Shown: in pieces, positions 1-55,184 of the stretch | Layout: each line of letters begins with the position of its first letter | Position numbering within the stretch: position 1 is the first letter of the stretch | From: Candidatus Buchananbacteria bacterium | GTDB lineage: Bacteria > Patescibacteriota > Patescibacteriia > Buchananbacterales > UBA6539 | Direction of reading: 5' to 3' | Length of the DNA: 55,184 nucleotides | Assembly: GCA_016930315.1 (NCBI GenBank) | Contig: JAFGGX010000024.1 | Coordinates: 1-55,184 of the forward strand | The notes under the pieces: model-generated | What the model was told of the DNA's origin: nothing | Databases searched by the model: none | The model's input: only the letters and a program-made list of their open reading frames with translations | Made by a program: the position numbers and the translations under genes

Positions 1-10
1 ATATTGAAGA

Positions 11-45
11 AGTCGCCTACGGCGACTCCTTAATTTTGAGATTTT
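11..45 (+). terminator. hairpin plus T-rich tail at window edge
   Basis: agtcgcc-tac-ggcgact stem-loop (11-27) followed by a T-rich tract. Probably ends a + strand unit that lies upstream of the window. Confidence 0.35.
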
Positions 46-64
46 ATTTTTAAAATTTAAGGTT

Positions 65-931
65 TTACTCAACTGGCATGTAAGAACTTGAATTCAAAAT
101 ATCAACTTCCGGCAAAATTAAATAAGTGGAAACCGACGGCAAGCTTTGTGTCCAATTAACCGACACGTCCCTAACTTCCCCAGCCTTCAACTGATCAACT
201 GCTAAATAATTAGCCGCGCCAATTCGTCCGCCATTCATCAAAATCATATAAACCCCAACCTGCCAATAACCGTAAGCGGTGTTATTAGCCAGTTTAAAAT
301 CCAAAGCGCTAACCGGCGCGCCATCTTTGCGGTTGCCCGAACTAGCCGCTTGAAATTTAATATCACTAACCGCAAAGTTTAATCGTGGAGTGGCAAAGTC
401 AGCAAAGCTTTCTGTTCGCTGCCAATTAACACTAACAAAAGAAACGTTACTACTATTTTGAGGAGCATCTTTTTCATTAAAAAACACTACATATTTATTT
501 TCGTTTGGATAAACAAAAGTTTCTTTTTGATCAATCACCTGCCCGGCATTTACCAACTGAACCGTCACTTTTTTAATAATCCAATTTTCATTACTATTTT
601 GTAAATTAACCACATAATCAACTCCTTCTGTGCCATTGGCTAATGGCGTAAAACTGACAATTTTTAAAGGTATAGGCTGATTGGCGGTTCTAAAATATGA
701 GTAATCAACCAAATTGGTAGAAAAACTATTTAACATTCGCAAATAATTTGGCTGTTCAAGAAAAAACATCACCGAGCTGCGAAAAATAATATAACTGTAA
801 AAAATAATGTTAAGCAAAATCAAACTCCCAATCAGAATTTTTCTCAACTGAAGTTTGTGAGTAACATACCAGTAACTGATTTTGAGTTTAAAATCAGATA
901 CTTGATCTGGAGAATTTATTTCGCTGGCCAT
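65..931 (-). CDS. hypothetical membrane-anchored protein (one N-terminal TM helix, large extracytoplasmic part)
   Basis: 288-aa ORF with backbone-like A/T-ending codons. Hydrophobic segment ILIGSLILLNIIFYSYIIF near the N-terminus. No catalytic motif recognised. Confidence 0.6.
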   Translation of the reverse strand: MASEINSPDQVSDFKLKISYWYVTHKLQLRKILIGSLILLNIIFYSYIIFRSSVMFFLEQPNYLRMLNSFSTNLVDYSYFRTANQPIPLKIVSFTPLANGTEGVDYVVNLQNSNENWIIKKVTVQLVNAGQVIDQKETFVYPNENKYVVFFNEKDAPQNSSNVSFVSVNWQRTESFADFATPRLNFAVSDIKFQAASSGNRKDGAPVSALDFKLANNTAYGYWQVGVYMILMNGGRIGAANYLAVDQLKAGEVRDVSVNWTQSLPSVSTYLILPEVDILNSSSYMPVE

Positions 932-970
932 AAAACAAATTTAACTATCTAAATTATAACATAAAATAAT

Positions 971-1014
971 AAAAAAAACACCGGAATGAACCCCACTTGA
1001 GGTAAACATTCCGG
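971..1014 (-). terminator. intrinsic terminator of the 1033..1443 gene
   Basis: ccggaatg (981-988) pairs with cattccgg (1007-1014). The A8 run at 971-978 is a U-run on the minus strand. Confidence 0.6.
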
Positions 1015-1032
1015 CGACCTCCCTGGTGACTG

Positions 1033-1443
1033 TCATTCAAAGATGACTTCAAATGCGAGACAGCCCAATGCACCAAAGACTCCTCCAACAACAAAAGTGC
1101 TAAGCAAGTCGATGACGGGAGCCTGGCTGATCGATTTATTTAAGGCCAAAGTCAAAAAAGCACAATCAGCCAAAAACCCAGCCAAACCAGCAACCGCCAA
1201 CACTCTGAAAAAAGAACAGTTTGGAGCAATAAAGCCCAACAGGGCTCTGGCGAGCAAGCAAATAACCACTCCGGTCAAACCAACGCAGAAAATTTCGCCG
1301 ACCGCCAAGCCGGGAATGAAAAAAATGCTGAGCAGGCCGTAATTATTCCTTAGACTGGCATAGAAAAGAAGGCCAAACAGCCCAAAAATCATACCACCAA
1401 GCCTCAACTCTCTTTCTGATGAACCCATTTTCTCTTCAGACAT
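1033..1443 (-). CDS. small polytopic membrane protein, orphan
   Basis: Start moved to the ATG at 1443 (MSEEKMGSSE...) because GAAGGAG lies 8 nt upstream. Several hydrophobic segments. Has its own promoter and terminator. GC looks intermediate between backbone and islands. Confidence 0.6.
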   Translation of the reverse strand: MSEEKMGSSERELRLGGMIFGLFGLLFYASLRNNYGLLSIFFIPGLAVGEIFCVGLTGVVICLLARALLGFIAPNCSFFRVLAVAGLAGFLADCAFLTLALNKSISQAPVIDLLSTFVVGGVFGALGCLAFEVIFE

Positions 1444-1484
1444 TTCACAGACTCCTTCAAAAAAGACTCGAGACATCCAAAAAC

Positions 1485-1513
1485 AGCTTAAAAAATTTTA
1501 CTGCGAAAGTCAA
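1485..1513 (-). promoter_or_regulatory. sigma70-like promoter for the 1033..1443 gene
   Basis: Minus strand reads TTGACT-N17-TAAGCT. Confidence 0.5.
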
Positions 1514-1521
1514 TTTTAGGC

Positions 1522-1550
1522 TTGTATTAAACTAAGAAAACTGCTATAAT
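1522..1550 (+). promoter_or_regulatory. sigma70-like promoter for gyrB
   Basis: TTGTAT-N17-TATAAT with a TGC extended -10, about 60 nt upstream of the gyrB ATG. Confidence 0.6.
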
Positions 1551-1604
1551 TTTAAGGTAAAAATTGACTTTAAATACTCCCCCATTTCACGGGTTTTTTC
1601 TTAA

Positions 1605-3659
<2,055 letters not shown>

Positions 3660-3734
3660 ATACCAATAATCCCTGAGCCTGTCGAAAAGAGAGCAGCTGT
3701 TGGATATTTTATTTAAATCTACCGAATAATAAAC

Positions 3735-3891
3735 CCGTCGTGGGGGTTTGGGGGCAAGTGTCCGAGCCCAGCCGAACCCTTGGAATCGAAGCGGAAAGGG
3801 TGAGGCGGGTAAAAGACACAAACAATAAATGAGCGCTCGCGAGTCACGAGCCCCCAAAACTCTTTGTCCACTTTCTAGTTATAGAAAGTGG
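3735..3891 (+). ncRNA. unclassified GC-rich structured RNA element, copy 1 of 2
   Basis: Homologous to 12571-12726. Proposed helices: 3747-3755/3850-3858, 3758-3762/3815-3819 and 3771-3781/3796-3806, plus a terminal hairpin at 3868-3891. The helices are kept in copy 2 through compensatory changes. Confidence 0.55.
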
Positions 3892-3913
3892 GAGAATCTA
3901 AAATTATACACTA

Positions 3914-3957
3914 GATTCCGGATCAAGTCCGGAATGACAAGGCGGGGCAGGAATGAC
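3914..3957. repeat. GTCATTCC/GGAATGAC-family hairpin repeat
   Basis: gattccgg-atcaag-tccggaatgac, followed by a second ggaatgac. Same family as 16542, 39024, 19922, 30654 and 45831. Confidence 0.6.
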
Positions 3958-3980
3958 AAAAGTGAACACCTATACTCCTC

Positions 3981-4010
3981 TTGACGAAACCAAAACTAAT
4001 GTGGTATTAT
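3981..4010 (+). promoter_or_regulatory. sigma70-like promoter for secE-nusG
   Basis: TTGACG-N18-TATTAT with a TGG extended -10. Confidence 0.5.
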
Positions 4011-4075
4011 CGATTATATAAATCAGCCCGTCAAAGGGCTTTTTAAAAACCTTTAATTTTTAGCTTAAATTAGCT

Positions 4076-4267
4076 ATGAATATCGCAAAGAGTATAACCG
4101 ACTACTTTATCGGTGCTCGCCAAGAGCTCAAAAAAGTAGTTTGGCCAAGCAAAAAAGAAGTCATCCAACACACCTCAATGGTAATTGCCATCAGTCTGGG
4201 CGTTGCTTTATTTTTAGGTGTGATCGTCGACTACACCTTAACTTTTTTCTTAAAATTCATCATCTAA
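4076..4267 (+). CDS. secE: preprotein translocase subunit SecE
   Basis: 63 aa. Motif ELKKVVWPSKKEV followed by one C-terminal TM helix. Conserved position just before nusG. Confidence 0.85.
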   Translation: MNIAKSITDYFIGARQELKKVVWPSKKEVIQHTSMVIAISLGVALFLGVIVDYTLTFFLKFII

Positions 4268-4280
4268 TAATTTTAAAACT

Positions 4281-4826
4281 ATGCCAAAACAAACAGTCCA
4301 ACGCGGCCGGCATTGGTATGTCATTCACACTTACTCTGGTTACGAAGAAAACGTCAAAAGAAACCTCGAACAGCGTATCGAATCAATGGATATGGAAGAT
4401 AAAATCTTTGCGGTTTTAATTCCGACCGAAAAAAAGATTAAAATCAAAAACGGCAAAAGAAAAGTAATTACTGAAAAAATTTTTCCCGGTTATGTGATGG
4501 TTGATATGATGGTTGACGACAATTCATGGTATGTAGTTAGAAACACCCCAAACGTTACCGGTTTTATTGGCTCAAGCACAACCCCAACTCCAGTTTCGGA
4601 AACAGAAATCAAATCTTTACAAAAAAGAATGGGCGTTGAAGAACCAACCTTTAAAATTGATGTGGTGGTTGGTGAAGCAGTCCGAATTAACGACGGTCCG
4701 TTCAAAAATTACGAAGGTAAAATCAGCGAGGTTGATGAAGCCCGCGGTAAAGTCAAAGTATTGGTTTCGATGTTTGGCCGCGAAACTCCGGTCGAATTGG
4801 ATTCTTTGCAAGTCAAAAAGCTGTAG
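4281..4826 (+). CDS. nusG: transcription termination/antitermination factor NusG
   Basis: 181 aa. NGN domain (WYVIHTYSGYE, FPGYVMV) and a C-terminal KOW domain (GPFKNYEGKISEVD...VLVSMFGRETPVEL). Confidence 0.93.
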   Translation: MPKQTVQRGRHWYVIHTYSGYEENVKRNLEQRIESMDMEDKIFAVLIPTEKKIKIKNGKRKVITEKIFPGYVMVDMMVDDNSWYVVRNTPNVTGFIGSSTTPTPVSETEIKSLQKRMGVEEPTFKIDVVVGEAVRINDGPFKNYEGKISEVDEARGKVKVLVSMFGRETPVELDSLQVKKL

Positions 4827-4832
4827 AGTCAT

Positions 4833-4939
4833 GAATTATGAGTTATGAGTTATGGTCAAAGAAACTAACCAATCTTAAACGACCATAATTCTTGCTTCTT
4901 AATTCTAAATTCATAATTCTTGCTTCTTAATTCTAAATT
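4833..4939 (+). repeat. imperfect long hairpin plus 2 x 28-bp perfect tandem repeat in the nusG-rplK spacer
   Basis: Left arm 4833-4857 pairs with 4881-4905, allowing G-U pairs. cataattcttgcttcttaattctaaatt occurs at 4884-4911 and again at 4912-4939. Confidence 0.7.
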
Positions 4940-4951
4940 CATAATAAATTT

Positions 4952-5377
4952 ATGGCTAAAAAAATTAAAACAGTAATTAAACTTCAGATTCCCGCCGGCG
5001 CTGCTAATCCAGCTCCTCCAGTTGGCCCAGCTTTAGGCCAACACGGCTTAAATATTGCTGAATTTTGCGCTAAATTCAATGACGCCACCAAAGATCAACG
5101 TGGTGATGTCGTACCAGTAGAAATTACCGTTTTCGAAGATCGAACTTATACTTTTATTACCAAAACCTCACCAGCTGCAAACTTACTAAAAAAAGCTGCG
5201 GGAATTGAAAAAGGTTCTGGTGAATCATTGAAGAAAAAAGTTGGTAAAGTTACTAAAGCTCAGGTTAAAGAAATCGCCGAAAAAAAGATGCCCGACTTAA
5301 ACGCCAAAAATATTGAAGGCGCGATGAGAATTATCGAGGGCACCGCCAGACAAATGGGCATCGAAGTAATTGAATAA
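4952..5377 (+). CDS. rplK: 50S ribosomal protein L11
   Basis: 141 aa. [26 protein letters not shown] is the canonical L11 N-terminal signature. Confidence 0.97.
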
Positions 5378-5400
5378 AATTAATTCGTAAAAACAAACAT

Positions 5401-6357
5401 ATGACTGATCAAACCAGTCAAGCAATGACTACCGAGCAACCAAAAGCGGCTCAACACGGAGCTAAAACTTTATTTTGGTACTTTAGCTTATTTTGGACCA
5501 TGGCCATTACCGCCTTTTCAGTTGGTGCCATCTGGTTTCAATTGATCAACAAATTTTTTCCAATGGAAGTCAATTATTTGTTAATCCGTAATGCTTTTAG
5601 TCAAACTGCCATCAAAAGTGCCATTGCCGCTTTAATTGTTGGCGCACCGGTATTTTTTCTCTTCACTTGGTTAATTCGCAAATCAATCAAAAAAGAGGAG
5701 ATTAAACTCAAATCCGGCGCACGAATGTGGATTGGCTATTTGATTTTATTTATTGTAGTAGCTACCGCTGTTGGCGACATAATCACTATTGTCTGGAAGT
5801 TTTTAAATGGTGATTTTACTAGCCGCTTTTTACTAAAAAGTTTAGTAATATTGGCAATCACCGGCTGGACTTTTATTTACTTTTGGCTTTCATTAAAATC
5901 AGATGACGGATTAAAAAACTCTAAATTGCCGAGAATGTTTGTAATTACTTCGGCTGTGGCAGTGATAATCAGTTTGATTATTGGCTTTACCTTAATTGAT
6001 TCACCGGCGACCGCCAGAGCAAAGTCATACGACCTAACCAGAGAAAATGATTTAAGAAATATCAGTTCAAGTGTCGATAATTACTTCAATCAATCTGGCA
6101 AACTACCAGCCAGCCTTGAAGATTTAAAACCAATTGAGGGAGCAACCGACCCAATCACCCACCAGCCGTACCGATACAAAACTTTATCCGACACTCAATA
6201 TCAACTTTGTGCCACCTTTCAAACTGACAATCAATTAACTACTGGCGAAAAAACAACTCAGGTCTACAATCAAAACAACTTTTTACACAGTCAAGGCGAA
6301 CAATGTTTTGACCTGAAGGTTAATGACTGGAATGGTAAACAAATCATTATTAGATAA
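5401..6357 (+). CDS. multi-pass membrane protein with a C-terminal pseudopilin-like soluble domain
   Basis: 318 aa with about 5 TM segments. The C-terminal part (YDLTRENDLRNISSSVDNYFNQSGKLPASLEDL) resembles type IV pilin / GspG-type domains. Inserted between rplK and rplA. Confidence 0.55.
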   Translation: MTDQTSQAMTTEQPKAAQHGAKTLFWYFSLFWTMAITAFSVGAIWFQLINKFFPMEVNYLLIRNAFSQTAIKSAIAALIVGAPVFFLFTWLIRKSIKKEEIKLKSGARMWIGYLILFIVVATAVGDIITIVWKFLNGDFTSRFLLKSLVILAITGWTFIYFWLSLKSDDGLKNSKLPRMFVITSAVAVIISLIIGFTLIDSPATARAKSYDLTRENDLRNISSSVDNYFNQSGKLPASLEDLKPIEGATDPITHQPYRYKTLSDTQYQLCATFQTDNQLTTGEKTTQVYNQNNFLHSQGEQCFDLKVNDWNGKQIIIR

Positions 6358-6367
6358 CTAATTAATT

Positions 6368-6440
6368 TGCGGGAGAGTGATTCCTAACTCTAAATAAACC
6401 GCGATCCGCCTACGCTAAAAGCTCCGGCGGACTAAAAGGA
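6368..6440 (+). promoter_or_regulatory. structured GC-rich leader upstream of rplA (candidate L1 autoregulatory site)
   Basis: Hairpins agagt...actct and tccgcc-N15-ggcgga lie directly before the weak RBS aaagga and the rplA ATG. Confidence 0.3.
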
Positions 6441-6447
6441 AAAAATT

Positions 6448-7128
6448 ATGAAACGTTCAAAACGTTATCAGGCCCTAAGCAAAAAAATCGACAAAACAAA
6501 AAGCTATCCCTTGTCGGAAGCCATCAAATTGGTTAAAGAAACCGGCACCACTAAATTTGTCAGCTCAATTGAAGTTCATATCAAAACCGGAATCGATGCC
6601 AATAAAACCGAGCAACAAATTCGGGGCTCAGTCTCTTTACCTAACGGTACCGGTAAAACAATTAGAATTGCCGCTTTTGTGCCAGACAGCAAAGAAAAAG
6701 AAGCTAAAGAAGCTGGCGCCGATTTGGTTGGCGGTGAAGCTTTAGTCGAAAGTATTAAAAAAACCGGGAAAATTGATTTTGATGTAGCCGTTACCACCCC
6801 GGACATGATGCCAAAATTAGCCGTGATTGCTAAAATTTTGGGACCAAGAGGTTTGATGCCATCACCAAAAAACGGCACTATTACTCCAAACCTAAAAAAG
6901 ACTATTGATGAATTAAAAAAAGGTAAAGTCAACTTCAAAAACGACAGCACCGGCAACCTTCACTTGGCAATTGGTAAAACCTCATTTGATGACCAAAAAA
7001 TCACTGAAAATATCGAGAGCTTCTTGGCGGCTTTAAAAAAAGCTAAGCCATCATCTGCCAAAGGCAATTTCATCAAATCAGTTACATTAGCCTCCTCAAT
7101 GGGCCCAGGCGTGAAAGTTCAACTATAG
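6448..7128 (+). CDS. rplA: 50S ribosomal protein L1
   Basis: 226 aa. Typical L1 blocks: MKRSKRY, FVSSIEVHIKTGID, GSVSLPNGTGK, LGPRGLMPSPKNGT. Confidence 0.96.
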   Translation: MKRSKRYQALSKKIDKTKSYPLSEAIKLVKETGTTKFVSSIEVHIKTGIDANKTEQQIRGSVSLPNGTGKTIRIAAFVPDSKEKEAKEAGADLVGGEALVESIKKTGKIDFDVAVTTPDMMPKLAVIAKILGPRGLMPSPKNGTITPNLKKTIDELKKGKVNFKNDSTGNLHLAIGKTSFDDQKITENIESFLAALKKAKPSSAKGNFIKSVTLASSMGPGVKVQL

Positions 7129-7227
7129 TTCTGTAGCACTGAATCAAAAAACAGTCTTAGCTTAAGGCTGTTTTTTGATTATTTTGTTTTATTTTAGCTA
7201 AAAAATTATACTTTAAAATACAAATAC

Positions 7228-7256
7228 TTGACAAAACTACATAAATATGCTATTAT
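7228..7256 (+). promoter_or_regulatory. sigma70-like promoter of GC-rich unit 1
   Basis: TTGACA-N17-TATTAT with a TGC extended -10. Confidence 0.6.
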
Positions 7257-7290
7257 CTTAAGATTGTTCTTTAAAATTTTATTACGTCTA

Positions 7291-7348
7291 TCGATGGTTC
7301 TTTTTAGGGATGATTCATATTTGGGTTATCTCTAAAAAGAACCATCGA
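7291..7348 (+). promoter_or_regulatory. 17-bp perfect stem-loop in the long 5' leader of the 7419 gene
   Basis: tcgatggttctttttag (7291-7307) pairs perfectly with ctaaaaagaaccatcga (7332-7348). A second hairpin, gaagctt-aaa-agcttc, lies downstream. Confidence 0.55.
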
Positions 7349-7418
7349 AAAGGTGGTTTTAGAAGCTTAAAAGCTTCAATCCGGTTTCGGCTGGATAATT
7401 CCCCACAGGTGAAAAGAC

Positions 7419-8384
7419 ATGAAAAGCTACCGTTTCCTCCTCCTCATCGGAATCATCATCGCCGTGGCCACCATGGCCATGAGTCAGTCCACACCCCTCC
7501 CGCCCGAAAGCGACTTTGACTTCACCGTTGTTGTCCGTGACGGAACCAACAAAGGGACGAAAGTTCGCATCATCCGCGGGTCGGACACCGAACCGACCAT
7601 CATCACTGACAACGCCACGGGCGACATCGTCGTCATGACACCCTACTTCACACGTTGGGACTTGAATGACGTCGCCAAGCATGGCATCTTTCTGTACCCC
7701 CCGCCCCGTAAAACCCACCCAGAAAAACCCGGCACAGATCCGAAATGGGCCAATATTATCGAAGTAATCAAAAGCCTCGACAGTGCGGACGGGTTGACGT
7801 CCGCGTCAAGACTCCTACCGCTATTCGACCGGAGTAATGATCCCAAAGTCGTACTTCTCAGGCTGATCAACGCCTATGACTTCAGACTCAGCGCCGAGGT
7901 TTTCGATGTGATCCTCGCTTCTCCACTCTGTGACGGGGAGACTCTTCACGAGATTCTGAGAGTTCACGGAAAGACTGTGAACGAATACGGTGCCTGGATC
8001 GCCGGCAACAAAGCGGAGGCAGAGATCTTCGCCGACCCACGAATCAGGCTTCAGGATATCCTGAAGTATGGTCTCTGGCCTGGAAACCTGCTTCAATGGG
8101 GGGCGATATTGGAAATCTACCGTCGGGGAGATCCAGGGCTGCTCGAAGCCGCCATCAACGTAATGGCTGGCTTCCAAGGCGATGGCATCCCATACATCGC
8201 CTACGATCTACTGAGAAGCTCTCAGCTTCCCAGCCAGATCGCCAGGAAAGCCCTGACTATCAAGCCAGCGGACATTGAGCATGCCGACTACCAGGCGGCT
8301 CATATCCGAGATGCGATCAAGAATGGAATCGGCCTTGAGCAATTCGAGCCAACCCCCACGCCGGCCGTCACCACGATCGAATAA
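7419..8384 (+). CDS. GC-rich orphan secreted or membrane-anchored protein
   Basis: 321 aa. N-terminal signal/anchor MKSYRFLLLIGIIIAVATMAMS. AGGTGA lies 7 nt before the ATG. G/C-ending codons. No motif recognised. Confidence 0.7.
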   Translation: MKSYRFLLLIGIIIAVATMAMSQSTPLPPESDFDFTVVVRDGTNKGTKVRIIRGSDTEPTIITDNATGDIVVMTPYFTRWDLNDVAKHGIFLYPPPRKTHPEKPGTDPKWANIIEVIKSLDSADGLTSASRLLPLFDRSNDPKVVLLRLINAYDFRLSAEVFDVILASPLCDGETLHEILRVHGKTVNEYGAWIAGNKAEAEIFADPRIRLQDILKYGLWPGNLLQWGAILEIYRRGDPGLLEAAINVMAGFQGDGIPYIAYDLLRSSQLPSQIARKALTIKPADIEHADYQAAHIRDAIKNGIGLEQFEPTPTPAVTTIE

Positions 8385-8407
8385 CCACCACATTCCGCCC
8401 TTTCACT

Positions 8408-8466
8408 GTCCCGGCCGCGCGCAAGCAACTCAAACGTTGCACGCGACCGGGACTTCTACTTTTCTA
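8408..8466 (+). terminator. intrinsic terminator of unit 1
   Basis: gtcccgg (8408-8414) pairs with ccgggac (8447-8453), with inner pairing, followed by a T-rich tail. Confidence 0.55.
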
Positions 8467-8565
8467 GACCAAAATTGCTCCAAAAAACCATAAAATAATT
8501 GATTTGCCCCAGGGCATTTTTTTTGTTAAAATAAGGGGAGTAAAATTTACTCCTTTTATTTTTTT

Positions 8566-9105
8566 ATGGCAGAAGAACGCAAACACTATCGCCCTTCCTG
8601 GGACGATTATTTTATGGCAATTACCAAACTAATTGCCAGCCGCAGTACCTGTGATCGGCTCTATACCGGCGCAGTTTTAGTTAAAAATAACCGGATTATT
8701 TCTTCCGGTTACAATGGTTCAGCTCCAGGGCAGCCTCATTGCCTTGATTCCGGCCATTTAATGGAAGAAGGCCACTGTGTGCGCACCATCCACGGTGAGC
8801 ACAATGCTCTGCTCCAAGCCGCCGTTCAAGGTTCAACCAGCACAGTTGGCTCAACTATGTATACTAAATATAGCCCCTGCATCCACTGCACTAAGTACAT
8901 TATTGCTTGCGGCGTTAAACGAGTGGTTTTAGGTAAAATTTACCGCAATTCGCAAGCCGTGGACATGTTAAAAGCCAGTGGCGTTGAAGTTGATGTTTAT
9001 CAACCAAACCCTGAGTGGGAACAAGAAATTATCCAGATTTTTTCCGAAGATATTCCTGACCGAAAAAACGAAGGTGATGTCAAAATGGAGGTAAAAAATG
9101 GGTAA
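8566..9105 (+). CDS. comEB: dCMP deaminase (ComEB family)
   Basis: 179 aa. Zinc motifs HGEHNA and PCIHCTK. Confidence 0.9.
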   Translation: MAEERKHYRPSWDDYFMAITKLIASRSTCDRLYTGAVLVKNNRIISSGYNGSAPGQPHCLDSGHLMEEGHCVRTIHGEHNALLQAAVQGSTSTVGSTMYTKYSPCIHCTKYIIACGVKRVVLGKIYRNSQAVDMLKASGVEVDVYQPNPEWEQEIIQIFSEDIPDRKNEGDVKMEVKNG

Positions 9106-9655
9106 AAAAATTATTTTTGGCTTGGTGGGTCAAATCGCTTCGGGCAAAGACACTGTTGCTGATTATTTAGAAAAAAAATATCAAGCCAAAAGAATCAGTT
9201 TTTCGGGCATGTTGCGCGATATCCTCAATCGTCTATTTCTACCAATCAATCGCAAAAATCTAGTGGCCACTTCCGAAATAATTCGAAAACAATTTGGTCA
9301 AGACCTGATGGCTAAAGTAATTGCTGAAGAGGTAAAAAAATCTGACGCCAAAATCATTTGTCTGCCTAATATTCGGCGCAATCAAGATATTAAATATTTA
9401 TCAAAAATTCCCGGTTTTATTTTGGTCCACATTACCGCTGAGCCAAAAATTAGATACCAAAGATTAATAAACCGCCGTGAAAATATTGATGATAAAAACA
9501 AAACTTGGGCCCAATTTATCCGCGACAGCAAATTACCAACCGAAGTAACGATTAAACAAGTAGCCAAAAAAGCTAAATACACAATTGACAATAACGGCAG
9601 CTTAAACGAACTTCACGAACAAGTCGAAAAAATTCTAAAAAAACACAAAAAATAA
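9098..9655 (+). CDS. P-loop nucleotide kinase (CoaE / dNMP-kinase-like)
   Basis: 185 aa. Walker A motif GLVGQIASGKDT. Overlaps comEB by 8 nt and dut by 1 nt (TAATG), so it is translationally coupled inside the dTTP operon. Confidence 0.6.
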   Translation: MGKKIIFGLVGQIASGKDTVADYLEKKYQAKRISFSGMLRDILNRLFLPINRKNLVATSEIIRKQFGQDLMAKVIAEEVKKSDAKIICLPNIRRNQDIKYLSKIPGFILVHITAEPKIRYQRLINRRENIDDKNKTWAQFIRDSKLPTEVTIKQVAKKAKYTIDNNGSLNELHEQVEKILKKHKK

Positions 9656-10080
9656 TGCAAATCAAAATCAAAAAAACCAAAGATGATGTTAAACTCCCCT
9701 CTTACGCTCACCCGGGTGATGCCGGTCTTGATGTTTATTCTCTAGAAAATTACGAATTAAAGCCTGGCGAGAGACGAATTTTTGATTTAGGTTTTGCCTT
9801 AGAGTTGCCCGAAGATTTTGTCGCTATTGTTAAAGACAAAGGCAGTTTACCGAAACACGGTGGCTTGCATACTATGGGCGGCGTTTTTGATTCCGGCTAC
9901 CGCGGTGAATATAATATTTTGTTGATAAATTTGAGCGACCAATCATACCAAATTGAAGAAGGCGACAAAATTGCTCAACTAGTTATTATTCCCTTTGCTC
10001 GAGCTGAGCTGTTGGAAGTTGAAGAATTAACCGAAAGTAGCCGTGGTGCCGGTTCATTTGGCTCAACTGGCAAAAAATAA
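9655..10080 (+). CDS. dut: dUTP diphosphatase
   Basis: 141 aa. Motifs AGLDV, GVFDSGYRGE and RGAGSFGSTG. Confidence 0.92.
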   Translation: MQIKIKKTKDDVKLPSYAHPGDAGLDVYSLENYELKPGERRIFDLGFALELPEDFVAIVKDKGSLPKHGGLHTMGGVFDSGYRGEYNILLINLSDQSYQIEEGDKIAQLVIIPFARAELLEVEELTESSRGAGSFGSTGKK

Positions 10081-10104
10081 TCCTAATATTTTTAACCTAA
10101 GACT

Positions 10105-11463
10105 ATGCCGTTTGATTCAATCAAACATACAGAAAAATCTCTAACTAACGGCGGGATGGTTTTAATTTTAAACACCGGCGCGGTTATCAACCCAGAAGCC
10201 GAGGCAATGCTTCAAGCGTTGCATTCACGTTCAACCGGCGGCATCAAAGAACATCTGCAAACCCTCGAAAAAAAGGGAGCCGATAAATTTATGGCCAGTT
10301 TTTATGTCGGCTACGGTCATAAATCAATTGGCGATTGCGGCAGCATCACTATTTTTATCGAAGGCGTTTCAATGTTAGCGGCAAAAGCCATCCAAGACTG
10401 GCCACTTTATAGCGGTCAAGAATCATCAACTCGCTATGTTGATTTTTCTAAACAAAAATTTATTGACCCAATCAAAACTACTGAATCAAACAAGCTGCTG
10501 GAAACTTGGCGAACATTTTATTTAGACGGATTAACCCCCGTTCAAGAATATTTAAAAAGTCAATTTCCCATCCAGCCGGACCAAAAAGAATCAACCTATC
10601 TAAAAGCTATCGCCGCTCGAGCCTTTGATATTATGCGCGGCTATCTGCCAGCTGGTGCTTCGACTAATTTAGCCTGGCACACCAATTTACGCCAAGCCGC
10701 TGATAAATTAATGCTATTGCGTCATCATCCGTTAAAAGAAGTCCAGGAATTAGCCGAAACAATCGAGCAGGCTTTAATCGCCGCCCACCCAAGTTCATTT
10801 GAAGCAAAAAGGTACGACGAAACCGAAAACTATAACCAGTTTTGGATGAAAAAATATAACTATTTTGATCAATCGGAAAGTTATGGCGATCAAGTCGCTT
10901 TATTACGCAACGATATCGACACCAAATCATTAGAAAATTATCGAGAAGTATTAGAAAAACGACCACCAAAAACCGAGCTACCAAAATTTCTAGCCGAGTG
11001 TGGTACTCTACAATTTGGTTTTATGCTTGACTTCGGATCGTTTCGCGACATCCAACGTCATCGAGCTGTTAAACAAAGAATGCCGCTAGTAACAACCAAA
11101 CACGGCTTTAATCAATTTTATATCAATTCGCTACCAGAATCTCTAAGGCCAGCGGCGAAAAATTTGCTCGATTCTCAAGCAGAAGAAATAAAAAACCTTA
11201 ATACTACACCAGAGATTGCTCAATACTATACCGCCATGGGTTATAATTTACCAAATAAAGTTACTGGCGATTTGCCTTCGCTGGTTTATTTGGTTGAATT
11301 AAGAGCCACTCGCTTTGTGCACCCAACATTGAGAGACAAAGCGGCTGCCATGGCCGAAATTATTAAAAAAGAATTCGGACCGCTGGGCTTAAAATTACAT
11401 TTAGATAATGAGCCAGGGATTTTTGATATTAAACGCGGTGAACACGATATTGTAAAAAAATAA
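10105..11463 (+). CDS. thyX: flavin-dependent thymidylate synthase, long two-module form
   Basis: 452 aa. The N-terminal half has FIEGVS...SGQESSTRYV (the ThyX-motif tail without RHR). The C-terminal half has FRDIQRHRAVKQ (RHR without the Ser...RY tail). Operon context is dut and tmk. Confidence 0.65.
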   Translation: MPFDSIKHTEKSLTNGGMVLILNTGAVINPEAEAMLQALHSRSTGGIKEHLQTLEKKGADKFMASFYVGYGHKSIGDCGSITIFIEGVSMLAAKAIQDWPLYSGQESSTRYVDFSKQKFIDPIKTTESNKLLETWRTFYLDGLTPVQEYLKSQFPIQPDQKESTYLKAIAARAFDIMRGYLPAGASTNLAWHTNLRQAADKLMLLRHHPLKEVQELAETIEQALIAAHPSSFEAKRYDETENYNQFWMKKYNYFDQSESYGDQVALLRNDIDTKSLENYREVLEKRPPKTELPKFLAECGTLQFGFMLDFGSFRDIQRHRAVKQRMPLVTTKHGFNQFYINSLPESLRPAAKNLLDSQAEEIKNLNTTPEIAQYYTAMGYNLPNKVTGDLPSLVYLVELRATRFVHPTLRDKAAAMAEIIKKEFGPLGLKLHLDNEPGIFDIKRGEHDIVKK

Positions 11464-11500
11464 AAATAAAAAAGAATGGGGTCAGAACAAGTCTGCCCCA
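11464..11500 (-). terminator. intrinsic terminator of the antisense GC-rich gene
   Basis: Minus strand reads tggggcagac-ttgt-tctgacccca followed by ttcttttttattttt. Overlaps the last codons of the gene. Confidence 0.6.
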
Positions 11501-11802
11501 TCATTGTCAGCACCAACGCCGACTAACTCCCCCTCTCCGTCATCGAGACAAGGATCAACCCACGGCCGAGCTTGGCCCTCTGGTCCGCCCAATGGATCAA
11601 GGTCGTCCGTTTCGTCGTCACCACCTCCATTGTCGTCATCCGGCCAATCATCATCGAATGAATCTAAACGACCTTCCGGCGTATCCGTATCTCTGCCGTT
11701 GGCTCGAATGAGTGCTAAGATGGTGAAAACTCCCGCAAACGCTACAACCATTACGCCTACTACCATCATTGCCACACACAGAACGACAATCAACGATTTC
11801 AT
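11482..11802 (-). CDS. GC-rich orphan: N-terminal TM anchor plus poly-acidic tail
   Basis: Start set at MKSLIVVLCVAMMVVGV... because AAGGAGGG lies 9 nt upstream. The tail is rich in D/E/G (DSFDDDWPDDDNGGGDDETDD). Lies antisense between thyX and tmk. Confidence 0.65.
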   Translation of the reverse strand: MKSLIVVLCVAMMVVGVMVVAFAGVFTILALIRANGRDTDTPEGRLDSFDDDWPDDDNGGGDDETDDLDPLGGPEGQARPWVDPCLDDGEGELVGVGADNDGADLF

Positions 11803-11838
11803 CTTCAAAGGCCCTCCTTTCCGGCCGAGTACAAAAAG

Positions 11839-11865
11839 ATTATAATAATTGAATAAAATTTGCAA
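11839..11865 (-). promoter_or_regulatory. promoter of the antisense GC-rich gene
   Basis: Minus strand reads TTGCAA-N15-TATAAT. The spacer is short, so this is less certain. Confidence 0.4.
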
Positions 11866-11881
11866 GTTTAATCAACAAATT

Positions 11882-12541
11882 ATGCCTGATTTTAAAAAAC
11901 CTAAATTAATTGTGATTGATGGCATTGATGGCTCCGGCAAAGCCACTCAGACCAAGCTTTTAATTGAAAAATTACGCTTAGAGCAAATCCCGACCGAAAC
12001 GATTGATTTCCCCCAATACCAAAACAATTTTTTTGGCGGGATGGTTAGGCAATACCTGGATGGTAAATTTGGCACCCCAACTCAAATCAATCCAAAATTA
12101 GCCTCAACTCTTTATGCGGCTGATCGCTGGGAATCATCACAAAAAATTAAAGACTGGATTAACGAAAATAAACTTGTAGTAGTTGACCGCTACTCCACCA
12201 GCAATCTGATTCATCAAGGCGCTAAAATGACCGAAGACCAACTTGATGAATTCATCGGTTGGATCGACCAATTAGAATTTAAAACTTTTCAAATCCCTCA
12301 GCCCGATTTGGTTATCTTCCTGCATGTTGATCCCAAAACTTCTTATAATTTAATTACTAAACGCGGCCAGGGCCACGACGGTCACGACACCATGGAACAT
12401 TTAACTGTCGCTGAAAAAAGATGCCTATATATGGCCAAAAAGCTCGGCTGGCAAACCGTTGAATGCTGCCAAGATGGCCAGATTCTGCCCATTGAAAAAA
12501 TCCAGGAAAAAATCTGGGCAATAGTTAAAGACAACATCTAA
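11882..12541 (+). CDS. tmk: thymidylate kinase
   Basis: The ATG at 11882 (MPDFKKPKLIVIDGIDGSGKATQ) is preferred over the TTG at 11849. P-loop and a DRY-type motif (VVDRYSTSN). Confidence 0.88.
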   Translation: MPDFKKPKLIVIDGIDGSGKATQTKLLIEKLRLEQIPTETIDFPQYQNNFFGGMVRQYLDGKFGTPTQINPKLASTLYAADRWESSQKIKDWINENKLVVVDRYSTSNLIHQGAKMTEDQLDEFIGWIDQLEFKTFQIPQPDLVIFLHVDPKTSYNLITKRGQGHDGHDTMEHLTVAEKRCLYMAKKLGWQTVECCQDGQILPIEKIQEKIWAIVKDNI

Positions 12542-12570
12542 CAAAAAGATAAAATAACTTCAAAAATTAA

Positions 12571-12726
12571 CCGCGGGGGGCTTGGGGGCGAGTGTTGAGC
12601 CTAACTAAAGCCCCGAGAGTCGAAGCGATAGGGGCTTTAGTGGGTAAAAGACACAAACGATAAATGAGCGCTCGCGAATCACGAGCCCCCAAATTTCTTT
12701 GTCCACTTTCTGAATCCAGAAAGTGG
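12571..12726 (+). ncRNA. unclassified GC-rich structured RNA element, copy 2 of 2
   Basis: Homolog of 3735-3891. Proposed helices: 12582-12589/12685-12692, 12592-12596/12650-12654 (contains a U-G pair possible only on the + strand) and 12604-12614/12631-12641. A terminal hairpin at 12702-12726 is followed by cctttttt. Confidence 0.55.
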
Positions 12727-12740
12727 AATTCCTTTTTTCC

Positions 12741-12769
12741 TTGATTTTTTAGGCCTTTTTCGCTAATAT
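12741..12769 (+). promoter_or_regulatory. promoter of gatB (predicts a leaderless mRNA)
   Basis: TTGATT-N17-TAATAT. The gatB ATG begins only 8 nt after the -10 hexamer. Confidence 0.5.
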
Positions 12770-12777
12770 ACTTATAT

Positions 12778-14310
12778 ATGAATTTAACTCCAATTATCGG
12801 CTTAGAAATCCACGTCCAACTGAAAACGAAGTCAAAAATGTTTTGTGGCTGTGATAATTCCGGTGAAAACCAACCACCAAATATCACCGTTTGCCCGGTT
12901 TGCATGGGTCACCCAGGCGTTTTACCGGTAGCCAACCGCGAGGCAATCAAATGGACAGTGATGGCTGGCTTGGCTTTAAAGTGCCAAATCCCCGACTCTT
13001 TTCAATTTGAACGTAAAAACTATTTTTATCCAGACCTACCAAAGGGCTATCAAATTACTTCTTCAACCAAGCCACCGTGTATTGGCGGCTATTTAGAAAT
13101 CGACACGCCGGAAGGCAAAAGAAAACTGAGGCTCCATCACATTCACTTAGAAGAAGATGCCGCTAAAAACTTTCATTCAACCGATGGTAAAGACACTTTA
13201 GTTGACTATAATCGTTCCAGCACACCGCTAATGGAAATTGTCACCGAGCCAGATATGCGCAACCCCCAAGAAGCTAAGACCTTTTTGCAAGAGCTGCGTT
13301 TAATTATGCGTCACTTGGGCATTTCTAGTGCTGACATGGAAAAAGGTCACCTGCGCTGTGATGCCAATATTTCTTTGACCGATCAGATTAACGAAACAAA
13401 TGGCGAAATTAAATTTTACCCAAAAACCGAAATCAAAAACCTCAACTCATTCAAAGCCGTTGAGAAAGCTTTGGAATATGAAATCAAACGCCAAACTAAA
13501 ATGTGGCAAGACGGCAAAACCCCTCATCAAGCCACCCGCGGCTGGGATGAAAACAAAGGCGTCACCGAAGAACAACGCACCAAAGAAGAAGCCCACGACT
13601 ACCGCTATTTCCCCGAACCAGACATTCCACCAATTAATCTAAACAAAGATAAATCCGGCATTGATGTTGAAGCAATCAAACAAACAATGATTGAACTGCC
13701 CCAAGCCAAACGCCAACGCTTTGTCACCGAATACGATCTACCATTAGCCAACGCCAAAATTCTAACCGACGACAAGGGACTGGCCGTATTTTTTGAACAA
13801 GCTTTATCAGAATTGAGAGCCTGGCTAATTGCCCTTGACGATGTCGAAGGCACTCAAGAAGAAATCTGGCAAAAAAATAAAGGCACATTAGCCAAACTAA
13901 CCAGCAATTGGCTGATCAACAAATTAATGGCTATTGCGATTAAAGAAAACAAAGAGGTTTATTCTGGTGAAAATATTACCCCGGAAGATTTTGCTGAATT
14001 TATTACTCTAGTGCATACCCGTAAAGTTAATTCCACCATTGCTCAACAAATTTTAGAAAAAATGTTTTTAACCGGCAAAGACCCACACGAAATTTTGGAA
14101 CAAGATTTAGGTGGCAACCAGCAATCCAACGACAACCTCACTGAAATTATCCAACAGGTAATCAGCCAAAATCAAGATCAGGTGAATCAATATAAAGCCG
14201 GCAAAGAAACCGTTATCCAATTTTTAATTGGCCAAGTAATGAAATTAACCAAGGGCCAAGCCGACCCTCAAGAAGCCAAGGATTTATTAATTAATGAATT
14301 AAAAAAATAA
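12778..14310 (+). CDS. gatB: Asp/Glu-tRNA amidotransferase subunit B
   Basis: 510 aa. IGLEIHVQL, CPVCMGHPGVLP, NYFYPDLPKGYQISQ-like block, and a C-terminal YqeY-like tail. Confidence 0.95.
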   Translation: MNLTPIIGLEIHVQLKTKSKMFCGCDNSGENQPPNITVCPVCMGHPGVLPVANREAIKWTVMAGLALKCQIPDSFQFERKNYFYPDLPKGYQITSSTKPPCIGGYLEIDTPEGKRKLRLHHIHLEEDAAKNFHSTDGKDTLVDYNRSSTPLMEIVTEPDMRNPQEAKTFLQELRLIMRHLGISSADMEKGHLRCDANISLTDQINETNGEIKFYPKTEIKNLNSFKAVEKALEYEIKRQTKMWQDGKTPHQATRGWDENKGVTEEQRTKEEAHDYRYFPEPDIPPINLNKDKSGIDVEAIKQTMIELPQAKRQRFVTEYDLPLANAKILTDDKGLAVFFEQALSELRAWLIALDDVEGTQEEIWQKNKGTLAKLTSNWLINKLMAIAIKENKEVYSGENITPEDFAEFITLVHTRKVNSTIAQQILEKMFLTGKDPHEILEQDLGGNQQSNDNLTEIIQQVISQNQDQVNQYKAGKETVIQFLIGQVMKLTKGQADPQEAKDLLINELKK

Positions 14311-14315
14311 TTAAT

Positions 14316-14582
14316 ATGAGAAGAGGACCAGAGATAAGAGACTCCGTTGGAGATTTTGGAACAGAATCTAAGATTAGACGAGATATGAGGCTAATAAAAA
14401 AAGAGTTGGAAGATAAATTCGATGGGGTTGAACATTATGTAGCTCATCTTAAAACAGATCGTGCGGAGTTAAATAGAGTCCAGCTAGCAGTTGAAAGATA
14501 TCTTGGAGATGAAGACCCAAATGATGAAATAGCAAAAGAAATTCAAAAATCAATATTAATGGTAGAGACTGGCGCAAACTAA
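14316..14582 (+). CDS. small acidic helical orphan, member 1 of a tandem array
   Basis: 88 aa. AGA/ATA-rich codon usage unlike the backbone. C-terminal block VERYLGDEDPNDEIAKEIQKSI is shared in pattern with the next three ORFs. Confidence 0.5.
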   Translation: MRRGPEIRDSVGDFGTESKIRRDMRLIKKELEDKFDGVEHYVAHLKTDRAELNRVQLAVERYLGDEDPNDEIAKEIQKSILMVETGAN

Positions 14583-14624
14583 ATAAAAGCAAAAAACAAG
14601 CATAAAAACGTTAACCATAAATAT

Positions 14625-14903
14625 ATGCCCGAATACGACAAACCATTAATAGTACCTGAAGCCCTCAAGCCAATCGAGAGGATTAATCTAGACATCGCTG
14701 AACAGGCAACCCAAGCCTTAGACATCTTGAAGAAATCAGGCATCTCTTCTATAGTAGATATACAGGAAACAAAAAAAGACTGGTTCATTTCTCTAGCCGA
14801 AATGGTTCTTCAGCAATATACTGACATTGATCAACTCACAGGCCCAGATGACAAGCAGGCCTTGACATTGGCCAAAGATATCATTGATAATTTAAAAAAA
14901 TAA
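14625..14903 (+). CDS. small acidic helical orphan, member 2
   Basis: 92 aa. Start context TAAATATATGCCCGAA is nearly identical to member 3. C-terminal block QQYTDIDQLTGPDDKQALTLAKDIIDNL. Confidence 0.55.
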   Translation: MPEYDKPLIVPEALKPIERINLDIAEQATQALDILKKSGISSIVDIQETKKDWFISLAEMVLQQYTDIDQLTGPDDKQALTLAKDIIDNLKK

Positions 14904-14907
14904 ATAT

Positions 14908-15258
14908 ATGCCAGAAACTTTAGCTCCATGGGATCAAGAACAATTTAAAAATTTAGAAAAAGAAAAAATAGAAGATTCATTAACGCCAAAAGAAGGGGCG
15001 GCCAAACGAAGGGTTGGCGAAAACCTCCTAACCAGAGAAATAAATTCAAAAAAAAATATAGATCAAATTATTGATCAAATTCATTCGGAAAAATTCAGTG
15101 GCAACACAAAAAAATATCTAGAATCTCTAAACCCAGACGAAAGGCAGACAGTTGTCGCCCAAGCTCACAATTATATTGAACTATTTGGCAGTGAGAATTA
15201 CCAAGACAAAAGGGCTATTTTCGCTGTTGATATAATTAGTTCGGCGAAAAAAATCTAA
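14908..15258 (+). CDS. small acidic helical orphan, member 3
   Basis: 116 aa. Start context TAAATATATGCCAGAA. C-terminal block HNYIELFGSENYQDKRAIFAVDIISSA. Confidence 0.55.
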   Translation: MPETLAPWDQEQFKNLEKEKIEDSLTPKEGAAKRRVGENLLTREINSKKNIDQIIDQIHSEKFSGNTKKYLESLNPDERQTVVAQAHNYIELFGSENYQDKRAIFAVDIISSAKKI

Positions 15259-15275
15259 AAAATAATTATAATTTT

Positions 15276-15632
15276 ATGCCAAGCCCAGAAACTTCAAATC
15301 AACCAATCTTAGATCCCGATAATGTAGAAAGTGCAATTGACAAAATTTTTGATAATGAAAGTGAGCCAGAAGAAACCGACGCTATAACCCAAGAAATTTT
15401 GAAAGATAGAAGAAATGAAGAAGTAGCAAAAGCAAAAGAAAAAGATAAAATCAGAGAACGCCTAAATGAAATTTATATTAAATATACGGCCAAACCGTTA
15501 GATATACCGACAGAAGAAGTTCAATCTGTCGCCAAAGACGCAATGGAATACATGAAGTTGTTTAAACCAGAAGAAAATCCTGGCCTATACCAATTTGCCA
15601 CTGAGACCATCCGGGCTGCTAATTTAGAATAA
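15276..15632 (+). CDS. small acidic helical orphan, member 4
   Basis: 118 aa. C-terminal block MEYMKLFKPEENPGLYQFATETIRAA. The 3' end overlaps the end of convergent miaA by 14 nt. Confidence 0.55.
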   Translation: MPSPETSNQPILDPDNVESAIDKIFDNESEPEETDAITQEILKDRRNEEVAKAKEKDKIRERLNEIYIKYTAKPLDIPTEEVQSVAKDAMEYMKLFKPEENPGLYQFATETIRAANLE

Positions 15633-16530
15633 AATTTTTAATCTGGTGATCTATATCGGTTAATTTCTGATCAACCCAAATAATATTTTTATCACGCCTA
15701 AACCAAGTCATTTGCCGTTTTGTATATTGGCGGATGGCTTGTTTTAATTGCTTAACCATTTCTTGATAATCGAGCTGAGCCTGCAGATACCGACTAACAT
15801 AACGATATTCTAAGCCAAAATCATCCAAACGTTGCCAGCTCACCCCGTTTTCATGCAGATTTTTTATTTCATCAATCATCCCCTCTTTTTTCAACCGTTC
15901 AATCAGACGCGTATCGATTTTTTGATACAACGTTTTTTTGGGTAAATTAATCCCAATCTGCAAAAAATCATATGGCGGTTTTTGCTTACTAATCTGAGCC
16001 GACTTGGTAACGCCAGTTTGATAAAAAATTTCTAATGCTCGTTGAACCCTCCGTCGGTTCTTTTGATCAATAATTGCAAAAGTTTCCGGGTCAATTTTTT
16101 CTAATTCAACCAAAAGTTTATCCAGACTCATCTCGTCCAATTTTTTTCTAATGTTTTGTGTTACATGTTTTGTGTTACATGTTTCGGGCAAAACATAGCC
16201 TTCAACAACCGCGGAAATATAAAGCCCGGTTCCGCCGCAAACAATCGGCAATTTTCCCCGTTTCAAAGCATCTTCGATTGCTTGATAAGCTAACTTTTGA
16301 TAGTCAGCTAAAGAAAATTGATCATTTGGATCAACAACGTCAATCAGATGATATCTAATGCCGCCATATTCATCTAAATCCTTGCCGGTGCCAATATCCA
16401 TTCCACGATAAACTTGACGAGAATCCGCTGAGATAATCTCACCATTAAGTTTTTTGGCCAATTCAACTGCCAGTTTAGTTTTGCCAGAAGCGGTCGGGCC
16501 TAAAATTACTATTACTTTGTTCTTTATCAT
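15619..16530 (-). CDS. miaA: tRNA dimethylallyltransferase
   Basis: 303 aa. GPTASGKT P-loop and ISADSRQVYRGMDIGTGK. Confidence 0.93.
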   Translation of the reverse strand: MIKNKVIVILGPTASGKTKLAVELAKKLNGEIISADSRQVYRGMDIGTGKDLDEYGGIRYHLIDVVDPNDQFSLADYQKLAYQAIEDALKRGKLPIVCGGTGLYISAVVEGYVLPETCNTKHVTQNIRKKLDEMSLDKLLVELEKIDPETFAIIDQKNRRRVQRALEIFYQTGVTKSAQISKQKPPYDFLQIGINLPKKTLYQKIDTRLIERLKKEGMIDEIKNLHENGVSWQRLDDFGLEYRYVSRYLQAQLDYQEMVKQLKQAIRQYTKRQMTWFRRDKNIIWVDQKLTDIDHQIKNFILN

Positions 16531-16541
16531 AATAAAACTTT

Positions 16542-16626
16542 GTCATTCCCGCGAAAGCGGGAATCTAGTGCCTAGCCTAAGCACTGGATTCCGCATATTA
16601 CGACTGCGTCGTAATTGCGGAATGAC
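16542..16626. repeat. MITE-like composite hairpin element
   Basis: Termini gtcattcc...ggaatgac enclose three hairpins (cccgcgaaagcggg, agtgc...gcact, attacgac-tgc-gtcgtaat). Sits next to a GIY-YIG gene. Confidence 0.7.
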
Positions 16627-16658
16627 GATACTTAACTTAAGTAAAATCATCGGATAGA

Positions 16659-16931
16659 TCACGCCAAAATGGATTTTCTTTTTCTACTAATTGCAGCTTC
16701 CATTTTCGCCGCCATTTTTTCAACTGTTTTTCTCTCTACTAGAGCCGCCCACACATCTTCGGTCGACTCGCAGTAAACTAGTCTTTTAACATTATATTTT
16801 TTAGTAAAGCCATCACTTATTCCTGATTTATGTTCATTAATTCTTCGGACAATATTATTGGTGATGCCAATATAGAGTGTTCCATTCCGCTGACTAGCTA
16901 AAATATAGACATAAAACATAACGTTTTTCAA
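16659..16931 (-). CDS. GIY-YIG nuclease family protein (stand-alone URI domain)
   Basis: 90 aa. FYVYILASQRNGTLYIGITNNIVRRINEHKSG is the GIY-YIG signature. Confidence 0.85.
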   Translation of the reverse strand: MKNVMFYVYILASQRNGTLYIGITNNIVRRINEHKSGISDGFTKKYNVKRLVYCESTEDVWAALVERKTVEKMAAKMEAAISRKRKSILA

Positions 16932-16989
16932 AAATTATAGCGCTATGTTGTTGGTTGCATATTAGCCTATTTATGATAAAATATCAAAT

Positions 16990-17125
16990 AAAAGTGAAGC
17001 CCCCGAGACACGTTGGTCCGGGGGCGTTGATCTTTTTTGGCGGGGCCCACTTTTGGGTCTTTTTGGTTTTGTTGTTTTTTTGCGGACGGCGGGGCCCACT
17101 TTTGTCGCCGTCCTTTTTTCTTTTT
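16990..17125 (+). ncRNA. candidate small RNA unit with two hairpin/T-run modules
   Basis: Upstream TTGCAT-N16-TAAAAT (16955-16982). Hairpin 16999-17025 plus T6. 17-bp direct repeat ggcggggcccacttttg at 17039 and 17088. Hairpin 17084-17113 plus T6. Both flanking genes are on the minus strand. Confidence 0.3.
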
Positions 17126-17183
17126 ACTGTATTTTATATATCATATTCGAAAATATTTGTCAAGTCCTATGGCATTATTATAC

Positions 17184-17213
17184 AAAAAAAATCAGCCAAA
17201 GGCTGATTTTTTT
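17184..17213 (-). terminator. bidirectional terminator after thrS
   Basis: A7-atcagcc-aaa-ggctgat-T7. Confidence 0.7.
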
Positions 17214-17239
17214 ATCTATTTTTAGCTAAATTTGATCTA

Positions 17240-19048
17240 CTAATTTCTAGCCATAATTTCCCGCTTCAATCTTTCGATAAACTTTTCTTTGCTAAACTGT
17301 TCAACTTCTTTCTGGCCTCTGATTCTGACCTGCAAATCATTACTGGCCATTTCTTTTTCACCAATCACCAACATGTAAGGCACTCTCATTGATTCTGCTT
17401 CACGAATTTTCTTACCAACCGTTTCATTACTGTCATCAACTGCCACCCTAATGCCATGGAGGGAAAATTCATTAGCCAATCCTTTAGCAAATTCGACACA
17501 CTCATCTTTAACCGTAACAATTTGCACCTGGACCGGAGCTAACCAGGTTGGGAATGCTCCGCCATAATGTTCTATCAAAAGACCAATAAATCGTTCAAAT
17601 GAACCGAATAACGCCCGATGCAACATATACGGTTGCTCATCCTGGCCTTCATTATTAGTAAATTTAATGTCAAACCGACTAGGTAAATTAAAATCAAACT
17701 GCAAAGTTGAACACTGCCATTCACGGCCAATTGCATCTTTGATTTTAAAATCCAATTTTGGTCCATAAAAAACTGCGCCGCCAATATCTTTTTGAAAAGA
17801 TAAACCTTTTTGCTTAGCCACTTTTTCTAAAACGCCCTCGGTAAATTTCCAACCCTCTTCTGAGCCAGCATATTTATTATTTTCTGGATCACGGACTGAT
17901 AAATAAACATTTATATCTTCGATTTTGAAACCGAAAGACTGGTAAATAAAAAGAATAAAATCAATCACTCGGCCCAATTCATCTTCAACCTGATCAGCCC
18001 GACAAATAATATGGGCATCGTCTTGAGTAAAGCCACGTACCCGGGTTAAACCAGAAAGTTCACCTTTTTTCTCAAACCGATAAACCGTGCCGCACTCAGC
18101 CCAACGCAAAGGAAATTCACGATAAGAATGTAATCGGTTTTTATAAATCCGGAGGTGAAAAGGACAGTTCATCGGTTTTAAAAGATAAGTTTCTGGATCT
18201 TTAACTTTTTCTTTGCCCTGGCTTTCTTTCAGGCTTTGGCTGGCTTCAATCGGTGGATACATACTCTCATTGTAAAACCCCCAATGACCAGAAGTTTCCC
18301 AAAGTGTCTTGTTACCAATATGCGGAGTCCGCACTAAATTATAACCAACTTTAAGGTGCTCATGGTACCAAAAATCTTCGATAATTCGCCATAAAAGGGC
18401 ACCTTTAGGATGCCACAATGGCAAACCCAGGCCAACTACTTCATCAATATGAAATAAATCAAGCTCTTGGCCCAACTTACGATGGTCACGTTTTTTTGCT
18501 TCTTCGAGCATCTTTAAATAGTCATCCAATTCGCTTTGCTTAGTAAAAGCCGTACCATAAATTCGTTGCAACATTTTATTTTTTTCATCGCCTCGCCAAT
18601 AGGCACCGGCTACTCGTAAAAGTTTAACCGCGCCAATTTCTTTCGTTGATTCAACGTGTGGACCAGCACATAAATCAACAAATTTTGCCTTGCCGTCTTT
18701 GTTAACCATTTTATAAAAACTCAACTCCTTTTCTCCTTGGGCTTTCAAATCTTGCGCCATCTCTGACTTATAAGGCTGCTTTTTCGATTTAATATATTTG
18801 ATTGATGCATCGGCATCACGCAAATAATGTTCAATTTTTTGATCCTGCTTAATAATTTCGTGCATTTTGGCTTCAATCTTACCCAAATCATCTTCGGAAA
18901 ATGTTTTACTGCCCAAATCAAAATCGTAGTAAAACCCATCTTCAATCGCCGGACCAATGGCCAGCTTAGCGTCTGGAAAAAATTCCAAAACCGCCTGAGC
19001 TAAAACGTGCGAAGCACTGTGTCTAATTTTTTCTAATTTATTATCCAT
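17240..19048 (-). CDS. thrS: threonine-tRNA ligase (no N-terminal TGS domain)
   Basis: 602 aa. Begins at the editing/SAD domain (IRHSASHVLAQAV), then the class II core and anticodon-binding domain. Confidence 0.95.
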   Translation of the reverse strand: MDNKLEKIRHSASHVLAQAVLEFFPDAKLAIGPAIEDGFYYDFDLGSKTFSEDDLGKIEAKMHEIIKQDQKIEHYLRDADASIKYIKSKKQPYKSEMAQDLKAQGEKELSFYKMVNKDGKAKFVDLCAGPHVESTKEIGAVKLLRVAGAYWRGDEKNKMLQRIYGTAFTKQSELDDYLKMLEEAKKRDHRKLGQELDLFHIDEVVGLGLPLWHPKGALLWRIIEDFWYHEHLKVGYNLVRTPHIGNKTLWETSGHWGFYNESMYPPIEASQSLKESQGKEKVKDPETYLLKPMNCPFHLRIYKNRLHSYREFPLRWAECGTVYRFEKKGELSGLTRVRGFTQDDAHIICRADQVEDELGRVIDFILFIYQSFGFKIEDINVYLSVRDPENNKYAGSEEGWKFTEGVLEKVAKQKGLSFQKDIGGAVFYGPKLDFKIKDAIGREWQCSTLQFDFNLPSRFDIKFTNNEGQDEQPYMLHRALFGSFERFIGLLIEHYGGAFPTWLAPVQVQIVTVKDECVEFAKGLANEFSLHGIRVAVDDSNETVGKKIREAESMRVPYMLVIGEKEMASNDLQVRIRGQKEVEQFSKEKFIERLKREIMARN

Positions 19049-19098
19049 ATATTTTTGGTTAATTTAGTTATTATTTTATATATTATTAATCTTTGTAC

Positions 19099-19127
19099 TT
19101 GACAAAAAATACATAATGTGCTAGCTT
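19099..19127 (+). promoter_or_regulatory. promoter of the GC-rich RNA unit
   Basis: TTGACA-N17-TAGCTT with a TGC extended -10. Confidence 0.55.
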
Positions 19128-19133
19128 AGAATT

Positions 19134-19372
19134 ATCCACTCCGAAAAATAAAAAAGGATGGAGTTGGCCCAAAGGCGGTCCCGGCTGATGGTGTCCAATG
19201 TTAATCTGGGTCTCCTCCTGACATCACCACCCATGTCAGGGCGCTAAAAAATAGTGCCTAGAGGTCGCTACAAGCTTGAAGCGTGAATCAAGCGATGAAC
19301 TTGGTGGCAACCCCGCCCTCGCGGAGCATTCTCGTGGACACCCGTCCGCCTGACTGCTTCCGAGGGCATTTT
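19134..19372 (+). ncRNA. unclassified GC-rich structured RNA (about 240 nt) with its own promoter and terminator
   Basis: No ORF of 60 aa or more. Long-range pairing of 19173-19178/19346-19351 and 19190-19196/19336-19342. Internal hairpins 19217-19224/19233-19240 and 19274-19279/19288-19293. 3' stem 19315-19321/19361-19367 followed by T7. Antisense to both neighbouring genes. Confidence 0.55.
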
Positions 19373-19373
19373 T

Positions 19374-19919
19374 TTATTTTTTATTTTTTAAATATTCATT
19401 CCTTAAAATACCCATAAAAATCATATCATGATAAAAACCGTCACGGTAAACCTGTTCCCTTAATCTACCTTCAATTTTGAATCCAACTTTTTGATATGAC
19501 TTTATTCCTCGAATATTATATCCAAAAACTCGTAAATATACCCGATGCAACCTTAATTTTTTAAAACCGTAATCAACAATTAAGCGACAAGCTTCTGTAC
19601 CACAACCCTGCCCCCAATATTTTTTATCGCCAATAAAAATTCCGAATTCAGCTCTCTTGGATTTTGCACTAATCTTCATTAGACTGCAAACCCCGATATG
19701 CGCTCCATCTACACTATCAATCGAGAACTGAATATGATCTTTCTTTTTTCTCTGCTCTAAAATATATTCACGTTCCTCTTTTAGCGTAGGTGGATTATCA
19801 TAACGATCCAAAAATTTTGTCACTTCCCTGTCTTCAAGCCAACGACAAAAGTTCGGAGCGTCTTTTAAAGAAACCGGCCGTAAAATTACTTTTTTGCCTT
19901 TCAATATAATTCTCTTCAT
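19374..19919 (-). CDS. GNAT family N-acetyltransferase (RimJ/RimL-like)
   Basis: 181 aa. Acetyl-CoA-binding region GQGCGTEA and typical RimJ/L-type length and N-terminus. Confidence 0.85.
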   Translation of the reverse strand: MKRIILKGKKVILRPVSLKDAPNFCRWLEDREVTKFLDRYDNPPTLKEEREYILEQRKKKDHIQFSIDSVDGAHIGVCSLMKISAKSKRAEFGIFIGDKKYWGQGCGTEACRLIVDYGFKKLRLHRVYLRVFGYNIRGIKSYQKVGFKIEGRLREQVYRDGFYHDMIFMGILRNEYLKNKK

Positions 19920-19921
19920 AT

Positions 19922-19978
19922 GTCATTCTGAATTTATTTCAGAATCTCTGGAGGGTCCTGAATCAAGTTCAGAACGAC
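19922..19978. repeat. two-hairpin repeat element, copy 1
   Basis: gtcattctgaatttatttcagaatc plus gtcctgaatcaagttcagaacgac. Homologous to 30654-30710. Confidence 0.65.
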
Positions 19979-20199
19979 CACCAAATAAACAAAAAACCAA
20001 CCAGAAATTATCTGCTTGGGATCCCAACTTTACGTCGGGACGGTTCCACCCAAATTCCCCAATCTGACATCGGGACACTCATTTTATTAAATTGGCTTAA
20101 AGATTTAGCCTGTTTAAACAGGGAATTATTCAAAACACATAGTTGGTAGCTATGTCAACCATCTTTAAACAATATAATAATACCATATTTTAAATAAAC

Positions 20200-20228
20200 T
20201 TGTCAAAAACTAAACATAATGATATAAT
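20200..20228 (+). promoter_or_regulatory. promoter of the GC-rich 66-aa unit
   Basis: TTGTCA-N17-TATAAT. Confidence 0.55.
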
Positions 20229-20269
20229 AATATTGTTCTTTATATTCTTCGGAAAGGTGGTGAAAAGCC

Positions 20270-20470
20270 ATGCCAAAAAGAGAAGTGGATCCGTGTGATG
20301 ACACAAGAAGACTTGGCCGGTTTTTTGGTCCAGGCAGTGAAGAGCGGCCTAGAATGCCAACAAAGAGTTCATATATCGACACCCCTCGCCCGATCAACCC
20401 AGGTGAAATATGGTCTAGACCGAAAGATGAACCAACCGAAAATTCTTCTGTCGAAAATCCCGTAAAGTAA
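20270..20470 (+). CDS. GC-rich orphan mini-protein (66 aa, Pro- and charge-rich)
   Basis: GGAAAGGTGG lies 9 nt before the ATG. Sits between a promoter and a terminator. No motif recognised. Confidence 0.5.
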   Translation: MPKREVDPCDDTRRLGRFFGPGSEERPRMPTKSSYIDTPRPINPGEIWSRPKDEPTENSSVENPVK

Positions 20471-20550
20471 ACTACATCCACTCTTTCTAGGTATAATAGA
20501 GAGAATCGCCATTGAACCTTTCAATTACTCGAACCTTGCGCCAAACCTAA

Positions 20551-20577
20551 AAGCCCTGCCGTTGAGGGCTTTTTTCT
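20551..20577 (+). terminator. intrinsic terminator
   Basis: agccct-gccgttg-agggct followed by T6. Confidence 0.7.
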
Positions 20578-20608
20578 ATAAAAAAATTAATAAAAAATAT
20601 TATAATAC

Positions 20609-20637
20609 TTGACATAATGACAAAAAAGTAATACGAT
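20609..20637 (+). promoter_or_regulatory. promoter of the 96-aa membrane-protein unit
   Basis: TTGACA-N17-TACGAT. Confidence 0.5.
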
Positions 20638-20676
20638 AGCCAAAGTCGAATCAATCTACACGGCTTGGAGGCCAGC

Positions 20677-20964
20677 ATGTACCGAGGATACAAAAGCGTA
20701 AAAAGAAAAGAAGCGGCGATGAGACAAGCCGTAGACGTGTTTATTAAGTCCACAATAGGCGCAATAATCTGCATGTCACAATTTTTTCTGTTCGTTCATT
20801 GTAATGTCAGCAATACCATCTTGTTATTAATATCAACAATCGTCACCTTGATTGGATTGCTTTGTTTGTCCGTAGCCATATTGACAATTTGCCATTTAGT
20901 TGACGTATCGGGAGAGCCCATAATAAGAAAAGCTCTACCGACAAAAGACGGCGGCACAAAATAA
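20677..20964 (+). CDS. orphan small membrane protein (2 TM)
   Basis: Start set at the ATG at 20677 (MYRGYKS...) with GGAGG 6 nt upstream. Two hydrophobic helices. GC is lower than in the other islands. Confidence 0.5.
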   Translation: MYRGYKSVKRKEAAMRQAVDVFIKSTIGAIICMSQFFLFVHCNVSNTILLLISTIVTLIGLLCLSVAILTICHLVDVSGEPIIRKALPTKDGGTK

Positions 20965-21020
20965 GATCAAGCGACAATAGAAATAATCACCACCGCCTGA
21001 TGTTTGCAAAGACAAACAAA

Positions 21021-21052
21021 AACCTCGGCCTAAAAACCGAGGTCTTCTTTTT
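21021..21052 (+). terminator. bidirectional intrinsic terminator
   Basis: acctcgg-cctaaaaa-ccgaggt flanked by an A-run and a T-run. Confidence 0.7.
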
Positions 21053-21073
21053 TAAAAAAATGTTTTCTGATAA

Positions 21074-22216
21074 CTAATCGGCAATCTGGATCTTAATTTT
21101 ATCAGCCAACCTTGGCAATTTCTTTAACCAGCTAGGCGAAAAAACTACTTGGACCGAGCTAACGTCTGGGAATTGAGAAAAATAAGCCTGAACCTCATCA
21201 GCTGTTTTTCCAAATAGCTGACTTTTATCAAAACTGTCTTGATTACTAAAATCAGTGGCCGCCGCGGCTTTAAACGTTAGACTTACCTGCGCCTGATTTT
21301 GATCTGGATTAATTGACTCAAGTTTATAATCAAAGTTATTCGGATTAATCGCCATGGAGCTGATATTTTGTTCGGCCAACTTAGCCTGAGCCAAATCAAT
21401 CACTTTCTGTTCGTCAAATGCCACCACCCGAGCGGTTAAATCCATACTAGCCTGAAAATCAGAAACCTGATCACCGCTTTTTGCACTTGGGTTAAATTGA
21501 CCACCGCTGCTATCAACTAATTTTGGCCACAGAGCTTGCTGGGCAGATAGCTCAGTATCAATTTGACTCATTGCTTTTTGACTTAAACTGGTTTGCAAAG
21601 TTTGTTTAGATTGATTTAAGTCTTGATCGCTAACCACAGATACCACCTGACCGGCGGCTGATAAAGTCTGGCTGCTTTGAGCATAAATTTTGTCTTGCAG
21701 CGGCTGCCATAAACCAGGAATAATAAAATCTTGCGGTTTAATATCTTTAAAATTATCAGGGTCATCAGTATAAACAGTAGCTTCTACTCGACCACCGGCT
21801 GGCACAGTCACACTGCTTTTTAAACGCACCAAAACTTGATCAGGATTATTTTTGTCAGCCAAACGAGTAGTAGCCACCAAGGCCTGATCTTTACTGTAAT
21901 TATTTATGAATATAACATTACCAACAATTCCAGAGTCTTTGGAAATTGATTCTTGACCGGTAGCTTGGAAAATTTGTTGATCAGAAACACTTACCTGTTG
22001 GATTTTTCCTGGCACCAACCCAGCTGGCGTAGTAGTGGCGTCTGACACAGCAAATGCCAAATTGTAATCTTTCAACTCTTGAGCGGGGGTAATAATAATT
22101 GTTACGTTAGCCCAAATTAAATAGGCCACGGAACATAAAAAAATTATTGCTAAAACTAAAAAAACAATCGCAAAATTACGATAAAACCTCGGGATGATAA
22201 AACTGTTATTTTTCAT
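21074..22216 (-). CDS. hypothetical membrane-anchored protein
   Basis: 380 aa. N-terminal TM FAIVFLVLAIIFLCSVAYLIW followed by a Gln/Ser/Asp-rich extracytoplasmic region. Directly downstream of dnaE. Confidence 0.6.
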   Translation of the reverse strand: MKNNSFIIPRFYRNFAIVFLVLAIIFLCSVAYLIWANVTIIITPAQELKDYNLAFAVSDATTTPAGLVPGKIQQVSVSDQQIFQATGQESISKDSGIVGNVIFINNYSKDQALVATTRLADKNNPDQVLVRLKSSVTVPAGGRVEATVYTDDPDNFKDIKPQDFIIPGLWQPLQDKIYAQSSQTLSAAGQVVSVVSDQDLNQSKQTLQTSLSQKAMSQIDTELSAQQALWPKLVDSSGGQFNPSAKSGDQVSDFQASMDLTARVVAFDEQKVIDLAQAKLAEQNISSMAINPNNFDYKLESINPDQNQAQVSLTFKAAAATDFSNQDSFDKSQLFGKTADEVQAYFSQFPDVSSVQVVFSPSWLKKLPRLADKIKIQIAD

Positions 22217-22258
22217 ACTATAATAATAAAATATTTTAGAAAAAATAACAACCTATAT

Positions 22259-25200
22259 TTAGATACTGTCTAGCTCTTGAACATACAAAGTATTCCGGCC
22301 CAAGGTAACTTCTAATTCCTCTTTGAAACTCTGACTAATATTAATTAAATAGTCAGTGACCACTTTTCTAGCGCCAGCCGGTCCATCGATAATCAAATAA
22401 ACCTTATAGCGGCCAGGATATTTTTTAATTAGTTCCTTTAACCTTTCGACTCCCCCATTATCGATGTTATTAGCCACCTTGATATAAGCATAACCAGCGA
22501 CAAAAAATTCACCTTTTGGCTCTTTGGTCACTACCTTTTTTTGAAAATGATTTCTGACATAACGATTATCGCTGGCCACATTTTCTAATTCAGCCAAGCG
22601 ATTAACAACATCTTCTAAATTTTCGTGATTTAACTCCCTAGCCTGGTTGCAAATCAATTTAACCTCGCCATCCTTGTCGGTTAATTTGCAGTTCATCATA
22701 ATAATTCGATCTTCCTGCCAAACTTCCGGATCATTTTTTAAAATACTGGGGAAAACTAAAATTTCAATGCCGCCCGAGACATCTTCAACTCGGACAAAAA
22801 GCATGGCTTCACCGGCTTTGGTAATAATTTTTTTGATTTTACTAATCACACCAGCCACTTTTAACACCCGACCCTTATAATTTTCTGCATCAGACAAAAC
22901 GTAGCCAATTGGTGAAGTAATTTCACTCAATTTTTTACTAAACTCCTGCAACGGATGAGCGGTAACATAAAGACCTAAAAATTCTTTTTCCCAATTTAAT
23001 TTTTGACGATCGTCAGCCGGATCAATTTCGTCCAAATTTAATTTTGGCAAAGAAACGCTGCTGGCCATCATGCCAAACAAACTTGATTGCTGGCTGTCGG
23101 CCTCTTCATTAATATTTTTAATAAAAATCAACAAGCGATCAATATTATAAAGCATCCGATTACGCTCGCCCAAGTTATCCAGCCCACCCGATTTAACTAA
23201 TGCTTCCAACGATTTTTTATTTAAATCTTTAGTTTTAACCCGACTTAATAAATCTTCCAAAGTTTTATACGGACCATTTTTCTTTCTTTCTTTAATCACT
23301 TCTTTAATAATATTTTCACCCAAATTTTTAACCGCGCTTAAGCCAAATCGAATTTTATTGCTGGTTTTGTCGGCTTTTAATTCCGGCGTGTCGTAAACAA
23401 CCGTAAAGGTCGAAAAACTCTCGTTAATGTCTGGCGGTAAAATTTCTAAACCCATTTGTCGACATTCTTCCACTTCAACGGCAATCCGGTCGGTGTTACC
23501 ATGATCGGAGGTTAATAAAGAAGCCATAAACTCAGCCGGATAATGAGCTTTAAGATAAGCGGTTTGATAGGCAATCATCGCATAGCAAGCGGCGTGCGAA
23601 CGATTAAATCCATAACGAGCAAAGGGTAAAATATATTCCCAAATTTTTACCGCCACCGGTTCTTTAATCCCATTTTCTACCATCCCTTTAACCATTTTGT
23701 CTCCCTGCTCATTTAATAACGCCAAAATCTTTTTACCCACCGCTTTTCGTAAAACATCCGCCTCACTGTAAGAAAAGCCAGCCAATTTTCTGGCGATTTC
23801 CATCACTTGTTCTTGATAAACCGCAATCCCATAGGTTTTACTTAAAATTGGCTCCAACTTTGGATCAAGATATTTAATCCGTTTTAAACCATGTTTACCG
23901 GCGATATAATCGGGAATTAATTCCATTGGCCCAGGGCGATAAAGCGAAACCATCGCGATAATATCTTCGAGTTCAGTTGGTTTTAACTGCTTTAAATAAC
24001 GTTTCATCCCAGAACTTTCAAGCTGGAATACACCGGTAGTTTCGACTCGTTGCAACAAAGCAAAAGTTTTTTTATCATCAAGCGGCAGATTATCAATATT
24101 GATATCAATTCCTCTGGCTTTTTTTAAAATTTCTAAAGTATTTTCAATAATGGTTAAATTTTTTAAACCCAAAAAGTCCATTTTCAACAAACCCAAATCT
24201 TCAATCCCATGCATTTCATATTGAGTGACAATTTCGTTTTCGTCTTGACTCGATCGTTGCCGCGGCACAAAGTTATCCAATGGCGCCGGTGCCACCACCA
24301 CTCCGCAAGCGTGAGTTGAAGCGTGTCTGACACAACCTTCTAACTTTTTAGCCACTTCAATTAACCGTCGGCCATCTGGATCGGCAATGATTGCTTGCAT
24401 TTCCGGCACCGTTTTTAACGCCTCATCAAGCGACATAAACATCGGAATCATTTTAGCGGCCTTGTCGCAATATGAATAGGGCAAACCCATCACCCGGCCA
24501 ACGTCTCTAATTACCGCCCGGGCCGCCATGGTTCCAAAAGTAATAATCTGAGCCACTTGGTCACGGCCAAACCGTTGAGCTACGTAGTCTAAAACCTCGT
24601 CACGCCGAGTATCAGCAAAATCGGTATCGATATCAGGCATTGAGATTCTTTCCGGATTTAAAAACCGTTCAAAAATCAAATCATATTTTAACGGATCAAT
24701 GTTGGTAATATTGGTTAGATAGGCAACCAAACTACCCGCCGCTGAACCTCGGCCCGGCCCGACTACGATCTGATTATCCTTTGCCCAGTTGATAAAATCA
24801 GCCACAATCAAAAAATAGGAAGCAAAGCCGGTTTTAGTAATCACCGACAATTCATAATCCAAACGATCTTTAATTTCTTTACTCACTTCCTTGGTGTCGT
24901 AACGTTTGACTAAACCAGTCTGACACAATTCAGCTAAATATTGCTCTGGCGTTTCCCCCGCCGGCACTTCGAACTTCGGCAAAAGTTTTTGGCCAAATTT
25001 AATTTCAACATTACAGCGGTCAGCGACCTCAATGGTGTTGCTAATTACTTCCGGATGAGCAGCCCAATCTTTTTGCGCTTGCATACTATCGCGGAAAGAC
25101 ACGTCGTATTCCATCATGGTCATTCGATCAGTGTCGGCCAGCGTTCTTTTGGTTTGGATGCAAACCAAAGCATCTTGGGCGTAGTTATCTTCTCGATCTA

Positions 25201-25828
25201 AATAATGAACATCATAAGTGGCCACCACCGGAATTTTTAATTCATAGCCTAAGGCTAAAATTTTTTCGTTAACAAAAATTTGTTTAGCTAGAGTCGGATG
25301 ATTTTGAACTTCCAAATAAAAATTATCGCGGCCCAAAATCGTTTGCATTTGTTTAATATAATCTCTGGCCCCCTGTTCATTTTCATTCAATAAATTAGCC
25401 GACAATTCTCCTTGTAAGCAGGCACTTAAAGCAATTACCCCTTCGCTATATTTTTTTAATAAATCTAGATCGATTCTTGGTTTATAATAAAAACCATCCA
25501 GATGAGCGATGGTTGTCAACTTAATTAAATTTTTGTAACCAGCTTCATTTTTGGCCAATAAAACCAGGTGATAAGGCCGCGTATCAATGTTAGACCGCTT
25601 ATTCAAATGGCCATTGCGAGCCACATAAGCTTCAACCCCCAAGATCGGTTTAATACCAGCTTTTTTAGCGGTTTTATAAAACTCAAGCAGCCCATACATC
25701 ACCCCATGGTCGGTCAAAGCCACCGCCGGCATGTTATATTCAACTGCTTTGTTTACTATTTGATCAATTTTAGGTAAGCCGTCCAACAGCGAATAGTGCG
25801 AATGGACATGCAGGTGGACAAAAGACAT
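22259..25828 (-). CDS. dnaE: DNA polymerase III alpha subunit
   Basis: 1189 aa. PHP domain [15 protein letters not shown], polymerase core, OB fold. Confidence 0.97.
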
Positions 25829-25910
25829 AAAGATACAATTTAAGAAAGTCTGAACAAATCAATGACTTTCTAGGGAAGTAGATTTCCCAAAACGATTATT
25901 AGAAATGGTA

Positions 25911-26219
25911 CTATTTTTTCTTTTTGCTAGTTGATTTTTTGCTACTGCTACTTTTTTGTTTATCCATCGCATAACCGACCAACTTAATAACCGAATCGGC
26001 CATCATGCCAAAATGATTAGAACCTTTTTCTAATTTTTCTTTGACTAAATCCAAAATTTTATCAACCGTTTCCATCTTTTTTCTTACCCCGCCGGTAATT
26101 TTACTGACCGAACGCATCATCGAAATAATGTAATAAAGCGCCCAACAAATAAAAACCGTAATCCACAAAACCGCAAAAGCCAACATAATATTTAACAAGT
26201 CGCGTGAAGTTTCTAACAT
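25911..26219 (-). CDS. small membrane protein with a Lys/Ser-rich tail
   Basis: 102 aa. One TM (IMLAFAVLWITVFICWALYYII). Backbone codon usage. Confidence 0.5.
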   Translation of the reverse strand: MLETSRDLLNIMLAFAVLWITVFICWALYYIISMMRSVSKITGGVRKKMETVDKILDLVKEKLEKGSNHFGMMADSVIKLVGYAMDKQKSSSSKKSTSKKKK

Positions 26220-26242
26220 AAAATTTTGCCTCCTTAAAAATA

Positions 26243-28612
26243 TTAACGCAAAATCGCGTTTAATTTAGTTTGTAAATTTTTAATAATTTTTTCCAAAACA
26301 ACATCAACTTCTTCCGATTTCAAAGTCCGCTCAGCCTGAAAAGTAACCCGGAAAGCCAAACTCTTTTTGTCTTCACCCAAACTTTTATCTACATAAGTGC
26401 TTAAATACTTTATCTCCGACACTAACGGATCAACCGACTTGACCGCATCAACAATCATCTGCCACTTCACCTCCGCGTCAATCACAATTGCCAAATCTCT
26501 TTGTGCGTTTGGAAATTCTGCGATCGGCACAAACGGTTTTAAATCGCTGGCATATTTAGCTAATTTTTCAACCACAAAACTAAAAATTGCTACCGGTCGA
26601 TCAAAAGAAAAGCGGCTAGCATTTTTTTGATTAACTAAACCAAAATAACCAATCACTTCATTTTTTATCACCACTGTCAAAGCAGTTTGGACTGAACAAT
26701 AATTATTGTCTTTTACCAACTCTTTAAATTGATAATCAGTGATGGCCAATTTATCTAACAACAACTCAACCAAGCCTTTAACTTGTAAAAAATCATCCAT
26801 TTTGTCTACCACCGCTCCGGCTAAGCAAGATTGTTCGACCGGTAAATCGTTAGCCTTTTGCAGCCGGTAAACGTTGCTGACTTCAAAAATTTCAATTTGG
26901 TTAAAGCGTTTGATGTTATCAGCCACACCTTGCAAAATCTGCGGCTCTAAATCGGTGCGCATAAATTCAATTTCACTATTCAACGGATTACTAATTTTAA
27001 CCACTTCGGTTTTCGGCCGGTTGGCAGCTTCGATCATTTCCTTATCAACCATTGAATAATTATAGGTTTCGGTTAAACCCGCCCCAACTAAAATATCTTT
27101 AATTTTATCTTCCCAAACCAAAATTGGATTTTTCGCCCGGACTGGAATTTCACTGCTGGGCAATTCAACCGGCAAATTGTGATAGCCATAAATTCTAGCC
27201 ACTTCTTCGACAATATCGTGATCATATTCAACATCATTGGCTCGGTACCACGGCACAGTGATCTTTAAAGTATTACTACCGGAAACTTCAAAACCTAGCC
27301 GCTCTAAAATATTTTTAATCTGCTTGATTTTTATCTCTACACCCAATAATCGTTTAATATTGGCCGGATCAAAACTAATCTTTTTTGGCTTATAATTTTG
27401 AGCGTAAACATCAATAATCGGACTGGCAGTTTGTCCGCCAGCTAACTGCTGAGTTAACTCAACCGCCCGCAGAATCGCCACAAAAGTGCCTTCGGCTGAA
27501 AGATTTTTTTCAAATAAACTTGATGATTCCGAATACAAATTTAAAGCCCGAGCGGTTTTACGTACCGAAACCGGATTAAAGTTCGCTGCTTCAAAAACAA
27601 TCGTTTTGGTTTCTGCACTCACCGCTGATAATTCACCACCCATCACGCCAGCCACCGCGACCGGATCTTTGGCATCGGCAATCACTAGATTGTCGGCTGA
27701 GAGTTGATAATTTTTACCGTCTAAAGCTAAAATCTTTTCGCCGGCTTTAGCCTTGCGGACAACAATTTTTTGGCCTTGCAATTTATCGTAATCAAAAACG
27801 TGCATCGGTTGACCAAATTCCAATAAGATATAATTAGTAATATCAACTAAATTGTTAATTGGTCTAATTCCCGCTTGACTCAATCGCCACTGTAACCAAA
27901 ACGGCGACGGGCCAACTTTAATGTTTTCCATCACCACCGCCTGATAGCGCGGACAAAGCTTTGATTCTTTAACTTCGACCGATAAAGGAATTTCGGTTTT
28001 CAATTTCAAGTTTGGTTTTGGTAAATCAATTTTGTTATCAACATCAAACACGGCGGCGGCCTCGCGTGCCAACCCAACCAAGCTGCCCGCATCCGGTCGA
28101 TTAGTAGTGATTTCAATATCCATTAAATAATCATCGAGTTTTAAAACGTCGGCCAAGTCTTTGCCAACTGGCGTATCTGATTCTAACACTAAAATGCCGT
28201 TGTGTTCCGGCCAAAAACCCAGTTCGTCTGGCGCGCAAATCATACCAGCGCTTTCCACCCCGCGGATGACTCCTTTTTCTAAAACAAATTTGTCGTCAAC
28301 TTTTGGATCAATTAATTCTGCACCAACTTTGGCTAATGGCACAATTTGGCCAACCGCAATATTAGGTGCACCGCAAACAACCGTTATTTTTTCTTTACCA
28401 GTGTCAACCGTGGCTAATTGCAACCGATCGGCGTTAGGATGTTTAACAATAGCAATAATTTTAGCCGTTACTACACCGCTAAAATGCGCCTGAATTTTTT
28501 TCACCCGCTCCACTGACTGACTGCACAAAGAAAACTCTTTAGCAAATTCCTCAACCGTCGCGTTGAGTTTTACATATTCTTTCAACCAATTGTAAGAAAT
28601 TTTTCTATCCAT
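26243..28612 (-). CDS. pheT: phenylalanine-tRNA ligase beta subunit
   Basis: 789 aa. tRNA-binding OB domain, B3/4, B5 and FDX-ACB domains. Confidence 0.95.
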   Translation of the reverse strand: MDRKISYNWLKEYVKLNATVEEFAKEFSLCSQSVERVKKIQAHFSGVVTAKIIAIVKHPNADRLQLATVDTGKEKITVVCGAPNIAVGQIVPLAKVGAELIDPKVDDKFVLEKGVIRGVESAGMICAPDELGFWPEHNGILVLESDTPVGKDLADVLKLDDYLMDIEITTNRPDAGSLVGLAREAAAVFDVDNKIDLPKPNLKLKTEIPLSVEVKESKLCPRYQAVVMENIKVGPSPFWLQWRLSQAGIRPINNLVDITNYILLEFGQPMHVFDYDKLQGQKIVVRKAKAGEKILALDGKNYQLSADNLVIADAKDPVAVAGVMGGELSAVSAETKTIVFEAANFNPVSVRKTARALNLYSESSSLFEKNLSAEGTFVAILRAVELTQQLAGGQTASPIIDVYAQNYKPKKISFDPANIKRLLGVEIKIKQIKNILERLGFEVSGSNTLKITVPWYRANDVEYDHDIVEEVARIYGYHNLPVELPSSEIPVRAKNPILVWEDKIKDILVGAGLTETYNYSMVDKEMIEAANRPKTEVVKISNPLNSEIEFMRTDLEPQILQGVADNIKRFNQIEIFEVSNVYRLQKANDLPVEQSCLAGAVVDKMDDFLQVKGLVELLLDKLAITDYQFKELVKDNNYCSVQTALTVVIKNEVIGYFGLVNQKNASRFSFDRPVAIFSFVVEKLAKYASDLKPFVPIAEFPNAQRDLAIVIDAEVKWQMIVDAVKSVDPLVSEIKYLSTYVDKSLGEDKKSLAFRVTFQAERTLKSEEVDVVLEKIIKNLQTKLNAILR

Positions 28613-28650
28613 TCGTTAGTTCTTATTTTATTCTTTAATTATTAGTTTAT

Positions 28651-28664
28651 AAGTTTGTAAGTTT
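28651..28664. repeat. left arm of the inverted repeat flanking the four-helix-bundle gene
   Basis: aagtttgtaagttt is the perfect reverse complement of 29091-29104. Confidence 0.7.
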
Positions 28665-28666
28665 TG

Positions 28667-29026
28667 TTAACATTTCTTTAAAAATCTAATATAACCGCTA
28701 ATTGCTTTCAATAGTTCAGTATATTTATTTGCTAAATTATGAGCAATTACTTGATCAATAAAATTCTTCTTTGCTGATCGTAAAATATTTCTTTTTGTTT
28801 CTTCTGCTTCAGCCTTGGCGATAACGCAACAACGAACTTTTTCCTTGACTGTGACTCTATTATAACTTTCAGCGATATTATTAGCCACCGAAGCTGACGA
28901 ACGGAGCAACTGATCGATTGAACGAAATCGTTCATCTTTGGGAAATTGCTTGGTAATCTGATAGACCTCAAGTTCAAAACGTTCCGCCATTTGATAAATT
29001 TTCAAATTTTCTAATCCAGTTGCCAT
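28667..29026 (-). CDS. four-helix-bundle protein (23S rRNA intervening-sequence protein family)
   Basis: 119 aa. LKIYQMAERFELEVYQITKQFPKDERF...QLLRSSASVANNIAES is typical of the family. Confidence 0.85.
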   Translation of the reverse strand: MATGLENLKIYQMAERFELEVYQITKQFPKDERFRSIDQLLRSSASVANNIAESYNRVTVKEKVRCCVIAKAEAEETKRNILRSAKKNFIDQVIAHNLANKYTELLKAISGYIRFLKKC

Positions 29027-29090
29027 ACAACGTTAGCTTTTAATAATAACATTATGCGCTACGTTGCTAAAAATAAACTAATTAACTAAT

Positions 29091-29104
29091 AAACTTACAA
29101 ACTT
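29091..29104. repeat. right arm of the inverted repeat, inside an aactt/taact low-complexity tract
   Basis: aaacttacaaactt. Similar units recur up to about 29180. Confidence 0.7.
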
Positions 29105-29189
29105 GAAACTTATTAACTAACTAATAAACTAACTAACTTGAAACTTATCAACTTATAAACTAACAAACTTACCCAACTTACCAACCAAA

Positions 29190-30221
29190 CTAAAACTGCT
29201 TCAAAAATCTTAAATCGCTTTGATATAACTCGCGAATATCTGGAATGCTTAAACCCGGCTTCATTAAATAACACCGCTCCACCCCCCAGCCAAAAGCAAA
29301 ACCGGAATACTTTTTCGGATCAATTTTGCCGGCTTTCAAAACATTAGGGTGAACCATGCCCGCGCCACCAATTTCTAACCAACCGGATTTGCACATCCGG
29401 CAACCCTTGCCCTCGCACAAACCGCAAGAAATATCCACTTCAAAGCTCGGCTCAGTGAACTGAAAGTGATACGGCCGAATCCGCGCCGTGCGGTTTGGAC
29501 CAAAAAATTGCTTAGCAAAATAATCCAAAACACCTTTGAGGTGCGCAATGGTTACATCGGTGTCAATCATCAAACCTTCGAACTGGTGAAACATCGGCGC
29601 GTGGGAAATATCACTTTGGCGGCGATAACATTTAGAAATATTAGTCATGCGGATCGGCAATTCTTTCCGTTCCATTTCACGCACCTGGCCCGATGAGGTG
29701 TGCGGCGTTAACAATCTCTTGCCTTTTGGCCCGATTTCTTTATCGTCGATAAAAAATGTTTCCCATTCATCGCGGGCCGGATGATCGCCCGGCATATTCA
29801 ACGCCTCAAACGCATACCAATCCCATTCCACTTCCGGATAACGCACCCGATTAAAACCAATTCGTTCAAAAATTTCAGTGATTTCTCTGATTGCTTTGGT
29901 CATCAGATGCAAATGACCATTTGGTAATTCTGTGCCCGGCAAAGTTAAATCAAAAAACCGATCAATTTTCTGACTACCGGAAAGCTGATTGCGGATTTCG
30001 GTAATGGCATTTTCAATTTCACCACGTAGTTGATTGGCAAAATTACCAATTTCTTTCCGTTGATCTTCTGGCAAATTTTTTAAGCCACGCAAAACAGCCG
30101 TGAGCTCCCCAGCTTTACGGCCTAAAAATTTAATTTCCAGTTCATCTAAATCGGTCGGACTGGAAACTTTTTTGATTTCAGCATCAAAAAGCGCTTTTAA
30201 ACTTTCAAGTTTAGCTTTCAT
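29190..30221 (-). CDS. pheS: phenylalanine-tRNA ligase alpha subunit
   Basis: 343 aa. Class II motifs, including the HPARDEWETFF-type block and GFAFGWGVER. Confidence 0.96.
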   Translation of the reverse strand: MKAKLESLKALFDAEIKKVSSPTDLDELEIKFLGRKAGELTAVLRGLKNLPEDQRKEIGNFANQLRGEIENAITEIRNQLSGSQKIDRFFDLTLPGTELPNGHLHLMTKAIREITEIFERIGFNRVRYPEVEWDWYAFEALNMPGDHPARDEWETFFIDDKEIGPKGKRLLTPHTSSGQVREMERKELPIRMTNISKCYRRQSDISHAPMFHQFEGLMIDTDVTIAHLKGVLDYFAKQFFGPNRTARIRPYHFQFTEPSFEVDISCGLCEGKGCRMCKSGWLEIGGAGMVHPNVLKAGKIDPKKYSGFAFGWGVERCYLMKPGLSIPDIRELYQSDLRFLKQF

Positions 30222-30603
30222 AAAAATTATTTTTGCTGGCAGAAATAAAGAAAAATTCTAAAAAAGTTAAAATTAAAATAAATAAAATCACTACCCACCA
30301 GTAAGCTAAGCCTTTGCTTTGCAACATTAACCAGCCAGCGATCAAAATCGCAAAAAATAATGACTGGCGCACCGACGTTTTAAAACGATTGATCAGCTGC
30401 GTTTTTTTAGCAAAGCGCTGACGAAAAAATTCACTAATCAAAAATAGCAACCCAAAAACCACAAACATCAAACATAAATAAAATAAACTGAAAATCAGCC
30501 AGCTCGATTGGGCCGGATCGGTGTTATTAACTACCAACACCCAGCCAGTTAAAGCCAAAAGGCTGCCTAAAAAAATCAAAATTGAAAACACTTTACTGCT
30601 CAT
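30211..30603 (-). CDS. small polytopic membrane protein
   Basis: 130 aa with 4 hydrophobic segments. Overlaps the pheS start by 11 nt. Confidence 0.55.
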   Translation of the reverse strand: MSSKVFSILIFLGSLLALTGWVLVVNNTDPAQSSWLIFSLFYLCLMFVVFGLLFLISEFFRQRFAKKTQLINRFKTSVRQSLFFAILIAGWLMLQSKGLAYWWVVILFILILTFLEFFFISASKNNFYES

Positions 30604-30653
30604 AAATAACGATTAAATTATATCAGAAAAGTTGTAATTGGTAAAGCGCAAGA

Positions 30654-30710
30654 GTCGCTCTGAACTTGTTTCAGAGCCTTAAAGGGGTCCTGAACTGAGT
30701 TCAGGACGAC
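30654..30710. repeat. two-hairpin repeat element, copy 2
   Basis: gtcgctctgaacttgtttcagagcc plus gtcctgaactgagttcaggacgac. Confidence 0.65.
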
Positions 30711-30732
30711 ACTGTAATATACCGATGAATCA

Positions 30733-30761
30733 TTGACTTAATTTGCCAAAAATGATAAGAC
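30733..30761 (+). promoter_or_regulatory. promoter of the GC-rich 245-aa unit
   Basis: TTGACT-N17-TAAGAC with a TGA extended -10. Confidence 0.5.
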
Positions 30762-30852
30762 CAAAGTGTTAACCTTTTGGTTGACTTTCGCCTTTTGGCG
30801 AAACAATTTTGGCACGGGCGTTGGACGCCTAAGAAAGCCTAGGAGGCTTGCC

Positions 30853-31590
30853 ATGAGTAACACAACGACTACTGCAGAGTATGAGAATCTACCGCCTGAA
30901 ATCAGAAGACAGATCGACATCGCGACCATGGTTACGCCGTATCCATTTCCGGATATCGGCGTAGTGAGTTGGGAAGGCAAGCTGGCTGATGAAGAATTAG
31001 GCCCAGAGCTTGCATACGTTTGCGCGAGGATGTTGCACTCTGAACCTTTCGCAACGATAAAAGAGATCCGCGACAGAAGAACAACGTCAGTTCTCCATCA
31101 GCTGTCTCATTGTGGTGGTTTTCCAGCCAGAAACATAATCAGGCCTGGCACATTCAAAACCGCGGTCACAATCCGCGGCTCGAAAGACGCTGACAGTGCC
31201 GGTGTCTTTTCTCTCCGCCCCCTGATCACCAAAACCTGGAAAAAAACCGAGGGAGAGGGAAGAAAACTCAAATCCGGCACCATGATGAGACAGCTCTGGC
31301 TCGCCGGCAAAATGTACGGAGCCAAGCCCCTGCTGGATTGCCCGACGGAAATCTTCGACGAGACAAGCCAAAGCCCTGGCCGACCCATCCATGACTATTT
31401 GTTGCGGATGATTAGCGCTGACCCGCTACAGCACCCGCACCTGTTCGTCGTCACCGTCAAGTTCAACCCCTGCCACGGAATCTATCTGCGTGACATCCTT
31501 ATCGTCAGGCCACCGTTCTCGGACCTGACTTGTACCGATGAATTGACAACCGATTCTATTAAGGCTCTCTACGCGAAAAAGGAAGGATAG
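30853..31590 (+). CDS. GC-rich orphan cytoplasmic protein
   Basis: Start set at the ATG at 30853 (MSNTTTTAEY...) because AGGAGG lies 6 nt upstream. 245 aa. No motif recognised. Confidence 0.6.
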   Translation: MSNTTTTAEYENLPPEIRRQIDIATMVTPYPFPDIGVVSWEGKLADEELGPELAYVCARMLHSEPFATIKEIRDRRTTSVLHQLSHCGGFPARNIIRPGTFKTAVTIRGSKDADSAGVFSLRPLITKTWKKTEGEGRKLKSGTMMRQLWLAGKMYGAKPLLDCPTEIFDETSQSPGRPIHDYLLRMISADPLQHPHLFVVTVKFNPCHGIYLRDILIVRPPFSDLTCTDELTTDSIKALYAKKEG

Positions 31591-31608
31591 ATCCAATCAA
31601 TCCAATCC

Positions 31609-31648
31609 CCGCCAGTGGACGCAGGTCTGCTGGCGGTTTTCCTTTTTT
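31609..31648 (+). terminator. intrinsic terminator
   Basis: ccgccag (31609-31615) pairs with ctggcgg (31630-31636), followed by ttttcctttttt. Confidence 0.7.
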
Positions 31649-31652
31649 ATAG

Positions 31653-31683
31653 ATACGAATGAATACGAATGGATTATACGAAT
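31653..31683. repeat. three spaced copies of atacgaat
   Basis: Copies at 31653, 31663 and 31676. A perfect hairpin tccctcccc-tttaa-ggggaggga at 31739-31761 follows, just after the helicase stop. Confidence 0.5.
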
Positions 31684-31768
31684 ACTCCAGACCCCTCCCT
31701 ACATATCTGAGTCACAACAAAATGAAACTATAAAGCACTCCCTCCCCTTTAAGGGGAGGGATTTTAAG

Positions 31769-34700
31769 CTAAGTGTTGCGGGGCGGGGTCTCTGGTGGCC
31801 ACTTGGCACTACGAATTTCGCGGATGATTTTGACAATTTTTTTCTGCAAATTATCTAATTCTTTTTGACTGCCCAAAAAACTCACTTTATTGCCAGTTTC
31901 TAAATAATAAAAAGTTAATTTCTCTACCCGTTCATTCAATGTCTGCTGAGCAGCCAACTGATAAATCAACAACTGCTGCTTATCATCAGCGCTCAAAGTC
32001 GCTTCGGTTTTGCCTTGGCCGGTTTTGTAATCGATAATTTCAATGCCGGAATTCATTTGATCGACTCGGTCAATTTTACCAATCAAAGTATAAATTTCTC
32101 CACTTTCTTCGTCGGGAATCCGCAAACTAAAAGGTTGTTCCAAAAATTTCGGTATTGGCAAAGTTTTTTGATAATCTTTATAAAAATCTTTCAAGGCTTT
32201 TTTGCCCCGTTCAAAAAAATCATCGTGCTCGCTGCGACTTTGATACCAATCATCAATCCAATTTTTTTGATACAAATTTAACAATTCATCTAGGCTAACT
32301 TTAACTTCGGTTTGTTTTTCCGATTTGCTTAGGGTATTGCCAAACAAATCCTGTTGCTGAGCGCTTGACCGTTGGCGCACCATTAAAAAGAATTGCTGCA
32401 AAGTTAAATGCAAAGTTGAACCAAACGAAAATATATTTTTGCCTTTCTGCGGAATTTTTAAAATATAATCCAACCAATATTGATACGGATCGCGTTCAAA
32501 AAGTTTAATTTGAGTGAAAGAAAATTTGGTCGGCAGCATTCTTTGCCAATCGTCGTCAACCACAATTTGATTTTGGCCCAAACCATAACTACCCATCTGT
32601 TTTTCGGCCTGACTAGCTTCGTCGGCAAGCTTCAAACCAAAATTACCCAGCTCCACTAAAAACTGCGATAACTTTTTTTTGCGCGCGCCGCCATAATCAA
32701 CGGCGCTGGTTAGATACAAGCCCTGTTTGGCCCGCGTCATCGCTACATAAAAAAGTCGGCGTTCTTCTTGGATGTGCGCGTCGCCTTCCGGCAAAATCTC
32801 TTTGATTAATTTTTCGGGTAAAGTAATCGGATCAGATCGGTCGTCAGTTGGAAACCGCCGATCAACTAAGTTGACCAAAAAAACATATTTGAATTCCAAA
32901 CCCTTGGCGGCGTGAACGGTCATCACTTTAACCGTGTCTGGCCCTTCTTCTAAATTTTGGACCAAACTGCCCGCTTCGCCGGCTTCCAATTCCAAATCAA
33001 TTAACTGCAAAAAATTTTTAACTGTCGGTTCATTAGTTGAGCGTTCAAACTCAATAATTTTTCGATAAAATTGATTTAAAAAATCAGCGTTTTCCGACAG
33101 TTCCGGATTTTGCGATTCGGCAATCAGCTGGCTGTACCCCGTGTCTTCCAAAAAATTAACCAAAACTTCGCCAACTGATTTTTCTTTAGCTAGTTGGCTG
33201 TGCTTGTCAACCCAGGCAATTAATTTTTGAATTTTTTCTTTGATTTCTTGGCTGGTGTGGTTGATCACTTCCGGCAGCTGAATAGTTTTGTATAGTGAAT
33301 AGCCTTTGCGCCGCGCCCAGTAGTTAAAGTTGACCAATTCTTGATGGCGTAATCCGACAATCGGCGAATTCAAAATCCGGTAAACCGCATCGCTTTCATG
33401 ATAATTATCTAACAGCCGCAAATAAGCCAAAACGTCCAAAATAATCGGCTTGCTGTAAAGGCCGCGCGAAGCGACAAACCGGTGAGGAATCTGAGTTTGG
33501 CTCAAAGCGGCCGAAAAATTGTTGGCTGCGTCGTTGGTTCTGGCTAAAATTGCAAAATCCGCCCAGCTGCAATCATGATCTTTTTCTTTCAGTTCAGCAA
33601 TTTTTTCTAAAACCGATTTAATCTCGTCGTCACCAGTTTGCAAATGCAAATGTTTGATTTCTCCGCTTTGTTTGGTTGAAGAAACCAAGCGCTTGGATAA
33701 TTTTTTACTTTTACCTTTAGCTAATTTAACTTCCAACCGATCCGGATTATTTTGTTGAATAAATTTGTAGGATAGGTCCAAAATGTCTTGAGTTGACCGA
33801 TAATTTTTGGTTAAAAATATTTCTTCGGCGTCTTTGTAATCTTTTTTAAATTCCAAAATATTGGAAACCGATGCACCGCGGAATTTATAAATTGATTGAT
33901 CATCGTCGCCCACCACCGTGATATTATTTTTTGAGGCCGCTAACAGGCGCACCAAGTCATACTGAGCGTGATTAGTATCTTGAAATTCATCAACTAAAAT
34001 ATATTTAAACTGATTGCGGTACTTAGCCAAAATTAACGGCCGAGTTTTAAAAAGCTGCAAACAATAATTAATCAAATCACCAAAATCCAAACTATTGTGC
34101 TCCAACAACAACTGCTGATAAGTGTGATAAGCATTAGCGGCTTCTTCCACCTTTTTGATTTCTTGGAAAATTAATTCCTTTTTTTCTTTTTTACTTAAAT
34201 CTTTAATCAAAGCCGGCTCAACTAAAGTTTTAACAAAATCGGGATTGTCGGCATTCAATTTTAAATCCTGAACATAATCTAAATATTGCTGCGGGGTGAT
34301 GGCTTCGTCTTTAGCGCGAGAAAATAATTTAATTAAAGCGTGAATAAATTTAGTTGGATTGCCAACCGGCCGATAGTAATCTAAATCAAACTTGTCTAAA
34401 TTTTGACGAACCAGCATCCACTGTTCGGTTTGGTTCAATAATTTAAAATCATTGGGCAAACCAATATCAATGGCGTGGAGTTTTAAAATTTTTTCAGCAA
34501 AAGCATGAAAAGTCGAAATCCAAAAATCAACATAACCATAAGGCACCACCCGGTCAACCCGTTCTTCCACCTCACCGGCCGCCTTGTCGGTAAAAGTTAG
34601 CGCCAAAATTTCGTGCGGCTGGGCCTTTTTTTGTTCGATAATCCAACCGATGCGCTGAGTAATCACGGTGGTTTTCCCGGTACCCGCGCCAGCCACAATC

Positions 34701-34771
34701 AACAAAGGCCCGTCGGTATGAACAACGGCCTTTTTTTGTTCTGGATTTAGATTTTTAAGATTAATTTCCAT
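31769..34771 (-). CDS. UvrD/PcrA-type helicase fused to a C-terminal PD-(D/E)XK nuclease domain
   Basis: 1000 aa. Helicase motifs AGAGTGKT, VDEFQDTN and TVHAAKGLEF. C-terminal GKIDRVD...IEIIDYKTG...QLLIYQLA is RecB/AddB-type nuclease-like. Confidence 0.88.
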   Translation of the reverse strand: MEINLKNLNPEQKKAVVHTDGPLLIVAGAGTGKTTVITQRIGWIIEQKKAQPHEILALTFTDKAAGEVEERVDRVVPYGYVDFWISTFHAFAEKILKLHAIDIGLPNDFKLLNQTEQWMLVRQNLDKFDLDYYRPVGNPTKFIHALIKLFSRAKDEAITPQQYLDYVQDLKLNADNPDFVKTLVEPALIKDLSKKEKKELIFQEIKKVEEAANAYHTYQQLLLEHNSLDFGDLINYCLQLFKTRPLILAKYRNQFKYILVDEFQDTNHAQYDLVRLLAASKNNITVVGDDDQSIYKFRGASVSNILEFKKDYKDAEEIFLTKNYRSTQDILDLSYKFIQQNNPDRLEVKLAKGKSKKLSKRLVSSTKQSGEIKHLHLQTGDDEIKSVLEKIAELKEKDHDCSWADFAILARTNDAANNFSAALSQTQIPHRFVASRGLYSKPIILDVLAYLRLLDNYHESDAVYRILNSPIVGLRHQELVNFNYWARRKGYSLYKTIQLPEVINHTSQEIKEKIQKLIAWVDKHSQLAKEKSVGEVLVNFLEDTGYSQLIAESQNPELSENADFLNQFYRKIIEFERSTNEPTVKNFLQLIDLELEAGEAGSLVQNLEEGPDTVKVMTVHAAKGLEFKYVFLVNLVDRRFPTDDRSDPITLPEKLIKEILPEGDAHIQEERRLFYVAMTRAKQGLYLTSAVDYGGARKKKLSQFLVELGNFGLKLADEASQAEKQMGSYGLGQNQIVVDDDWQRMLPTKFSFTQIKLFERDPYQYWLDYILKIPQKGKNIFSFGSTLHLTLQQFFLMVRQRSSAQQQDLFGNTLSKSEKQTEVKVSLDELLNLYQKNWIDDWYQSRSEHDDFFERGKKALKDFYKDYQKTLPIPKFLEQPFSLRIPDEESGEIYTLIGKIDRVDQMNSGIEIIDYKTGQGKTEATLSADDKQQLLIYQLAAQQTLNERVEKLTFYYLETGNKVSFLGSQKELDNLQKKIVKIIREIRSAKWPPETPPRNT

Positions 34772-34820
34772 GGTTCTATTTTAACATATTTATCAGCCAA
34801 TGCTAAGTTAAAAATCTCAA

Positions 34821-34864
34821 CAAATGGAAAGGGTCGACGCACCACCTAGTGGACGCGCCGACCC
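34821..34864 (-). terminator. terminator at the end of the GC-rich minus-strand block
   Basis: gggtcggcgcgtccac-tag-gtggtgcgtcgaccc on the minus strand, followed by tttccattt. Confidence 0.55.
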
Positions 34865-34900
34865 GTGAACTCTGATGCGGCTTTGCACCGGGAGAAAAAC

Positions 34901-35017
34901 TCAAGAACTGAGCTTCTTCCAGCGGTTATTCCGCCGACCCCGACAGCCCTCCGGTTGCCACTTCTTCGCGCGATTGTTTCGCCTGTACTTGCCATGACGC
35001 TTGCCTCTACGCTTCAT
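34901..35017 (-). CDS. 38-aa extremely basic mini-protein
   Basis: Not in the ORF track (under 60 aa). My translation is MKRRGKRHGKYRRNNRAKKWQPEGCRGRRNNRWKKLSS. AAAGGTGA lies just upstream of the ATG. A terminator follows. Confidence 0.4.
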   Translation of the reverse strand: MKRRGKRHGKYRRNNRAKKWQPEGCRGRRNNRWKKLSS

Positions 35018-35089
35018 AAATCACCTTTCCTTCCAAAGGTCGAGGGTTGACCGCCTTTTACCAGCGGCCACTGAAATGATCAGAAAAGC

Positions 35090-35275
35090 TTACGCGTGCT
35101 GATGTCTCTCTCGAGTCTTTCCCTGCCCATACCCACGAGTCCTGGCAAAGGCGGGGCACTTGTTACAGTCGATGTTCTTGCCATCTCCGCCCTTGCCCCT
35201 CAGCTTCTTACAATCCCTCCTGTTGAATCTAAGGCCACACTGCGTGGGTGATGCTGTCGATTTCTTGCATGACAT
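35090..35275 (-). CDS. 61-aa basic, Cys-containing mini-protein
   Basis: AAAGGAG lies 8 nt before the ATG. 5 Cys including CNKC. Lys/Arg/Gly-rich. Confidence 0.5.
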   Translation of the reverse strand: MSCKKSTASPTQCGLRFNRRDCKKLRGKGGDGKNIDCNKCPAFARTRGYGQGKTRERHQHA

Positions 35276-35368
35276 GCGAAAATCTCCTTTCTACGAGTCA
35301 TATCGAACAGAAATCAGGAGGCCAATTTGCAATAGCCTACCTAAATTAAATTAATACTATTCCCCTTT

Positions 35369-35386
35369 TTAGTCAATATTGACTAA
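35369..35386. promoter_or_regulatory. perfect 18-bp palindrome overlapping a -35-like TTGACT
   Basis: ttagtcaat|attgactaa, in the AT-rich gap between the pyrF terminator and the mini-protein genes. Confidence 0.45.
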
Positions 35387-35405
35387 TTTTTGAAAAAATT
35401 CAATT

Positions 35406-35461
35406 TTAAAAACAAAGACCCCGGCTCATCGTCACTGCTAACAGTAACCGACAAGCCGGGG
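35406..35461 (-). terminator. intrinsic terminator after pyrF
   Basis: ccccggct (35419-35426) pairs with agccgggg (35454-35461). Minus-strand tail is tctttgttttt. Confidence 0.6.
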
Positions 35462-35487
35462 GAAATTTTCCTCCAGTTGTATTGTAG

Positions 35488-36363
35488 TTAAGTAACCGTA
35501 ACTTCCAAGGCGTATTCGATTGCGTCGCGATACCGACGAGCAGCACTGGCCGCTTCAGTTGTAAAATCACTGCGCTGGCTGCTAGCATGAGTAATCGCGC
35601 TGGAGACATTAACGAGGAACTGAAAGTGCCTCGCATGCCGAACCGTCTCGACGATATCACCGCCCTGTTTACCAATGCCCGGCAAAAGTAGCGTGGTGGT
35701 TTCGGGGATGAACCCTACAAGAGAAGCAATCTCTTGGGGTTTGGTTGCCCCCATGACCAAGCCAACGTTGGCGGTTCCTTCTTGCTCTTGCCGAGCTGTT
35801 TCTACCGCCACTTTCTGCCACAGTTTGGGGTTTTTGATCGAATATTCTGCACCGTCGAAACCATGGAGAGGTTCGGACAAAGTACAATCCTGGTAGTCCG
35901 CTGCGCCGGGGTTAGAGGTACGCGCCAGGACAAAAATCCCGCACTCAGGTCCGTATTCCAGCCAAGGTCCCAGAGTATCCAACCCCATATACGGATTGAC
36001 CGTCGCGGCATCTGCTCCCAACGCTTTGAACATTTCGGCGACGTACGCTTTGGCCGAAGCGGCAATGTCGCCCCTTTTACCATCGACAATCACCGGCGTT
36101 TTGAATTTAACCTGGATTTCACCAATCAACTCGGGCAAGATCTCCGTCGCATTGAGCGCGGCGAGAAAGCCGAAATTGAGCTCGAAAGCGCAGGCGAATT
36201 CCGCCGTCGCTTTTACGATATCCAGACAAAACGCCAAAACGCTTCTGGCCCGATCCGGATCGACGTGTTCAGGCAACTTGTCTCGGTTCGGATCGATGCC
36301 GACACACAGCCTGGTCTTGCGTCCTTTTTGCACTGCAAGAACGCGGTCTCTGAAAGAGGCCAT
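35488..36363 (-). CDS. pyrF: orotidine-5'-phosphate decarboxylase, type 2 (long form)
   Basis: 291 aa. LCVGIDPN and VDGKRGDIAASA motifs. AAAGGAG RBS. GC-rich codons. Confidence 0.85.
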   Translation of the reverse strand: MASFRDRVLAVQKGRKTRLCVGIDPNRDKLPEHVDPDRARSVLAFCLDIVKATAEFACAFELNFGFLAALNATEILPELIGEIQVKFKTPVIVDGKRGDIAASAKAYVAEMFKALGADAATVNPYMGLDTLGPWLEYGPECGIFVLARTSNPGAADYQDCTLSEPLHGFDGAEYSIKNPKLWQKVAVETARQEQEGTANVGLVMGATKPQEIASLVGFIPETTTLLLPGIGKQGGDIVETVRHARHFQFLVNVSSAITHASSQRSDFTTEAASAARRYRDAIEYALEVTVT

Positions 36364-36435
36364 GACTTAAACTCCTTTCCGGTTGATGGTTAACCACTGG
36401 CGTGGCCGATTAAAATCACCTCACGTTCTCGCGAC

Positions 36436-37218
36436 TTAAGCCGCTCCAATCAATTTTGCCCAATCCTTTTTCGGGTCAGTGATCGCCTCGCTGCCGGCTT
36501 CACAGTAGGGACAGTTGTCGCGTTCGTAGTTCGGAACGTCGATCTTCAAAACTGGCAGAATAATACTGTCTCCGGCCCTGTTGGGAGCGGCTAAATCCGC
36601 CGGTCGGTAAATCAAGACCGGCGTATACCCAAAAAACTCCACGGCCGGGTTGGCTTGACGAATAGCAGCCTGAACGGCCTCGGGTGTACCACAAGTCGTA
36701 GTCAGTTCCTCGACATTAAGTACCACTTCGCCGGATGGGATGGCGCACTTCTGCCAGAGTTGAGTCTTGCCCTTCGGATCCGATGGGTCCTTTTGCAATG
36801 GATGCCAGTTTTTACCCAAAAGCGTCGCCACAGCGAAGGACAAGCCGATGGCCGAAGTTGCCGAGCCGGCCACCCATTGGAAATCACACGGATTGATACC
36901 TGAGGCTTGCATTTCATGGACAATTGCTTTGGCCATAAACATACAGAGAGCAGCATTACGTAAAACCATGGGACAGTTATAGTACGCCCCGCTGTGCAGC
37001 CCACTGCGCAAAACCACATGCGCGATATCCGGATGTTTCACTTCATGATCGGCCATTTCACAGTCAGGATGACGCCAACCCGCCTGGCAAGCACTGAAAA
37101 CAGACTCAACCAAGTCGGGTGTTGCATCTTCGATACCCAAACAGGAAACGATAGACATGGCGGTCCTAAGATCACCACGTCTAATCGCATCAAGGAATGG
37201 AATCTTCGGTTCAGACAT
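36436..37218 (-). CDS. type I phosphoribosyltransferase, orotate-PRTase-like
   Basis: 260 aa. LRSGLHSGAYYN resembles the PyrE substrate loop. VVLNVEELTTTCGT resembles a PRPP-binding motif. C-terminal CPYC. Immediately upstream of pyrF. Confidence 0.5.
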   Translation of the reverse strand: MSEPKIPFLDAIRRGDLRTAMSIVSCLGIEDATPDLVESVFSACQAGWRHPDCEMADHEVKHPDIAHVVLRSGLHSGAYYNCPMVLRNAALCMFMAKAIVHEMQASGINPCDFQWVAGSATSAIGLSFAVATLLGKNWHPLQKDPSDPKGKTQLWQKCAIPSGEVVLNVEELTTTCGTPEAVQAAIRQANPAVEFFGYTPVLIYRPADLAAPNRAGDSIILPVLKIDVPNYERDNCPYCEAGSEAITDPKKDWAKLIGAA

Positions 37219-37239
37219 GAGTCTAATCCTACCTTTCTC

Positions 37240-37273
37240 AAAAAAATGTAAAGGAGCGCGAAATGCCCTCCTT
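37240..37273 (-). promoter_or_regulatory. terminator-like hairpin in the 5' leader of the pyrE-like gene (candidate attenuator)
   Basis: Minus strand reads aaggag-N11-ctcctt followed by tacattttttt, located between the promoter and the RBS. Confidence 0.3.
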
Positions 37274-37291
37274 GATGTTCACTTATCAAAA

Positions 37292-37320
37292 AGATTAGTC
37301 TTTTTAAACCAACAAGTCAA
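37292..37320 (-). promoter_or_regulatory. promoter of the pyrE-like/pyrF unit
   Basis: Minus strand reads TTGACT-N17-TAATCT. Confidence 0.5.
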
Positions 37321-37391
37321 CTAATTTTCGAAATTCATTTTTGCTAAAATTAGCCATAAAAAAATAAAAATCAAGGAGTAAACCTCGACCC

Positions 37392-37420
37392 TTGACACTT
37401 TAGCCTATCTAACTTAGAAT
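37392..37420 (+). promoter_or_regulatory. promoter of the ATP synthase operon
   Basis: TTGACA-N17-TAGAAT. Confidence 0.55.
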
Positions 37421-37515
37421 ATTGGTGTTTTTAATGGCCAAAAATCAACGCTTTTAATTTACAAAAGCGTTAAAAAATTGTATAATTTGAATTCGAAATA
37501 CTTAAATCAACGAAA

Positions 37516-37830
37516 ATGGCCATCAATAGAAAAGAACTTTGGCAAATCGGCGCAACCTTTTTTGGCATCATTTCCGCTTGGGTGGCCGCGCCAATCGTTT
37601 TAGCCTTGTTTGTCGGCAGCTGGCTGGATAACAGATACCAAACTGCTCCCTGGTGGACATTAGGCCTAGTATTATCTGCCTTTGTTATTTCTAATATCGG
37701 CATTTATCAAGAAAGTAAAAAATTACTTAATAAATTAGACCAAACTAAAACTAAAAACACCGTTTCTAAAACTTTGAATCAAAATGACCGAAACCAATCA
37801 CAATCCGGAGACACAAGTCAGCCAAGATAA
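37516..37830 (+). CDS. AtpZ/AtpI-like small membrane protein
   Basis: 104 aa with two TM helices. First gene of the atp operon. Confidence 0.6.
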   Translation: MAINRKELWQIGATFFGIISAWVAAPIVLALFVGSWLDNRYQTAPWWTLGLVLSAFVISNIGIYQESKKLLNKLDQTKTKNTVSKTLNQNDRNQSQSGDTSQPR

Positions 37831-38710
37831 TATTGATAACGTCGCTGTTGAACACGAAATCCAAATCGACGAACATCAAGAAATCAGCCATGAATCAACT
37901 TTATTTGCTGAACCAATTTTCAATCTTGGAAACTTTACTATCACCAATTCCCTGCTCAATTCCTGGATTGCCATTTTCATCATCATCGTTTTATCTTTTA
38001 TTATCAAAATAAAATTAAAAAAAATTCCGGGCAAACTCCAAAGTTACGTTGAAGTGATTATCGACGGTACCCTTAATCTAGCCGATTCGGTCACCGGCTC
38101 TCGCGAAAAATCACTCAAATTTTTACCGGTTGTTTTCCCGCTTTTTATTTTTATTCTTTTAAACAACTGGCTGGGCCTTTTACCGGGCGTCGGTTCAATC
38201 GGCTATATTGCAGCTGAACACGGCGAATTGGTTTTTGTGCCGTTTTTGCGCGGCGCCACTGCAGACTTAAACACTACTTTAGCCTTATCGATTTTTGCAG
38301 TCATCGCTACTCATATTTTTAGTGTTTTTACCACCAGTTTTTGGAAATATTTAAACCGGTTTATCGGTATCGACTTAATTACGGTTATCCCAAGAAAAAT
38401 TTTTAAAGAAAAAGATTATTCTGCTTTACTGGTTCACCCAATCAAATTTTTTGTCGGCATTGTTGAAATTGTTGGCGAGTTGGCTAAAGTCGCCTCGCTT
38501 TCCTTTCGGTTATTCGGCAATATTTTTGCCGGCGAAGTTTTGATGGGCGCTATGGCTGCAATCTTTGCTTATGCTTTGCCAATCCCGTTTATGTTTTTAG
38601 AATTGATTGTCGGTATTATCCAAGCCCTGATTTTTGCTATGCTGACCTTGGTATTTTTGACCGTGTTAACTACCGATCATGATGAACATGAAGAACAGCC
38701 AACTCACTAA
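37784..38710 (+). CDS. atpB: F0F1 ATP synthase subunit a
   Basis: 308 aa. LSFRLFGNIFAGE carries the conserved Arg motif. The acidic N-terminal extension makes the exact start uncertain. Confidence 0.88.
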   Translation: MTETNHNPETQVSQDNIDNVAVEHEIQIDEHQEISHESTLFAEPIFNLGNFTITNSLLNSWIAIFIIIVLSFIIKIKLKKIPGKLQSYVEVIIDGTLNLADSVTGSREKSLKFLPVVFPLFIFILLNNWLGLLPGVGSIGYIAAEHGELVFVPFLRGATADLNTTLALSIFAVIATHIFSVFTTSFWKYLNRFIGIDLITVIPRKIFKEKDYSALLVHPIKFFVGIVEIVGELAKVASLSFRLFGNIFAGEVLMGAMAAIFAYALPIPFMFLELIVGIIQALIFAMLTLVFLTVLTTDHDEHEEQPTH

Positions 38711-38778
38711 GTCTAATTAATTTATTAAATAATTACTAAATAATTTGCAGCTTTAAAACTGCAAAATAAAAGGAGTAA

Positions 38779-38994
<216 letters not shown>

Positions 38995-39023
38995 TAGCGA
39001 TTTTAGAGTCGGCATTTCTCGCT

Positions 39024-39047
39024 GTCATTCCCGCGAAAGCGGGAATC
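39024..39047. repeat. gtcattcccgcgaaagcgggaatc hairpin repeat
   Basis: Same 24-mer as 16542-16565. Confidence 0.75.
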
Positions 39048-39097
39048 CACTATAGGATACAAAGAAGTGCTGACCAATAAAATCATTATTAAAAATT

Positions 39098-39601
39098 ATG
39101 GATCAAATTATTTCTACTTTTCATATCGACTGGCATCTAATGCTGGCCCAACTTTTTAACTTTGTACTCGTAGCGCTCGTGCTTTGGTTTTTCGTTTTTA
39201 AACCGCTAAACAAAATCATGGCCGAACGCGGGCAAAAAATCGAAAAAAGCTTGCAAGAGGCCGAGGAAATTTCTGCCAAACTCAAATCAACCGAACAGCA
39301 AAATGCTGAAATTATTGCCAATGGCCATAAAGAAGCCCAAAGAATCATCCAAGAATCAAAACTAACCGCCGAAAACCAACAGAAAAAAACTGTCGAAGAA
39401 ACTCAAATCAAAGTCAGACAAATTGTTGAAGAATCAAAAAAACAAATTGCTCAACACAAAGATCAAATGATTAAAGAAGTGGAAGGCCGGGTGGTTGATT
39501 TGGTGGTTTTAGCCAGCCAACAAGTTTTGAAAAAAGTCACTGACAAAAAAATTGATAAAAGTTTAGCCGACACGGCCGTAAAAGCAATCAGCAAAAAATA
39601 A
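39098..39601 (+). CDS. atpF: F0F1 ATP synthase subunit b
   Basis: 167 aa. N-terminal TM then a long charged helix. Confidence 0.88.
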   Translation: MDQIISTFHIDWHLMLAQLFNFVLVALVLWFFVFKPLNKIMAERGQKIEKSLQEAEEISAKLKSTEQQNAEIIANGHKEAQRIIQESKLTAENQQKKTVEETQIKVRQIVEESKKQIAQHKDQMIKEVEGRVVDLVVLASQQVLKKVTDKKIDKSLADTAVKAISKK

Positions 39602-39607
39602 TTTGTT

Positions 39608-40006
39608 ATGAAAACCAACACTAAACATTATGCCATTGCCCTCTACCAGGCTTTAAAAGAGACCAAAGCCAGTGAGAATCAAACGATTTTAGAAAATTTT
39701 GTTAATCTATTGGCCGAAAAACATATTTTAAGTCAGGCTAGACAAATTATTAAAGATTTCAAAAAATATTATAACCAGCAAGAAGGCTTAATTGAAGTGA
39801 CTGTCAGTAGCGCCGAAAAAATATCAACTGCCGAAGAAAAACAAATCGCCGAAGAAATTAAAAAAACTACCCACCTGAAAGCCGAAATCACTAACGAGGT
39901 TGACCCGGAATTAATTGGCGGTTTAAAACTTGAATTTGCCGACCTGGTGGTAGATGGCAGTTTAAAAAATAGTCTTAACAATTTAAAAACTACTCTTAAA
40001 AGTTAA
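39608..40006 (+). CDS. atpH: F0F1 ATP synthase subunit delta (short form)
   Basis: 132 aa. Position between b and alpha. C-terminal GGLKLEFADLVVDGSLK is OSCP-like. Confidence 0.8.
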   Translation: MKTNTKHYAIALYQALKETKASENQTILENFVNLLAEKHILSQARQIIKDFKKYYNQQEGLIEVTVSSAEKISTAEEKQIAEEIKKTTHLKAEITNEVDPELIGGLKLEFADLVVDGSLKNSLNNLKTTLKS

Positions 40007-40017
40007 AATAAAAGTTT

Positions 40018-41547
40018 ATGGATAAAAATCAAATTGTCGAAAATTTAACCGCCCAGATTAAAAAATTTGAAAACAAAGTCAGCGTTCAAAAAGTTGGCAG
40101 CGTTTTTGAAGTCGGCGACGGGATTGCCAAAATTTCCGGCTTGTCCGACGTCATGGCCGGCGAAATTCTGGATTTTGGCGATGGCGTGATGGGCGTAGCC
40201 TTAAACCTAGAAGAAGATTTTATCGGCGCGATGGTTTTAGGTGAAACTCAGAAAATCACCGAAGGTGCAACTGTTAAAAGTACCGGCCGCATTTTGGAAG
40301 TACCGGTTGGCCAAGCCGTAGTTGGTCGGGTGGTCAATCCTTTGGGCGTAGCCATTGACGGCAAGGGCGATATCAAGGCTGATAAATTTTATCCGGTTGA
40401 AAAAATTGCTCCACGCGTGATCACCAGAAAAGGCGTAAACACTCCTTTGCAAACCGGCATTAAAGCAATTGACTCGATGATTCCAATCGGCCGCGGTCAA
40501 CGGGAATTAATTATCGGCGACCGCCAAACCGGTAAAACCGCTTTAGCTATTGATACTATTATCAACCAAAAAGGCCAAGGCGTCACTTGTATTTATGTGG
40601 CCATTGGTCAAAAAGAATCAAAGATTGCTCAAATCGTTGCTGAATTAACTCAACGCGGTGCGATGGATTACACCACGATTGTCCTCGCTGGTGCTTCTGA
40701 CCCAGCGCCACTACTTTATATTGCTCCATTTGCCGGTTGTGCCATGGGTGAATATTTCATGGATCAAGGCCAAGATGTTTTAGTAGTCTACGACGATTTA
40801 TCTAAACACGCGGTTGCTTATCGTGAAGTTTCGTTACTACTCCGCCGCCCACCAGGCCGCGAAGCTTACCCGGGCGATATTTTCTATCTGCACTCAAGAT
40901 TACTCGAACGTTCCGCTCGTTTAAACGAAGACTACGGCGGCGGCTCATTAACCGCTTTGCCAATTATTGAAACTCAGGCGGGCGATATTTCCGCTTATAT
41001 TCCAACCAATGTGATTTCGATTACCGACGGTCAAATCTTTTTGGAAAGCGACTTGTTCTACCAAGGTGTTCGGCCAGCGATGAACACTGGCTTATCGGTT
41101 TCCCGGGTCGGTTCAGCCGCTCAAATCAAAGCGATGAAAAAAGTCGCCGGTAAATTAAAATTAGATATGGCTCAATATCGTGAATTAGCCGCTTTTGCTC
41201 AATTCGGTTCAGATTTGGATGAATCCACCAGAAAACAAATTCATCGGGGAATGCGCTTAACCGAGATCCTCAAACAAGGCCAATACGCTCCGCTGCCAGT
41301 TGAACAAGAAGTAGTGATTCTTTATACCGCCATTAACGGCTACTTGGATGACGTGCCGGTTGAAAAAATCAAAGACTTCGAAACCGGATTACTCGAATAC
41401 TTCACCGGCCAAGCCCAAGAAGTCTTAAAACTAATTGCCACCCAGAAAGAAATCACCGAAGAAATTGAAAACAAAATTAAACAAGCACTGGACAGCTATA
41501 AACAAACTTTAGATTATTTAATTAAAGCCGAAGAACCAGCCAAATAG
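40018..41547 (+). CDS. atpA: F0F1 ATP synthase subunit alpha
   Basis: 509 aa. GDRQTGKT Walker A. Confidence 0.97.
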
Positions 41548-41553
41548 AAATCT

Positions 41554-42465
41554 ATGGCCTTGTCGACTAAAATCATCAAAAAAAGAATCCGTTCAATTGG
41601 TAACACCAAAAAAATTACCAAAGCAATGGAAATGGTTTCGGCCGCTAAAATGCGCAAAGCAGTTAACGCTGTTTTGTCGTCTCGGCATTATTCCAAAACC
41701 GCTTGGCAAACCGTGATGAACTTAGTCCAAAAAATTGATGCCACTCACCATCCCCTACTCCAACCAAAAGAAAAAATTGAAACCGCGGCCATTATTTTAA
41801 TTTCTGGCAACAAAGGGTTATGCGGCGGCTTTAATTCCCATGCTGTAGCCAAAGCGCTTGAATACAGCCGGGAATTAAAAGAAAAAGGAGTTGAAAAACA
41901 AAATTGGATTGTAATGGGTAAAAAAGGCGGCGAGAGTTTAACTAGAAGCAAAAAAAATATTGAACTAGATTTTGTCAAACCCGATTTAATTGAAGGTGTA
42001 GCCGATGTTTTGGATTTAAGTAAGATGATGATTCAAGGTTATTTAACTGGCCAATACGACCAGGTTTCGATCGTTTATACCGACTTTACTTCTCCGCTCA
42101 AACAAGAGCCGATGGTCAAACAATTACTCCCGTTAACTCAAAGCCCGGATGAAAGCCTGGGTCAAACTGCCGGCACCAAGGAAGAAAAACCATCAGCCGA
42201 TACTAACGAGTATATTTTTGAACCGGACATCAAAAAAGTTTTAAATCATTTTTTACCGCGTTTAATTGAAGTCCAGCTTTATCAAGCTTTGTTGGAATCA
42301 AACGCTTCCGAACATTCCGCCCGGATGATGGCGATGAAAAACGCCAGTGAATCAGCTAACGACATGATTGCCGAATTAACTTTAATTTATAATCAAGCGC
42401 GTCAAGCCAGCATTACCAGAGAAATCGCTGAGATTTCCGGCGGTAAGGCAGCGATTGAAGCTTAA
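41554..42465 (+). CDS. atpG: F0F1 ATP synthase subunit gamma
   Basis: 303 aa. ITKAMEMVSAAKMRKA N-terminus and ITREIAEISGG C-terminus. Confidence 0.95.
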   Translation: MALSTKIIKKRIRSIGNTKKITKAMEMVSAAKMRKAVNAVLSSRHYSKTAWQTVMNLVQKIDATHHPLLQPKEKIETAAIILISGNKGLCGGFNSHAVAKALEYSRELKEKGVEKQNWIVMGKKGGESLTRSKKNIELDFVKPDLIEGVADVLDLSKMMIQGYLTGQYDQVSIVYTDFTSPLKQEPMVKQLLPLTQSPDESLGQTAGTKEEKPSADTNEYIFEPDIKKVLNHFLPRLIEVQLYQALLESNASEHSARMMAMKNASESANDMIAELTLIYNQARQASITREIAEISGGKAAIEA

Positions 42466-42486
42466 ATTTATCAAAAATAATTTTAA

Positions 42487-43875
<1,389 letters not shown>

Positions 43876-43877
43876 AA

Positions 43878-44300
43878 ATGAGCACTAACACTCTCCATTT
43901 CAAAATTGTCACGCCGGAAAAAATCGTCTACGAAAGCGACGCCAAGCAAGTGACCGTACCAACCGAATCCGGTGAAATTACGGTTTTGCCAAACCACATC
44001 GCTTTAGTTTCGGTTTTAATGCCAGGTGAATTAGTAGTGGTTGATAGCCAACCAGTCTATATGGCTGTTTCCGGTGGCTTTATTGAAGTGGCTAATAATC
44101 AAATCACTATCCTAGCTGACACAGCCGAACGCGCCGAAGAAATTGATGAAAAAAAAGCGCAAGAAGCACACCGAAGAGCTCAACAACTACTCACTGAAGC
44201 TCGCAATAAGACAGATGTTGACTTTTCTGCTCTAAGTGCTAAACTCGAGAAAGAGTTAGCGCGACTTAAGGTCGCTAGGAGGAAGAAATATCGGCAATAA
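43878..44300 (+). CDS. atpC: F0F1 ATP synthase subunit epsilon
   Basis: 140 aa. Typical beta-sandwich N-terminus and helical C-terminus. Confidence 0.92.
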   Translation: MSTNTLHFKIVTPEKIVYESDAKQVTVPTESGEITVLPNHIALVSVLMPGELVVVDSQPVYMAVSGGFIEVANNQITILADTAERAEEIDEKKAQEAHRRAQQLLTEARNKTDVDFSALSAKLEKELARLKVARRKKYRQ

Positions 44301-44331
44301 GCCGATTCTAATCATCAAAAAGGATTAACCT

Positions 44332-44802
44332 ATGCATCTTGCAACAGTAATCTGGACTCTCGTCATCTGTATGGATAACCGTCTTCAGGGACGTAATGCG
44401 GAAAAGATCGCGGACTTTTTTGGGATCAAACCAGGCCAGTTTGAAGGCCTCACCTATGCTGACCCATCGTTGTGGATTACCAACCCTCACCGCTGGTGGC
44501 ACCGGCTAACCTTCTGGTGGTTGCTTTGGAGAGTTTCCGTTAAGGCTCATCACGTCAAAGGGGTGGTACTGACCGGCCATTCAGGCTGTGGCGGCTGTAA
44601 AATCAAGCGAGGCAACCTTGATCCAGCCACCGAAAAACGACTAATCATCGCCGACCTGAGAAGATCCGCCACCAAGATCAAAAGACATTATCCTCACCTG
44701 GAAGTCAGAATCGGATTTGTTACCATTCACGATGACAAACCCACTCTAGGCGCTGAAGAGCTACCCGAAATCACCATTGAGGAAATCCCTTTAGCCGCCT
44801 AA
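44332..44802 (+). CDS. GC-rich beta-carbonic-anhydrase-like zinc protein (short form)
   Basis: 156 aa. C13-M-D15-N-R17 and VVLTGH83SGC86GG match the two beta-CA signature patterns (CxDxR and HxxC). Lies 31 nt after atpC with no intervening terminator or promoter. Confidence 0.5.
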   Translation: MHLATVIWTLVICMDNRLQGRNAEKIADFFGIKPGQFEGLTYADPSLWITNPHRWWHRLTFWWLLWRVSVKAHHVKGVVLTGHSGCGGCKIKRGNLDPATEKRLIIADLRRSATKIKRHYPHLEVRIGFVTIHDDKPTLGAEELPEITIEEIPLAA

Positions 44803-44835
44803 CCAAAAAGGCGGCCACAACTGACCGACTCCAAT

Positions 44836-44873
44836 GCCGTCCCCCAGGCTCCTGCGGGGACGGCTTTCTTTTT
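44836..44873 (+). terminator. intrinsic terminator ending the atp + CA-like transcript
   Basis: gccgtcccc (44836-44844) pairs with ggggacggc (44856-44864), followed by tttcttttt. Confidence 0.7.
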
Positions 44874-44896
44874 GGTACGATTTTTAATCAAAACTT

Positions 44897-45016
44897 CTAA
44901 TAACAACACTCGCAAGCTGGTTTGCCCGAACCACAATCGCAGGGTTCGTAAGCACCGCAACACTCGCCGTAGGGCTTACCCGAACCGCATGGGCAATCCT
45001 CATCTAAATGTGGCAT
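44897..45016 (-). CDS. 39-aa mini-protein made of two SEC-C-type metal-binding motifs
   Basis: Not in the ORF track. My translation is MPHLDEDCPCGSGKPYGECCGAYEPCDCGSGKPACECCY. CPCGSGKxYxxCC is the SecA C-terminal (SEC-C) motif. The ATG lies 3 nt after the tatD stop. Confidence 0.55.
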   Translation of the reverse strand: MPHLDEDCPCGSGKPYGECCGAYEPCDCGSGKPACECCY

Positions 45017-45019
45017 AGT

Positions 45020-45823
45020 CTATTTTAGACCAAATAATTTAATTGCGTTTTGGCTAGTTGCCTCCACAACTTCATTATAAGAAATTTGTCTAATTTCAGC
45101 AATATGCTCAGCCACATATCTAACATATTGCGGTTGATTACTTTTACCCCGAAAAGGTTCGGGTGCCAAATACGGCGAATCTGTTTCAATTAACAATTTA
45201 TCTAAAGGAATCTGTTTGGCGACTTCTTTTAGCTCTTTAGCATTTTTAAAAGTGACAACACCAGTAAAGCCAACATAAAAACCTAACTCTAAAAACTTCT
45301 TTGCTTCCTCTAAACTACCGCCAAAACAATGAATCACCCCTCTTATCTCTTTATCTCTATATTGCTTTATTACTTGCAATATTTCCTGATACGCATTCTT
45401 ACTCCCATCTTTACTATTACGCGCGTGAACAATCAAGGCCAAATCATTTTTTCTGGCCAAATCAATATGTTGGAGAAAAACTTCTTTTTGCTTTTCAAAA
45501 TTTGAATCAAGATGATAAAAATCTATTCCTGTCTCCCCCAGCGCAACGACTCTCTTTGAACTGTCAATTAATCGCTGATAATCATCAACATTAAACTCTT
45601 CTGGATGAAATTGTCCACCCAAAACATGGAGTGGATGCAAGCCAACAGCTGCAAAAATTCCTTGGGGAAAACTTTCAGCAATCTCAACTGCTTTTTTGCT
45701 GGTGGCCAATTGGGCGCCAATGTTAATCACCCACACGTCATTAGCTAAACAGTCCTGAGCCACTTGCCGCCAGGACTGATCGAAACCTTCAAAATTAAGA
45801 TGGGCGTGTGAATCAATTAGCAT
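45020..45823 (-). CDS. tatD: TatD family metal-dependent hydrolase/DNase
   Basis: Start set at MLIDSHAHLNF (ATG at 45823). The four upstream codons in the track belong to the adjacent hairpin repeat. Confidence 0.9.
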   Translation of the reverse strand: MLIDSHAHLNFEGFDQSWRQVAQDCLANDVWVINIGAQLATSKKAVEIAESFPQGIFAAVGLHPLHVLGGQFHPEEFNVDDYQRLIDSSKRVVALGETGIDFYHLDSNFEKQKEVFLQHIDLARKNDLALIVHARNSKDGSKNAYQEILQVIKQYRDKEIRGVIHCFGGSLEEAKKFLELGFYVGFTGVVTFKNAKELKEVAKQIPLDKLLIETDSPYLAPEPFRGKSNQPQYVRYVAEHIAEIRQISYNEVVEATSQNAIKLFGLK

Positions 45824-45830
45824 AGAAAGT

Positions 45831-45907
45831 GTCATTGCGAGGAGTGAAACGACGAAGCAATCTCTTTTTAGATTGCTTCGCCCCGCTTAGGCGGGTCTCG
45901 CAATGAC
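45831..45907. repeat. MITE-like hairpin element with 11-bp terminal inverted repeats
   Basis: Termini gtcattgcgag...ctcgcaatgac. Inner perfect hairpin cgaagcaatct-cttttt-agattgcttcg, plus cccgc-ttag-gcggg. Confidence 0.7.
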
Positions 45908-46425
45908 TATAAAAAAGACTGAGCGTGCCGCAATAACGCCGGTAACAACGGCGCTAAAACCGCTCCCATTTGCATCAACCAAAATGCTACCTTTGAACCA
46001 ATGATTACTCCGCTAAACCAATCCGAAAAAGGAATCTGCAAAATAAAATATAAACTTAAACCTAAAACTAACGTTCCTTCAACAAATCCAAATAGCGCAC
46101 CCAAAACGCGGTTAATCGTTTTAGTAAAAGGAATAATTGAAATTAAATTAAAAATTTTACCAATAATCCAAAAAGCTAGGCCAGTTAAGCGATTAACTAA
46201 AACAAAAATTAAAATAAAAGCTACCACCTTGGCTGTGTTGGCATGACCAAACATCAATGGCGTTAACCAGTCAGCAAAAGGCAAATAATATAACCCCGCC
46301 AACCAAGTGCCTAAAACTGCGCCAATCAACGCCCCTAAAGCTTGGATCAAGCCCAAGGCAAAGCCAAAAGCAATAAACAAAAACAAAAGCAGAATTAAAA
46401 CCAGGTCGAAAATCGTTAAATACAT
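45907..46425 (-). CDS. cvpA: CvpA family membrane protein
   Basis: 172 aa with 4-5 TM segments. N-terminus IFDLVLILLLFLFIAFGFALGLI is typical of CvpA. Confidence 0.65.
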   Translation of the reverse strand: MYLTIFDLVLILLLFLFIAFGFALGLIQALGALIGAVLGTWLAGLYYLPFADWLTPLMFGHANTAKVVAFILIFVLVNRLTGLAFWIIGKIFNLISIIPFTKTINRVLGALFGFVEGTLVLGLSLYFILQIPFSDWFSGVIIGSKVAFWLMQMGAVLAPLLPALLRHAQSFL

Positions 46426-46440
46426 AAAATGCCTCCTTTA

Positions 46441-47895
46441 TTATTTGAGCCTTGGGAATAGGGCTTCTACTTTTTTAATTTTTTTAGCTTCAAAAATTTT
46501 CTGAATCTTTTCGGCTGTTTCCGGCAAATAAGGTATCAGCATTTCACCAACCAACAAGATATCAGCGACGGCGTTAGTCAAAACTTCGCTGAGCCGATCG
46601 GCTTGGCCATTTTTAGCCAGCTCCCACGGCTTATTTTCTGAAATATCACCATCAACTTTACTAATCAGCGACCAAATAAATTTTAACTGCTCATCAAACC
46701 TAAATTCATCAATCTGATTAAATTCTTTTTTAATATTAACCTGAGTGTCTTTCTTAGCTTGACTAACTTTTTTCCAGTCGATTTTTAAGTCATTTTGTTC
46801 AATTAAACCGCTGACCCGACTGACTAAATTACCCAAACCGTTGGCCAAGTCGGCGTTATAGGCTTCAACAAATTTCTGATCGCTAAAATCACCATCTCGG
46901 AAAGGATTAATGTGCCGCAATAAATAATAACGAGTCGCTTCGGCCCCATATTTTTCAATCACTAAAAACGGATCAACCACATTACCTAATGATTTAGACA
47001 TCTTTGTTCCATCAACGTTGATATATTCGTGGACAAAAAGCGTTTTTGGCAACGACAAATTGGCTGACATCAACATTGCCGGCCAATAAATTGCATGAAA
47101 ACGAATAATACCTTTACCAATGGCGTGAACATCCGCTGGCCAATACTTTTTAAATCTTCTGCCTTCAGAATCATAATCCAAACCAGTAATATAGTTACTC
47201 AAAGCATCATACCAAACATACATCACTTGTGATTCATCGCCAGGCACTGGCACACCCCAATTTCTGGCTCGAGCTTGTGAGCGAGAAATTGAAAAATCTT
47301 CCAAACCGCTACGGATAAAACTCAACACCTCGTTTTTGCGAGTTTCCGGTACAATTTTATACTCATCGCTGCTGATTAACTTTTCTAATCTGTCTTGATA
47401 ATTTGAAAGCTTAAAAAAATAATTTTCTTCTTCAACCACTTCCGGTTCTTTTAAATGTTCCGGACATTTACCATCAACCAATTCTTTTTCGGTATAAAAC
47501 TGCTCACAACCAACGCAATAAAGGCCTTTGTAGCTTTTTTTATAAATATCATCTTGATTGCTGGCTGACCAAAGTTTTTGCGAACCGACAAAATGTTTTT
47601 TAGAAGTGGTGCGGATAAAGTCTTCATTAGAAATATTTAAGGCTTTGGTTAAATCGACAAACCGCTGACTGTTTTGATCGACAAATTTTCTGGTTTCAAT
47701 CCCGGCTTTTTCAGCCGCTTGAACATTTTTTAAACTATTCTCATCAACGCCGGTTAAGAAAAAAACATCATCGCCCAACTGACGATGAATCCTGGCTAAG
47801 GCATCGGCCTGAACCAATTCTAAAGCAAAGCCAATGTGTGGATTAGCATTAACATAAGGAATAGCGGTTGTAATATAAAATTTTTTCATTGACAT
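46441..47895 (-). CDS. metG: methionine-tRNA ligase (short form)
   Basis: 484 aa. PYVNANPHIGF (HIGH motif) and KMSKS. Confidence 0.95.
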   Translation of the reverse strand: MSMKKFYITTAIPYVNANPHIGFALELVQADALARIHRQLGDDVFFLTGVDENSLKNVQAAEKAGIETRKFVDQNSQRFVDLTKALNISNEDFIRTTSKKHFVGSQKLWSASNQDDIYKKSYKGLYCVGCEQFYTEKELVDGKCPEHLKEPEVVEEENYFFKLSNYQDRLEKLISSDEYKIVPETRKNEVLSFIRSGLEDFSISRSQARARNWGVPVPGDESQVMYVWYDALSNYITGLDYDSEGRRFKKYWPADVHAIGKGIIRFHAIYWPAMLMSANLSLPKTLFVHEYINVDGTKMSKSLGNVVDPFLVIEKYGAEATRYYLLRHINPFRDGDFSDQKFVEAYNADLANGLGNLVSRVSGLIEQNDLKIDWKKVSQAKKDTQVNIKKEFNQIDEFRFDEQLKFIWSLISKVDGDISENKPWELAKNGQADRLSEVLTNAVADILLVGEMLIPYLPETAEKIQKIFEAKKIKKVEALFPRLK

Positions 47896-47953
47896 AATAT
47901 ATTTTTCGTGATAATTTGGTGATAAATCTTATTCTGAAAGGGGGCTAGCGATT

Positions 47954-48211
47954 GTGAGCAGAGCAACTGAAGACCGTTTAGTAGTAGTTGTAGGAGAACG
48001 AAGTATAACAGATTGTATTAAACGGCTAAACCGACTCAGCAAAGATGCCGGCATTCTAGGTGGCAAAAGAACAAAGGGGCCACGCCATCAGACCAGAAGT
48101 CAAAAACGCCGGAATAAAGACTACAGAGCCAGAAAACGCGTGGAACTTCGTAAACGAAAAACAAATCAGGCCAAAAACAGAAGAGATAAAGGAGGGAAAA
48201 CATCTCCTTGA
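47954..48211 (+). CDS. rpsU: 30S ribosomal protein bS21-like
   Basis: 85 aa with a GTG start. GAAAGGGGG lies 9 nt upstream. ITDCIKRLNRLSKDAGIL...RHQTRSQKRRNK aligns with the bS21 core FDVALRRFKRSCEKAGVL...EKPTTERKRAKA. Confidence 0.65.
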   Translation: MSRATEDRLVVVVGERSITDCIKRLNRLSKDAGILGGKRTKGPRHQTRSQKRRNKDYRARKRVELRKRKTNQAKNRRDKGGKTSP

Positions 48212-48249
48212 TGACGGGTAAAACAACCTACAAACGTCAGCAAGGTTTC

Positions 48250-48285
48250 GCAGGAACCGGTTACGGTTCCTGCTTTCCTTTTATC
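48250..48285 (+). terminator. strong hairpin terminator (bidirectional, shared with rsmI)
   Basis: gcaggaaccg-gtta-cggttcctgc followed by tttccttttat. Confidence 0.7.
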
Positions 48286-48952
48286 TGCCAGACACAACCA
48301 CAACGAATTCACCCTTGATTGGCTTAAGATTAAAATATTCAAAGACCTCATCAATTGTACCGCGCACCACTTCTTCATAAATTTTAGTTAACTCTCGACA
48401 AACAATTATTTGACGGCCGGGATCACTAATTACATCTTTCAACTGTTCTAAGGCTTTTAAAATTCGGTGTGGTGATTCATAAAACACACTAGTCATTTTA
48501 TTTTCAGCAATTTGGCCGATAATGGTCTGACGGCCTTTTTTGTGCGGCAAAAAACCATAAAAAATAAAGTTGTCAGTCGGCACCCCAGCAACAGACAAGG
48601 CGCTGACCACTGCTGACGGACCAGGGATTGGAACAACTTTAATTTCTGCTTGAGCGGCCGCGGCTACCAACTGGTTGCCTGGATCAGAAATTCCTGGCGT
48701 ACCGGCGTCAGAAACTAAAGCCACATTTTTTTCATTTTTGAGCTGATCAACAATATGCTGAATTTTAATCAAATCACTGTGCTGATGATAACTCAAAACC
48801 GGTTTATTGATCTGATAACGATCAAGCAACCTTTTGGTCACCCGTGTATCTTCGCAAACGATCAAATCAACTGACTTTAGCGTTTCTAATGCCCGCAAGG
48901 TGATGTCTTCTAAATTGCCAATCGGGGTAGCTACAACGTATAGAATTGCCAT
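48281..48952 (-). CDS. rsmI: 16S rRNA (cytidine1402-2'-O)-methyltransferase
   Basis: 223 aa. LYVVATPIGNLEDITLRALETL...CEDTR. Confidence 0.93.
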   Translation of the reverse strand: MAILYVVATPIGNLEDITLRALETLKSVDLIVCEDTRVTKRLLDRYQINKPVLSYHQHSDLIKIQHIVDQLKNEKNVALVSDAGTPGISDPGNQLVAAAAQAEIKVVPIPGPSAVVSALSVAGVPTDNFIFYGFLPHKKGRQTIIGQIAENKMTSVFYESPHRILKALEQLKDVISDPGRQIIVCRELTKIYEEVVRGTIDEVFEYFNLKPIKGEFVVVVSGR

Positions 48953-48994
48953 ATGAAGCTATTTTACCATCAAAAATGCTAATTTTCAAGGTCT

Positions 48995-49190
48995 CAAGGA
49001 TAAATCCCATTAATCGGCCAGGCGTGGAAGCCTGGCCTCTCCAGCAGTGTACCAACGCGTAGGCGAGGAATTTATCCTCGCCGTAAAATATTATCGCGGA
49101 ATCCAGTAGCCGCAGAACAATGTTCTGCAGCTACTGGATAATATTTTATTTTTTTTGCGTAGCCGACCCTTTATGGGTCGGAGACAAGTA
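48995..49190. repeat. cluster of nested GC-rich hairpins
   Basis: ccaggc-gtggaa-gcctgg; ggcgagga-attta-tcctcgcc; tccagtagccgcagaaca-a-tgttctgcagctactgga (18-bp arms with one mismatch, or 9-bp perfect arms gcagaacaa/tgttctgc(a) centred at 49114); gccgaccc-ttta-tgggtcgg. Confidence 0.6.
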
Positions 49191-49210
49191 GAGAAGGCAC
49201 TCAAAAATTA

Positions 49211-50788
49211 CTAAAAACTTTTTCGTCGTAAAAGCCGATTGTAGGTGATGGCGAAACGATGCGCTTCATCTCTGATTTTTTGGACTAATTTCAAAGCATC
49301 AGATTTACGGTCTAATTTGATTGATTCGGAATTACCAGGCCGGTAAATTTCTTCTTGTTTTTTAGCCAAAGCCGCAATCGGAATAGTTAAACCTAATGAT
49401 CGTAAGGCCGCCAGCCCAGCACTCATCTGCGGTTTGCCGCCATCAATTAAAATTAAATCTGGCAAATCAGCTTTATCAATTTTCAATCGGTAATACCGCC
49501 GATAAATAATTTCGCGCATGGCATCAAAATCAGATTGGCCCGTCTGCCATTTAATTTTAAACCGCCGATAATTATTTTTGTCTGGCAAACCATCTTTAAA
49601 GCAAACCATCGAACCAACAATAAAACTGTCACCCAAATTAGAAACATCAAAACATTCAATCACCGTCGGCAGCTTTGGTAAACTCAAACTCTCCTGCAAT
49701 TCAAACAAAGCACTGTCGCCTCTTTTCAAACTAACTAAAATATTTTTTTTGACTAATTCTAAAAGCTGCAAATTGGTCCCGCGCTTAGCCATTTTAATCC
49801 GGACTTTTCTGCCAGCCAAGCGAGTTAAATAACTTTCAATTGTAGTTTTTTCCGGCAACTCAACAGGCGCCACCACTTCTTGCGGTAATTCATGACTGTA
49901 ATAATATTGTTTAACAAAACCGGCTAATAATTCCGGCAAATCTTGTTTGATTGATATGGCAAAAGAAAACTGTTTCCGACCAGAAACCACGCCTTTGTTG
50001 ATATTAAACAACTGAACAATAAATTTATTCGCGGTGATTATGCCATTAATTACATCTTGATCGTAATTTTTTTTGAGGTGAATCTTTTGTTCCGATTGTA
50101 AATTAACCAACGCTTTAATTTGATCGCGTCGTAATTTTGCTAGTTCATATTTTTCTTGACTAGAAAACTGGTCCATTTCTTTTTTTAAATCAACAATTAA
50201 CTTCTCGACCTTTCCTTGCAATAGCATCCGCGCCCGATCTAAGTCTTTTTTATATTCTTCCAAACTAATAATCCGCGTCCAGGGAGGAACCGAACACTTA
50301 ATTTTATATTTACCGGCAACGGCCTGAGGTTTAGTTTTGCCCACTCGCAACTTAAACAAAGTATTAGCCAGTCTGATTAAATTTCTTCTAGCTGTACCCC
50401 AAACATAAGGGCCATAAACTTCGTCTTTGTTTTTAAAAATTCGTACCGTTTCTAATCGCGGAAATAGTTCATTAGTAACTTTAATGTAAGCGTAACGCAC
50501 TCCACCTTTTAGCTCCAGATTATATTGTGGCTGCTGATCCTTAATTAGTCGCGCTTCTAAAAGTAAAGCTTCAACTTCCGAATCAGTGACAATGTAATCT
50601 AGGTTTTTAATTTTACTAACCAGCTGCTTGGTCTTGGGATCAACAATATTTTTATTGAAATATGAGCTGACTCGTTTTTTTAAATCTTTTGCTTTGCCAA
50701 TATAAATAATCTCATCGGCTCTATTTTTGAATAAATAGCAACCAGGGTGATTGGGTAAATTTCTTATTTTTTCTTTGACTATTGACAT
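49211..50788 (-). CDS. uvrC: excinuclease ABC subunit C
   Basis: Start set at the ATG at 50788 (MSIVKEKIRNLP...) rather than the TTG at 50797. GIY-YIG N-terminus (GCYLFKN...IIYIGKAKDLKKR) and a C-terminal endonuclease domain. Confidence 0.93.
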   Translation of the reverse strand: MSIVKEKIRNLPNHPGCYLFKNRADEIIYIGKAKDLKKRVSSYFNKNIVDPKTKQLVSKIKNLDYIVTDSEVEALLLEARLIKDQQPQYNLELKGGVRYAYIKVTNELFPRLETVRIFKNKDEVYGPYVWGTARRNLIRLANTLFKLRVGKTKPQAVAGKYKIKCSVPPWTRIISLEEYKKDLDRARMLLQGKVEKLIVDLKKEMDQFSSQEKYELAKLRRDQIKALVNLQSEQKIHLKKNYDQDVINGIITANKFIVQLFNINKGVVSGRKQFSFAISIKQDLPELLAGFVKQYYYSHELPQEVVAPVELPEKTTIESYLTRLAGRKVRIKMAKRGTNLQLLELVKKNILVSLKRGDSALFELQESLSLPKLPTVIECFDVSNLGDSFIVGSMVCFKDGLPDKNNYRRFKIKWQTGQSDFDAMREIIYRRYYRLKIDKADLPDLILIDGGKPQMSAGLAALRSLGLTIPIAALAKKQEEIYRPGNSESIKLDRKSDALKLVQKIRDEAHRFAITYNRLLRRKSF

Positions 50789-50815
50789 TTTAAACAAAAT
50801 ATAATATAAAATATA
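50778..50815 (+). repeat. 38-bp perfect direct repeat, copy 1 (uvrC start codon plus + strand promoter)
   Basis: actattgacattttaaacaaaatataatataaaatata. The + strand reads TTGACA (50782-50787)-N17-TATAAA. Confidence 0.9.
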
Positions 50816-50836
50816 TAATATTCCACTTCCACAAGG

Positions 50837-51028
50837 ATGGCAAAGATGGATAAACCGCTCTTTTTACCGTACGACGCATCAGGCACAACATACCAAGATG
50901 CCAACTATGAATTCTGCACCGACTGTAGCAGTTCGATTCACGAAAACCCGCAAACTAAATCACATACTTGCTGCCTTAATCTATCTTTTCGACCAGATCA
51001 CAGACCGATGAGAAATCACGACCTTTAA
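50837..51028 (+). CDS. GC-rich orphan mini-protein (63 aa; alternative start 50846)
   Basis: AAGGA is correctly spaced for the second ATG at 50846. Contains CTDC...HTCC. Promoter and terminator flank it. Confidence 0.5.
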   Translation: MAKMDKPLFLPYDASGTTYQDANYEFCTDCSSSIHENPQTKSHTCCLNLSFRPDHRPMRNHDL

Positions 51029-51060
51029 TTTCGTCTGCCTGGTGGCAACGAATCCAATAC

Positions 51061-51111
51061 GGCTCGAAAATTCTAACCCCTGAATATGATTTTCGAGCCG
51101 GTTTTATTTTT
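51061..51111 (+). terminator. intrinsic terminator
   Basis: ggctcgaaaat (51061-51071) pairs with attttcgagcc (51089-51099), followed by ggttttattttt. Confidence 0.7.
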
Positions 51112-51173
51112 GTAAAACTTCGCTCAAATACCTAACAGCACAAGAGCGTTTACTACACTTAGTAATTTTACAA

Positions 51174-51211
51174 ACTATTGACATTTTAAACAAAATATAA
51201 TATAAAATATA
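51174..51211 (+). repeat. 38-bp perfect direct repeat, copy 2 (promoter of the next cassette)
   Basis: Identical to 50778-50815. TTGACA at 51178-51183. Confidence 0.9.
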
Positions 51212-51238
51212 CAACCAATCCACTGGAGGTACATACGC

Positions 51239-51472
51239 ATGGGAACTAAAGACGGTCTTCCATCCTATGGCGACGATAAAAACGAAGGGCTATTACGCAT
51301 GGGAACTAAAGAGTCTTATCCATCTTGTAAACCCAAGCCGTCGAAAGAAAGTCCCGTTGAAAGGCGCCCATACCCCGAAGATAAGAGCAATGGAATGTGC
51401 TCAGGATGCGGAGCATTTCTCGATAATGAAGGTTTCTGTCACTTCTGTAACCCAAATGGCTGGCTTCGCTAA
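51239..51472 (+). CDS. GC-rich orphan mini-protein with a C-terminal zinc-ribbon-like CxxC...CxxC
   Basis: 77 aa. GGAGG lies 9 nt upstream. CSGCGAFLDNEGFCHFC. The N-terminus has an internal 60-nt duplication that includes the start codon. Confidence 0.55.
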   Translation: MGTKDGLPSYGDDKNEGLLRMGTKESYPSCKPKPSKESPVERRPYPEDKSNGMCSGCGAFLDNEGFCHFCNPNGWLR

Positions 51473-51523
51473 TTGGCAAATTTCCGCCGACCCACATTCT
51501 TCTTGGTGACAAGCGGAACCCCA

Positions 51524-51566
51524 GAGCCCTCGCGCGACCCTGATTCGCGCTTGGGCTCCTTTTTTA
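51524..51566 (+). terminator. intrinsic terminator abutting the uvrA stop
   Basis: gagccc...cgcgcga-ccctgat-tcgcgc...gggctc followed by cttttttat. Confidence 0.65.
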
Positions 51567-54437
51567 TTTCTTTAAAACTACACTCAAGTACTTACCAGTA
51601 TAAGACCACTTGGCACATTTAGCAATTTTTTCCGGCGTACCTTCGGCTACCACTCGCCCACCTTTGTCCCCGCCCTCTAGGCCTAAATCAACAATCCAAT
51701 CGGCAGATTTAATCACATCTAAATTGTGTTCAATTACCAAAACCGAATTACCTTTATCAACCAACCGATTAAAAACTTCCACTAATCTGCTGACATCGTC
51801 AAAATGCAATCCCGTTGTCGGCTCATCCAAAATATATAGCGCATTGCCGGCCTTACGCGACAACTCGGAAGTCAGCTTAATTCGCTGAGCTTCACCACCC
51901 GACAAAGTAGTGGCGCTTTGACCCAACTGAATGTAATCCAAACCGACATCAAAAAGAGTTTGCATCTTATGAGCGATGGCTGGGACATTTTTGAAAAATT
52001 CTAGCGCTTCTTCCACGGTCATTTTCAATACATCGGCAATCGTTCTATTTTTGTATTTAATACTTAAAGTTTCTTCGTTGTATCTGGTTCCTTTGCAACG
52101 CTGACATTCAATATAAACATCGGGCAAAAAATTCATCTCAATTTTTTTCACCCCATCGCCTTCGCATTCTTCGCACCGGCCGCCGCTGACATTAAAACTA
52201 AACCGACCCGGCTTATAACCACGCGCCCGGGCTTCTTTAGTGGACGAAAACAACTCCCGAATCTGAGTAAACACTCCAATGTAAGTGGCCGGATTTGACC
52301 GCGGTGTTCTGCCAATCGGCGACTGATCAACCATAATTACTTTTTCTAGCTTGCCATAACCTTTAATATTTTTGTGCTGACCTGGCCGCTCGCTGGTAGC
52401 ATAAAAAATCTTGTGCAAGGCCCGATACAAAATGTCATCGATTAAAGTCGACTTGCCCGAACCAGAAACACCGGTCACACAAGTTAAAACTTTCAATGGA
52501 ATTTTAACATCAATATTTTTTAAGTTATGTTGCTCAGCGCCAAAAATTTCCAGCCAATCAAAAATTCGCCGTCGATTTTCCGGAATAGCAATCTTTTTTT
52601 TGCCCGAAATATACTGACTGGTCAAAGAATTTTTGGCGCTGGCTAACTGCTTTGGCGTACCAGCAAAAATCAATTCCCCACCGTGCCGGCCAGCCCCAGG
52701 TCCTAAATCAACCACATGATCAGCTTCTAAAATAGTTTCTTCGTCGTGCTCAACCACTACCACAGTATTACCTAAATCACGCAATTGCTTTAAAGTGGCA
52801 ATCAATTTCTGGTTATCTCTTTGATGCAACCCAATTGACGGCTCATCTAAAATATACAACACGCCGCGCAATTCTGAACCAATTTGAGTAGCCAAGCGAA
52901 TCCGCTGAGCTTCCCCACCCGACAAACTACCGGCCGGACGATTTAAAGTTAAATAATCAAGCCCAACATTAATCAAAAAATTCAACCGATTGGTAATTTC
53001 TTTTAAAATTAAATTGGCAATTGCCAACTGTTCTGTATTCAACTTTAAGCTCTTAAAAAAAGCCACCAACTGTTCAATAGACATTTCGGCCACTTCCCAA
53101 ATATTATAACCATTATCAACTTCTTTTTTAGTTTTAATCTTTTTATTTCCCAATGTCACCGCTAAAATTTCTGGTCGAAATCTTTTGCCTTGGCAGGCCG
53201 GACATGGGCCCATGCGCATAAATTTGGCAATTTCATTTCGTCGATATTCGGATTCAGTTTGTTTATAAAGCCGATCCAGTTGTGGAATTACTCCTTCAAA
53301 TGTGCCCACATATTGATAGCTGCTGTTGCCACTACGACTGCCAATTTCAAACTTCATCTGCTTGTCGCTGCCAAACAAAATTATGTCTTTAATATTCCGC
53401 GGTAAATCATTCCAAGCTAAATTTAAATCAAACTTATAATGCTGGGCCAATGATTCCAAATGCTGATAGCGCCAACCTTCTCCATAGCTACGCCAAGGCT
53501 TGACTGCACCCTGAGCCACCGACAAACTTTTATCCGGCACAATTAAATCTTCATCAAATTCTTGCGAAAACCCCAAACCATGACAAGCCTCACAAGCGCC
53601 AAACGGCGAATTAAACGAAAACATCCGCGGCTGCAGTTCACCAATTGAAATATCGCAATCAGTACAGGCGTTGGCTTGGGAAAACATTTTTTCTTTTTCA
53701 TCAATCAAAACCAAAACCAACCCGTCAGCCAAATTGACGGCCGTTTCAACTGCTTCGTTTAGTCTGGATTTATTTTTAGTTTCCACTGGCAAGCGATCAA
53801 TAATAATTTCCAAATTATGCTTAATCTGCTTGTTAAGTTTAATTGTTTGCCAATCAGCCAATTGATAAACCTGACCATCAACTCGAACCCGAGCATAACC
53901 TTGATTGTGCCAATCTTTCAATAATTGTTCATAAGTGCCTTTCTTGGCTCTGACTACCGGTGCTAAAATTTGTAACTTAGCGCCTTTTTTTAAACTCAAC
54001 AAATTTTTAACAATTGATTCAACCGACTGAAAACTAATCTTTTTACCGCAGTTCGGACAATGGGGCGTGCCAACCCGAGCGTAAAGCAAACGCAAATAAT
54101 CGGCAATTTCGGTAATGGTGCCAACCGTTGACCGCGGATTTTTGGAAACCGATTTTTGTTCAATCGAAATGGCCGGAGACAAACCGGAAATCGAATCAAC
54201 GTCAGGTTTGTTCATCAAACCCAAAAACTGCCGCGCATAGGCTGACAAACTTTCAACGTAGCGTCTTTGTCCTTCGGCATAAAGGGTATCGAACGCCAAA
54301 GTCGATTTACCCGACCCAGACAACCCGGTGATAACTGTTAACTTATCAATTGGAATATCGACATTGATATTTTTTAGGTTATGCTGTCGAGCGCCCTTAA
54401 TTTTAATATATTGTTTTTTATTATTTGCCATATCCAT
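51564..54437 (-). CDS. uvrA: excinuclease ABC subunit A
   Basis: 957 aa. Two ABC ATPase modules (GLSGSGKST, GVSGSGKST, LSGGEAQR twice) and zinc-finger Cys clusters. Confidence 0.97.
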   Translation of the reverse strand: MDMANNKKQYIKIKGARQHNLKNINVDIPIDKLTVITGLSGSGKSTLAFDTLYAEGQRRYVESLSAYARQFLGLMNKPDVDSISGLSPAISIEQKSVSKNPRSTVGTITEIADYLRLLYARVGTPHCPNCGKKISFQSVESIVKNLLSLKKGAKLQILAPVVRAKKGTYEQLLKDWHNQGYARVRVDGQVYQLADWQTIKLNKQIKHNLEIIIDRLPVETKNKSRLNEAVETAVNLADGLVLVLIDEKEKMFSQANACTDCDISIGELQPRMFSFNSPFGACEACHGLGFSQEFDEDLIVPDKSLSVAQGAVKPWRSYGEGWRYQHLESLAQHYKFDLNLAWNDLPRNIKDIILFGSDKQMKFEIGSRSGNSSYQYVGTFEGVIPQLDRLYKQTESEYRRNEIAKFMRMGPCPACQGKRFRPEILAVTLGNKKIKTKKEVDNGYNIWEVAEMSIEQLVAFFKSLKLNTEQLAIANLILKEITNRLNFLINVGLDYLTLNRPAGSLSGGEAQRIRLATQIGSELRGVLYILDEPSIGLHQRDNQKLIATLKQLRDLGNTVVVVEHDEETILEADHVVDLGPGAGRHGGELIFAGTPKQLASAKNSLTSQYISGKKKIAIPENRRRIFDWLEIFGAEQHNLKNIDVKIPLKVLTCVTGVSGSGKSTLIDDILYRALHKIFYATSERPGQHKNIKGYGKLEKVIMVDQSPIGRTPRSNPATYIGVFTQIRELFSSTKEARARGYKPGRFSFNVSGGRCEECEGDGVKKIEMNFLPDVYIECQRCKGTRYNEETLSIKYKNRTIADVLKMTVEEALEFFKNVPAIAHKMQTLFDVGLDYIQLGQSATTLSGGEAQRIKLTSELSRKAGNALYILDEPTTGLHFDDVSRLVEVFNRLVDKGNSVLVIEHNLDVIKSADWIVDLGLEGGDKGGRVVAEGTPEKIAKCAKWSYTGKYLSVVLKK

Positions 54438-54451
54438 ATTTTAGTTAATTT

Positions 54452-54480
54452 ATAATAGTACTCAATATGTTATTTATCAA
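54452..54480 (-). promoter_or_regulatory. promoter of uvrA (short, SD-less leader)
   Basis: Minus strand reads TTGATA-N17-TATTAT. The ATG lies 14 nt after the -10. Confidence 0.5.
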
Positions 54481-55032
54481 CAACTCCTTAAATTTTTAGC
54501 TTATTTCGGTGAGGCCATCTACGAAAACCGGATCAACCAGGGCTTGACCCAGGATCAGTTCGGTCACAAGTATGACATCTCCGGACCCGCGGTCTTCAAG
54601 TTCGAAAAAGGGTACGTGAAACCCTCGCTCGACTTGTGGCTCAAGATGTCCGCGGACTTCAAGATCCCGGAGAAAACCGCCGTCCTGATGTGGCTGAAGA
54701 CCCGCCTGCCCGAAAAGTACCAGAACCTGATCCAGATCAAGAACCCGCAAGCGGAGGCCGAGATCCCCGAAGCCGTCCGCCCCAGCCCCCGAGCCGTGGA
54801 CTACACCAAGTTCGAGGACCGCAAGGAGATGCGCAAGGTTGCCAACAACGACCGCAAACTCCCCAAAGGACTCCGCGAGTTCCTCAAGGACGACGAAATC
54901 TGGGTGATCTACAAGCCGACCGGTGCGGAAATCAACTTCCTCCGCGACGCCTTCGGCAAACTCGGCCAGGGCTCGATCGATGCCTTCCGCGAGGCCCTGC
55001 GGGCCATGCGAAGCTTCAAGACCGAAAAGTAG
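54467..55032 (+). CDS. GC-rich XRE-family HTH protein; the intact reading frame needs a -1 shift or a 1-nt indel at 54490-54497
   Basis: The HTH (FGEAIYENRINQGLTQDQFGHKYDISGPAVFKFEKGYVKPSLDLWLKMS) starts at about 54505 with no in-frame ATG/GTG/TTG upstream. The TTG at 54544 would delete helix 1. The ATG at 54467 is in the +1 frame and runs into A_AAT_TTT_TAG. Confidence 0.5.
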
Positions 55033-55071
55033 CCAGATCGGCTACCGCTACCAAAAAGGTGGCCCATCTTT

Positions 55072-55121
55072 CCCCCAGGACTAACTGCGACACGTTGCAG
55101 TGGTTCTGGGGGCTTTTTTTA
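55072..55121 (+). terminator. intrinsic terminator
   Basis: cccccag (55072-55078) pairs with ctggggg (55106-55112), with an inner hairpin, followed by T7. Confidence 0.7.
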
Positions 55122-55184
55122 TTTACATTTTTTTAATCTTTTAAATTTCTGAATTTATTAATTAATTTTTTAATTATTTTAGCC

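Follow-up and report, generated by a model that had tools for sequence, protein, structure and literature searches.

Shine-Dalgarno-led accessory genes between mostly Shine-Dalgarno-free native genes in a Patescibacteria genome segment and related loci

Two classes of start regions

In the window, by which we mean the whole 55,184-nucleotide stretch analyzed here, most native (backbone) genes start without a Shine-Dalgarno (SD) element, and nearly all of the accessory genes lying between them start with one. We consider it probable, at roughly 60%, that native starts of this lineage are SD-free and that accessory genes gained horizontally brought with them SD start regions that are under selection. 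The dichotomy goes together with insertion and turnover of the accessory genes, with a clade-wide association between SD and high GC, and with conservation of the SD among orthologues.

The organism is a small-genome groundwater bacterium of the Patescibacteria (CPR) lineage. GC of the window is 40.8% and host GC3 is about 0.35. Pairing energies were computed with RNAduplex for positions -20 to -1 of each start against 5'-GAUCACCUCCUUUCU-3', an assumed anti-SD, the organism's own 16S 3' end lying outside the window; that end was looked for in the window and in 132 related loci and was not found. We infer actual SD/anti-SD pairing in this organism, as we do the reason why the GC offset of the accessory genes persists.

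We compared 41 backbone starts with 14 SD-led starts, that is, 13 listed in the initial annotation plus 44332, which we added. SD-led energies ranged from -6.0 to -17.8 kcal/mol, with 14/14 starts at or below -6 and 12/14 at or below -8 kcal/mol; the corresponding backbone counts were 5/41 and 4/41, with 36/41 starts lacking an SD (Mann-Whitney p=3e-7). The gap from SD to ATG or GTG was 4-9 nt at 12/14 SD-led starts and 0-3 nt at 35017. Random ATGs scored -8 kcal/mol or below at rates of 7.6% in backbone sequence and 14.5% in island sequence, which indicated that backbone starts are at chance level and island starts far above it. The signal had been described as independent of composition; this is only partly true because GC-richness doubles the chance rate, even if the islands stand well clear of their own background. 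Reassignment of starts, which could have removed the SDs, was also examined: the SD-led start was the first ATG of its ORF in 12/14 cases, and a conservative control permitting any start in the ORF's 5' half gave P=0.0015. The random-ATG rates and the start test rule out composition and start-choice artefacts.

Native genes and their start signature

The 16 core genes named as SD-less in the initial annotation all proved to be so, with energies of +1.3 to -2.0 kcal/mol, tmk and uvrC being scored at their true ATGs. The native start regions, all SD-less, were as follows.

1594..1616, forward strand: gyrB, A/T-rich, +0.2 kcal/mol
4056..4283, forward strand: secE and nusG, +1.3 and -0.7 kcal/mol
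4932..4954, forward strand: rplK, -0.3 kcal/mol
8546..8568, forward strand: comEB, +0.6 kcal/mol
10085..10107, forward strand: thyX, -0.4 kcal/mol
11862..11884, forward strand: tmk, true ATG 11882, -1.3 kcal/mol
12758..12780, forward strand: gatB, -0.3 kcal/mol
25826..25848, reverse strand: dnaE, -1.5 kcal/mol; SD in 0/5 orthologues
28610..28632, reverse strand: pheT, -1.3 kcal/mol; SD in 0/8 orthologues
34769..34791, reverse strand: addA/UvrD-type helicase-nuclease, directly adjoining a GC-rich SD-led block, -1.2 kcal/mol; SD in 0/14 orthologues
39078..42492, forward strand: atpF, atpH, atpA, atpG and atpD, -1.3, -0.1, -1.0, -2.2 and -0.7 kcal/mol
47893..47915, reverse strand: metG, -2.0 kcal/mol
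50786..50808, reverse strand: uvrC, true ATG 50788, +1.0 kcal/mol
54435..54457, reverse strand: uvrA, +1.3 kcal/mol

Core starts anchored by orthologues carried an SD in 0-7% of cases, the figures being 3% of 30 loci for nusG and 7% of 28 loci for rplK. The gyrB protein gave no match in an exact-protein look-up. In the window and 168 orthologous starts, the native signature combined an A content of 50-68% between -16 and -4 with a U that occupied -1 in 80% of starts; U at -1 was found at 3/14 starts of the SD-led class (Fisher p=1e-4 versus native). The predicted folding energy from -30 to +30 was -4.3 kcal/mol for native and -9.0 kcal/mol for SD-led starts (p=1e-6).

Some native genes departed from this picture.

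6428..7128, forward strand: rplA, weak AAAAGGAA, -6.2 kcal/mol
9078..9655, forward strand: nucleotide-kinase gene, AT-rich (35% GC), start 9098, SD TGGAGGTA (GGAGG), -10.7 kcal/mol
25911..26239, reverse strand: 102-aa membrane protein gene (h25911), AT-rich, ORF 25911-26219, SD TAAGGAGGC (AAGGAGG), -11.1 kcal/mol
38762..38994, forward strand: atpE (c subunit), SD AAAAGGAGT, -8.8 kcal/mol, in an atp operon otherwise SD-less
45907..46445, reverse strand: cvpA-family gene, 38% GC, ORF 45907-46425, SD AAAGGAGG / TAAAGGAGGC, -12.0 kcal/mol

The weakness of the rplA element had been recognized, and the element recurs in a related locus, L001; uL1 is present in the organism. The SD of atpE had been taken for the one clear exception; it is genuine, but the genes starting at 9098, at 25911-26219 and in the cvpA family had been missed. 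Orthologues of atpE had an SD in L116 and none in L109, and the SD of h25911 was absent from 7/7 orthologues in relatives. The presence of SDs on native atpE and cvpA suggests that the host probably reads SD.

SD-led accessory genes

All 13 SD-led starts listed previously exist, with energies of about -7 to -18 kcal/mol, and SD-led genes number about 17 across the 55 kb of the window, atpE and the pyr operon included. The accessory features were as follows; promoters and terminators are predicted.

1033..1458, reverse strand: ORF 1033-1443, 136 aa, membrane-like, 46% GC; SD GAAGGAG (1452-1458), -11.8 kcal/mol
7228..8465, forward strand: self-contained unit with ORF 7419-8384, 321 aa, signal-peptide-like N-terminus, 55% GC, GC3 0.66; promoter-like TTGACA-17-TATTAT (7228-7256), leader of ~160 nt with hairpin, SD CAGGTGAA (7406-7413), -8.4 kcal/mol, terminator-like hairpin ~8410-8465
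11482..11822, reverse strand: ORF 11482-11802 between thyX and tmk, 106 aa, 53% GC, TM segment and acidic tail; SD GGAAAGGAGGG (11812-11822), -16.5 kcal/mol
20200..20577, forward strand: unit with ORF 20270-20470, 66 aa; promoter-like TTGTCA-17-TATAAT (20200-20228), SD CGGAAAGGTGGTGAA (20250-20264), -17.8 kcal/mol, terminator-like hairpin ~20550-20577
20609..21043, forward strand: unit with ORF 20677-20964, 95 aa, TM protein, only 39% GC; promoter-like TTGACA-17-TACGAT (20609-20637), SD TGGAGGC (20666-20672), -9.3 kcal/mol, terminator 21022-21043
30840..31636, forward strand: ORF 30853-31590 in the addA-h30211 slot, 245 aa, 52% GC, GC3 0.60, no family; SD TAGGAGGC (30840-30847), -10.2 kcal/mol, terminator 31609-31636
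34831..35293, reverse strand: two small basic ORFs, 35090-35275 (61 aa; SD TAGAAAGGAG, 35284-35293, -13.5 kcal/mol) and 34901-35017 (38 aa; SD GGAAGGAAAGGTGA, 35021-35034, -17.3 kcal/mol); terminator 34831-34864
35488..37320, reverse strand: pyrE-like/pyrF operon, both genes 52-54% GC
44318..44802, forward strand: carbonic-anhydrase-like ORF 44332-44802, 156 aa, 50% GC; weak SD AAAAGGAT (44318-44325), -6.0 kcal/mol
47935..48273, forward strand: GTG-start ORF 47954-48211, 85 aa, very basic; SD TGAAAGGGGGC (47935-47945), -14.7 kcal/mol, terminator 48250-48273
50778..51028, forward strand: unit with ORF 50846-51028, 60 aa, Cys-containing; 41-nt promoter copy 1 (50778-50818), weak SD CAAGGATGGC (50832-50841), -7.4 kcal/mol
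51174..51560, forward strand: unit with ORF 51239-51472, 77 aa, CxxC motifs; 41-nt promoter copy 2 (51174-51214), SD TGGAGGTA (51224-51231), -10.7 kcal/mol, terminator-like hairpin ~51521-51560
54460-55032, forward strand: HTH_3 ORF, GC-rich (58%), a counter-example without SD, -4.9 kcal/mol

At the level of sequence pattern, the units are flanked by promoter consensus matches of 10-11/12 and by GC-rich hairpins with T-runs. The two copies of the 41-nt promoter are 98% identical (repeat D13). The large SD-led ORFs have 50-55% GC and GC3 of 0.54-0.66. The accessory genes do form a class distinct in composition and evolution, as had been proposed, but SD and class do not coincide fully, given the native genes with SD. 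The description of the SD-led set as GC-rich likewise needs tempering: several listed ORFs are only marginally so (20677, 39%; 50846, 43%; 47954, 44%), six small ones have native-like GC3, and the HTH_3 ORF is GC-rich without SD, its first canonical start (TTG 54544) lying 9 codons inside the domain. The GC-rich islands yielded no tRNAs and no Rfam match at the gathering threshold, relaxed searches giving only weak matches, and we rejected the idea that they are RNA genes.

On family matches (pyrF_sub2, 5e-55; pyrE_Therm, 1e-8), both assignments in the pyrE-like/pyrF pair are solid. A promoter-like TTGACT-17-TAATCT (37292-37320) is followed by a leader with an SD-like AAGGAGGG hairpin and a U-run (~37232-37290), then by the pyrE-like ORF (36436-37218, 260 aa; SD AGAAAGGTAGGA, 37227-37238, -12.2 kcal/mol) and the type-2 pyrF (35488-36363, 291 aa; SD CGGAAAGGAGT, 36371-36381, -12.9 kcal/mol). 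Homologous cassettes with SD occur in L084, L089 and L092, and conservation extends to the cassette's promoter and leader. The pair is found at the same site, upstream of addA, in L089, L090, L091 and L092, which argues against a recent private insertion. These relatives share only 57-63% AddA identity, yet the cassette stays 10-14 GC points above the genome, an offset not accounted for by simple transfer and later amelioration. The window pyrF is about equally similar to proteobacterial copies (40-45% identity) and to copies in CPR context (38-57%); its nearest named relatives belong to Burkholderiales and Xanthomonadales (40-45%).

Insertion, turnover and origin of the accessory genes

The gap between rplA and comEB measures 1438 bp in the window versus 164 bp in L001, which makes the 7419 ORF an insertion relative to this closest relative; the junction was reproduced by an independent Logan assembly. 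The 47954 ORF is likewise inserted relative to L087 and L088, where 89 and 14 bp separate rsmI from metG. From one relative to the next, the tatD-addA and addA-h30211 slots are occupied by different GC-rich, SD-led genes, the latter slot being filled by other such ORFs in L087 and L088. In L090, L093 and L117, too, the region upstream of addA has small, basic, Cys-rich ORFs led by an SD.

Most SD-led ORFs lack a detectable homologue: the 7419 ORF had none among 5.8e9 proteins, and ORF 1033-1443 none in the 132 related loci. A phage origin was rejected, as tblastn against phages and an IMG/VR scan gave no phage or viral match for the 7419 and 30853 ORFs, and no PHROG family was found for ten SD-led ORFs. 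The only repeats of the window are the two copies of the 41-nt promoter and an 85-nt repeat that is unrelated; no flanking repeat common to the units and no attC or att site was found, and the annotated ORFs include no mobility gene or integrase. The accessory ORFans are presumably of foreign origin; no donor lineage was identified for any of them.

The 47954-48211 ORF is possibly a divergent bS21, as hinted by a Pfam S21 score of 22.5 bits, under the 27-bit cut-off, and by 35% identity over 52 aa to B. subtilis bS21 in BLASTP. NCBIfam, hhalign and a custom S21 HMM gave no support for this identity, and no homologue was found in a word search of 5.8e9 proteins or a phmmer search of 1.8e9.

The association holds across the clade

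We surveyed 126 related loci with 1770 ORFs, using crude gene calls (first ATG, greedy ORFs) on loci that are phylogenetically non-independent. In typical-GC genes of the 126 loci, the SD rate at starts relative to internal ATGs was 0.9-1.2 (~1.0). Where a gene's GC exceeded that of its locus by 7 points or more, SD occurred at 44-46% versus 14% (OR 7.5, p=1.5e-16). SD was strongest (55%) where both GC12 and GC3 were raised, and raising only one brought little enrichment. In relatives with 55-59% GC, core genes were still SD-less, with C/A-rich, G-poor leaders, indicating that origin accounts for the split better than GC does by itself.

The SD was kept in orthologous GC-rich genes across diverged genomes while the rest of the leader had diverged: the SD of a CoA-transferase was kept in 4/4 genomes and that of a 160/175-aa ORF in 2/2. 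This points to selection in the recipients and not just to a donor relic, so that the earlier wording of donor-type sites merely kept by the cassettes is not supported. Nor is the idea of host-type promoters: a sigma-70 consensus is assignable neither to host nor to donor, and the pyr promoter is cassette-borne.

In Peribacteria-/Gracilibacteria-type loci, rpsU was led by an extended SD (-14 to -21 kcal/mol), with 0-1 other such ORFs per locus, and in 10/13 of these loci it carried the strongest SD, at -13 kcal/mol or below. This signature belongs to other CPR classes; in the lineage of the window it was not observed.

DISCUSSION

The reading that we prefer runs as follows. Native genes would initiate without SD pairing, from short, A/U-rich start regions that contain little G, are weakly structured and have U at -1. 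Lineage-variable accessory genes would sit among them, GC-rich at all codon positions and mostly ORFans besides pyrE-like/pyrF, each apparently a stand-alone unit in which a sigma-70-like promoter and a leader precede a strong SD and an intrinsic terminator follows the ORF. Their SD is often extended (GAAAGGAGG type), with a spacer of 4-9 nt in most cases. Horizontal transfer most likely placed such genes in intergenic slots that are used recurrently, and the SD-type start region would have come along, still usable by the host ribosome. Selection would then keep the SD because the structured, G-containing accessory leaders are without the native signal.

A possibility was that the SDs are passive relics of recent transfers from GC-richer, SD-using donors, unneeded or unused, with host-type promoters driving expression. 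We regard this as unlikely. It accommodates the ORFan and insertion status of the genes and their foreign-like composition, as well as the chance-level SD rate of native genes and the non-conservation of the h25911 SD, but it leaves unexplained why SDs persist in GC-rich orthologues within diverging leaders, are spaced at 4-9 nt at 12/14 starts, travel in the pyr cassette with promoter and leader, and occur on native atpE and cvpA.

Just as unlikely, in our estimate, is a specialized translation of the Bacteroidia kind, wherein the default ribosome occludes its anti-SD, leaving SD-led mRNAs mainly to a sub-population of ribosomes without bS21, accessory genes then being conditionally translated or largely muted. 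The native SD rate is exactly that of chance and the A-rich upstream signature is as in Bacteroidia; the extended SD of rpsU in Peribacteria-/Gracilibacteria-type loci agrees with the criteria of McNutt et al. 2023, and one strong SD of the window leads a basic ORF that is possibly bS21-like. Yet the rpsU signature lies outside the window's lineage, the S21 identity of the 47954 ORF was unsupported in four tests, and the window's ~17 SD-led genes, including atpE and a metabolic operon, compare with a single gene in Flavobacterium. Slightly more doubtful still is the broader conjecture that this Patescibacteria branch, as in Bacteroidia, has ribosomes blind to SD by default, its GC-rich accessory genes with strong SDs being translationally gated and accessible only to ribosomes whose anti-SD is free, for example those lacking bS21. 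If true, genes gained horizontally would in effect be filtered at translation, with the extended SD of rpsU as the regulatory core of the filter.

It is improbable that the cause is purely physical, any GC-rich, structure-prone mRNA needing an SD whatever its origin and AT-rich mRNAs doing without. The more stable predicted folding of SD-led starts would fit; the SD-less core genes of relatives with 55-59% GC and the lack of marked enrichment when GC12 or GC3 alone is high weaken it as sole cause, and several SD-led ORFs of the window are not GC-rich. An artefact, with chance motifs in G-rich DNA, starts picked after them, assembly chimeras or non-coding pieces, is very improbable: the doubled island chance rate and the many short, homologue-less ORFs invite it, but it is countered by the first-ATG starts and their P value, the independently assembled junction, the same pattern in 126 other loci, the solid pyr assignments and islands free of tRNA or Rfam matches.

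SD-poor lineages and atypical acquired genes are each already well known; a clean SD split along the native/accessory line within one genome, and CPR-clade-wide, was not found in the literature searched. The split provides a sequence-only marker of accessory or acquired genes in CPR genomes, and with gene callers trained on one RBS model, starts in one of the two classes will be called wrongly. The split also raises the question of how uncultivated, reduced-genome bacteria express foreign genes.

Comparison with known systems

The accessory units resemble phage morons, reportedly described by Juhala, Hendrix and colleagues in 2000 as single ORFs of atypical composition, with their own promoter and terminator, inserted between conserved genes. 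Here too, units of 1-2 genes with atypical GC lie between a sigma-70-like promoter and an intrinsic terminator, and are absent or replaced at the site in close relatives. In contrast with morons, they sit in a cellular CPR chromosome and not in a prophage, show no phage or PHROG similarity, and are distinguished by their start signal. Integron cassettes are also small, variable and often ORFan genes in arrays or slots; they were rejected, there being no attC-like shared repeats, no integrase, and a promoter-like site in each unit.

Start-region accessibility is said, after Scharff et al. in 2011, to be the determinant for SD-less genes, which would need an unstructured start region. Our SD-less native starts are indeed predicted to be far less structured than the SD-led ones, but start structure alone is no explanation because GC-rich relatives keep SD-less core genes.

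Within CPR, departure from canonical SD/anti-SD use has been described by Tsurumaki et al. 2022 (PMC9297842): some Parcubacteria have lost the anti-SD motif, and the loss was linked to members lacking uL1. That study concerns the rRNA motif and uL1-lacking lineages and is without an mRNA-side dichotomy, whereas in the present case uL1 is present and the SDs look selected.

The closest parallel is SD-independent initiation in Bacteroidia and Chlorobia, with an SD-bearing rpsU, as described by Jha et al. 2021 (PMC7797042) and McNutt et al. 2023 (PMC9976891). Shared features are native SD at chance level, A-rich upstream regions and, in related CPR loci, rpsU as almost the sole SD-led gene. The window differs in phylum, in having U at -1 as its strongest positional signal, in exact A positions that are not those published, and in many SD-led genes instead of one. 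In Bacteroidia, the anti-SD is retained in the 16S rRNA but sequestered by bS21, bS18 and bS6; the likeness of the window to them concerns SD frequency and upstream adenines. The extended SD of rpsU in related CPR loci suggests that the bS21 autoregulation of Bacteroidota may also operate outside that phylum.

Gene content of the window

The 55,184-bp window has a GC content of 40.8% and is dense in core genes: gyrB, secE-nusG-rplK-rplA, dCMP deaminase, dut, thyX-like, tmk, gatB, miaA, thrS, dnaE, pheST, an AddA/UvrD-type helicase-nuclease, the F-ATPase operon, tatD, cvpA, metG, rsmI, and uvrCA. All GyrB relatives found were from Patescibacteria (CPR), the closest (78% identity, conserved gene order) being in the related locus L001, which is probably the same contig as L087. 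Searches of the window returned no tRNA gene and no Rfam family at threshold. A weak T-box-leader-like match (20014-20167, minus strand; 31.5 bits, E=0.003, far under gathering) has a strong promoter-like site (20206-20177) on one side and the GNAT-thrS genes on the other. We also noticed an 85-nt direct repeat (3807-3891 and 12642-12726, 89% identical). One copy precedes secE and the other gatB, and both end in a terminator-like hairpin. The repeat had no Rfam match and no counterpart in 132 related loci, and could represent a mobile element or a small RNA.

Two classes of translation starts

We scored the -20 to -1 region of each start by hybridisation to 5'-GAUCACCUCCUUUCU-3', an assumed anti-Shine-Dalgarno (anti-SD) from which the host's own 16S 3' end may differ. 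As the initial annotation had it, an SD-like element preceded the listed GC-rich starts, 13/13 (gap 4-9 nt for most); together with the start at 44332, these showed predicted pairing of -6.0 to -17.8 kcal/mol. In the backbone, 36 of 41 starts scored above -6 kcal/mol (Mann-Whitney p=3e-7 versus the SD-led class), and the 16 core genes named as SD-less all proved to be so, with tmk and uvrC scored at their true ATGs. Scores of -8 kcal/mol or lower were reached by 4/41 backbone starts versus 12/14 in the SD-led class. Since random ATGs reach this level at rates of 7.6% in backbone DNA and 14.5% in island DNA, backbone starts are at chance and the SD-led class is far above it. Start choice was ruled out as the source of the signal: the SD-led start was the first ATG of its ORF in 12/14 cases, and P was 0.0015 for this class even when every start codon within the first half of the ORF was admitted.

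The two-class split held overall, but three AT-rich native genes with a strong SD had been missed (the kinase at 9098, 25911-26219, and cvpA). Several of the listed ORFs were barely GC-rich. One GC-rich gene, at the 3' end of the window, was an exception in the other direction:

54460-55032, plus strand: HTH_3 (XRE-type) ORF, GC-rich (58%), no SD; the first canonical start codon comes 9 codons after the domain has begun

Its GC-rich composition begins within the reading frame (~54505), and the ORF has either lost its 5' end at an insertion junction or starts at a non-canonical codon. Four AT-rich small ORFs in a row (14316-15632; 88-118 aa) have native-type SD-less starts and no homologues in relatives, so not every lineage-specific gene is SD-led. 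Between pheS and pheT lies a PF05635 gene ("23S rRNA intervening sequence protein," Avd-like; 28667-29026), with 42-nt inverted and 35-nt tandem repeats on its flanks (region 28623-29166). Its presence in the related locus L094 and absence from other relatives make a small mobile insertion likely, one of native (AT-rich, SD-less) type.

Backbone starts were A-rich from -16 to -4 and nearly G-free, with U at -1 in 80%, as compared with only 3/14 in the SD-led class (p=1e-4). The same signature was present at 168 ortholog-anchored starts of the related loci (L001-L132), U(-1) reaching 90% in relatives of at least 50% GC. At native starts such as 1613, 4951, and 39097, G is almost missing between -13 and -1, and codon 2 often has C as its second base. 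Predicted folding of the -30 to +30 region was -4.3 kcal/mol for native versus -9.0 for SD-led starts. Judged from sequence, the native context appears to be a strong non-SD start signal.

Architecture and relatives of the SD-led units

The layout of SD-led units runs from an AT-rich sigma-70-like promoter through a leader, SD, and ORF to a GC-rich hairpin with a T-run. By sequence pattern, these promoters are the best matches in the window, and each SD-led gene is predicted to be a stand-alone unit. The rplA-comEB spacer spans 1438 bp in the window versus 164 bp in L001, hence the 7419 ORF (321 aa) is an insertion; its junction was seen again in an independent assembly, and its protein had no homologue among 5.8 billion sequences. 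Comparison with relatives showed that the 47954 ORF, between rsmI and metG, is also an insertion. No SD-led unit tested had phage or PHROG similarity, and the window held no flanking repeats common to these units. A 41-nt promoter present in two copies (50778-50818 and 51174-51214, 98% identical) is predicted to drive the two small Cys-containing ORFs behind it, the second of which has an internal 31-nt repeat (51234-51264, 51294-51324).

Two SD-led genes form a cassette, assigned by family match:

36436-37218, minus strand: pyrE-like phosphoribosyltransferase
35488-36363, minus strand: type-2 pyrF

Homologous pairs immediately precede addA in L089, L090, L091, and L092 (AddA 57-63% identical), and another is on a scaffold from Rifle groundwater (L084). 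In every locus found, the pair is GC-rich (47-48% within the 33% GC locus L089), and most keep a strong SD. Also conserved are the TTGACT promoter and, in the leader, a hairpin with a U-run:

~37232-37290, minus strand (also L084:~130-175, L089, L092): conserved leader of the pyrE-like gene; the SD-like AAGGAGGG is the hairpin 5' arm, followed by the U-run

The arrangement resembles a transcription attenuator of the pyr cassette. The window pyrF is 40-45% identical to proteobacterial pyrF and 38-57% to copies in CPR-context loci, that is, about as similar to the one as to the other.

The split across related loci

We called 1770 ORFs in 126 related loci, crudely (first ATG, greedy selection) and with loci akin to one another. 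An SD (-8 kcal/mol or lower) preceded 8-12% of typical-GC genes, 0.9-1.2 times the rate at their own internal ATGs. Where the GC of a gene exceeded that of its locus by 7 points or more, the rate was 44-46% versus 14% expected (Fisher OR 7.5, p=1.5e-16), and it peaked (55%) with codon positions 1+2 and position 3 all GC-raised. Among core orthologues whose starts were anchored by alignment to window proteins, SDs were found in 3% of 30 nusG, 7% of 28 rplK, 0/21 pheS, and 0/14 addA. The SD split is a property of the clade.

The intergenic slots on either side of addA (tatD|addA and addA|h30211) have GC-rich SD-led content that varies among relatives and includes a CoA-transferase, a GFO/IDH/MocA oxidoreductase, a HAD hydrolase, an AMP-binding enzyme, and ORFans. 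Most GC-rich ORFs of relatives had no Pfam family; those with a match were mainly accessory enzymes of metabolism, among them several nucleotide-related ones.

Origin and use of the SD

Our preferred reading, with a probability of about 0.6, is that a native SD-independent regime coexists with acquired, self-contained SD-type units kept functional. Native genes would initiate SD-independently, and the acquired units would bring SD-type starts and then stay functional. The initial annotation had proposed a donor-type ribosome binding site driven by a host-type promoter. A purely passive relic is unlikely, as the SD is conserved in pyr and CoA-transferase orthologues (4/4 genomes for the latter) and native atpE and cvpA have one too. 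It was also found in 2/2 genomes for a pair with 26% identity, as compared with 64-70% for neighbours:

L087:13518-14000 and L088:13914-14441, minus strand: orthologous GC-rich SD-led ORFs (160/175 aa)

The GC-rich accessory class seems to evolve very rapidly, a possible reason for its ORFan status. Retention of the SD in diverged orthologues, together with its presence in native atpE and cvpA, argues that it is read and selected in these hosts. Thus, the proposed origin was partly right, but neither the SD as passive leftover nor the promoter as host-supplied stood, the pyr promoter being conserved with its cassette.

Just as unlikely is a Bacteroidia-like anti-SD occlusion, with SD-led genes read by bS21-free ribosomes. 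Extended-SD rpsU in Peribacteria- and Gracilibacteria-type loci lends it some support. In the lineage of the window itself this signature was not seen, nor can the basic 85-aa SD-led ORF at 47954 be shown to be bS21. Structure compensation alone is improbable, since core genes of 55-59% GC relatives are SD-less, with C/A-rich leaders, and GC-richness alone therefore does not force an SD. An artefact is the least credible, given the first-ATG starts and the start-codon test.

Comparison with known systems

SD-poor phyla and moron-like acquired units are already known. Anti-SD loss has been reported in some Parcubacteria (PMC9297842). The partition of initiation mode between native and accessory genes in CPR was not found in the literature searched.

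In Peribacteria- and Gracilibacteria-type loci, rpsU downstream of gyrB had an extended SD of -14 to -21 kcal/mol, e.g., GAAAGGAGGTG, and only 0-1 other ORFs per locus had any SD:

L031:10772-10978, L034:11971-12177, L047:8402-8608, L049:3247-3453: rpsU with extended SD (Pfam S21)
L057:5544-5750, L068:12618-12830, L071:13424-13636; also L048, L051, L052: rpsU with extended SD (Pfam S21)

A second S21 subgroup (L036, L044, L045, L061, L067) is SD-less; ~10-20 nt before its starts lies a C-rich, conserved CTCCCTTA(A)CC motif that resembles the 16S 3' tail. Extended-SD rpsU is the signature described for Bacteroidota (McNutt et al., PMC9976891). The signature of Bacteroidota rpsU autoregulation would thus be matched, at the sequence level, in Peribacteria- and Gracilibacteria-type CPR, that is, outside that phylum.

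Follow-up and report, generated by a model that had tools for sequence, protein, structure and literature searches.

There are two full copies of a structured element of about 160 nucleotides in the DNA analysed here, both within a stretch of 55,184 nucleotides (the window), and the question raised by this pair is whether it represents a noncoding RNA, a mobile DNA repeat or some other type of feature. Copy 1 is located at positions 3733-3893 of the plus strand, between the stop codon of gyrB (3659) and the promoter of secE (3981-4010). Copy 2 is located at positions 12568-12728, also on the plus strand, between the stop codon of tmk (12541) and the promoter and start of gatB (12778). Judging from sequence, this is most likely a noncoding RNA element whose family is found in none of the databases searched.

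The initial annotation had described the copies as paralogous structured elements, and all of its quoted strings and coordinates were verified, including the shared identical runs gggtaaaagacacaaac (3807 and 12642), ataaatgagcgctcgcga (3825 and 12660), tcacgagcccccaaa (3844 and 12679) and tctttgtccactttct (3861 and 12696). The intergenic settings in gyrB-secE and tmk-gatB were confirmed with Pfam. Homology begins about 10 nucleotides further left than proposed, near 3724 and 12562; its ends are sharp, and the flanks of the two copies are unrelated. The best conserved part is the 3′ 85 nucleotides, where the copies are 89% identical, and a 17-mer allowed up to three mismatches is found at just these two sites (0.29 expected). 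A covariance model built from the two copies (R1) scores them at 191.1 and 192.5 bits, respectively, and everything else in the window at 23 bits or less; the next-best match on the plus strand reaches 13 bits, and matches of 17-23 bits correspond to a palindromic hairpin on the opposite strand. The element has a GC content of 52-54%, compared with 33% in neighbouring spacers.

The helices were checked in a hand-made structural alignment of both copies. In copy 1, the 5′ strands of P0 (GGGG, 3742-3745) and P1 (TTTGGGGGC, 3747-3755) lie within 3742-3755 and pair with the 3′ strands of P1 (GCCCCCAAA) and P0 (CTCT) at 3850-3863, for which the counterpart in copy 2 is 12685-12698. As originally proposed, the outer helix P1 (TTGGGGGC/GCCCCCAA) is kept in both copies. 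P0 includes two G.U pairs in copy 1 and three in copy 2, which become A.C mismatches on the minus strand. The 5′ strand of P2 (GTGTC, 3758-3762) can pair with GACAC (3815-3819) or alternatively with GTCAC (3843-3847). In copy 2 its counterpart is GTGTT (12592-12596), and the alternative partner, (G/A)UCAC, carries a G-to-A difference that matches this C-to-U change. The proposed conversion of GTGTC/GACAC to GTGTT/GACAC does preserve pairing; the accompanying argument that it is allowed only if the plus strand is the RNA needs qualifying, as G.T wobbles are tolerated equally in plus-strand single-stranded DNA. Apart from this change, P1, P2 and the terminal stem are invariant between the copies.

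The P3 arm of copy 1 (3766-3810) consists of a GCCC/GGGT base, a bulged A (3770), a variable helix (3771-3781/3796-3806) that carries a tandem G.A/A.G mismatch, and a loop (3782-3795) containing the constant sequence TCGAAGCG at 3786-3793. The corresponding arm of copy 2 (12599-12645) has a GCCT/GGGT base, a bulged A (12603), a variable helix forming a perfect 11 bp (12604-12614/12631-12641) and a loop (12615-12630) with the same core at 12620-12627. Thus, the variable helix is paired both as GCCGAACCCTT/AAGGGTGAGGC in copy 1 and as ACTAAAGCCCC/GGGGCTTTAGT in copy 2 around an unchanged loop core, as the initial annotation had stated. The conserved 3′ core of copy 1 (3811-3849) comprises an AAAA bulge, the P2 3′ strand GACAC, the junction AAACAATAAATGA and the palindrome-rich sequence GCGCTCGCGAGTCACGA, which might form a hairpin (P4); the core of copy 2 (12646-12684) differs at two positions. 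This candidate hairpin pairs better on the minus strand, where U.G replaces C.A (-10.5 versus -5.7 kcal/mol). The terminal hairpin, annotated as CCACTTTCT-N6-AGAAAGTGG, is present in both copies, but its outer loop bases also pair (A-T in copy 1, G-C in copy 2), so that it has a 10-bp stem and a 4-nucleotide loop. In copy 1 it spans 3868-3891 (CCACTTTCTA GTTA TAGAAAGTGG) and has no T-run after it; in copy 2 the hairpin (12702-12727) and the tail ATTCCTTTTT together span 12702-12737. Predicted RNA folds have energies of -64.6 kcal/mol (z = -4.06) for copy 1 and -73.6 kcal/mol (z = -6.19) for copy 2.

Substitutions between the two copies respect the proposed helices when read on the plus strand. 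All pairs of P0, P1, P2, P3 and the terminal hairpin are standard on this strand in both copies, with the exception of the tandem G.A/A.G in copy 1. Six changes are compensated on both sides, five of them within one 11-bp helix, and no change breaks a pair in this comparison of two sequences; compensatory support of base pairs is a general mark of structured noncoding RNAs. Five of the six are of the GC-AU type, which is expected when change passes stepwise via G.U intermediates, and all three one-sided helix changes are C to U, yielding G.U. When the same helices are read on the minus strand, there are four A.C mismatches in copy 1 and seven in copy 2, and the consensus fold energy is -54.8, compared with -64.5 on the plus strand. 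Divergence is also very uneven, with differences in 13 of 22 columns of the variable P3 helix (P3b) and 23 of 133 columns elsewhere; free loop positions mostly differ too. Because of this unevenness, the identical blocks appear to be selected rather than merely young. A makes up 42% and U 15% of the unpaired positions, versus 34% and 33% for the plus strand of neighbouring spacers; structured RNAs in AT-rich genomes usually form a GC-rich island with an A-rich unpaired fraction.

Each copy runs in the same direction as the genes on either side, and no terminator separates it from the stop codon that it directly follows. The upstream operon is that of gyrB for copy 1, and for copy 2 it is a nucleotide-metabolism operon in which tmk is last. 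Downstream of copy 1 is the secE promoter (TTGACG-18-TATTAT). The promoter previously assigned to gatB (TTGATT-17-TAATAT) is indeed found downstream of copy 2, but it matches at 8 of 12 positions and falls under the scanner threshold. Promoter-like sites upstream of the element match at 9 of 12 positions; they do not fall at homologous positions in copies 1 and 2, and shuffled sequence contains such sites at least as often. The T-run reported after the copy 2 hairpin begins six nucleotides past the stem, and the scanner nevertheless calls the site terminator-like, scoring the hairpin as a terminator for the tmk operon. A GC-containing stem with a direct U-run, as in intrinsic terminators, is recognised for copy 2 but not for copy 1.

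The element is absent from every collection scanned. Rfam 15 (4227 models) gives no match at gathering score in the whole window, and permissive filters applied to each copy return only noise (E = 1.4-6, 14-16 bits). ARAGORN predicts no tRNA or tmRNA gene in the window, phage and plasmid BLAST and exact-pattern scans reveal no relative of the element, and no known mobile element was matched by Rfam or by the phage and plasmid BLAST. Five sampled relatives, whose GatB proteins are 68-74% identical (74% for the nearest), keep the gene order, and their orthologous spacers lack the element. Four relatives were inspected by eye (L006 at both spacers, L010 and L038 at tmk-gatB only, and L012), and an R1 search of these and L013 found nothing. 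Therefore, the element behaves as a lineage-specific repeat family and not as the conserved RNA gene that the initial annotation allowed for. Such absence from relatives and collections would be unusual for a strongly selected RNA, unless the clade is simply unsampled.

The sole public run holding this genome (run X1, DNA) suggests that the genome contains at least 4-5 copies of the element. Unitig depth along the path through copy 1 changes from 9.25 to 14.6, 28.3 and 7.66, and a diverged 5′ half of the element lies on a separate contig of 1841 nucleotides at depth 9.4. Three metatranscriptomes from the same study contain no sequence of this genome, and none of their contigs matches the element or either flank.

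These features might also be expected of a nonautonomous mobile DNA repeat, similar to REPINs, MITEs or IS200/605-related PATEs, whose plus-strand single-stranded DNA fold would be recognised by a transposase encoded elsewhere. In that case, transcription and whatever the RNA did would be incidental. We consider this the main rival, although less likely than not. The multiple copies, the sharp ends and unrelated flanks, and the combination of filled sites here with empty ones in relatives (albeit distant, at 68-74% GatB identity) all fit a mobile repeat, and other small palindromic repeats adjoin copy 1. Moreover, REPINs and IS200/605 ends are known to carry compensated hairpins and G.T pairs specific to one strand. 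However, the repeats of the unit are internal (P1, P3 and the terminal hairpin) and its ends (AACCCG.../...AAAGTGGGA) are not complementary, in contrast to the terminal inverted repeats of MITEs. A target-site duplication is seen at neither copy: AATCTA flanks copy 1 on either side without adjoining the homology ends, and copy 2 has no direct repeat. No transposase, RAYT, Y1 transposase, TnpA, TnpB or reverse transcriptase is encoded in the window. Neutral copies would decay uniformly, whereas divergence here is confined mainly to one helix and the loops, with about 100 nucleotides almost unchanged, and mobility leaves the A-rich unpaired composition unexplained.

Other readings place the function on a different strand, gene or molecule. 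A short minus-strand small RNA could cover the conserved 3′ 85 nucleotides alone, with a 5′ hairpin (CCACUUUCU...AGAAAGUGG), a single-stranded ACAAAGAGUUUUGGGG, the hairpin GCUCGUG-ACU-CGCGAGC and a U-rich tail. The scanner does call a minus-strand terminator-like site in both copies (seven pairs and then GCTCATTTAT), the second hairpin is the one that is more stable on this strand, the best conserved region is covered, and copy 1 has a TATAAT box 11 nucleotides upstream of the hairpin. We give this proposal very little weight, given that copy 2 lacks an equivalent -10 box, neither copy has a -35 box, the U-tail is interrupted, and the compensated 5′ half (P0-P3) with its plus-strand-only G.U pairs is left unexplained. 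It is equally improbable that the element is a cis-acting leader, such as a riboswitch or attenuator, for secE-nusG-rplKA and gatB. Both copies are upstream of plus-strand genes, and the fold resembles a three-way junction with conserved junction bases and one strand that has two competing pairings. However, the secE and gatB promoters are downstream of the element, the two operons are functionally unrelated, and Rfam gives no match. In addition, L006 lacks the element but has corresponding promoters before both genes, including before gatB a similar TTGATT box with a -10-like box (TAATCT at 17 nucleotides or GATAAT at 15, by eye). A small protein gene, or a product of chance or assembly, can scarcely be credited. 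From a plus-strand ATG at 3829 and 12664, the two copies share the first 10 codons of an ORF, but the ORFs stop at different places (51 versus 29 amino acids) and have no ribosome-binding site. Three protein searches with translated frames of the element yielded no real relatives, and among 1.84 billion representative proteins the only matches were two unrelated tandem-repeat proteins encoded by DNA dissimilar to the element. With no frame conserved to a common stop, the earlier view that the repeat is noncoding is upheld. Logan contigs of run X1 also show the repeat independently, so it was not created by the present assembly.

We therefore favour, with a probability of about one half, a lineage-specific family of structured noncoding elements that act as plus-strand RNA and are probably made as the 3′ end of the upstream operon's transcript. 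Points that weigh against this reading are the invariance of most helices, the competing partner of P2, the better minus-strand pairing of P4, the missing U-run after the copy 1 hairpin, the empty spacers of relatives, the tolerance of G.T wobbles in single-stranded DNA and the negative metatranscriptomes. The copies follow the last gene of an operon, precede the next promoter and lack a convincing promoter of their own, and thus the element would most likely be transcribed as part of the upstream mRNA. The GC-rich closing helix P0/P1 is predicted to enclose a long, bent P2-P3 arm, with its conserved bulged A, AAAA bulge and loop core UCGAAGCG, as well as a conserved purine-rich junction of about 30 nucleotides. 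Perhaps the 10-bp hairpin after this core ends the transcript, as the U-run of copy 2 would permit, or blocks 3′ exonucleases, and the resulting stable RNA of about 150 nucleotides either stays on the mRNA or is cut from it. P3b seems to be constrained only to pair, while the remainder seems to be constrained in sequence, which may point to a specific partner, either a protein or another nucleic acid. A more ambitious version of this RNA reading, which we regard as doubtful, is that the element belongs to an undescribed class of functional RNA (a ribozyme, conformational switch or RNP scaffold) confined to a Patescibacteria lineage that is related to Buchananbacteria and has hardly been sampled. 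If true, this class would have a three-way-junction core of about 125 nucleotides in which the bases of the junction and loop are invariant, a single helix covaries freely and the P2 strand has two partners that exclude each other, and it would have spread to several operon ends.

Several known systems share some of these characteristics. 6S RNA has a similar size, its 5′ and 3′ ends pair in a closing helix, and some bacteria carry paralogous copies of it. However, it has a two-sided central bubble, whereas the internal loop of the element is one-sided (2 nucleotides on the 5′ side versus 30 on the 3′ side), and this assignment was rejected on the basis of that junction and the lack of a 6S match in Rfam even at E <= 10. 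Retron msr-msd RNAs need a reverse transcriptase directly downstream, and there is none in the window. IS200/IS605 ends, PATEs and TnpB omega RNAs are likewise strongly folded, strand-specific sequences of about 150 nucleotides without terminal inverted repeats, with a hairpin within a few bases of the right end, and their downstream flank is variable. The element differs in that it lacks a local left-end hairpin and a shared flanking tetranucleotide, and the window encodes neither TnpA nor TnpB. Identification as an IS200/IS605 omega RNA was rejected: the neighbours are gyrB/secE and tmk/gatB rather than tnpB or iscB in the 55-kb window examined, and no Rfam family was matched, although the library presumably includes the IS605-orfB and HEARO models. 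A TnpB encoded elsewhere in the genome might still act in trans.

Bacterial small RNAs derived from 3′ UTRs, such as CpxQ and SroC of enterobacteria, are similarly located directly after a stop codon, use the terminal hairpin of the operon and need no promoter of their own. These RNAs are single-copy, short, dependent on Hfq for seed pairing and conserved with their host gene, whereas the element occurs in several copies, is highly structured and accompanies no single host gene, and so the likeness is perhaps best viewed as a resemblance only. REP/BIME, REPIN, ERIC, Correia and RUP elements are also multi-copy and intergenic, usually sit in a constant orientation after the final gene of an operon, have stable hairpins with compensated stems, occupy sites that are empty in relatives, and are co-transcribed, as is likely for the element. 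REP/BIME and REPIN elements are mobilised by RAYT transposases, which are of the Y1 type. The architecture of the element is not that of a REP doublet, in which two short palindromes stand in inverted orientation, and the 55-kb window examined encodes no RAYT. ERIC and Correia elements have terminal inverted repeats, whereas the element has neither these nor a target duplication. Unlike these elements and the simple palindromes of 20-40 nucleotides that constitute REP sequences, it folds asymmetrically into several helices and has long unpaired stretches that are conserved.

There are two full copies of the element in the window, and both lie on the + strand. Copy 1 (3733-3893) and copy 2 (12568-12728) align across about 161 nucleotides with a mean column identity of 87%, and identity over the 3′ 85 nucleotides is 89%. 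The initial annotation had described two paralogous elements of about 157 nucleotides and quoted four identical runs; the elements are present as claimed, and all four runs are found in both copies. A covariance model made from the two copies (R1) scores its sources at 191 and 193 bits, and a scan of the window with R1 and filters off gives no further match above 23 bits. Matches of 17-23 bits correspond to the palindromic terminal hairpin on the opposite strand. When up to 3 mismatches are allowed, a core 17-mer occurs in the window at the two copy sites only (0.29 matches expected).

Pfam matches confirm the gaps to which the copies had been assigned. Copy 1 is flanked by gyrB (1614-3659) and secE (4076-4267), and copy 2 by tmk (11849-12541) and gatB (12778-14310). 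The other genes of the window are housekeeping genes, including secE-nusG-rplK-rplA, dCMP deaminase, dUTPase, ThyX, miaA, thrS, dnaE and pheST, as well as a UvrD/PD-(D/E)XK helicase-nuclease, the ATP synthase operon, metG, uvrC and uvrA. Genes for a transposase, a reverse transcriptase, Cas proteins or TnpB are absent from the window. Relatives of GatB bear annotations of Candidatus Buchananbacteria or Patescibacteria; even the nearest are only 73-74% identical, so the host lineage is barely sampled. The 452-amino acid ThyX (10105-11463) is a flavin-dependent thymidylate synthase, and relatives have ThyA plus DHFR at this place. A 23S_rRNA_IVP gene (four-helix-bundle, bAvd-like) is located between pheS and pheT (28667-29026, - strand), and relatives have one such gene between thyA and DHFR.

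The copies were aligned by hand on the + strand; MAFFT shifts the variable helix one column out of register. In this structural alignment, P0 pairs GGGG with CUCU (UUCU in copy 2), P1 pairs UUGGGGGC with GCCCCCAA, and P2 pairs GUGUC (GUGUU in copy 2) with GACAC. Helix P3a pairs GCCC (GCCU in copy 2) with GGGU and is followed by a conserved bulged A, and P3b is an 11-bp helix with a 14-16-nucleotide loop that carries the invariant UCGAAGCG. There is also an AAAA bulge, a 30-nucleotide junction (AAACRAUAAAUGA plus GCGCUCGCGARUCACGA), and a terminal hairpin of 10 bp with a 4-nucleotide loop that follows UUGU.

On the + strand, the helices of both copies consist of standard pairs throughout, with the sole exception of a tandem G·A/A·G in P3b of copy 1. 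Six pairs differ on both sides between the copies and still pair; P3b holds five of them, and the sixth closes the terminal hairpin. All but one of the six are GC-AU exchanges, a type able to proceed via a G·U intermediate. In three further cases only one side of a helix pair changed, always from C to U, and each yields G·U. On the - strand, these helices would contain 4 A·C mismatches in copy 1 and 7 in copy 2. Thus, the earlier claim that differences between the copies preserve pairing on the + strand holds, and the compensatory pattern is unusually clean given that it is drawn from two sequences only.

The consensus fold has a predicted energy of -64.5 kcal/mol on the + strand (structure conservation index 0.93) versus -54.8 kcal/mol on the - strand. 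When folded singly on the + strand, copy 1 gives -64.6 kcal/mol (z = -4.1) and copy 2 gives -73.6 kcal/mol (z = -6.2); the - strand folds have -58.6 and -61.7 kcal/mol. Unpaired positions of the element are 42% A and 15% U, versus 34% and 33% in neighbouring + strand spacers, and the element forms a GC island, with 52-54% GC where spacers have 33% and the window as a whole has 41%. Such energies, such an unpaired A/U composition and such a GC island are typical of a molecule that folds as the + strand.

Some portions of the element permit more than one pairing. The palindrome-rich GAGCGCUCGCGAG can form multiple pairings. The candidate hairpin P4 in the 3′ core (GCUCGCG-AGU-CACGAGC) has a C·A mismatch and -5.7 kcal/mol on the + strand, versus a U·G pair and -10.5 kcal/mol on the - strand. 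The 5′ strand of P2, GUGU(C/U), has a candidate alternative partner, (G/A)UCAC at 3843-3847, that would compete with P2. The C-to-U change in copy 2 (3762/12596) is matched by a G-to-A change (3843/12678), which is one of the two core substitutions. The predicted energy gap between the two P2-strand conformers is about 2 kcal/mol in copy 1 and about 6 kcal/mol in copy 2. This modelled competition could reflect a switch or a coincidence. A pseudoknot between the loop and the junction (UCGAAGCG with CGCU..CGA) is not supported: shuffled loops reach an equal or better duplex energy in 127 and 115 of 500 trials.

The copies differ at 13 of the 22 columns of P3b versus 23 of 133 elsewhere, and the other differences fall mainly in the flanks of the P3 loop, the terminal loop and the leader. 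The 3′ core of about 39 nucleotides contains only two differing positions. Transitions predominate among the substitutions. We favour the interpretation that the copies are old and that most of the element is probably under sequence-specific constraint, because the changes resemble ordinary point substitutions, wobble intermediates included. A fast local process that alters P3b and the loops is the less favoured alternative.

Searches of Rfam, which the initial annotation had proposed, yield nothing for the whole window at the gathering score or for each copy at E <= 10, and ARAGORN gives no match. Retrons, DGRs, CRISPR, TnpB and integron attC sites were rejected as assignments, since the window has no partner gene and the topology does not fit. 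In five of the closest GatB relatives (68-74% identical), the order gyrB-secE-nusG-rplK-rplA ... tmk-gatB is retained, and the element is in none of the orthologous spacers of their loci; in one of these loci, L006, the spacers are short. There are also no matches to R1 over all fetched loci. A strongly basic ORF of about 31-42 amino acids, with its own promoter and Shine-Dalgarno sequence, is found at the site of copy 2 in the tmk-gatB spacer of three relatives (L010, 9718-9872; L012, 9776-9891; L038, 1772-1888).

An 18-mer of the element gives only chance matches among 185,579 species genomes (Nocardia, a Prevotellaceae MAG and Filobacillus), with R1 scores of at most 16 bits. The Filobacillus 18-mer is most likely common with the element junction by chance. 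Filobacillus milosensis carries tandem arrays of the 20-nucleotide unit GGAATAAATGAGCGCTCACG and its variants (L002, 1200-1620; L003, 1582-1679; L005, 5560-6040), and these arrays are unrelated to the element. Two different patterns have no matches in JGI metagenomes. Three of four patterns have none in IMG/VR, and the fourth has 11, none of which is at R1 E <= 1. Distant-mode BLAST against phages and plasmids finds no match, and nothing relevant turned up in the literature, whether searched by subject or by sequence string. The element is an orphan, with two full copies and no homologues found.

Among the public runs searched, the genome was found only in X1, a sediment DNA metagenome of which 56% of the contigs were read, and no contig was retrieved from three metatranscriptomes of the same study. 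In run X1, the path of copy 1 comprises four unitigs with depths of 9.25, 14.6, 28.3 and 7.66, which indicates that the 49-mer at 3775-3823 is common to about three genome equivalents. A separate 1841-nucleotide contig (depth 9.4) carries the 5′ half of the element at 82% identity. From the unitig depths and this contig, we infer that the element family has at least 4-5 copies in the community.

Other repeats also occur in the window. REP-like palindromic units (ATTCC-stem-loop-GGAAT, flanked by GACA/TGTC) are located at 16541-16565, 39023-39047, 16586-16637 and 3915-3957. The unit TGTCATTCCCGCGAAAGCGGGAATC has two identical occurrences, and variants lie directly 3′ of copy 1. The summed contig depth of the stretch 3907-3942 in run X1 is 4000-8400, versus 8-9 for this genome, and thus the unit is common to many organisms of this sediment. 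An exact 25-mer of the unit is present in 24 IMG/VR contigs. Its core fits the Neisseria dRS3 pattern ATTCCC-N8-GGGAAT. A 20-mer of the unit occurs in a paper on N. gonorrhoeae (PMC7593972). The nusG-rplK gap contains a perfect 28-nucleotide tandem duplication (4884-4939). In the uvrC-uvrA gap, a 41-nucleotide promoter-like sequence (TTGACA ... TATAAT) appears twice, 396 nucleotides apart (50778-50818 and 51174-51214), and is adjoined by a 31-nucleotide direct repeat spaced by 60 nucleotides (51234-51324).

Each copy is preceded by only a weak promoter-like site, which matches at 9 of 12 positions (TGGATA-18-AATAAT ending at 3730 for copy 1; AAGACA-16-TAAAAT ending at 12555 for copy 2), and the two sites are at non-homologous positions. 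Shuffled sequence contains such sites at least as often. The proposal of an RNA gene or element family is only partly supported: its non-coding character and its pairing on the + strand stand. In neither copy does a terminator separate the element from the stop codon of the upstream gene (gyrB, tmk). The simplest inference is that the element is transcribed as the tail of the upstream operon. The copy 2 hairpin, after which the initial annotation had noted a T-run, is together with ATTCCTTTTT terminator-like by scanner score; a U-run is absent after the copy 1 hairpin. Farther downstream, the secE-nusG operon has a strong promoter followed within about 15 nucleotides by a terminator-like hairpin and U-run (3981-4075). 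This leader hairpin, AGCCCGTCAAAGGGCTTTTT at 4025-4045, precedes the secE start, has the same layout in L006 (3488-3607), and looks like a conserved attenuator.

We consider it about an even chance (probability roughly 0.5) that the element is a lineage-specific structured non-coding element working as a + strand RNA. In this reading, the upstream operon would be transcribed with the element as its 3′ tail, the terminal hairpin would protect or terminate the transcript, and the sequence-constrained junction and loop suggest a specific partner. The main rival, possible though clearly less probable, is a mobile repeat of the REPIN, MITE or PATE type whose fold matters as single-stranded DNA. Mobility accounts for the patchy distribution and the multi-copy state. 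However, a search of the copies gave neither terminal inverted repeats nor target-site duplications, no transposase gene is present in the 55-kb window, and the very uneven divergence is left unexplained. The RNA and mobile-repeat readings could both hold, since transcription of a mobile repeat is possible.

The remaining explanations carry far less weight. A - strand small RNA covering the 3′ half is improbable. A leader for the downstream genes is equally hard to credit: the promoters of secE (TTGACG-18-TATTAT) and gatB are both downstream of the element, and corresponding promoters precede these genes in L006, which is without the element, so the element is not their leader. A small protein or an artefact is the least probable explanation of all. 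In agreement with the initial annotation, no frame is preserved to a common stop, and three-frame translated searches are without real relatives. The frames searched were the two open ones on the - strand and the + strand ORF, against 5.8 billion clustered proteins and 1.84 billion representative ones. Two weak matches, P0121 and P0122, were rejected as tandem-repeat proteins unrelated to the element; P0121 also shows no similarity to it at the DNA level. An assembly artefact is ruled out because the sequence is also in independent Logan contigs of run X1.

The genomes of Patescibacteria (candidate phyla radiation) are tiny, and to our knowledge very little of the non-coding RNA biology of these bacteria has been described. 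A strong fold in multiple copies, with a kept core and one helix that diverges under compensation, is a promising candidate for either a new RNA family or a novel type of structured mobile repeat in this group. Were the element a functional RNA, a binding or catalytic site would be expected at its invariant junction and loop. Were it a mobile repeat, it would illustrate how terminator-like modules come to operon ends in small symbiont genomes. We file the element as a bacterial structured intergenic repeat or non-coding RNA motif that is not categorically new. Although it fully shares the defining features of none of them, by analogy it appears to operate most like the transcribed structured repeats at operon ends, namely REP/BIME, REPIN, ERIC and Correia elements, or like 3′-UTR-derived small RNAs.

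Follow-up and report, generated by a model that had tools for sequence, protein, structure and literature searches.

The window, that is, the whole 55,184-nucleotide stretch of DNA that was analysed, is a mosaic in which foreign, GC-richer accessory genes have probably (at a probability of about 0.65) been inserted at a few permissive inter-operon gaps of an AT-rich Patescibacteria backbone, without mobile elements. The host genome is related to Ca. Buchananbacteria, and its AT-rich backbone consists of conserved informational and repair genes. The insertions are of unequal age and came from different sources.

The composition of each block was compared with 5000 equal-length in-frame sub-windows drawn from backbone genes, using a reference set of 44 genes. 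These have a GC content of 0.390 ± 0.032 and a GC3 of 0.362 ± 0.055, with a maximum of 0.484, while the intergenic GC in the window is 0.359. GC3 z-scores of the strong blocks span +3.3 to +9.5 (Table 1), and a two-state HMM improved on a one-state model by 277 log-likelihood units (1.1 for shuffled sequence) and recovered the main blocks again. GC-rich genes thus do lie between AT-rich housekeeping genes, as the original prediction had stated, but the mosaic is smaller than first claimed: among the 14 listed blocks, about seven deviated when GC and GC3 were checked (7419-8384, 19134-19372, 30853-31590, 34901-37218, 44332-44802, 54505-55032 and, more weakly, 11482-11802), about five were not outliers, and two were marginal. 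One of the backbone-like blocks, 47954-48211, probably encodes ribosomal protein S21. Pfam searches confirmed the flanks as core genes: rplA, dCMP deaminase, thyX, tmk, thrS, pheS, the UvrD helicase, the atp operon, tatD and uvrA.

Antisense ORFs, said to mark the same blocks in the ORF track, do pile up there, but as a by-product of GC richness, since GC-rich DNA has few stop codons. Besides GC3, both GC1 and GC2 are shifted in the blocks, and Cys, Trp, Pro, Ala and Arg are over-represented in the products, as would be expected of genes shaped in a GC-richer genome. Codon usage differs from block to block (Ile-ATC 50-100%, C3 0.26-0.53), which indicates several sources. Structured RNA genes were ruled out as the cause of the GC richness, with 0 tRNA and 0 Rfam family detected at gathering score; a permissive Rfam scan gave as its sole yield a truncated T-box, located outside the blocks.

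Table 1 Blocks and features of the window, and independent contigs that span block junctions. Positions are those of the window; z-scores and p values are against backbone sub-windows.
Position	Feature	Strand	Details
1033-1443	Block of marginal composition
4916-8532	Logan contig L002		Reproduces both junctions of the 7419-8384 block
7228-8451	Orphan unit 1	+	Promoter-like site 7228-7256, leader, SD AGGTGA, ORF 7419-8384, hairpin
7419-8384	Strong block	+	GC 0.55, GC3 0.66, z +6.8
11482-11802	Weak block between thyX and tmk	-	106 aa, one TM helix, Asp/Gly-rich acidic tail
19134-19372	Strong block, non-coding	+	GC 0.54, z +3.4
19134-19375	GC-rich non-coding segment between GNAT gene and thrS promoter	+	Long hairpin and U7 at end
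20270-20470	Backbone-like block	+	GC3 0.36
20677-20964	Backbone-like block	+	GC 0.39
23540-33869	Logan contig L068		Reproduces both junctions of the 30853-31590 block
30853-31590	Strong block	+	GC3 0.60, z +5.0
30853-31636	Orphan unit 2	+	SD AGGAGG, ORF 30853-31590 (245 aa), terminator 31609-31636
34831-35376	Mini-ORF unit	-	Promoter-like TTGACT-N17-TAATTT, two ORFs, terminator 34864-34831
34901-35017	38-aa very basic ORF of mini-ORF unit	-	GC3 0.64; SD read
34901-35050	Strong block	-	GC3 0.64
35090-35275	Strong block; 61-aa Cys-rich basic ORF of mini-ORF unit	-	GC3 0.63; SD read
35488-36363	Strong block; pyrF, orotidine-5'-phosphate decarboxylase subfamily 2	-	TIGR02127, PF00215; GC3 0.57, z +4.9
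36436-37218	Strong block	-	GC3 0.54, z +3.8
36436-37319	Divergent PyrE-like phosphoribosyltransferase, first gene of pyr pair, including promoter-like site	-	260 aa
43326-45601	Logan contig L001		Reproduces junctions of the 44332-44802 block
44332-44802	Strong block	+	GC3 0.54, z +3.3
44332-44873	156-aa gene appended to atp operon	+	31 nt after atpC; terminator 44837-44873
44897-45016	Block of marginal composition	-	39-aa Cys/Gly-rich SEC-C-motif ORF
47954-48211	Backbone-like block		GC3 0.30; weak Ribosomal_S21 match
50837-51028	Backbone-like block	+	GC3 0.44, p 0.19
51239-51472	Backbone-like block	+	GC3 0.41, p 0.26
54262-55184	Logan contig L067		Reproduces junctions of the HTH block
54505-55032	Strong block	+	GC3 0.86, z +9.5
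54506-55120	XRE/HTH_3 regulator, 5'-truncated, evidently captured	+	Terminator-like hairpin 55072-55120

The HTH block is the only one with an identified donor lineage. Window positions 54506-55034 share 83% nucleotide and 89% amino acid identity with L062 (GC 0.636, non-CPR gene context), and the block shares 76.5% nucleotide identity with L063-L066 (GC 0.57-0.58); the non-CPR genomes bearing the homologue have a GC content of 58-64%. In L062-L066 the HTH gene adjoins a conserved ABC1 kinase, with cytochrome bd and two-component genes around, and the named members of the family are all Ca. Sumerlaeota. The homology starts at donor codon 5-6 and ends at the stop codon. The 89% amino acid identity covers residues 5-179 of P0129, a member of the ~179-aa family, and the MPNI(I) N-terminus and its ATG are absent in the window. 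No in-frame ATG, GTG or TTG was found in the block ahead of TTG 54544, the first possible start, which would lose helix 1; the homology to the XRE/HTH_3 family thus falls short of full length, excluding the start codon and helix 1. Loss of the first codons and start codon at a junction inside the ORF indicates capture by illegitimate joining. The window branch carries 14 synonymous versus 2 non-synonymous codon changes, and 6 GC-to-AT versus 7 AT-to-GC changes; the few non-synonymous changes and the lack of AT-ward drift argue for a recent arrival. By homology, the gene was clearly captured from an unrelated GC-rich non-CPR bacterium, and the donor may have been Sumerlaeota-like.

Capture from a GC-rich donor, as originally predicted, is therefore directly evidenced for this one block (83% nucleotide identity to 58-64% GC non-CPR genomes), and nothing in the analysis points to the host of a symbiont as that donor. 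For the other blocks, the indication of horizontal acquisition is compositional; island genes also diverge in a manner discordant with the backbone.

The products were described as mostly orphans, and homology searches bore this out. The 321-aa ORF of orphan unit 1 has a predicted signal/TM helix at its N-terminus. Upstream lie a leader of ~160 nt with a perfect 15-bp hairpin (7293-7307/7334-7348) and a promoter-like TTGACA-N17-TATTAT with TG (consensus score 11/12), and downstream an imperfect GC hairpin (8410-8451). This ORF returned 0 homologues among 5.8 billion clusters and 0 matches in Pfam, PHROG and NCBIfam. Orphan unit 2 is antisense to its neighbours and sits in the helicase/pheS-side gap, where relatives carry different genes instead; its predicted terminator has 12 pairs, 8 of them GC, and a promoter scan upstream gave no passing site. 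A full HMMER search with the 245-aa ORF returned nothing but itself among 1.84 billion representatives. Single-sequence AlphaFold models of the two orphans had a pLDDT of 43 and 36, too low to support a fold search. The one line of evidence suggesting a foreign origin for both large orphans is their composition.

Block 11482-11802 has a GC of 0.53 but a GC3 of only 0.48 (z +1.9), and its GC1 of 0.69 is due to the Asp/Gly-rich acidic tail, so that its deviation is driven largely by amino acid composition; it has the SD GGAAAGGAGGG and, past the stop, a T-run only. The + strand of the non-coding segment 19134-19375 folds at -90.5 kcal/mol (z -4.25; z -1.04 for the - strand), and no Rfam family matched it. 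The 156-aa protein encoded behind atpC gave a weak beta-carbonic-anhydrase-like match (27.9 bits with Pro_CA_2, whose cut-off is 30), and genes weakly homologous to it lie next to the helicase in L014 and L020, two distant relatives.

Analysis of the pyr pair placed PyrF in the TIGR02127 subfamily, with 186.4 bits against a cut-off of 110.6 and residues 4-269 aligned to profile positions 1-258 of 261. The PyrE-like protein scored 34.9 bits with pyrE_Therm (cut-off 150), without a Pfam match, and is homologous (27-37%) to the partner of PyrF in L044, L016, L006 and L059; PyrF partners in relatives carry VEDVITTGGT- or HVEELMTTAGT-type PRPP-binding motifs or a PF00156 match. A promoter-like TTGACT-N17-TAATCT, by consensus match, lies upstream of the pair. 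The neighbouring mini-ORF unit ends in a predicted terminator whose 13 pairs include 9 GC pairs.

Relatives were compared around the helicase and at the family level (helicase identity 57-67%); for the 5' third of the window, a metagenome scan with the ThyX-like protein gave no syntenic relative that could be used. The interval that precedes the helicase is GC-rich in 12 relatives and differs in content among them, and the helicase/pheS-side gap varies in length from 418 to 3171 bp and also in gene content; variable accessory content between the same core genes is thus seen both there and in the tatD-helicase interval. The hotspot contents turn over, with F-ATPase, V-ATPase or H+-PPase modules, pyrE/pyrF variants, and HAD, CoA-transferase and oxidoreductase genes. 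In 13/13 genomes, GC3 is higher in the island than in the backbone (mean +0.165), which points to the tatD-helicase interval as a conserved, variable hotspot. Across these 13 genomes the relation between island and backbone GC3 was uninformative (r = 0.41, p = 0.16). The median identity between the same genomes is 39% for island genes versus 61% for backbone genes.

The pyr pair, originally taken for a private insertion, occupies the same locus in L003, L006, L007, L016, L044 and L059 and in a Rifle groundwater contig. At least five family-level relatives carry it next to the helicase, and its nearest homologues are CPR-like; PyrF homologues adjoining the helicase in L003, L007, L016 and L044 are 34-45% identical. 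Conservation of blocks in place in relatives, with hits inside the lineage, had been named as the pattern that would speak against acquisition, and it is found in part, for this pair. Outside the relatives, the best PyrF matches reach at most 48% identity (57% over a fragment), and the best non-CPR match ~43%. In an NJ tree the window PyrF groups with CPR-like sequences on long branches, outside any GC-rich donor clade, and three of the best matches lie on a gammaproteobacterial-type contig of 63% GC, a contig of 49% GC that is uninformative, and a CPR-like contig. A recent donor for PyrF was rejected, the best matches being 41-48% identical.

These observations bear on an alternative that we consider unlikely, in which the pyr pair and other hotspot genes at least, if not all the GC-rich genes, have long resided in the lineage, their composition being held high by local GC-biased gene conversion or selection. 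Beyond the shared locus of the pyr pair, the elevated GC3 in every genome compared and a PyrF without a close GC-rich donor, it would accommodate L009, L010 and L043, in which pyrE/pyrF are 58-68% identical, about as diverged as the backbone (helicase/tatD/pheS 55-65%; metG 80%), and are still GC-richer. Simple amelioration should have erased the donor signature from genes diverged to this extent, and this counts against the insertion of foreign genes as the best explanation. Beside the island, the helicase gene itself has a slightly raised GC3 over its first 80 codons (mean +0.05 to +0.08). A GC3 gradient into the helicase was considered as a signature of biased gene conversion and was rejected, as only this weak rise was seen.

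Several findings nevertheless disagree with long residence. The border between island and backbone is a sharp step, not a gradient, and in L016 the same island genes have a backbone-like GC3 of 0.33-0.34, hence these genes can do without a high GC. Two or more PyrF types occur at the locus (a ~237-aa IWVALD-type and a ~280-aa LCVGLDP-type), and their identities do not track those of the helicase among relatives. The HTH block proves that GC-rich DNA enters from outside, and the shifts in GC1, GC2 and amino acid composition fit a GC-richer source genome.

The same data raise the doubtful possibility that the tatD-helicase interval may exceed a passive dump for foreign DNA, in that resident, vertically co-diverging genes, of which pyrE/pyrF in L009, L010 and L043 would be an example, may be held 5-28 GC3 points above the backbone across divergence at the family level. 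If so, the interval would either be replenished again and again from a dedicated GC-rich gene pool or be subject to a local process that raises GC, for example GC-biased gene conversion at a recombination hotspot, and composition would mark residence in the hotspot, not recent arrival. Because the GC richness of the hotspot persists in genes diverged like the backbone, it is not simply readable as recent arrival, which sets a limit to composition-based island calling. If the persistence reflects biased gene conversion, the interval would be a useful natural test case; otherwise it is part of an ordinary HGT mosaic.

Insertion of foreign accessory genes, the preferred reading, could proceed as follows. 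DNA would enter by natural transformation, and the first insertion would take place by illegitimate or homology-facilitated recombination, and later spread and replacement among relatives would rely on double homologous recombination within the core genes at the flanks; no step would require an integrase or transposase. The HTH gene would represent a recent capture in which illegitimate recombination cut away four or five codons at its start. Both orphan ORFs and the mini-ORF unit would be younger accessory genes from unsampled donors, and the PRTase-like/PyrF pair would be part of an old, family-wide variable hotspot between tatD and the UvrD-nuclease helicase.

It is highly improbable that a dedicated mobile system (morons, integron-like cassettes or a new recombinase-free insertion device) delivered the blocks as complete promoter-ORF-terminator units, even though several blocks consist of one gene with a terminator of its own, a plausible promoter precedes three of them, and their composition is unlike that of the flanks, as in morons. 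The flanking genes are housekeeping and not phage or prophage genes, and the blocks are heterogeneous in codon usage. Scans with Pfam, PHROG and NCBIfam detected no integrase or transposase domain in block proteins or unknown ORFs, and no repeat family (attC-, integron- or MITE-like) common to the block borders was found, in agreement with the original prediction; the border repeat and intI expected of integron cassettes are thus both missing. The PHROG scan of block proteins yielded a generic HTH only, and the HTH family has no relative in IMG/VR. Phage origin was rejected on these grounds, and the label of moron is not retained. The only selfish-looking genes in the window are a 90-aa stand-alone GIY-YIG protein gene and a 23S_rRNA_IVP protein gene, both AT-rich and outside the blocks.

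The description of nearly every block as a complete unit is partly borne out. Behind most strong blocks lies a terminator-like hairpin (31609-31636, 34864-34831, 44837-44873, 55072-55120 and 8410-8451), but a convincing promoter match is present at 7419-8384 only, with weaker TTGACT-N17-TAnnnT matches before the pyr operon and the mini-ORF pair. For 44332-44802 no promoter of its own was found, and this block is an operon tail; the HTH block is truncated within its ORF. Promoter and terminator calls are consensus matches read in the sequence, and promoter-like matches in positions 1-20000 are not above chance (50 versus 45.4 ± 6.0 in shuffled sequence). AT-rich promoters and GC hairpin terminators would be ordinary punctuation of the recipient genome and not parts of mobile cassettes.

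An assembly or binning chimera, in which reads of a GC-rich organism were mixed into a CPR contig, deserves next to no credence and was rejected: although the source is a metagenome-assembled contig and the most extreme block (HTH) lies only 150 bp from its end, AT-rich backbone stands on both sides of every block within one contig, independent Logan contigs of SRR13394437 span the junctions of four blocks at 99.97-100% identity to the window, and the pattern recurs at the helicase region in relatives that come from other studies.

Insertion without mobility genes had been called unexplained, but HGT hotspots free of mobile genetic elements (MGEs) and flanked by recombining core genes have been described and are over-represented in transformable species (Oliveira, Touchon, Cury & Rocha 2017, PMC5635113), and HGT and genomic islands are reported to make up to 13% of Patescibacteria genome length (PMC12455944). 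In groundwater Patescibacteria the regulator gene lysR was exchanged with the unrelated phylum Omnitrophota (PMC12455944), and Saccharibacteria have been shown to be naturally competent (PMC10633639).

Like the MGE-free hotspots, the window has accessory genes in a few core-gene intervals, turnover of content, no integrase or transposase, and repair or recombination genes at the flanks (UvrD-nuclease helicase, TatD, UvrA/UvrC); by analogy, the proposed route would also be alike, with transformation and then homologous recombination in the flanking genes. The present comparison differs in being at the family level (57-67% helicase identity) and not within species. Acquired genes are usually AT-richer than the core, whereas the islands here are GC-richer. 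With the groundwater Patescibacteria islands the contig shares the phylum, a similar habitat, deviant composition and metabolic and regulatory genes. It adds a mapped junction, at which a regulator from an unrelated GC-rich phylum was spliced in with loss of its start codon, and a multi-species hotspot that swaps bioenergetic modules and a two-step UMP salvage pair and whose genes stay GC-rich.

Phage morons are likewise small units with their own terminator, sometimes their own promoter, and a composition unlike their flanks, but they are defined by prophage position; here ribosomal, tRNA-synthetase, ATP-synthase and repair genes form the flanks, and no phage family was found. Haloquadratum walsbyi has GC-rich islands in a low-GC genome and lives among GC-rich relatives. 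It may offer a parallel, as an AT-rich recipient of GC-richer imports from the surrounding community, although it belongs to another domain and another scale and would serve as an analogy only. Set beside these systems, the mosaic is an already-described outcome of HGT and not a new insertion system, and the contig illustrates, at good resolution, gene gain without mobile elements in ultra-small and probably competent bacteria.

The window is an entire NCBI metagenome-assembled contig of 55,184 bp. Profile searches revealed informational and repair genes, with a backbone comprising gyrB, secE, nusG, rplK, rplA, dCMP deaminase, dut, a ThyX-like gene, tmk, gatB, miaA, thrS, dnaE, pheT, pheS, a UvrD-helicase/PD-(D/E)XK nuclease gene (the helicase), an F-type atp operon, tatD, metG, rsmI, uvrC and uvrA. 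Neither tRNAs nor Rfam families at gathering score were detected in the window. Because the nearest relatives of the helicase (57-67% amino acid identity) lie in MAGs labelled Patescibacteria group or Candidatus Buchananbacteria, the organism is an AT-rich member of the Patescibacteria (CPR). The Thy1 domain of the 452-aa ThyX-like protein covers residues 41-229 only; the C-terminal half, without a Pfam match, is 58-68% identical (77% in a partial match) across six metagenome loci.

Contigs of an independent assembly (Logan, run SRR13394437) covered both borders of four GC-rich blocks, and the pattern at the helicase locus recurred in relatives from unrelated studies, making a chimeric contig very unlikely. 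The NCBI contig and Logan contig L067 end at the identical base, 55184, in very AT-rich DNA 70 nt beyond the terminator of the last block, and this shared end suggests a repeat or strain-variable region just beyond.

That last block encodes an XRE/HTH_3 regulator (the HTH block). Its translation returned 319 homologues, the named members of which all belong to Ca. Sumerlaeota, and no relative in IMG/VR. The top homologue, P0129 (179 aa, 89% identical), is encoded on a 16.8-kb contig of GC 0.636 amid cytochrome bd oxidase, two-component and ABC1-kinase genes, and P0132 (75% identical) adjoins the same ABC1 kinase on contigs of GC 0.57-0.58. Since the two share this neighbour in GC-rich contigs, the gene is native to their GC-rich non-CPR lineage. 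DNA alignment of window 54506-55034 with the homologous locus L062 was gapless at 83% identity, extending from donor codon 5-6 (MPNII/GEAIY...) to the stop codon. Upstream, the frame extends into AT-rich DNA, and the first possible start codon (ATG, GTG or TTG) is TTG 54544, whose use would remove helix 1 of the HTH domain. When the homologous locus L063 serves as outgroup, 14 synonymous and 2 non-synonymous codon changes fall on the window branch, with 6 GC->AT versus 7 AT->GC changes. This means that the gene has not yet ameliorated and that purifying selection acted over most of the branch, presumably while the gene was still in the donor lineage. On these sequence comparisons we regard capture of the HTH block from a GC-rich non-CPR lineage as proven, and for this block the original reading of a GC-rich donor holds. 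The junction inside the ORF fits illegitimate joining of a ~0.6 kb fragment; site-specific cassette delivery does not fit it.

The 44 backbone genes have a GC of 0.390 +/- 0.032 and a third-codon-position GC (GC3) of 0.362 +/- 0.055 (highest 0.484), and intergenic DNA has a GC of 0.359. Each of the 14 segments originally listed as GC-rich or intermediate was tested against 5000 same-length in-frame backbone sub-windows; about seven stood, and five were indistinguishable from the backbone. The log-likelihood of a two-state HMM, which likewise recovered the main blocks, was 277 units above that of a one-state model, versus 1.1 for shuffled sequence. Codon usage is unlike between blocks, favouring several sources over one donor. 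The stacks of antisense ORFs originally noted do exist in the blocks and, stop codons being scarce in GC-rich DNA, are a by-product of composition. A segment called intermediate, past tatD, proved to hold a minus-strand ORF with two SEC-C-type CxCxSGK...CC metal-binding motifs. Upstream of two mini-ORFs lies a duplicated 41-nt promoter-like segment (TTGACA ... TATAAT, 98% identity), and a 31-nt repeat lies within the second ORF; these units are paralogous and of ordinary composition.

Coordinates and composition of features in the window and, where named, in relatives
Feature	Position	GC or GC3	z	Remark
321-aa orphan gene	7419-8384	GC3 0.66	+6.8	strong outlier
TM-helix protein, Asp/Gly-rich tail	11482-11802	GC 0.53; GC1 0.69; GC3 just 0.48		GC mainly via GC1
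non-coding block	19134-19372	GC 0.54	+3.4	strong outlier
245-aa orphan gene	30853-31590	GC3 0.60	+5.0	strong outlier
four-ORF block	34901-37218	GC3 0.54-0.64	+3.3 to +4.9	strong outliers
PyrF gene	35488-36363			in four-ORF block
PRTase-like gene	36436-37218			in four-ORF block
gene past atpC	44332-44802	GC3 0.54	+3.3	strong outlier
HTH block	54505-55032	GC3 0.86	+9.5	strong outlier
predicted blocks	20270-20470, 20677-20964			indistinguishable from backbone
predicted block	47954-48211			indistinguishable from backbone; weak match to ribosomal protein S21
mini-ORF pair	50837-51028, 51239-51472			indistinguishable from backbone
41-nt segments	50778-50818, 51174-51214			
39-aa ORF (-)	44897-45016			begins 4 nt past tatD stop
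small GC-rich intergenic patches	16999-17113, 49015-49137			mere hairpin clusters
ThyX-like gene (+)	10105-11463			
two-copy element (+)	3740-3895, 12571-12728			
T-box leader (-)	20014-20167			
GNAT gene	19919-19374			
23S_rRNA_IVP segment	28623-29132			gene 28667-29026
GIY-YIG gene (-)	16659-16931			
GIY-YIG genes, relative L004	13159-13461, 17649-17939			
F-type atp operon	37516-44300			ion-pump module
V/A-type ATPase operon, relative L003	6-6545			ion-pump module
V/A-type ATPase operon, relative L006	664-7340			ion-pump module
V/A-type ATPase operon, relative L016	1408-6209			ion-pump module
H+-pyrophosphatase, relative L007	3026-5071			ion-pump module
H+-pyrophosphatase, relative L010	5909-7954			ion-pump module
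H+-pyrophosphatase, relative L031	2235-4274			ion-pump module
Logan match	4916-8532			99.97%, one mismatch
Logan matches	23540-33869, 43326-45601, 54262-55184			100% each

The 321-aa product (a signal/TM helix, then a mostly helical region) had no homologue in 5.8 billion clusters, and the 245-aa product none in 1.84 billion representatives by full HMMER; neither matched Pfam, PHROG or NCBIfam. Their AlphaFold single-sequence models were unusable (pLDDT 43 and 36). ORFs of these lengths at 52-55% GC have chances of about 3e-6 and 5e-5 per frame start, and in both GC1 and GC3 exceed GC2, with GC3 highest, a periodicity taken as a sign of coding; the orphans are thus probably genuine genes whose origin is unsampled. 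For the GC-rich non-coding block (19140-19375), folding is much better on the plus strand (z -4.25) than on the minus strand (z -1.04), and the block has a long hairpin with U7 at its end, pointing to a small RNA that would be antisense to the transcription unit of GNAT and thrS; it matches no known RNA family. A truncated T-box leader upstream of the GNAT gene and thrS, with a canonical AAUUUGGGUGGAACCG box and most of Stem I missing, reached 31.5 bits (gathering score 93; E 1.6e-5, local scan). A GC-rich structured element of ~155 nt, without an Rfam match, occurs upstream of secE and again upstream of gatB (85-nt core 89% identical); it has a closing stem UUGGGGGC/GCCCCCAA and three pairs with compensatory changes, a terminator hairpin comes after it, and it could be a small RNA or cis-regulatory leader.

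Nearly every block had been described as a complete transcription unit with a near-consensus promoter. The 321-aa orphan gene appears to be a textbook unit, with an 11/12 TTGACA-N17-TATTAT site and extended -10 TG, a ~160-nt leader containing a 15-bp perfect hairpin, the SD AGGTGA and a GC hairpin past the stop; TTGACT-N17-TAnnnT sites are present for the pyr operon and for the two mini-ORFs of the four-ORF block (34901-37218). The gene past atpC starts 31 nt beyond atpC without its own promoter, the promoter scan yielded nothing passing for the 245-aa orphan gene, and the HTH block lacks a start codon, so the description holds only in part. Promoter-like matches in 1-20000 were not above shuffled-sequence frequency. 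Strong predicted terminators follow 31590, 34901, 44802 and 55032.

In relatives with tatD on the fetched stretch, tatD is followed by 4-9 kb of GC-rich genes and then the helicase. The cargo of this hotspot includes an H+-pyrophosphatase or a V/A-type ATPase operon in three relatives each, as well as HAD hydrolases, a CoA-transferase, a GFO/IDH/MocA oxidoreductase and an AMP-binding enzyme. The window has the atp operon here, with the PRTase-like/PyrF pair (the pyr block) on one side and the gene past atpC on the other; two distant relatives, L014 and L020, carry weak homologues of the latter next to the helicase. Ion-pumping modules behave as interchangeable cargo of the hotspot. On the opposite helicase side, the gap to the homologue of 30211-30603 spans 418 to 3171 bp and holds, in most relatives, a 98-aa and a ~500-aa gene, to which some add GC-rich or GIY-YIG ORFs; the window has the 245-aa orphan instead. 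Island GC3 exceeded backbone GC3 in 13 of 13 genomes (+0.05 to +0.28, mean +0.165), and reciprocal best hits gave a median identity of 39% for island genes versus 61% for backbone genes.

Between pheT and pheS, where relatives have nothing, a GIY-YIG gene or another small ORF, the window has a 23S_rRNA_IVP-family gene (119 aa, AT-rich) with 42-nt inverted repeats, 79% complementary, on its two sides. It resembles a small selfish insertion, in one more gap of variable content. Stand-alone GIY-YIG nuclease genes of 90-100 aa, in relatives falling in variable gaps around helicase and pheS, are the sole nuclease-type candidates for local DNA breakage.

The pyr block, originally listed among the inserted units as a UMP-synthesis pair, is not a private insertion, because homologues occupy the same locus in relatives. 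The gene at 35488-36363 belongs to PyrF subfamily 2 (TIGR02127, 186 bits versus a cut-off of 110.6), and for the one at 36436-37218 profile searches point to a remote PyrE-like phosphoribosyltransferase. Directly upstream of the helicase, L003, L016 and the relative L044 have homologues of both, L007 has the PyrF and L006 the PRTase-like homologue, all at only 27-45% identity, and a Rifle groundwater contig, L059 (GC 0.53, flank GC 0.39), carries this pair too. Another pair (PF00156 PRTase and a shorter PyrF) is found at the locus in the relatives L009, L010 and L043, and L005 and L031 carry other divergent versions still. The best PyrF matches beyond these genomes (41-48% identity, 57% over a fragment) are mostly from GC-rich Xanthomonadales or Burkholderiales, and in an NJ tree the window PyrF joins CPR-like sequences on long branches. 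The pyr block is a family-wide occupant of the hotspot.

The pyrE/pyrF genes of L009, L010 and L043 are 58-68% identical, close to the divergence of helicase, tatD and pheS in those genomes (55-65%), with metG at 80%. A donor signature should have decayed after such divergence, yet these genes are still GC-richer than their backbones (+0.26 GC3 in L010). Possibly the hotspot is repeatedly re-seeded from GC-richer sources, or its genes are younger than they look and their donors unsampled, or GC-biased gene conversion or some other local force acts on it. The border is a sharp GC step, and in the helicase GC3 is raised only faintly, over the initial 80 codons. In L016 the same hotspot genes have backbone-like GC3. 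The correlation between island and backbone GC3 was not significant (13 genomes).

The window holds foreign DNA from a GC-rich non-CPR lineage, one junction of which cuts an ORF, and its main islands lie in intervals whose content varies among relatives. As originally noted, no mobility genes are visible: Pfam and PHROG scans of block proteins gave neither an integrase nor a transposase nor any phage protein, and a border repeat search gave no repeat common to the borders. The likeness to phage morons, the class originally proposed, lies in anatomy only, the defining phage context being absent. DNA would instead be taken up by transformation, first inserted by illegitimate or homology-facilitated recombination, and afterwards swapped or replaced between relatives through double crossover in conserved flanks. 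This route is the published model for hotspots without mobile genetic elements (MGEs), which are over-represented in naturally transformable species and whose flanking core genes recombine above others (PMC5635113). Natural competence is described as demonstrated in Saccharibacteria (PMC10633639), and in groundwater Patescibacteria compositional islands together with transferred genes reportedly cover up to 13% of genome length (PMC12455944). The mosaic originally noted is thus confirmed in part, and its interpretation is likewise supported in part. The blocks are genomic islands in MGE-free hotspots of Patescibacteria, a kind already known, to which the window adds one well-mapped inter-phylum capture and persistent GC-rich composition at a conserved hotspot.

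Follow-up and report, generated by a model that had tools for sequence, protein, structure and literature searches.

Between the genes for a GNAT acetyltransferase and threonyl-tRNA synthetase (thrS) on contig JAFGGX010000024.1 of Candidatus Buchananbacteria bacterium lies a GC-rich tract that is a real and well-delimited sequence feature and a credible orphan small RNA (sRNA) gene. Its sequence features, the strand asymmetry of its fold, its insertion and its operon context can be read directly from the DNA. We tentatively propose, as the best explanation at hand but one that may well prove wrong, that the tract is a lineage-specific gene, transcribed on its own, for a non-coding RNA of about 240 nt; the gene would be carried on a cassette of about 317 nt and specify a cis-antisense sRNA of the GadY type. 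If expressed, it would provide a compact example of a reduced CPR genome modulating an essential synthetase gene, here by means of an RNA gene placed backwards in a T-box operon. The tract is a singleton, and its value is that of a well-defined candidate for transcriptomics, not that of a discovery.

Composition and promoter of the tract

All positions given below without a contig name refer to the window, i.e. the whole stretch of 55,184 nt that was analysed. The tract contains 55-56% GC, compared to a genome mean of 38.5%, and both of its neighbours are encoded on the minus strand: thrS at 17240-19048 (domains tRNA-synt_2b, HGTP_anticodon, and tRNA_SAD) and the GNAT gene at 19374-19919 (Acetyltransf_3, E 2e-27). 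An original prediction made from the sequence had described the tract as a GC-rich structured RNA free of ORFs of 60 aa or more, antisense to both neighbours, and the largest ORF touching it is indeed only 44 aa long. Codon-position GC is flat over the whole element (0.56/0.57/0.60) and tblastx comparison of the element with the relatives' loci and with the genome returned no translated similarity; the tract is therefore not a recognisable gene remnant, and a pseudogene origin was rejected on the empty tblastx result. The prediction had also taken GC-richness as an indicator of non-coding RNA. The tract is GC-rich as described, but in this genome that property is weak evidence by itself, since a crude scan found 111 GC-rich islands lacking ORFs of 90 aa or more.

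The predicted small RNA runs on the plus strand from about A19134 to a U-run at 19369-19375 (approximately 240 nt), as delimited by promoter, fold, and terminator. The promoter is of the sigma-70 type with an extended -10 element and was found where it had been predicted, with TTGACA at 19099-19104, a 17-nt spacer consisting of 14 nt and TGC (19119-19121), and TAGCTT at 19122-19127; the predicted start lies near A19134. This promoter class was calibrated on the 897-kb genome by comparing the counts at 17-nt spacing with the counts at each other spacing. TTGACA-N17-TAnnnT occurs 115 times in the genome versus 3-57 times (mostly 10-25) for every other spacing, and the full signature TTGACA-N14-TGn-TAnnnT occurs 50 times versus 0-7 times at other spacings, where about one would be expected (approximately 50-fold enrichment at 17 nt). 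With its full signature, the site at 19099 is counted among these 50 and thus belongs to a genome-calibrated class; of all members it has the most deviant -10 hexamer (TAGCTT). Such sites are mostly located shortly upstream of ORFs. One is placed some 75 nt ahead of the RNase P RNA gene and another ahead of a T-box leader on contig C41, and two protein-coding GC-rich units in the window (at 7228 and 47889) use the same promoter class. Judged by sequence signature, the tract possesses a promoter of its own, which is a generic attribute of stand-alone sRNA genes.

Folding of the predicted RNA and its terminator

The plus strand of the tract has a minimum free energy (MFE) of -91.5 kcal/mol (z -3.99, 0 of 200 shuffles as good; z -4.35 in a second run). 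For reference, the first 240 nt of the RNase P RNA and the tmRNA of this genome gave z -4.69 and -3.30, respectively, and 44 random windows of the contig gave a mean of -0.46 (sd 1.05, minimum -2.81). The minus strand folds no better than background (z -0.83 to -1.18), and seven G-U pairs are possible on the plus strand only. The plus strand folds as well as the RNase P RNA of the genome, and the folding signal is strand-specific.

Five domains, all on the plus strand, make up the MFE fold. P1 (19135-19162) is a 5' hairpin with an A-rich loop, which holds the ATG of a 29-aa ORF, and P2 (19163-19199; -12.2 kcal/mol alone) is an imperfect hairpin whose strands double as the 5' partner of an alternative long-range helix. 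The P3 domain (19205-19262) comprises the perfect 8-bp hairpin P3a (cctgacat/atgtcagg, 19217-19240, loop CACCACCC) and P3b (19241-19257, loop AAAAA), and the P4 domain (19263-19312) contains the perfect 6-bp hairpin gcttga/tcaagc (19274-19293, loop AGCGUGAA); both perfect hairpins had been noted before and are present. The fifth domain is a 53-nt hairpin at 19315-19367 (-34.4 kcal/mol), based on the previously noted stem gccctcg (19315-19321)/cgagggc (19361-19367) and followed by one A and U7 (19369-19375). It resembles an intrinsic terminator and spans 19315-19375 with the U-run, so that the generic sRNA feature of an intrinsic terminator on the same strand is found in the form of a hairpin plus U7.

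The U-run and the GNAT stop codon share 2 nt. On the minus strand the same hairpin is followed by GGGGUUG, i.e. the terminator U7 exists on the plus strand only. Hairpin-plus-U terminators are used elsewhere in the genome, for instance after thrS (stop at 17240) and at the T-box. Counting against the terminator reading, the U-run sits in a generally T-rich stretch derived from the Lys-rich end of GNAT. A simple terminator scan missed the hairpin at 19315-19367, solely through its 8-nt loop limit.

Insertion into a T-box-GNAT-thrS operon

GNAT is the middle element and thrS the distal gene of a minus-strand operon, which is driven by a promoter (TTGACA-N18 ending in TGG, then TATTAT) with a compact T-box leader at 20014-20205. 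The covariance model match of this leader (20014-20167, minus strand) scores 31.5 bits (E 4e-5), below the Rfam gathering score. The specifier is ACC, followed by A, within the loop CUACCAA; the UGGA of the T-box fits U73, which is plain in two of the three tRNA-Thr genes, and a hairpin-plus-U6 terminator closes the leader shortly before GNAT. The T-box core motif recurs on the strand of thrS, several hundred to about 1400 nt ahead of that gene, in most of the 30 genomes of the order and in metagenome loci, where the motif and thrS are separated by a GNAT ORF of about 185 aa; in some relatives the T-box is located immediately upstream of thrS. The T-box motif together with the intervening GNAT ORF in most relatives indicates, by sequence comparison, that the T-box(Thr)-GNAT-thrS operon is conserved across the order.

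The gap between GNAT and thrS is 325 nt here versus 10-130 nt, or an overlap, in most relatives. The motif AAATTAACCA(A/T)AAATATATGGAT forms the GNAT-stop/thrS-start junction in relatives such as those of loci L067 and L039; here it is found beside thrS only (19057-19065 onward), and GNAT ends in ...EYLKNKK*, using inserted bases. The retained junction motif and the widened gap place the insert at about 19066-19382 (317 nt), between the penultimate codons of GNAT and the ancestral GNAT-stop/thrS-start junction. It begins 33 nt before the -35 box, ends 7 nt beyond the U-run, and thus encompasses a complete transcription unit. ATTT flanks it on both sides (19062-19065 and 19383-19386), which could be a 4-nt target duplication or chance. 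On this comparison the cassette is identified as a lineage-specific insertion in inverted orientation at the GNAT/thrS junction. The original prediction, a structured RNA that stands alone between a promoter and a terminator of its own, is backed by strong intrinsic evidence in the form of the promoter class, the strand-specific fold z-score, the hairpin plus U7, and the lack of codon periodicity; the insertion into the operon, however, had been missed. With the insertion into the T-box(Thr)-GNAT-thrS operon taken into account, the tract would be a cis-antisense element and not an anonymous intergenic RNA.

A thrS-proximal promoter candidate on the minus strand, TTGTCA-N17-TATATA, belongs to a pattern that showed no enrichment over other spacings. 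With no convincing promoter of its own, thrS probably relies on read-through from the T-box promoter across the insert. If thrS is read through the spacer, the sRNA would match the intercistronic portion of the operon mRNA with perfect complementarity. An RNase III gene is present in the genome (C17:1265-1660).

Homologue searches and the possibility of a neutral passenger

No homologue was detected by blastn of the tract in 60 relatives, by covariance model R1 (built on the MFE structure) in 100 relatives and the order, in the thrS-anchored loci of 30 genomes of the order and 9 metagenome contigs, by BLAST against phages and plasmids, or by exact 22-26-mers in genome contigs and viral contigs. 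Covariance model R2, built on the closed structure described in the next section, yielded only a 12-bit hairpin match (E 0.56) in 39 relatives. The GC-rich spacer of one relative (G009, locus L049) was tried and rejected as a homologue: shared 11-mers are at chance level and its own fold gave z -0.9 and -2.1. Within the genome the element has no paralogues and is single-copy, and it shows no relationship to the 157-nt repeats at 3735 and 12571. Among GTDB species representatives the closest ThrRS reaches 58% identity, and among 5.8 billion proteins it reaches 69%. With the nearest ThrRS only 69% identical, the absence of homologues may merely reflect a lack of near relatives. Orphan GC-rich structured non-coding RNAs have been found as GC-rich intergenic islands in AT-rich genomes (PMC8632094), and the tract is like them in being GC-rich, ORF-free, and strongly folding in an AT-rich genome. 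It differs in being a singleton, whereas those classes are defined by many homologues with covariation.

A recently inserted, still GC-rich cassette could look alike without any function. The main rival explanation, which we regard as unlikely but still as a serious one, is accordingly that the tract is a neutral passenger, i.e. a recently acquired or decaying GC-rich transcription unit, such as a former small-gene cassette minus its ORF, which is perhaps transcribed but has no selected function. The single-copy tract unique to this genome, the sharing of its promoter class with the protein-coding GC-rich units at 7228 and 47889, and the abundance of GC-rich islands without long ORFs are all in keeping with this explanation. 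An unselected tract in a genome of 38.5% GC, however, should drift to AT and lose its structure, whereas the tract still has 55% GC and perfect hairpins and equals RNase P RNA in its z-score, and protein remnants were found in no frame.

Alternative pairing and possible attenuation

The original prediction held that the 5' and 3' regions pair over a long range and that this closing helix competes with the 3' stem. The complementarities on which it was based, aggcgg (19173-19178) with ccgcct (19346-19351) and ggtgtcc (19190-19196) with ggacacc (19336-19342), are present when checked pair by pair, and the alternative helix is longer than first noted. In this closed conformation (19167-19367, plus strand), 19167-19202 pairs with 19325-19367 in helices of 4+6+2+13 bp and closes a four-way junction. 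The complementarity exceeds that of shuffled sequences (z -3.6, 2 of 500 as good, in a test chosen after the pairing had been seen) and is specific to one 5' segment (-48 kcal/mol versus -20 to -26 kcal/mol for other 50-nt windows). The helix does compete with the 3' stem, the closed conformation being mutually exclusive with both P2 and the terminator hairpin, but it lies outside the MFE fold: over a 206-nt core the closed form has -71.5 kcal/mol versus -85.1 kcal/mol for the terminator fold, and enforcing the helix costs 12.7-13.6 kcal/mol. The folding model thus gives two mutually exclusive states, with the terminator state thermodynamically favoured.

These two states might be read as a riboswitch-like attenuator, in which a ligand or protein would stabilise a P1-like rod that blocks the terminator hairpin and allows antisense read-through of GNAT and the T-box leader. 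The rod 19167-19202/19325-19367 would be built around a four-way junction of P3, P4, and a small hairpin. We consider this reading improbable. The significant complementarity that peaks at one segment and excludes the terminator speaks for such a device, and so does the classical three-state layout of P2, rod, and terminator, which is formally of the ON type. There is also a precedent for a sense T-box facing an antisense riboswitch: in Clostridium acetobutylicum, an S-box riboswitch-controlled antisense RNA opposes the T-box-controlled ubiG-mccBA operon (PMC2566862). The present locus resembles that one in its convergent promoters facing each other, in the T-box leader on the sense side, and in an antisense structured leader-plus-terminator unit with an alternative pairing that competes with the terminator. 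It differs in that the tract contains no S-box or known aptamer and lies within the operon, separating genes 1 and 2, instead of following it; read-through under regulation would be hypothetical at the tract. The attenuator reading is further weakened by the lack of homologues showing a conserved junction, by the absence of a co-oriented gene and of a second terminator downstream, by the rod state being 13 kcal/mol less stable, and by the choice of the complementarity test after the pairing was seen. It is equally improbable that the tract is a new ligand- or protein-responsive attenuator that gates antisense transcription through GNAT and the Thr T-box, i.e. opposed sense and antisense control; it may also exemplify a wider, undescribed class of promoter-RNA-terminator cassettes that insert at Patescibacteria operon junctions.

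Coding and sense-strand explanations

A still less probable explanation is that the transcript serves as mRNA for a peptide of 29 aa (MELAQRRSRLMVSNVNLGLLLTSPPMSGR), followed by a 3' UTR that is long and structured. The ORF (19158-19247, plus strand, listed among the ORFs of the window) starts with an ATG that follows the predicted transcription start by 24 nt and is preceded by an A-rich leader, and its codon-position GC (0.57/0.47/0.67) resembles that of a GC-rich coding cassette (0.57/0.42/0.66), but thirty codons are too few for a codon-position GC signal. There is no usable Shine-Dalgarno spacing, as the AAGGA motif abuts the ATG directly; the start codon is sequestered in P1, and 120 of the 240 nt would remain untranslated.

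It is marginally less probable again that the tract acts from the minus strand as a sense-strand cis element of the operon mRNA, e.g. as an additional leader, as a structure that aids processing or stability, or as an operator through which ThrRS acts on thrS. Its position directly upstream of thrS in the operon transcript would suit such a role, some relatives carry their T-box in just that place, and a minus-strand loop, GGGUGGUG, recalls the T-box core. The minus strand, however, folds at chance level (z -0.83 to -1.18), neither strand gave a T-box hit at E <=10, the element is absent from relatives having the same operon, and the promoter and the U-run make sense on the plus strand alone.

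Membership in the T-box family (RF00230) was rejected in its own right. Neither strand of 18950-19500 gave a hit at E <=10, nor did the tract appear in a search of the own genome, which did recover the real T-box at 20014-20167 (minus strand). T-box leaders are defined by Stem I with its specifier, the T-box sequence AAnnnGGGUGGNACCGCG, an antiterminator bulge pairing with the tRNA NCCA end, and a position upstream of and co-oriented with the controlled gene. The tract neighbours a genuine Thr T-box, has ACC-containing loops, and carries the word GGUGGCAACC before its terminator, but it lacks a covariance model match and a canonical antiterminator and faces away from any synthetase gene; moreover, its UGGC would call for G73 as the discriminator, but U73 is plainly read in two of the three tRNA-Thr genes. 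The GGUGGCAACC word, the plus-strand ACC loops, and the minus-strand GGGUGGUG loop are regarded as chance resemblances.

Comparison with known RNA families

The original prediction could not match the tract to tmRNA, RNase P RNA, SRP RNA, or 6S RNA by eye, and covariance models bear this out; the Rfam check gave no confident hit to any known family. Rfam 15 searched over the whole window at the gathering threshold returned 0 hits, and the 551-nt region 18950-19500, searched to E 10, returned noise only (E 2.4-7.4, 10-15 bits). A 23S rRNA mimic was rejected, with no LSU match in cmscan and with no further hits of models R1 and R2 in the own genome. A single essential copy per genome is expected for both RNase P RNA and tmRNA, and these copies are located elsewhere, at C6:12438-12867 (155 bits) and C23:9128-9520 (91 bits), respectively; the tract has no similarity to the RNase P RNA gene. 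An SRP RNA would be recognised by the GNAR/AGCA motifs of its helix 8 and by the presence of its partner protein Ffh. Neither SRP RNA model (RF00169, RF01854) matches, and Ffh and FtsY are absent from the genome according to PF00448, PF02978, TIGR00959, and a six-frame motif scan, while SecY was found at 357 bits. As the genome lacks the SRP proteins, the tract is not SRP RNA.

6S RNA is the sole housekeeping class still unlocated in the genome, where RF00013 finds no match, and the strong sigma-70 promoter, the ends that can pair as a 25-bp rod, and the plausible size would suit a highly divergent member of such a class; we nevertheless consider this very improbable, as the MFE fold consists of five hairpins and the closed form of a four-way junction instead of a rod with a central bubble, homologues are missing from the 100 relatives and from every other relative searched, and a recent insertion is unexpected for a housekeeping RNA.

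Comparison with GadY and possible mode of action

GadY of E. coli (gadX-gadW; Rfam RF00122) is a cis-encoded antisense sRNA at an operon junction, and RNase III processes such duplexes. The tract resembles it as a predicted small RNA with its own promoter and terminator, located opposite the intercistronic region of a gene pair, with perfect complementarity to the polycistronic mRNA and with RNase III encoded in the same genome. The architecture, the synteny, and the RNase III gene together give the arrangement typical of GadY, i.e. a position opposite the junction between two co-transcribed genes in a genome that has RNase III. The tract differs from GadY in having no sequence or structural homology to it (no Rfam hit), in being about 240 nt long and far more structured, and in being a recent insertion confined to one genome.

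Transcription of the GadY-type sRNA proposed here, the ends of the RNA, and any regulatory effect are inferences. Its action would most likely be in cis. The sRNA would start 86 nt upstream of the thrS start codon, so that no direct masking of translation initiation is expected. Two routes can be envisaged. Convergent transcription from the strong plus-strand promoter could interfere with polymerases heading for thrS. Alternatively, the sense/antisense duplex could be cut by RNase III, which would uncouple the expression of GNAT from that of thrS in the GadY manner.

The threonine T-box of the GNAT-thrS operon

The GNAT and thrS genes are driven by a compact threonine T-box located at 20014-20205 on the minus strand, which scores 31.5 bits and thus falls far under the Rfam gathering score of 93 bits. 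In Stem I, a simple hairpin that displays the ACC codon in a 7-nt loop (CUACCAA) stands in place of approximately 85 model positions. A clean terminator is present, and the UGGA of the T-box matches U73, the latter being plainly read in two of the three tRNA-Thr genes. The order T-box-GNAT-thrS is kept across the order, and this conserved arrangement indicates that the GNAT gene (Acetyltransf_3) is co-regulated with thrS. The thrS stop codon (17240) is directly followed by a perfect bidirectional terminator (A7-UCAGCC-UUUG-GGCUGA-U8, 17185-17215). Farther downstream comes a GC-rich block (16980-17130) in which GTGGGCCCCGCC words are repeated and whose plus strand bears hairpin/T-run modules.

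The GNAT/thrS junction in relatives

At the same GNAT/thrS junction, a GC-rich element of about 130 nt was found in a locus from another genus (L049, on contig C20 of the relative's genome G009), lying in the spacer roughly 300 nt ahead of thrS. The junction motif AAATTAAC still adjoins thrS in this locus, and its GC-rich element is not homologous to the element inserted in the window. On the antisense strand of the L049 element, a 14-bp closing stem precedes a U-run (fold z -2.1). Insertions may recur at the GNAT/thrS junction. In addition, the word (T)CAGAATGAC(A), found at 19922-19935 of the window, also occurs in four thrS loci of relatives (L043, L044, L052, and L060); within the GNAT/thrS region of several genera it is placed shortly 5' of start codons or junctions, and it may mark where a small repeated element ends.

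SRP components

SecY is present in the source genome, while neither Ffh and FtsY (searched with PF00448, PF02978, TIGR00959, and a motif scan) nor the SRP RNA was found there. PF00448 and RF00169 were also absent from 30 relatives, most of which belong to the same order, and PF02978 was detected in none of 121 Patescibacteria genomes at least 90% complete, the source genome among them; the controls in this PF02978 survey were all positive (14/14). Either the phylum as a whole has truly lost the system, or the prefilter has a blind spot.

Promoters and GC-rich islands of the source genome

The promoter grammar of the source genome is very sharp: a whole-genome count gave 115 TTGACA-N17-TAnnnT sites, compared with mostly 10-25 for each other spacing, and the TGn extended -10 was present in 43% of the N17 sites (50 sites) versus 0-7 sites at other spacings. 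Three full-signature sites, at C14:8971 (minus strand), C23:30926 (plus), and C29:7704 (plus; C denotes contigs of this genome), have no ORF of at least 50 aa within 400 nt and may mark more small RNAs or small ORFs. A crude scan for stretches of at least 80 nt and at least 52% GC outside ORFs of at least 90 aa yielded 111 islands, several of them large, as at C49:27117-27776 (58% GC), C40:34801-35269, C19:113-517, and C23:26040-26235.

Follow-up and report, generated by a model that had tools for sequence, protein, structure and literature searches.

The uvrA-uvrC spacer analyzed here raises the question of why a perfect direct repeat of 38 bp, which includes the start codon of a repair gene, brackets a small transcription unit, and whether this arrangement is the footprint of an inserted cassette. 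The window, i.e. the whole stretch of DNA that was analyzed, comprises 55,184 nucleotides from a Candidatus Buchananbacteria bacterium (contig JAFGGX010000024.1). The coordinates of the relevant features are given in Table 1.

Table 1. Features of the uvrA-uvrC spacer and its flanking genes (positions refer to the window)
Feature	Position	Strand	Description
uvrC	49211..50788	(-)	525 aa from the ATG at 50788; ORF call
Octamer GAAAAAAT (Glu-Lys-Ile)	50766..50773	(-)	uvrC codons 6-8
Unit 1	50778..51173		396 bp; adjoins the working uvrC
38-mer copy 1	50778..50815		uvrC codons 1-4 and 27-nt uvrC leader (minus strand); promoter-like site on the plus strand
Candidate uvrC promoter	50815..50843	(-)	TTGCCA-N17-TATTAT; consensus scan, 10/12 matches
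ORF-A	50837..51028	(+)	63 aa; putative gene; orphan; C-x2-C and CC
Terminator A	51060..51111	(+)	12-bp perfect stem 51060-51071 / 51089-51100, then TTTTATTTTT; predicted fold
Junction relic	51104..51184	(-)	26-codon in-frame fusion of uvrC codons 1-4 and decayed uvrA tail copy
Unit 2	51174..~51633		460 bp; adjoins the working uvrA
38-mer copy 2	51174..51211		same promoter-like site, facing ORF-B
Internal 60-bp tandem duplication	51234..51324	(+)	51234-51264 / 51294-51324, 84%; 19 nt exact
ORF-B	51239..51472	(+)	77 aa; putative gene; GGAGG 9 nt ahead of ATG; orphan
Antisense ORF	51306..51512	(-)	68 aa from TTG, 63 aa from ATG; overlaps ORF-B
Terminator B	51524..51569	(+)	hairpin GAGCCC..GCGCGA / TCGCGC..GGGCTC, then TTTTTTATTT; predicted fold
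Genuine uvrA 3' end	51562..51629	(-)	last 22 codons and stop; counterpart of the decayed unit 1 copy
uvrA	51564..54437	(-)	957 aa; ORF call

The 38-mer (ACTATTGACATTTTAAACAAAATATAATATAAAATATA) occurs in two exact copies with a period of 396 bp. When up to three mismatches were allowed, these two sites were the only matches on both strands of the 55 kb, and 100 shuffles gave an expectation of 0. With one mismatch, the identity reaches 41 nt. Copy 1 includes the start of uvrC, which opens with M-S-I-V on the minus strand; the N-terminus MSIVKEKI agrees with the MS-x-(L/V)S-KL N-termini of the relatives. The homologues of this gene are annotated as excinuclease ABC subunit C and have GIY-YIG, UvrC_RNaseH and related domains in Pfam. 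For UvrA, the C-terminal 199 amino acids share 78-81% identity with the relatives' gene, which carries the UvrA_DNA-bind and UvrA_inter Pfam domains.

On the plus strand, both copies of the 38-mer carry a TTGACA hexamer followed after 17 nt by TATAAA (50782-50787 and 50805-50810 in copy 1; 51178-51183 and 51201-51206 in copy 2). An alternative spacing, N19-TAAAAT, is present in both, and in each copy the -35 and -10 hexamers lie within the 16-19 nt separation of sigma-70-type sites. The -35 hexamer TTGACA is the reverse complement of the uvrC codons ATG-TCA-A. The TATAAA hexamer lacks the usual final T. Plus-strand transcripts from these sites would begin near 50817 and 51213 and would end at about 51111 and about 51569. 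In the opposite direction, the candidate promoter of uvrC is found beside copy 1 only and overlaps the start of ORF-A. The metatranscriptome contigs of the same study contained nothing from this organism. Taken together, the repeat, its assignment to the first uvrC codons, a plausible promoter facing each ORF, and a promoter-ORF-terminator unit between the copies, all of which had been described in an initial annotation, were confirmed.

A second repeat was found at the other end of the bracketed unit. Here, the sequence at 51102-51169 matches the last 22 codons and the stop of uvrA at 51 of 68 nucleotides (75%), and the next best match to this 68-mer in the whole window reached 34/68. The uvrC-like codons of copy 2, which had been said to lead nowhere, are the first codons of an in-frame relic of 26 codons, which has this decayed uvrA tail at its end. 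Its translation reads MSIVCKITKCSKRSCAVRYLSEVLQK up to the stop and is composed of MSIV, a single C and KITKCSKRSCAVRYLSEVLQK. Three residues (W, T and G) that are invariant in the UvrA tails of 10 lineages are replaced in the relic. On the other hand, it has the lineage-specific Ser of the UvrA tail of its own genome (YLS) and retains a Glu found in the relatives. The shared Ser and the retained Glu, together with the lost W, T and G, indicate a decayed local copy and not an import from a distant lineage.

From the second repeat and the in-frame relic it can be concluded that the locus consists of two head-to-tail units, which points to a tandem duplication that took in the complete spacer. 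In both units, the landmarks follow one another in the same order: promoter, Shine-Dalgarno sequence and ATG, a strong terminator that works in the plus-strand direction only, and a T-run over the real or relic uvrA stop. In unit 2, the T-run of terminator B overlaps the uvrA stop codon. Where the units meet head to tail, their ends are homologous (38/38 on the left, 51/68 on the right). Thus, the 38-mer is very probably the left edge of an old and imperfect tandem duplication that spans all of the uvrA-uvrC spacer. The repeat is a real feature, and a known process acting at a site of variable content accounts for it.

The proposed history can be formulated as follows. On the plus strand of each unit, the reverse complement of uvrC codons 1-4 and of the 27-nt leader would constitute a sigma-70-like promoter directed away from uvrC. 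A Shine-Dalgarno sequence with the small ORF, an intrinsic terminator and the reverse complement of the last 22 uvrA codons would follow in this order. Exactly this structure would result if the 5' end of uvrC had undergone an unequal or illegitimate exchange with a position in uvrA that lies 22 codons ahead of the end of that gene, and the uvrC'-'uvrA fusion of 26 codons would be the remnant where the units meet. The exchange may have taken place at a shared octamer, GAAAAAAT, which is found near the uvrC start and again in uvrA, at the point where the tail homology stops (51625-51632). This octamer has 36 copies on both strands of the window and its role as microhomology is only a possible one; the present junction (ATGTCAATAGT-TTGT-AAAATT) differs from the predicted exchange product by a 3-nt deletion and several substitutions. 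The duplication must be old since the spare uvrA tail has lost invariant residues and the interiors of the units no longer align.

For a simple duplication the divergence is uneven: the promoter block differs at 0 of 38 positions and the tail at 17 of 68, and the interiors have no detectable similarity. A local alignment of the interiors gave a score of 10.5 vs. 10.6 for the null, and BLASTP returned no matches between them. Homology does not extend throughout the unit; just the order of landmarks is common. Gene conversion, together with replacement or very fast change of the interiors, has to be invoked for this pattern. Most likely, the identity of the promoter block would reflect gene conversion between the copies and selection on promoter function. 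Short tandem repeats are known to be homogenized by concerted evolution or gene conversion, and this would fit a block that is identical exactly to the limits of homology (50778/51174 and 50815/51211). As a second option, the initial annotation had considered that the site was duplicated and that its cargo was then replaced or diverged. This option comes close to the sequence evidence, the two ORFs being putative protein-coding genes.

In bacteria, the duplication of segments in tandem is a textbook process: unequal crossing-over or illegitimate recombination creates a chimeric junction, and the copies diverge subsequently. The locus resembles it in its head-to-tail units with the same landmark order, in the novel junction that joins the distal end (uvrA tail) to the proximal one (uvrC start), in the decay of the redundant gene fragments and in a smaller second duplication nearby. 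Unlike typical cases, the interiors cannot be aligned although one edge is still 100% identical, and the duplicated segment is an intergenic transcription unit of 0.4 kb and not a gene block. The flanking genes have each lost nothing.

To put the spacer into context, we compared it with the corresponding site of Buchananbacteria-like Patescibacteria, whose UvrC proteins are 58-68% identical to that of the window; scans of GTDB and JGI data yielded no UvrC with more than 57% identity. The gene order uvrB-uvrA-[x]-uvrC-rsmI-metG-cvpA-tatD is conserved, and [x] varies between 7 bp and 4.7 kb with unrelated contents. The empty sites that the initial annotation proposed to look for do exist: the distance from uvrA to uvrC is 7 bp in L137 and 32 bp in L144/L145, and another relative has a spacer of about 128 bp without a gene. 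Alternative cargo, which had also been anticipated, is present in other relatives and consists of small units on the opposite strand (one or three of them), a gene for a phosphoesterase, or a DGR (L147/L148). One relative (L146) carries three small units, of which the second and third have homologous terminators; beyond these, we found no significant relics of a uvrA tail or uvrC leader among its units. L138, L139/L140 and L146 likewise have TTGACA over the uvrC ATG and, at N17, an AT-rich -10-like hexamer. Since the -35 hexamer is the reverse complement of ATG-TCA-A, this may be why most cargo in the relatives faces away from uvrC.

In the reduced genomes of Patescibacteria, the uvrA-uvrC spacer is a short site of variable content with clear limits: the two conserved genes have between them either no unit, one to three tiny promoter-ORF-terminator units, or larger cargo. 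Integration and variability hotspots between conserved core genes are an established concept of comparative genomics, and the conserved synteny around a spacer of variable length and unrelated contents corresponds to it. Unlike such hotspots, the site holds mostly tiny orphan units without mobility genes, and its growth is at least partly due to local duplication.

What the units encode is a separate question. ORF-A probably starts at the ATG at 50846, which is 9 nt past AAGGA; searches for homologues returned nothing, and its Pfam matches were all sub-threshold (14 bits). The searches with ORF-B retrieved the sequence itself and one spurious match to a repeat protein (P0122), and no Pfam family (0 at E<=10) or NCBIfam model was matched. 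The C-terminus of ORF-B carries a C-x2-C-x9-C-x2-C motif. With GC contents of 0.44 and 0.47 vs. 0.41 for the genes, the ORFs, which had been described as GC-rich, are only mildly so. In codon usage, both score intermediate between coding and non-coding sequences, at the same level as the alternative frames that overlap them. ORF-A and ORF-B are regarded as putative protein-coding genes.

One-domain zinc-ribbon micro-proteins (Pfam DZR / Zn_Ribbon_1) have been studied in Haloferax (PMC6562870), and the Cys motif of ORF-B resembles them. At the same site, L143 and L139/L140 carry a single small opposite-strand unit with a DZR-type zinc ribbon; the ORF of L139 scores 29.2 bits, above the Pfam cut-off of 27.3, and that of L143 remains just below (25.7). 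Unlike the zinc-ribbon small proteins, ORF-A and ORF-B match no family, and in an all-against-all comparison the small ORFs of the window and of the relatives were similar at the level of the Cys motif only. By analogy with these two relatives, our best guess is that the two units would encode small Cys-rich, zinc-ribbon-like proteins.

Alternatively, the plus-strand ORFs may not give rise to functional products. The locus would then act at the RNA level, by antisense or convergent action on uvrA-to-uvrC read-through, or coding would be on the minus strand (51512-51306). The orphan status of both ORFs and their codon scores are compatible with this possibility and, as the terminators are restricted to the plus strand, uvrA transcripts could read through the spacer. 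In addition, the spacer was compared with a groundwater relative (X4) that is about 93% identical, and about 93-97% in uvrA and uvrC; among the 8 differences listed, 0 were synonymous and 8 non-synonymous for the frame of ORF-B, but 5 and 3 for the antisense frame; for uvrA as control, 16 differences were synonymous and 1 was not. However, eight substitutions from a contig with a depth of about 2 are few, one of them creates a stop in the antisense frame, and all four Cys of ORF-B are kept in X4. Both ORFs have a good SD-ATG spacing with a promoter and a terminator for each, and the small ORFs with zinc ribbons in the relatives occupy the same site and orientation. An Rfam search of the whole window at gathering thresholds gave no match, the spacer at E<=1 yielded two chance-level matches only, and no tRNA genes were found. 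Folding z-scores of -1.6 and +0.1 for the two plus-strand units and of -2.2 for the minus-strand spacer indicated no structure except the terminators. On balance, we consider an RNA-level or minus-strand role possible but rather unlikely. Should the small ORFs be translated, the site would offer a compact natural series for the origin, duplication and divergence of orphan small genes; if they are not, it would exemplify strong antisense promoters facing into a uvrA-uvrC operon. The substitution pattern and the DGRs of L147/L148 had also suggested a DGR target, but this idea was rejected since no RVT domain was found among the window proteins that were scanned and no second copy of the ORF-B region in the 55 kb.

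A different origin of the two units would be that they were never identical. According to this scenario, an unequal exchange between two diverged alleles took both cargoes in tandem, and the array documents how alleles exchanged cassettes, with the conserved flanks serving for homologous recombination. It would explain why the interiors share nothing, yet both flank-derived ends are homologous, and the varying spacer content among the lineages of the relatives is consistent with it. Moreover, one X4 contig joins 51480-51519 to unrelated sequence and another is colinear with ORF-B, which hints at two contexts in the X4 population, albeit from contigs with a depth of about 2. On the other hand, an identical AT-rich leader of 38 nt predicts a near-identical uvrA tail, but the observed tail is 25% different and has lost its invariant residues. 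Thus, the capture of a second allele also needs decay and homogenization after the event. Furthermore, the relic carries the Ser of its own lineage. For these reasons, an origin from two alleles appears improbable to us and a duplication of the spacer is preferred.

The reading from which the analysis started was that a mobile cassette (50816-51173) had been integrated at the uvrC start by site-specific recombination or transposition, with the 38-mers as att core or target-site duplication. The exact bounding of the unit by perfect direct repeats and the empty sites of the relatives speak for it. However, the last part of the bracketed unit is a decayed duplicate of the uvrA 3' terminus, in its native position and orientation and in frame with the duplicated uvrC start. 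A scan of window proteins, other than those of the F-ATPase genes at 39-45 kb and of metG, detected no integrase, transposase or reverse transcriptase. There are no terminal inverted repeats and no shared attC-like hairpin, the two hairpins being unrelated terminators, and both ORFs are orphans. Neither the 38-mer nor the unit interiors have a further copy in the window or in any fetched locus, and the 38-mer is absent from the viral contigs searched. To our knowledge, target duplications made by transposases are far shorter than 38 bp. Insertion of a mobile cassette is therefore highly improbable, and an integron or a transposon was rejected because no recombinase was found among the proteins scanned, and neither attC nor terminal inverted repeats were present. 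The locus shares with integron arrays the small single-ORF units in one orientation, the fixed chromosomal site and a copy number that varies among relatives. Unlike these arrays, no IntI was found among the proteins scanned, attC is lacking, each unit has its own promoter-like site and terminator, and the boundaries are pieces of housekeeping genes. The footprint of a mobile cassette thus gives way to a concrete history, an unequal exchange between adjacent repair-gene ends with a surviving chimeric relic, and perfect direct repeats flanking a small unit should not necessarily be annotated as signs of insertion.

It is also very unlikely that the repeat is an assembly artefact, with two strain alleles stitched via the 38-mer or an expanded repeat: although the contig is metagenomic, the exact 38-bp repeat is longer than small k-mers and, in the independent assembly of the source run (SRR13394437) by Logan, a contig (L001, 913 bp, identical to window 50824-51736) is broken off close to copy 1, at 50824, this contig spans copy 2 with ORF-A to its left, ORF-B to its right and more than 300 nt on each side of the junction, so that the novel sequence of relic tail, ACAA and 38-mer is present in two independent assemblies, stitching of alleles would not yield a decayed uvrA tail fused to uvrC codons, and the sole alternative pairing through the repeat implies a free circle of 396 bp.

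More speculatively, the uvrA-uvrC junction of this Patescibacteria clade might be a nursery for orphan small genes, to which a -35 hexamer fixed by the first uvrC codons, from which new spacer DNA could be transcribed away from uvrC, unequal exchange, gene conversion of promoter blocks and fast-changing ORFs on a Cys scaffold would contribute; we regard this broader idea as doubtful. Within unit 2, an internal duplication of 60 bp, by which the leader end, the ATG and the first ORF-B codons occur twice, indicates that tandem duplication recurs at this locus.

The 38-mer ACTATTGACATTTTAAACAAAATATAATATAAAATATA is present in two exact copies in the window (50778-50815 and 51174-51211). When both strands were searched with up to three mismatches allowed, we found just these two matches, and shuffled sequences yielded none. 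A repeat search extended the identity to 41 nt with one mismatch. The exact pair described in the initial annotation is confirmed. L001, a 913-bp contig from an independent Logan assembly of the same public run, is identical to window 50824-51736 and spans copy 2, flanked there by ORF-A and ORF-B. Copy 1 holds the uvrC start that had been assigned to it (ATG at 50788, minus strand), and the deduced N-terminus MSIVKEKI resembles those of close relatives (MS-x-(L/V)-S-x-K-L). On the plus strand, both copies carry the same promoter-like site, as had been read before: TTGACA (50782-50787 and 51178-51183), 17 nt and TATAAA. N19-TAAAAT is another possible reading.

The repeat search also detected a second, larger imperfect repeat (51102-51169 vs 51562-51629), which is ungapped and identical at 51 of 68 positions; the best match of this 68-mer elsewhere on the two strands of the 55-kb window reached 34/68. 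The reference copy corresponds to the minus-strand uvrA 3' end (last 22 codons, stop and two bases), and the second copy immediately precedes copy 2 of the 38-mer. Translation of the minus strand from the ATG within copy 2 gave MSIVCKITKCSKRSCAVRYLSEVLQK*, which reads as codons 1-4 of uvrC, a single odd codon and an altered yet recognisable UvrA tail running to the equivalent stop (working tail: KIAKCAKWSYTGKYLSVVLKK*). The uvrC-like codons of copy 2, which were initially thought to lead nowhere, are thus fused to a uvrA tail. Because of this fusion and the tail repeat, the spacer is read from its sequence as two head-to-tail units. Each unit has the order uvrC start and leader, Shine-Dalgarno (SD) sequence and small ORF, plus-strand intrinsic terminator, and uvrA tail, and the T-run of each terminator overlaps a uvrA stop, genuine in unit 2 and relic in unit 1. 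Such a junction, in which the distal end of a unit (the uvrA tail) meets its proximal end (the uvrC start), marks a tandem duplication. The 38-mer repeat is therefore most readily accounted for as the preserved edge of an old tandem duplication, by a known process, of the transcription unit between uvrA and uvrC. Within unit 2, there is a separate 60-bp tandem duplication (51234-51324, 19 nt exact) that repeats the leader end, the ATG and the first ORF-B codons. It accounts for two in-frame MGTK starts 20 codons apart, and it indicates that small duplications recur at this spacer.

Features of the window and uvrA-uvrC spacers of related loci (L numbers), measured from uvrA stop to uvrC ATG
Feature	Position	Strand	Length	Content
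Unit 1	50778-51173		396 bp	
ORF-A	50837-51028	plus	63 aa	
Candidate uvrC promoter	50843-50815	minus		TTGCCA-N17-TATTAT, beside copy 1 only
Unit 2	51174 to about 51633		460 bp	
ORF-B	51239-51472	plus	77 aa	
bAvd-type gene	28667-29026	minus		23S_rRNA_IVP / bAvd-type four-helix bundle, pheS-pheT gap
SEC-C-like ORF	44897-45016	minus	39 aa	MPHLDEDCPCGSGKPYGECCGAYEPCDCGSGKPACECCY
Basic ORF	47954-48211	plus	85 aa	metG-rsmI gap, opposite strand
GC-rich DNA	35000-37300			GC 0.49-0.53 vs about 0.40 elsewhere
ThyX (Thy1)	10105-11463	plus	452 aa	about twice the usual length
Spacer, L137			7 bp	empty
Spacer, L144/L145			32 bp	empty
Spacer, L074			about 128 bp	without gene
Spacer, L143			410 bp	single 73-aa opposite-strand ORF; DZR 25.7 bits vs cut-off 27.3
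Spacer, L138			528 bp	GC-richer; Cys-rich 84-aa opposite-strand ORF
Spacer, L139/L140			about 690 bp	opposite-strand ORF; DZR / Zn_Ribbon_1 match over cut-off
Spacer, window			775 bp	two units
Spacer, L146			1000 bp	three units on the opposite strand, all having a promoter-like site, SD, ORF and terminator
Spacer, L141			1262 bp	opposite-strand Metallophos_2 gene, no other cargo
Spacer, L147/L148			4694 bp	Metallophos_2, bAvd and reverse transcriptase (diversity-generating retroelement, DGR)

In the UvrA tails of ten related lineages (KIAKC-x-[KR]-W-S-x-T-G-x-[YF]-L), W, T and G are invariant. In the relic these positions read R, A and V, which shows that it decayed in the absence of function. 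An unusual Ser (YLS) is common to the relic and this genome's own UvrA tail, where relatives have K or R, and the relic has kept a Glu that is now Val in the working copy (E, D or P in relatives). This pattern indicates a local copy made in this lineage, with changes in both copies since. The octamer GAAAAAAT (Glu-Lys-Ile) in uvrC codons 6-8 (50766-50773) recurs in uvrA at 51625-51632, precisely at the end of the tail homology. It is suggestive that an exchange at this octamer may have formed the duplication breakpoint; the product of such an exchange and the present junction are a 3-nt deletion and several substitutions apart. The whole window contains 36 copies of the octamer on both strands, and 18.9 were expected from shuffles.

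The units have diverged unevenly. There are no differences in the 38 nt of the promoter block and 17 in the 68 nt of the uvrA tail, and the unit interiors share no above-chance similarity (local alignment score 10.5, null mean 10.6); BLASTP of ORF-A against ORF-B returned nothing. Neither simple duplication nor the capture of two diverged alleles by one unequal exchange suffices alone, since both require that the tail decayed while the 38-mer remained identical. The identity of the 38-mer stops exactly where the homology of the two contexts stops, and gene conversion of the promoter block fits this limit. Conversion of the whole homologous block would keep the promoter block identical, and selection on its promoter and uvrC-leader function could assist. 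The interiors have either changed very fast or been replaced. The earlier proposal of a site duplication followed by cargo replacement comes close to this picture.

We give capture of two alleles in one exchange a low but appreciable probability. A weak hint of alternative contexts comes from X4, a groundwater metagenome run with a relative whose uvrC and uvrA are about 93-97% identical to the window's. Here, a 251-nt contig matches window 51480-51519 (40 nt) after 186 nt of unrelated sequence. Another X4 contig is colinear with ORF-B up to 51487, and a third matches uvrA from 51560, its first 101 nt being unlike the window's terminator B. The spacer of this relative may differ or have two forms. 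A mobile cassette, with the 38-mer as att core or target duplication, is disfavoured, and with it the insertion by recombination at this site that was first suggested: a uvrA 3' end, placed and oriented as in the native gene, would not be expected in inserted foreign DNA. Moreover, we found no recombinase among the window proteins scanned (a set without the F-ATPase genes at 39-45 kb and metG), no inverted repeats, no attC-like sites, and no further copy of the 38-mer or the unit interiors in the window or the loci fetched. An assembly artefact is unlikely because the novel junction occurs in two assemblies and stitched alleles cannot yield it. None of the three defining features of an integron was found, and a DGR target was rejected since the window lacks a reverse transcriptase and a template repeat.

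Both ORFs are preceded by an SD sequence 9 nt ahead of the ATG (AAGGA, ATG at 50846, for ORF-A; GGAGG, ATG at 51239, for ORF-B). Each has its own promoter-like site and strong terminator, which counts for genes, as does the C-x2-C-x9-C-x2-C pattern at the C-terminus of ORF-B. In two relatives, a zinc-ribbon ORF occupies this site with the same orientation, passing the Pfam cut-off in L139/L140 and narrowly missing it in L143. Searches of 5.8 and 1.8 billion proteins left both ORF-A and ORF-B as orphans, and neither matched a Pfam or NCBIfam family. In codon usage they score -0.06 and -0.05, intermediate between real genes (mean 0.37) and non-coding frames (mean -0.54), and overlapping alternative ORFs reach equal values. 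A 166-nt X4 contig (depth 2) covers 51322-51487 with 11 differences, eight of them listed. All eight are non-synonymous in ORF-B and the four Cys are all retained; in the antisense 68-aa frame, five are synonymous and one creates a stop. For uvrA as control, 16/17 differences were synonymous. The conservation of this region is about that of a coding gene, but the pattern is not what ordinary purifying selection on ORF-B would leave. It might reflect antisense coding, a role at the RNA level or diversification around a Cys scaffold, eight substitutions being too few to choose among these. Rfam search and folding gave no signal of a structured RNA.

UvrC homologues place the window among Buchananbacteria-like Patescibacteria (closest proteins 61-64% identical overall); scans of GTDB and JGI yielded no UvrC more than 57% identical. 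When ten contexts of relatives, reached via these homologues, were compared for synteny, the order uvrB-uvrA-[spacer]-uvrC-rsmI-metG-cvpA-tatD was kept throughout. The spacer itself varies widely among related Patescibacteria, and both the empty sites (7 bp in L137, 32 bp in L144/L145) and the alternative cargo that the initial annotation had envisaged were found. Since the uvrA-uvrC gap measures 3-40 bp in many distant bacteria, the tight pair looks ancestral, and the spacer is a variable site of this clade. Terminators 2 and 3 of L146 are homologous. The DGR of L147 and L148, which represent one relative (306-5001 in each), lies directly upstream of uvrC with an RVT_1 reverse transcriptase, and its bAvd-like gene was called in L148 only. 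At L143:1040-1100 (minus), an ATG behind a good SD (AAGGAG) starts a frame of 20 codons ending after an A-run, and the zinc-ribbon ORF continues in another frame from a later ATG; this break could reflect a frameshift or an assembly error in the homopolymer. L139 and L140 encode the same UvrC, and their called spacer ORFs (183 vs 234 aa) differ because of contig defects: uvrA is called as two pieces in L139 (1495-4320; 791 and 131 aa), and a run of N lies within the spacer ORF of L140 (4100-4200).

TTGACAT is the reverse complement of ATG-TCA-A, i.e. Met-Ser plus any A-initial codon. It is present in 6/6 lineages with opposite-strand cargo (window, L138, L139/L140, L141, L143, L146), numbers too small for statistics, and also at the empty L144/L145 site; empty L137 (ATGTCGG) and L147/L148 (ATGTCCA) lack it. 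In L138 (TATAAC), L139/L140 (TAGACT) and L146 (TATACA), an AT-rich -10-like hexamer lies 17 nt further on. The simplest reading is that the uvrC coding sequence would offer a ready -35 box, that a -10 would arise easily from the AT-rich leader, and that most cargo may face away from uvrC for this reason. More unusual possibilities, all unproven, are that a hard-wired promoter feeds a nursery where orphan small genes arise, that the promoter block evolves in concert and that the Cys-scaffold peptides change fast.

Elsewhere, the bAvd-type gene of the window has no reverse transcriptase in its vicinity within the window, and a similar gene occupies the metG-cvpA gap of L138 (9478-9843). The 39-aa ORF, with two CPCGSGK-type metal-binding motifs, is found in the GC-rich 217-bp interval that separates the ATP synthase operon from tatD. 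The basic 85-aa ORF has its own terminator (48250-48273) and a sub-threshold Ribosomal_S21 match (22.5 vs 27 bits). The GC-rich stretch, which may be foreign, contains an OMP-decarboxylase-like gene, a 260-aa ORF that matched no Pfam family and a 716-bp gap full of overlapping short ORFs. ThyX has a weak LexA_DNA_bind-like stretch near its N-terminus. Many intergenic gaps of 300-1150 bp carry short hydrophilic ORFs, an uncommon feature in a reduced genome.
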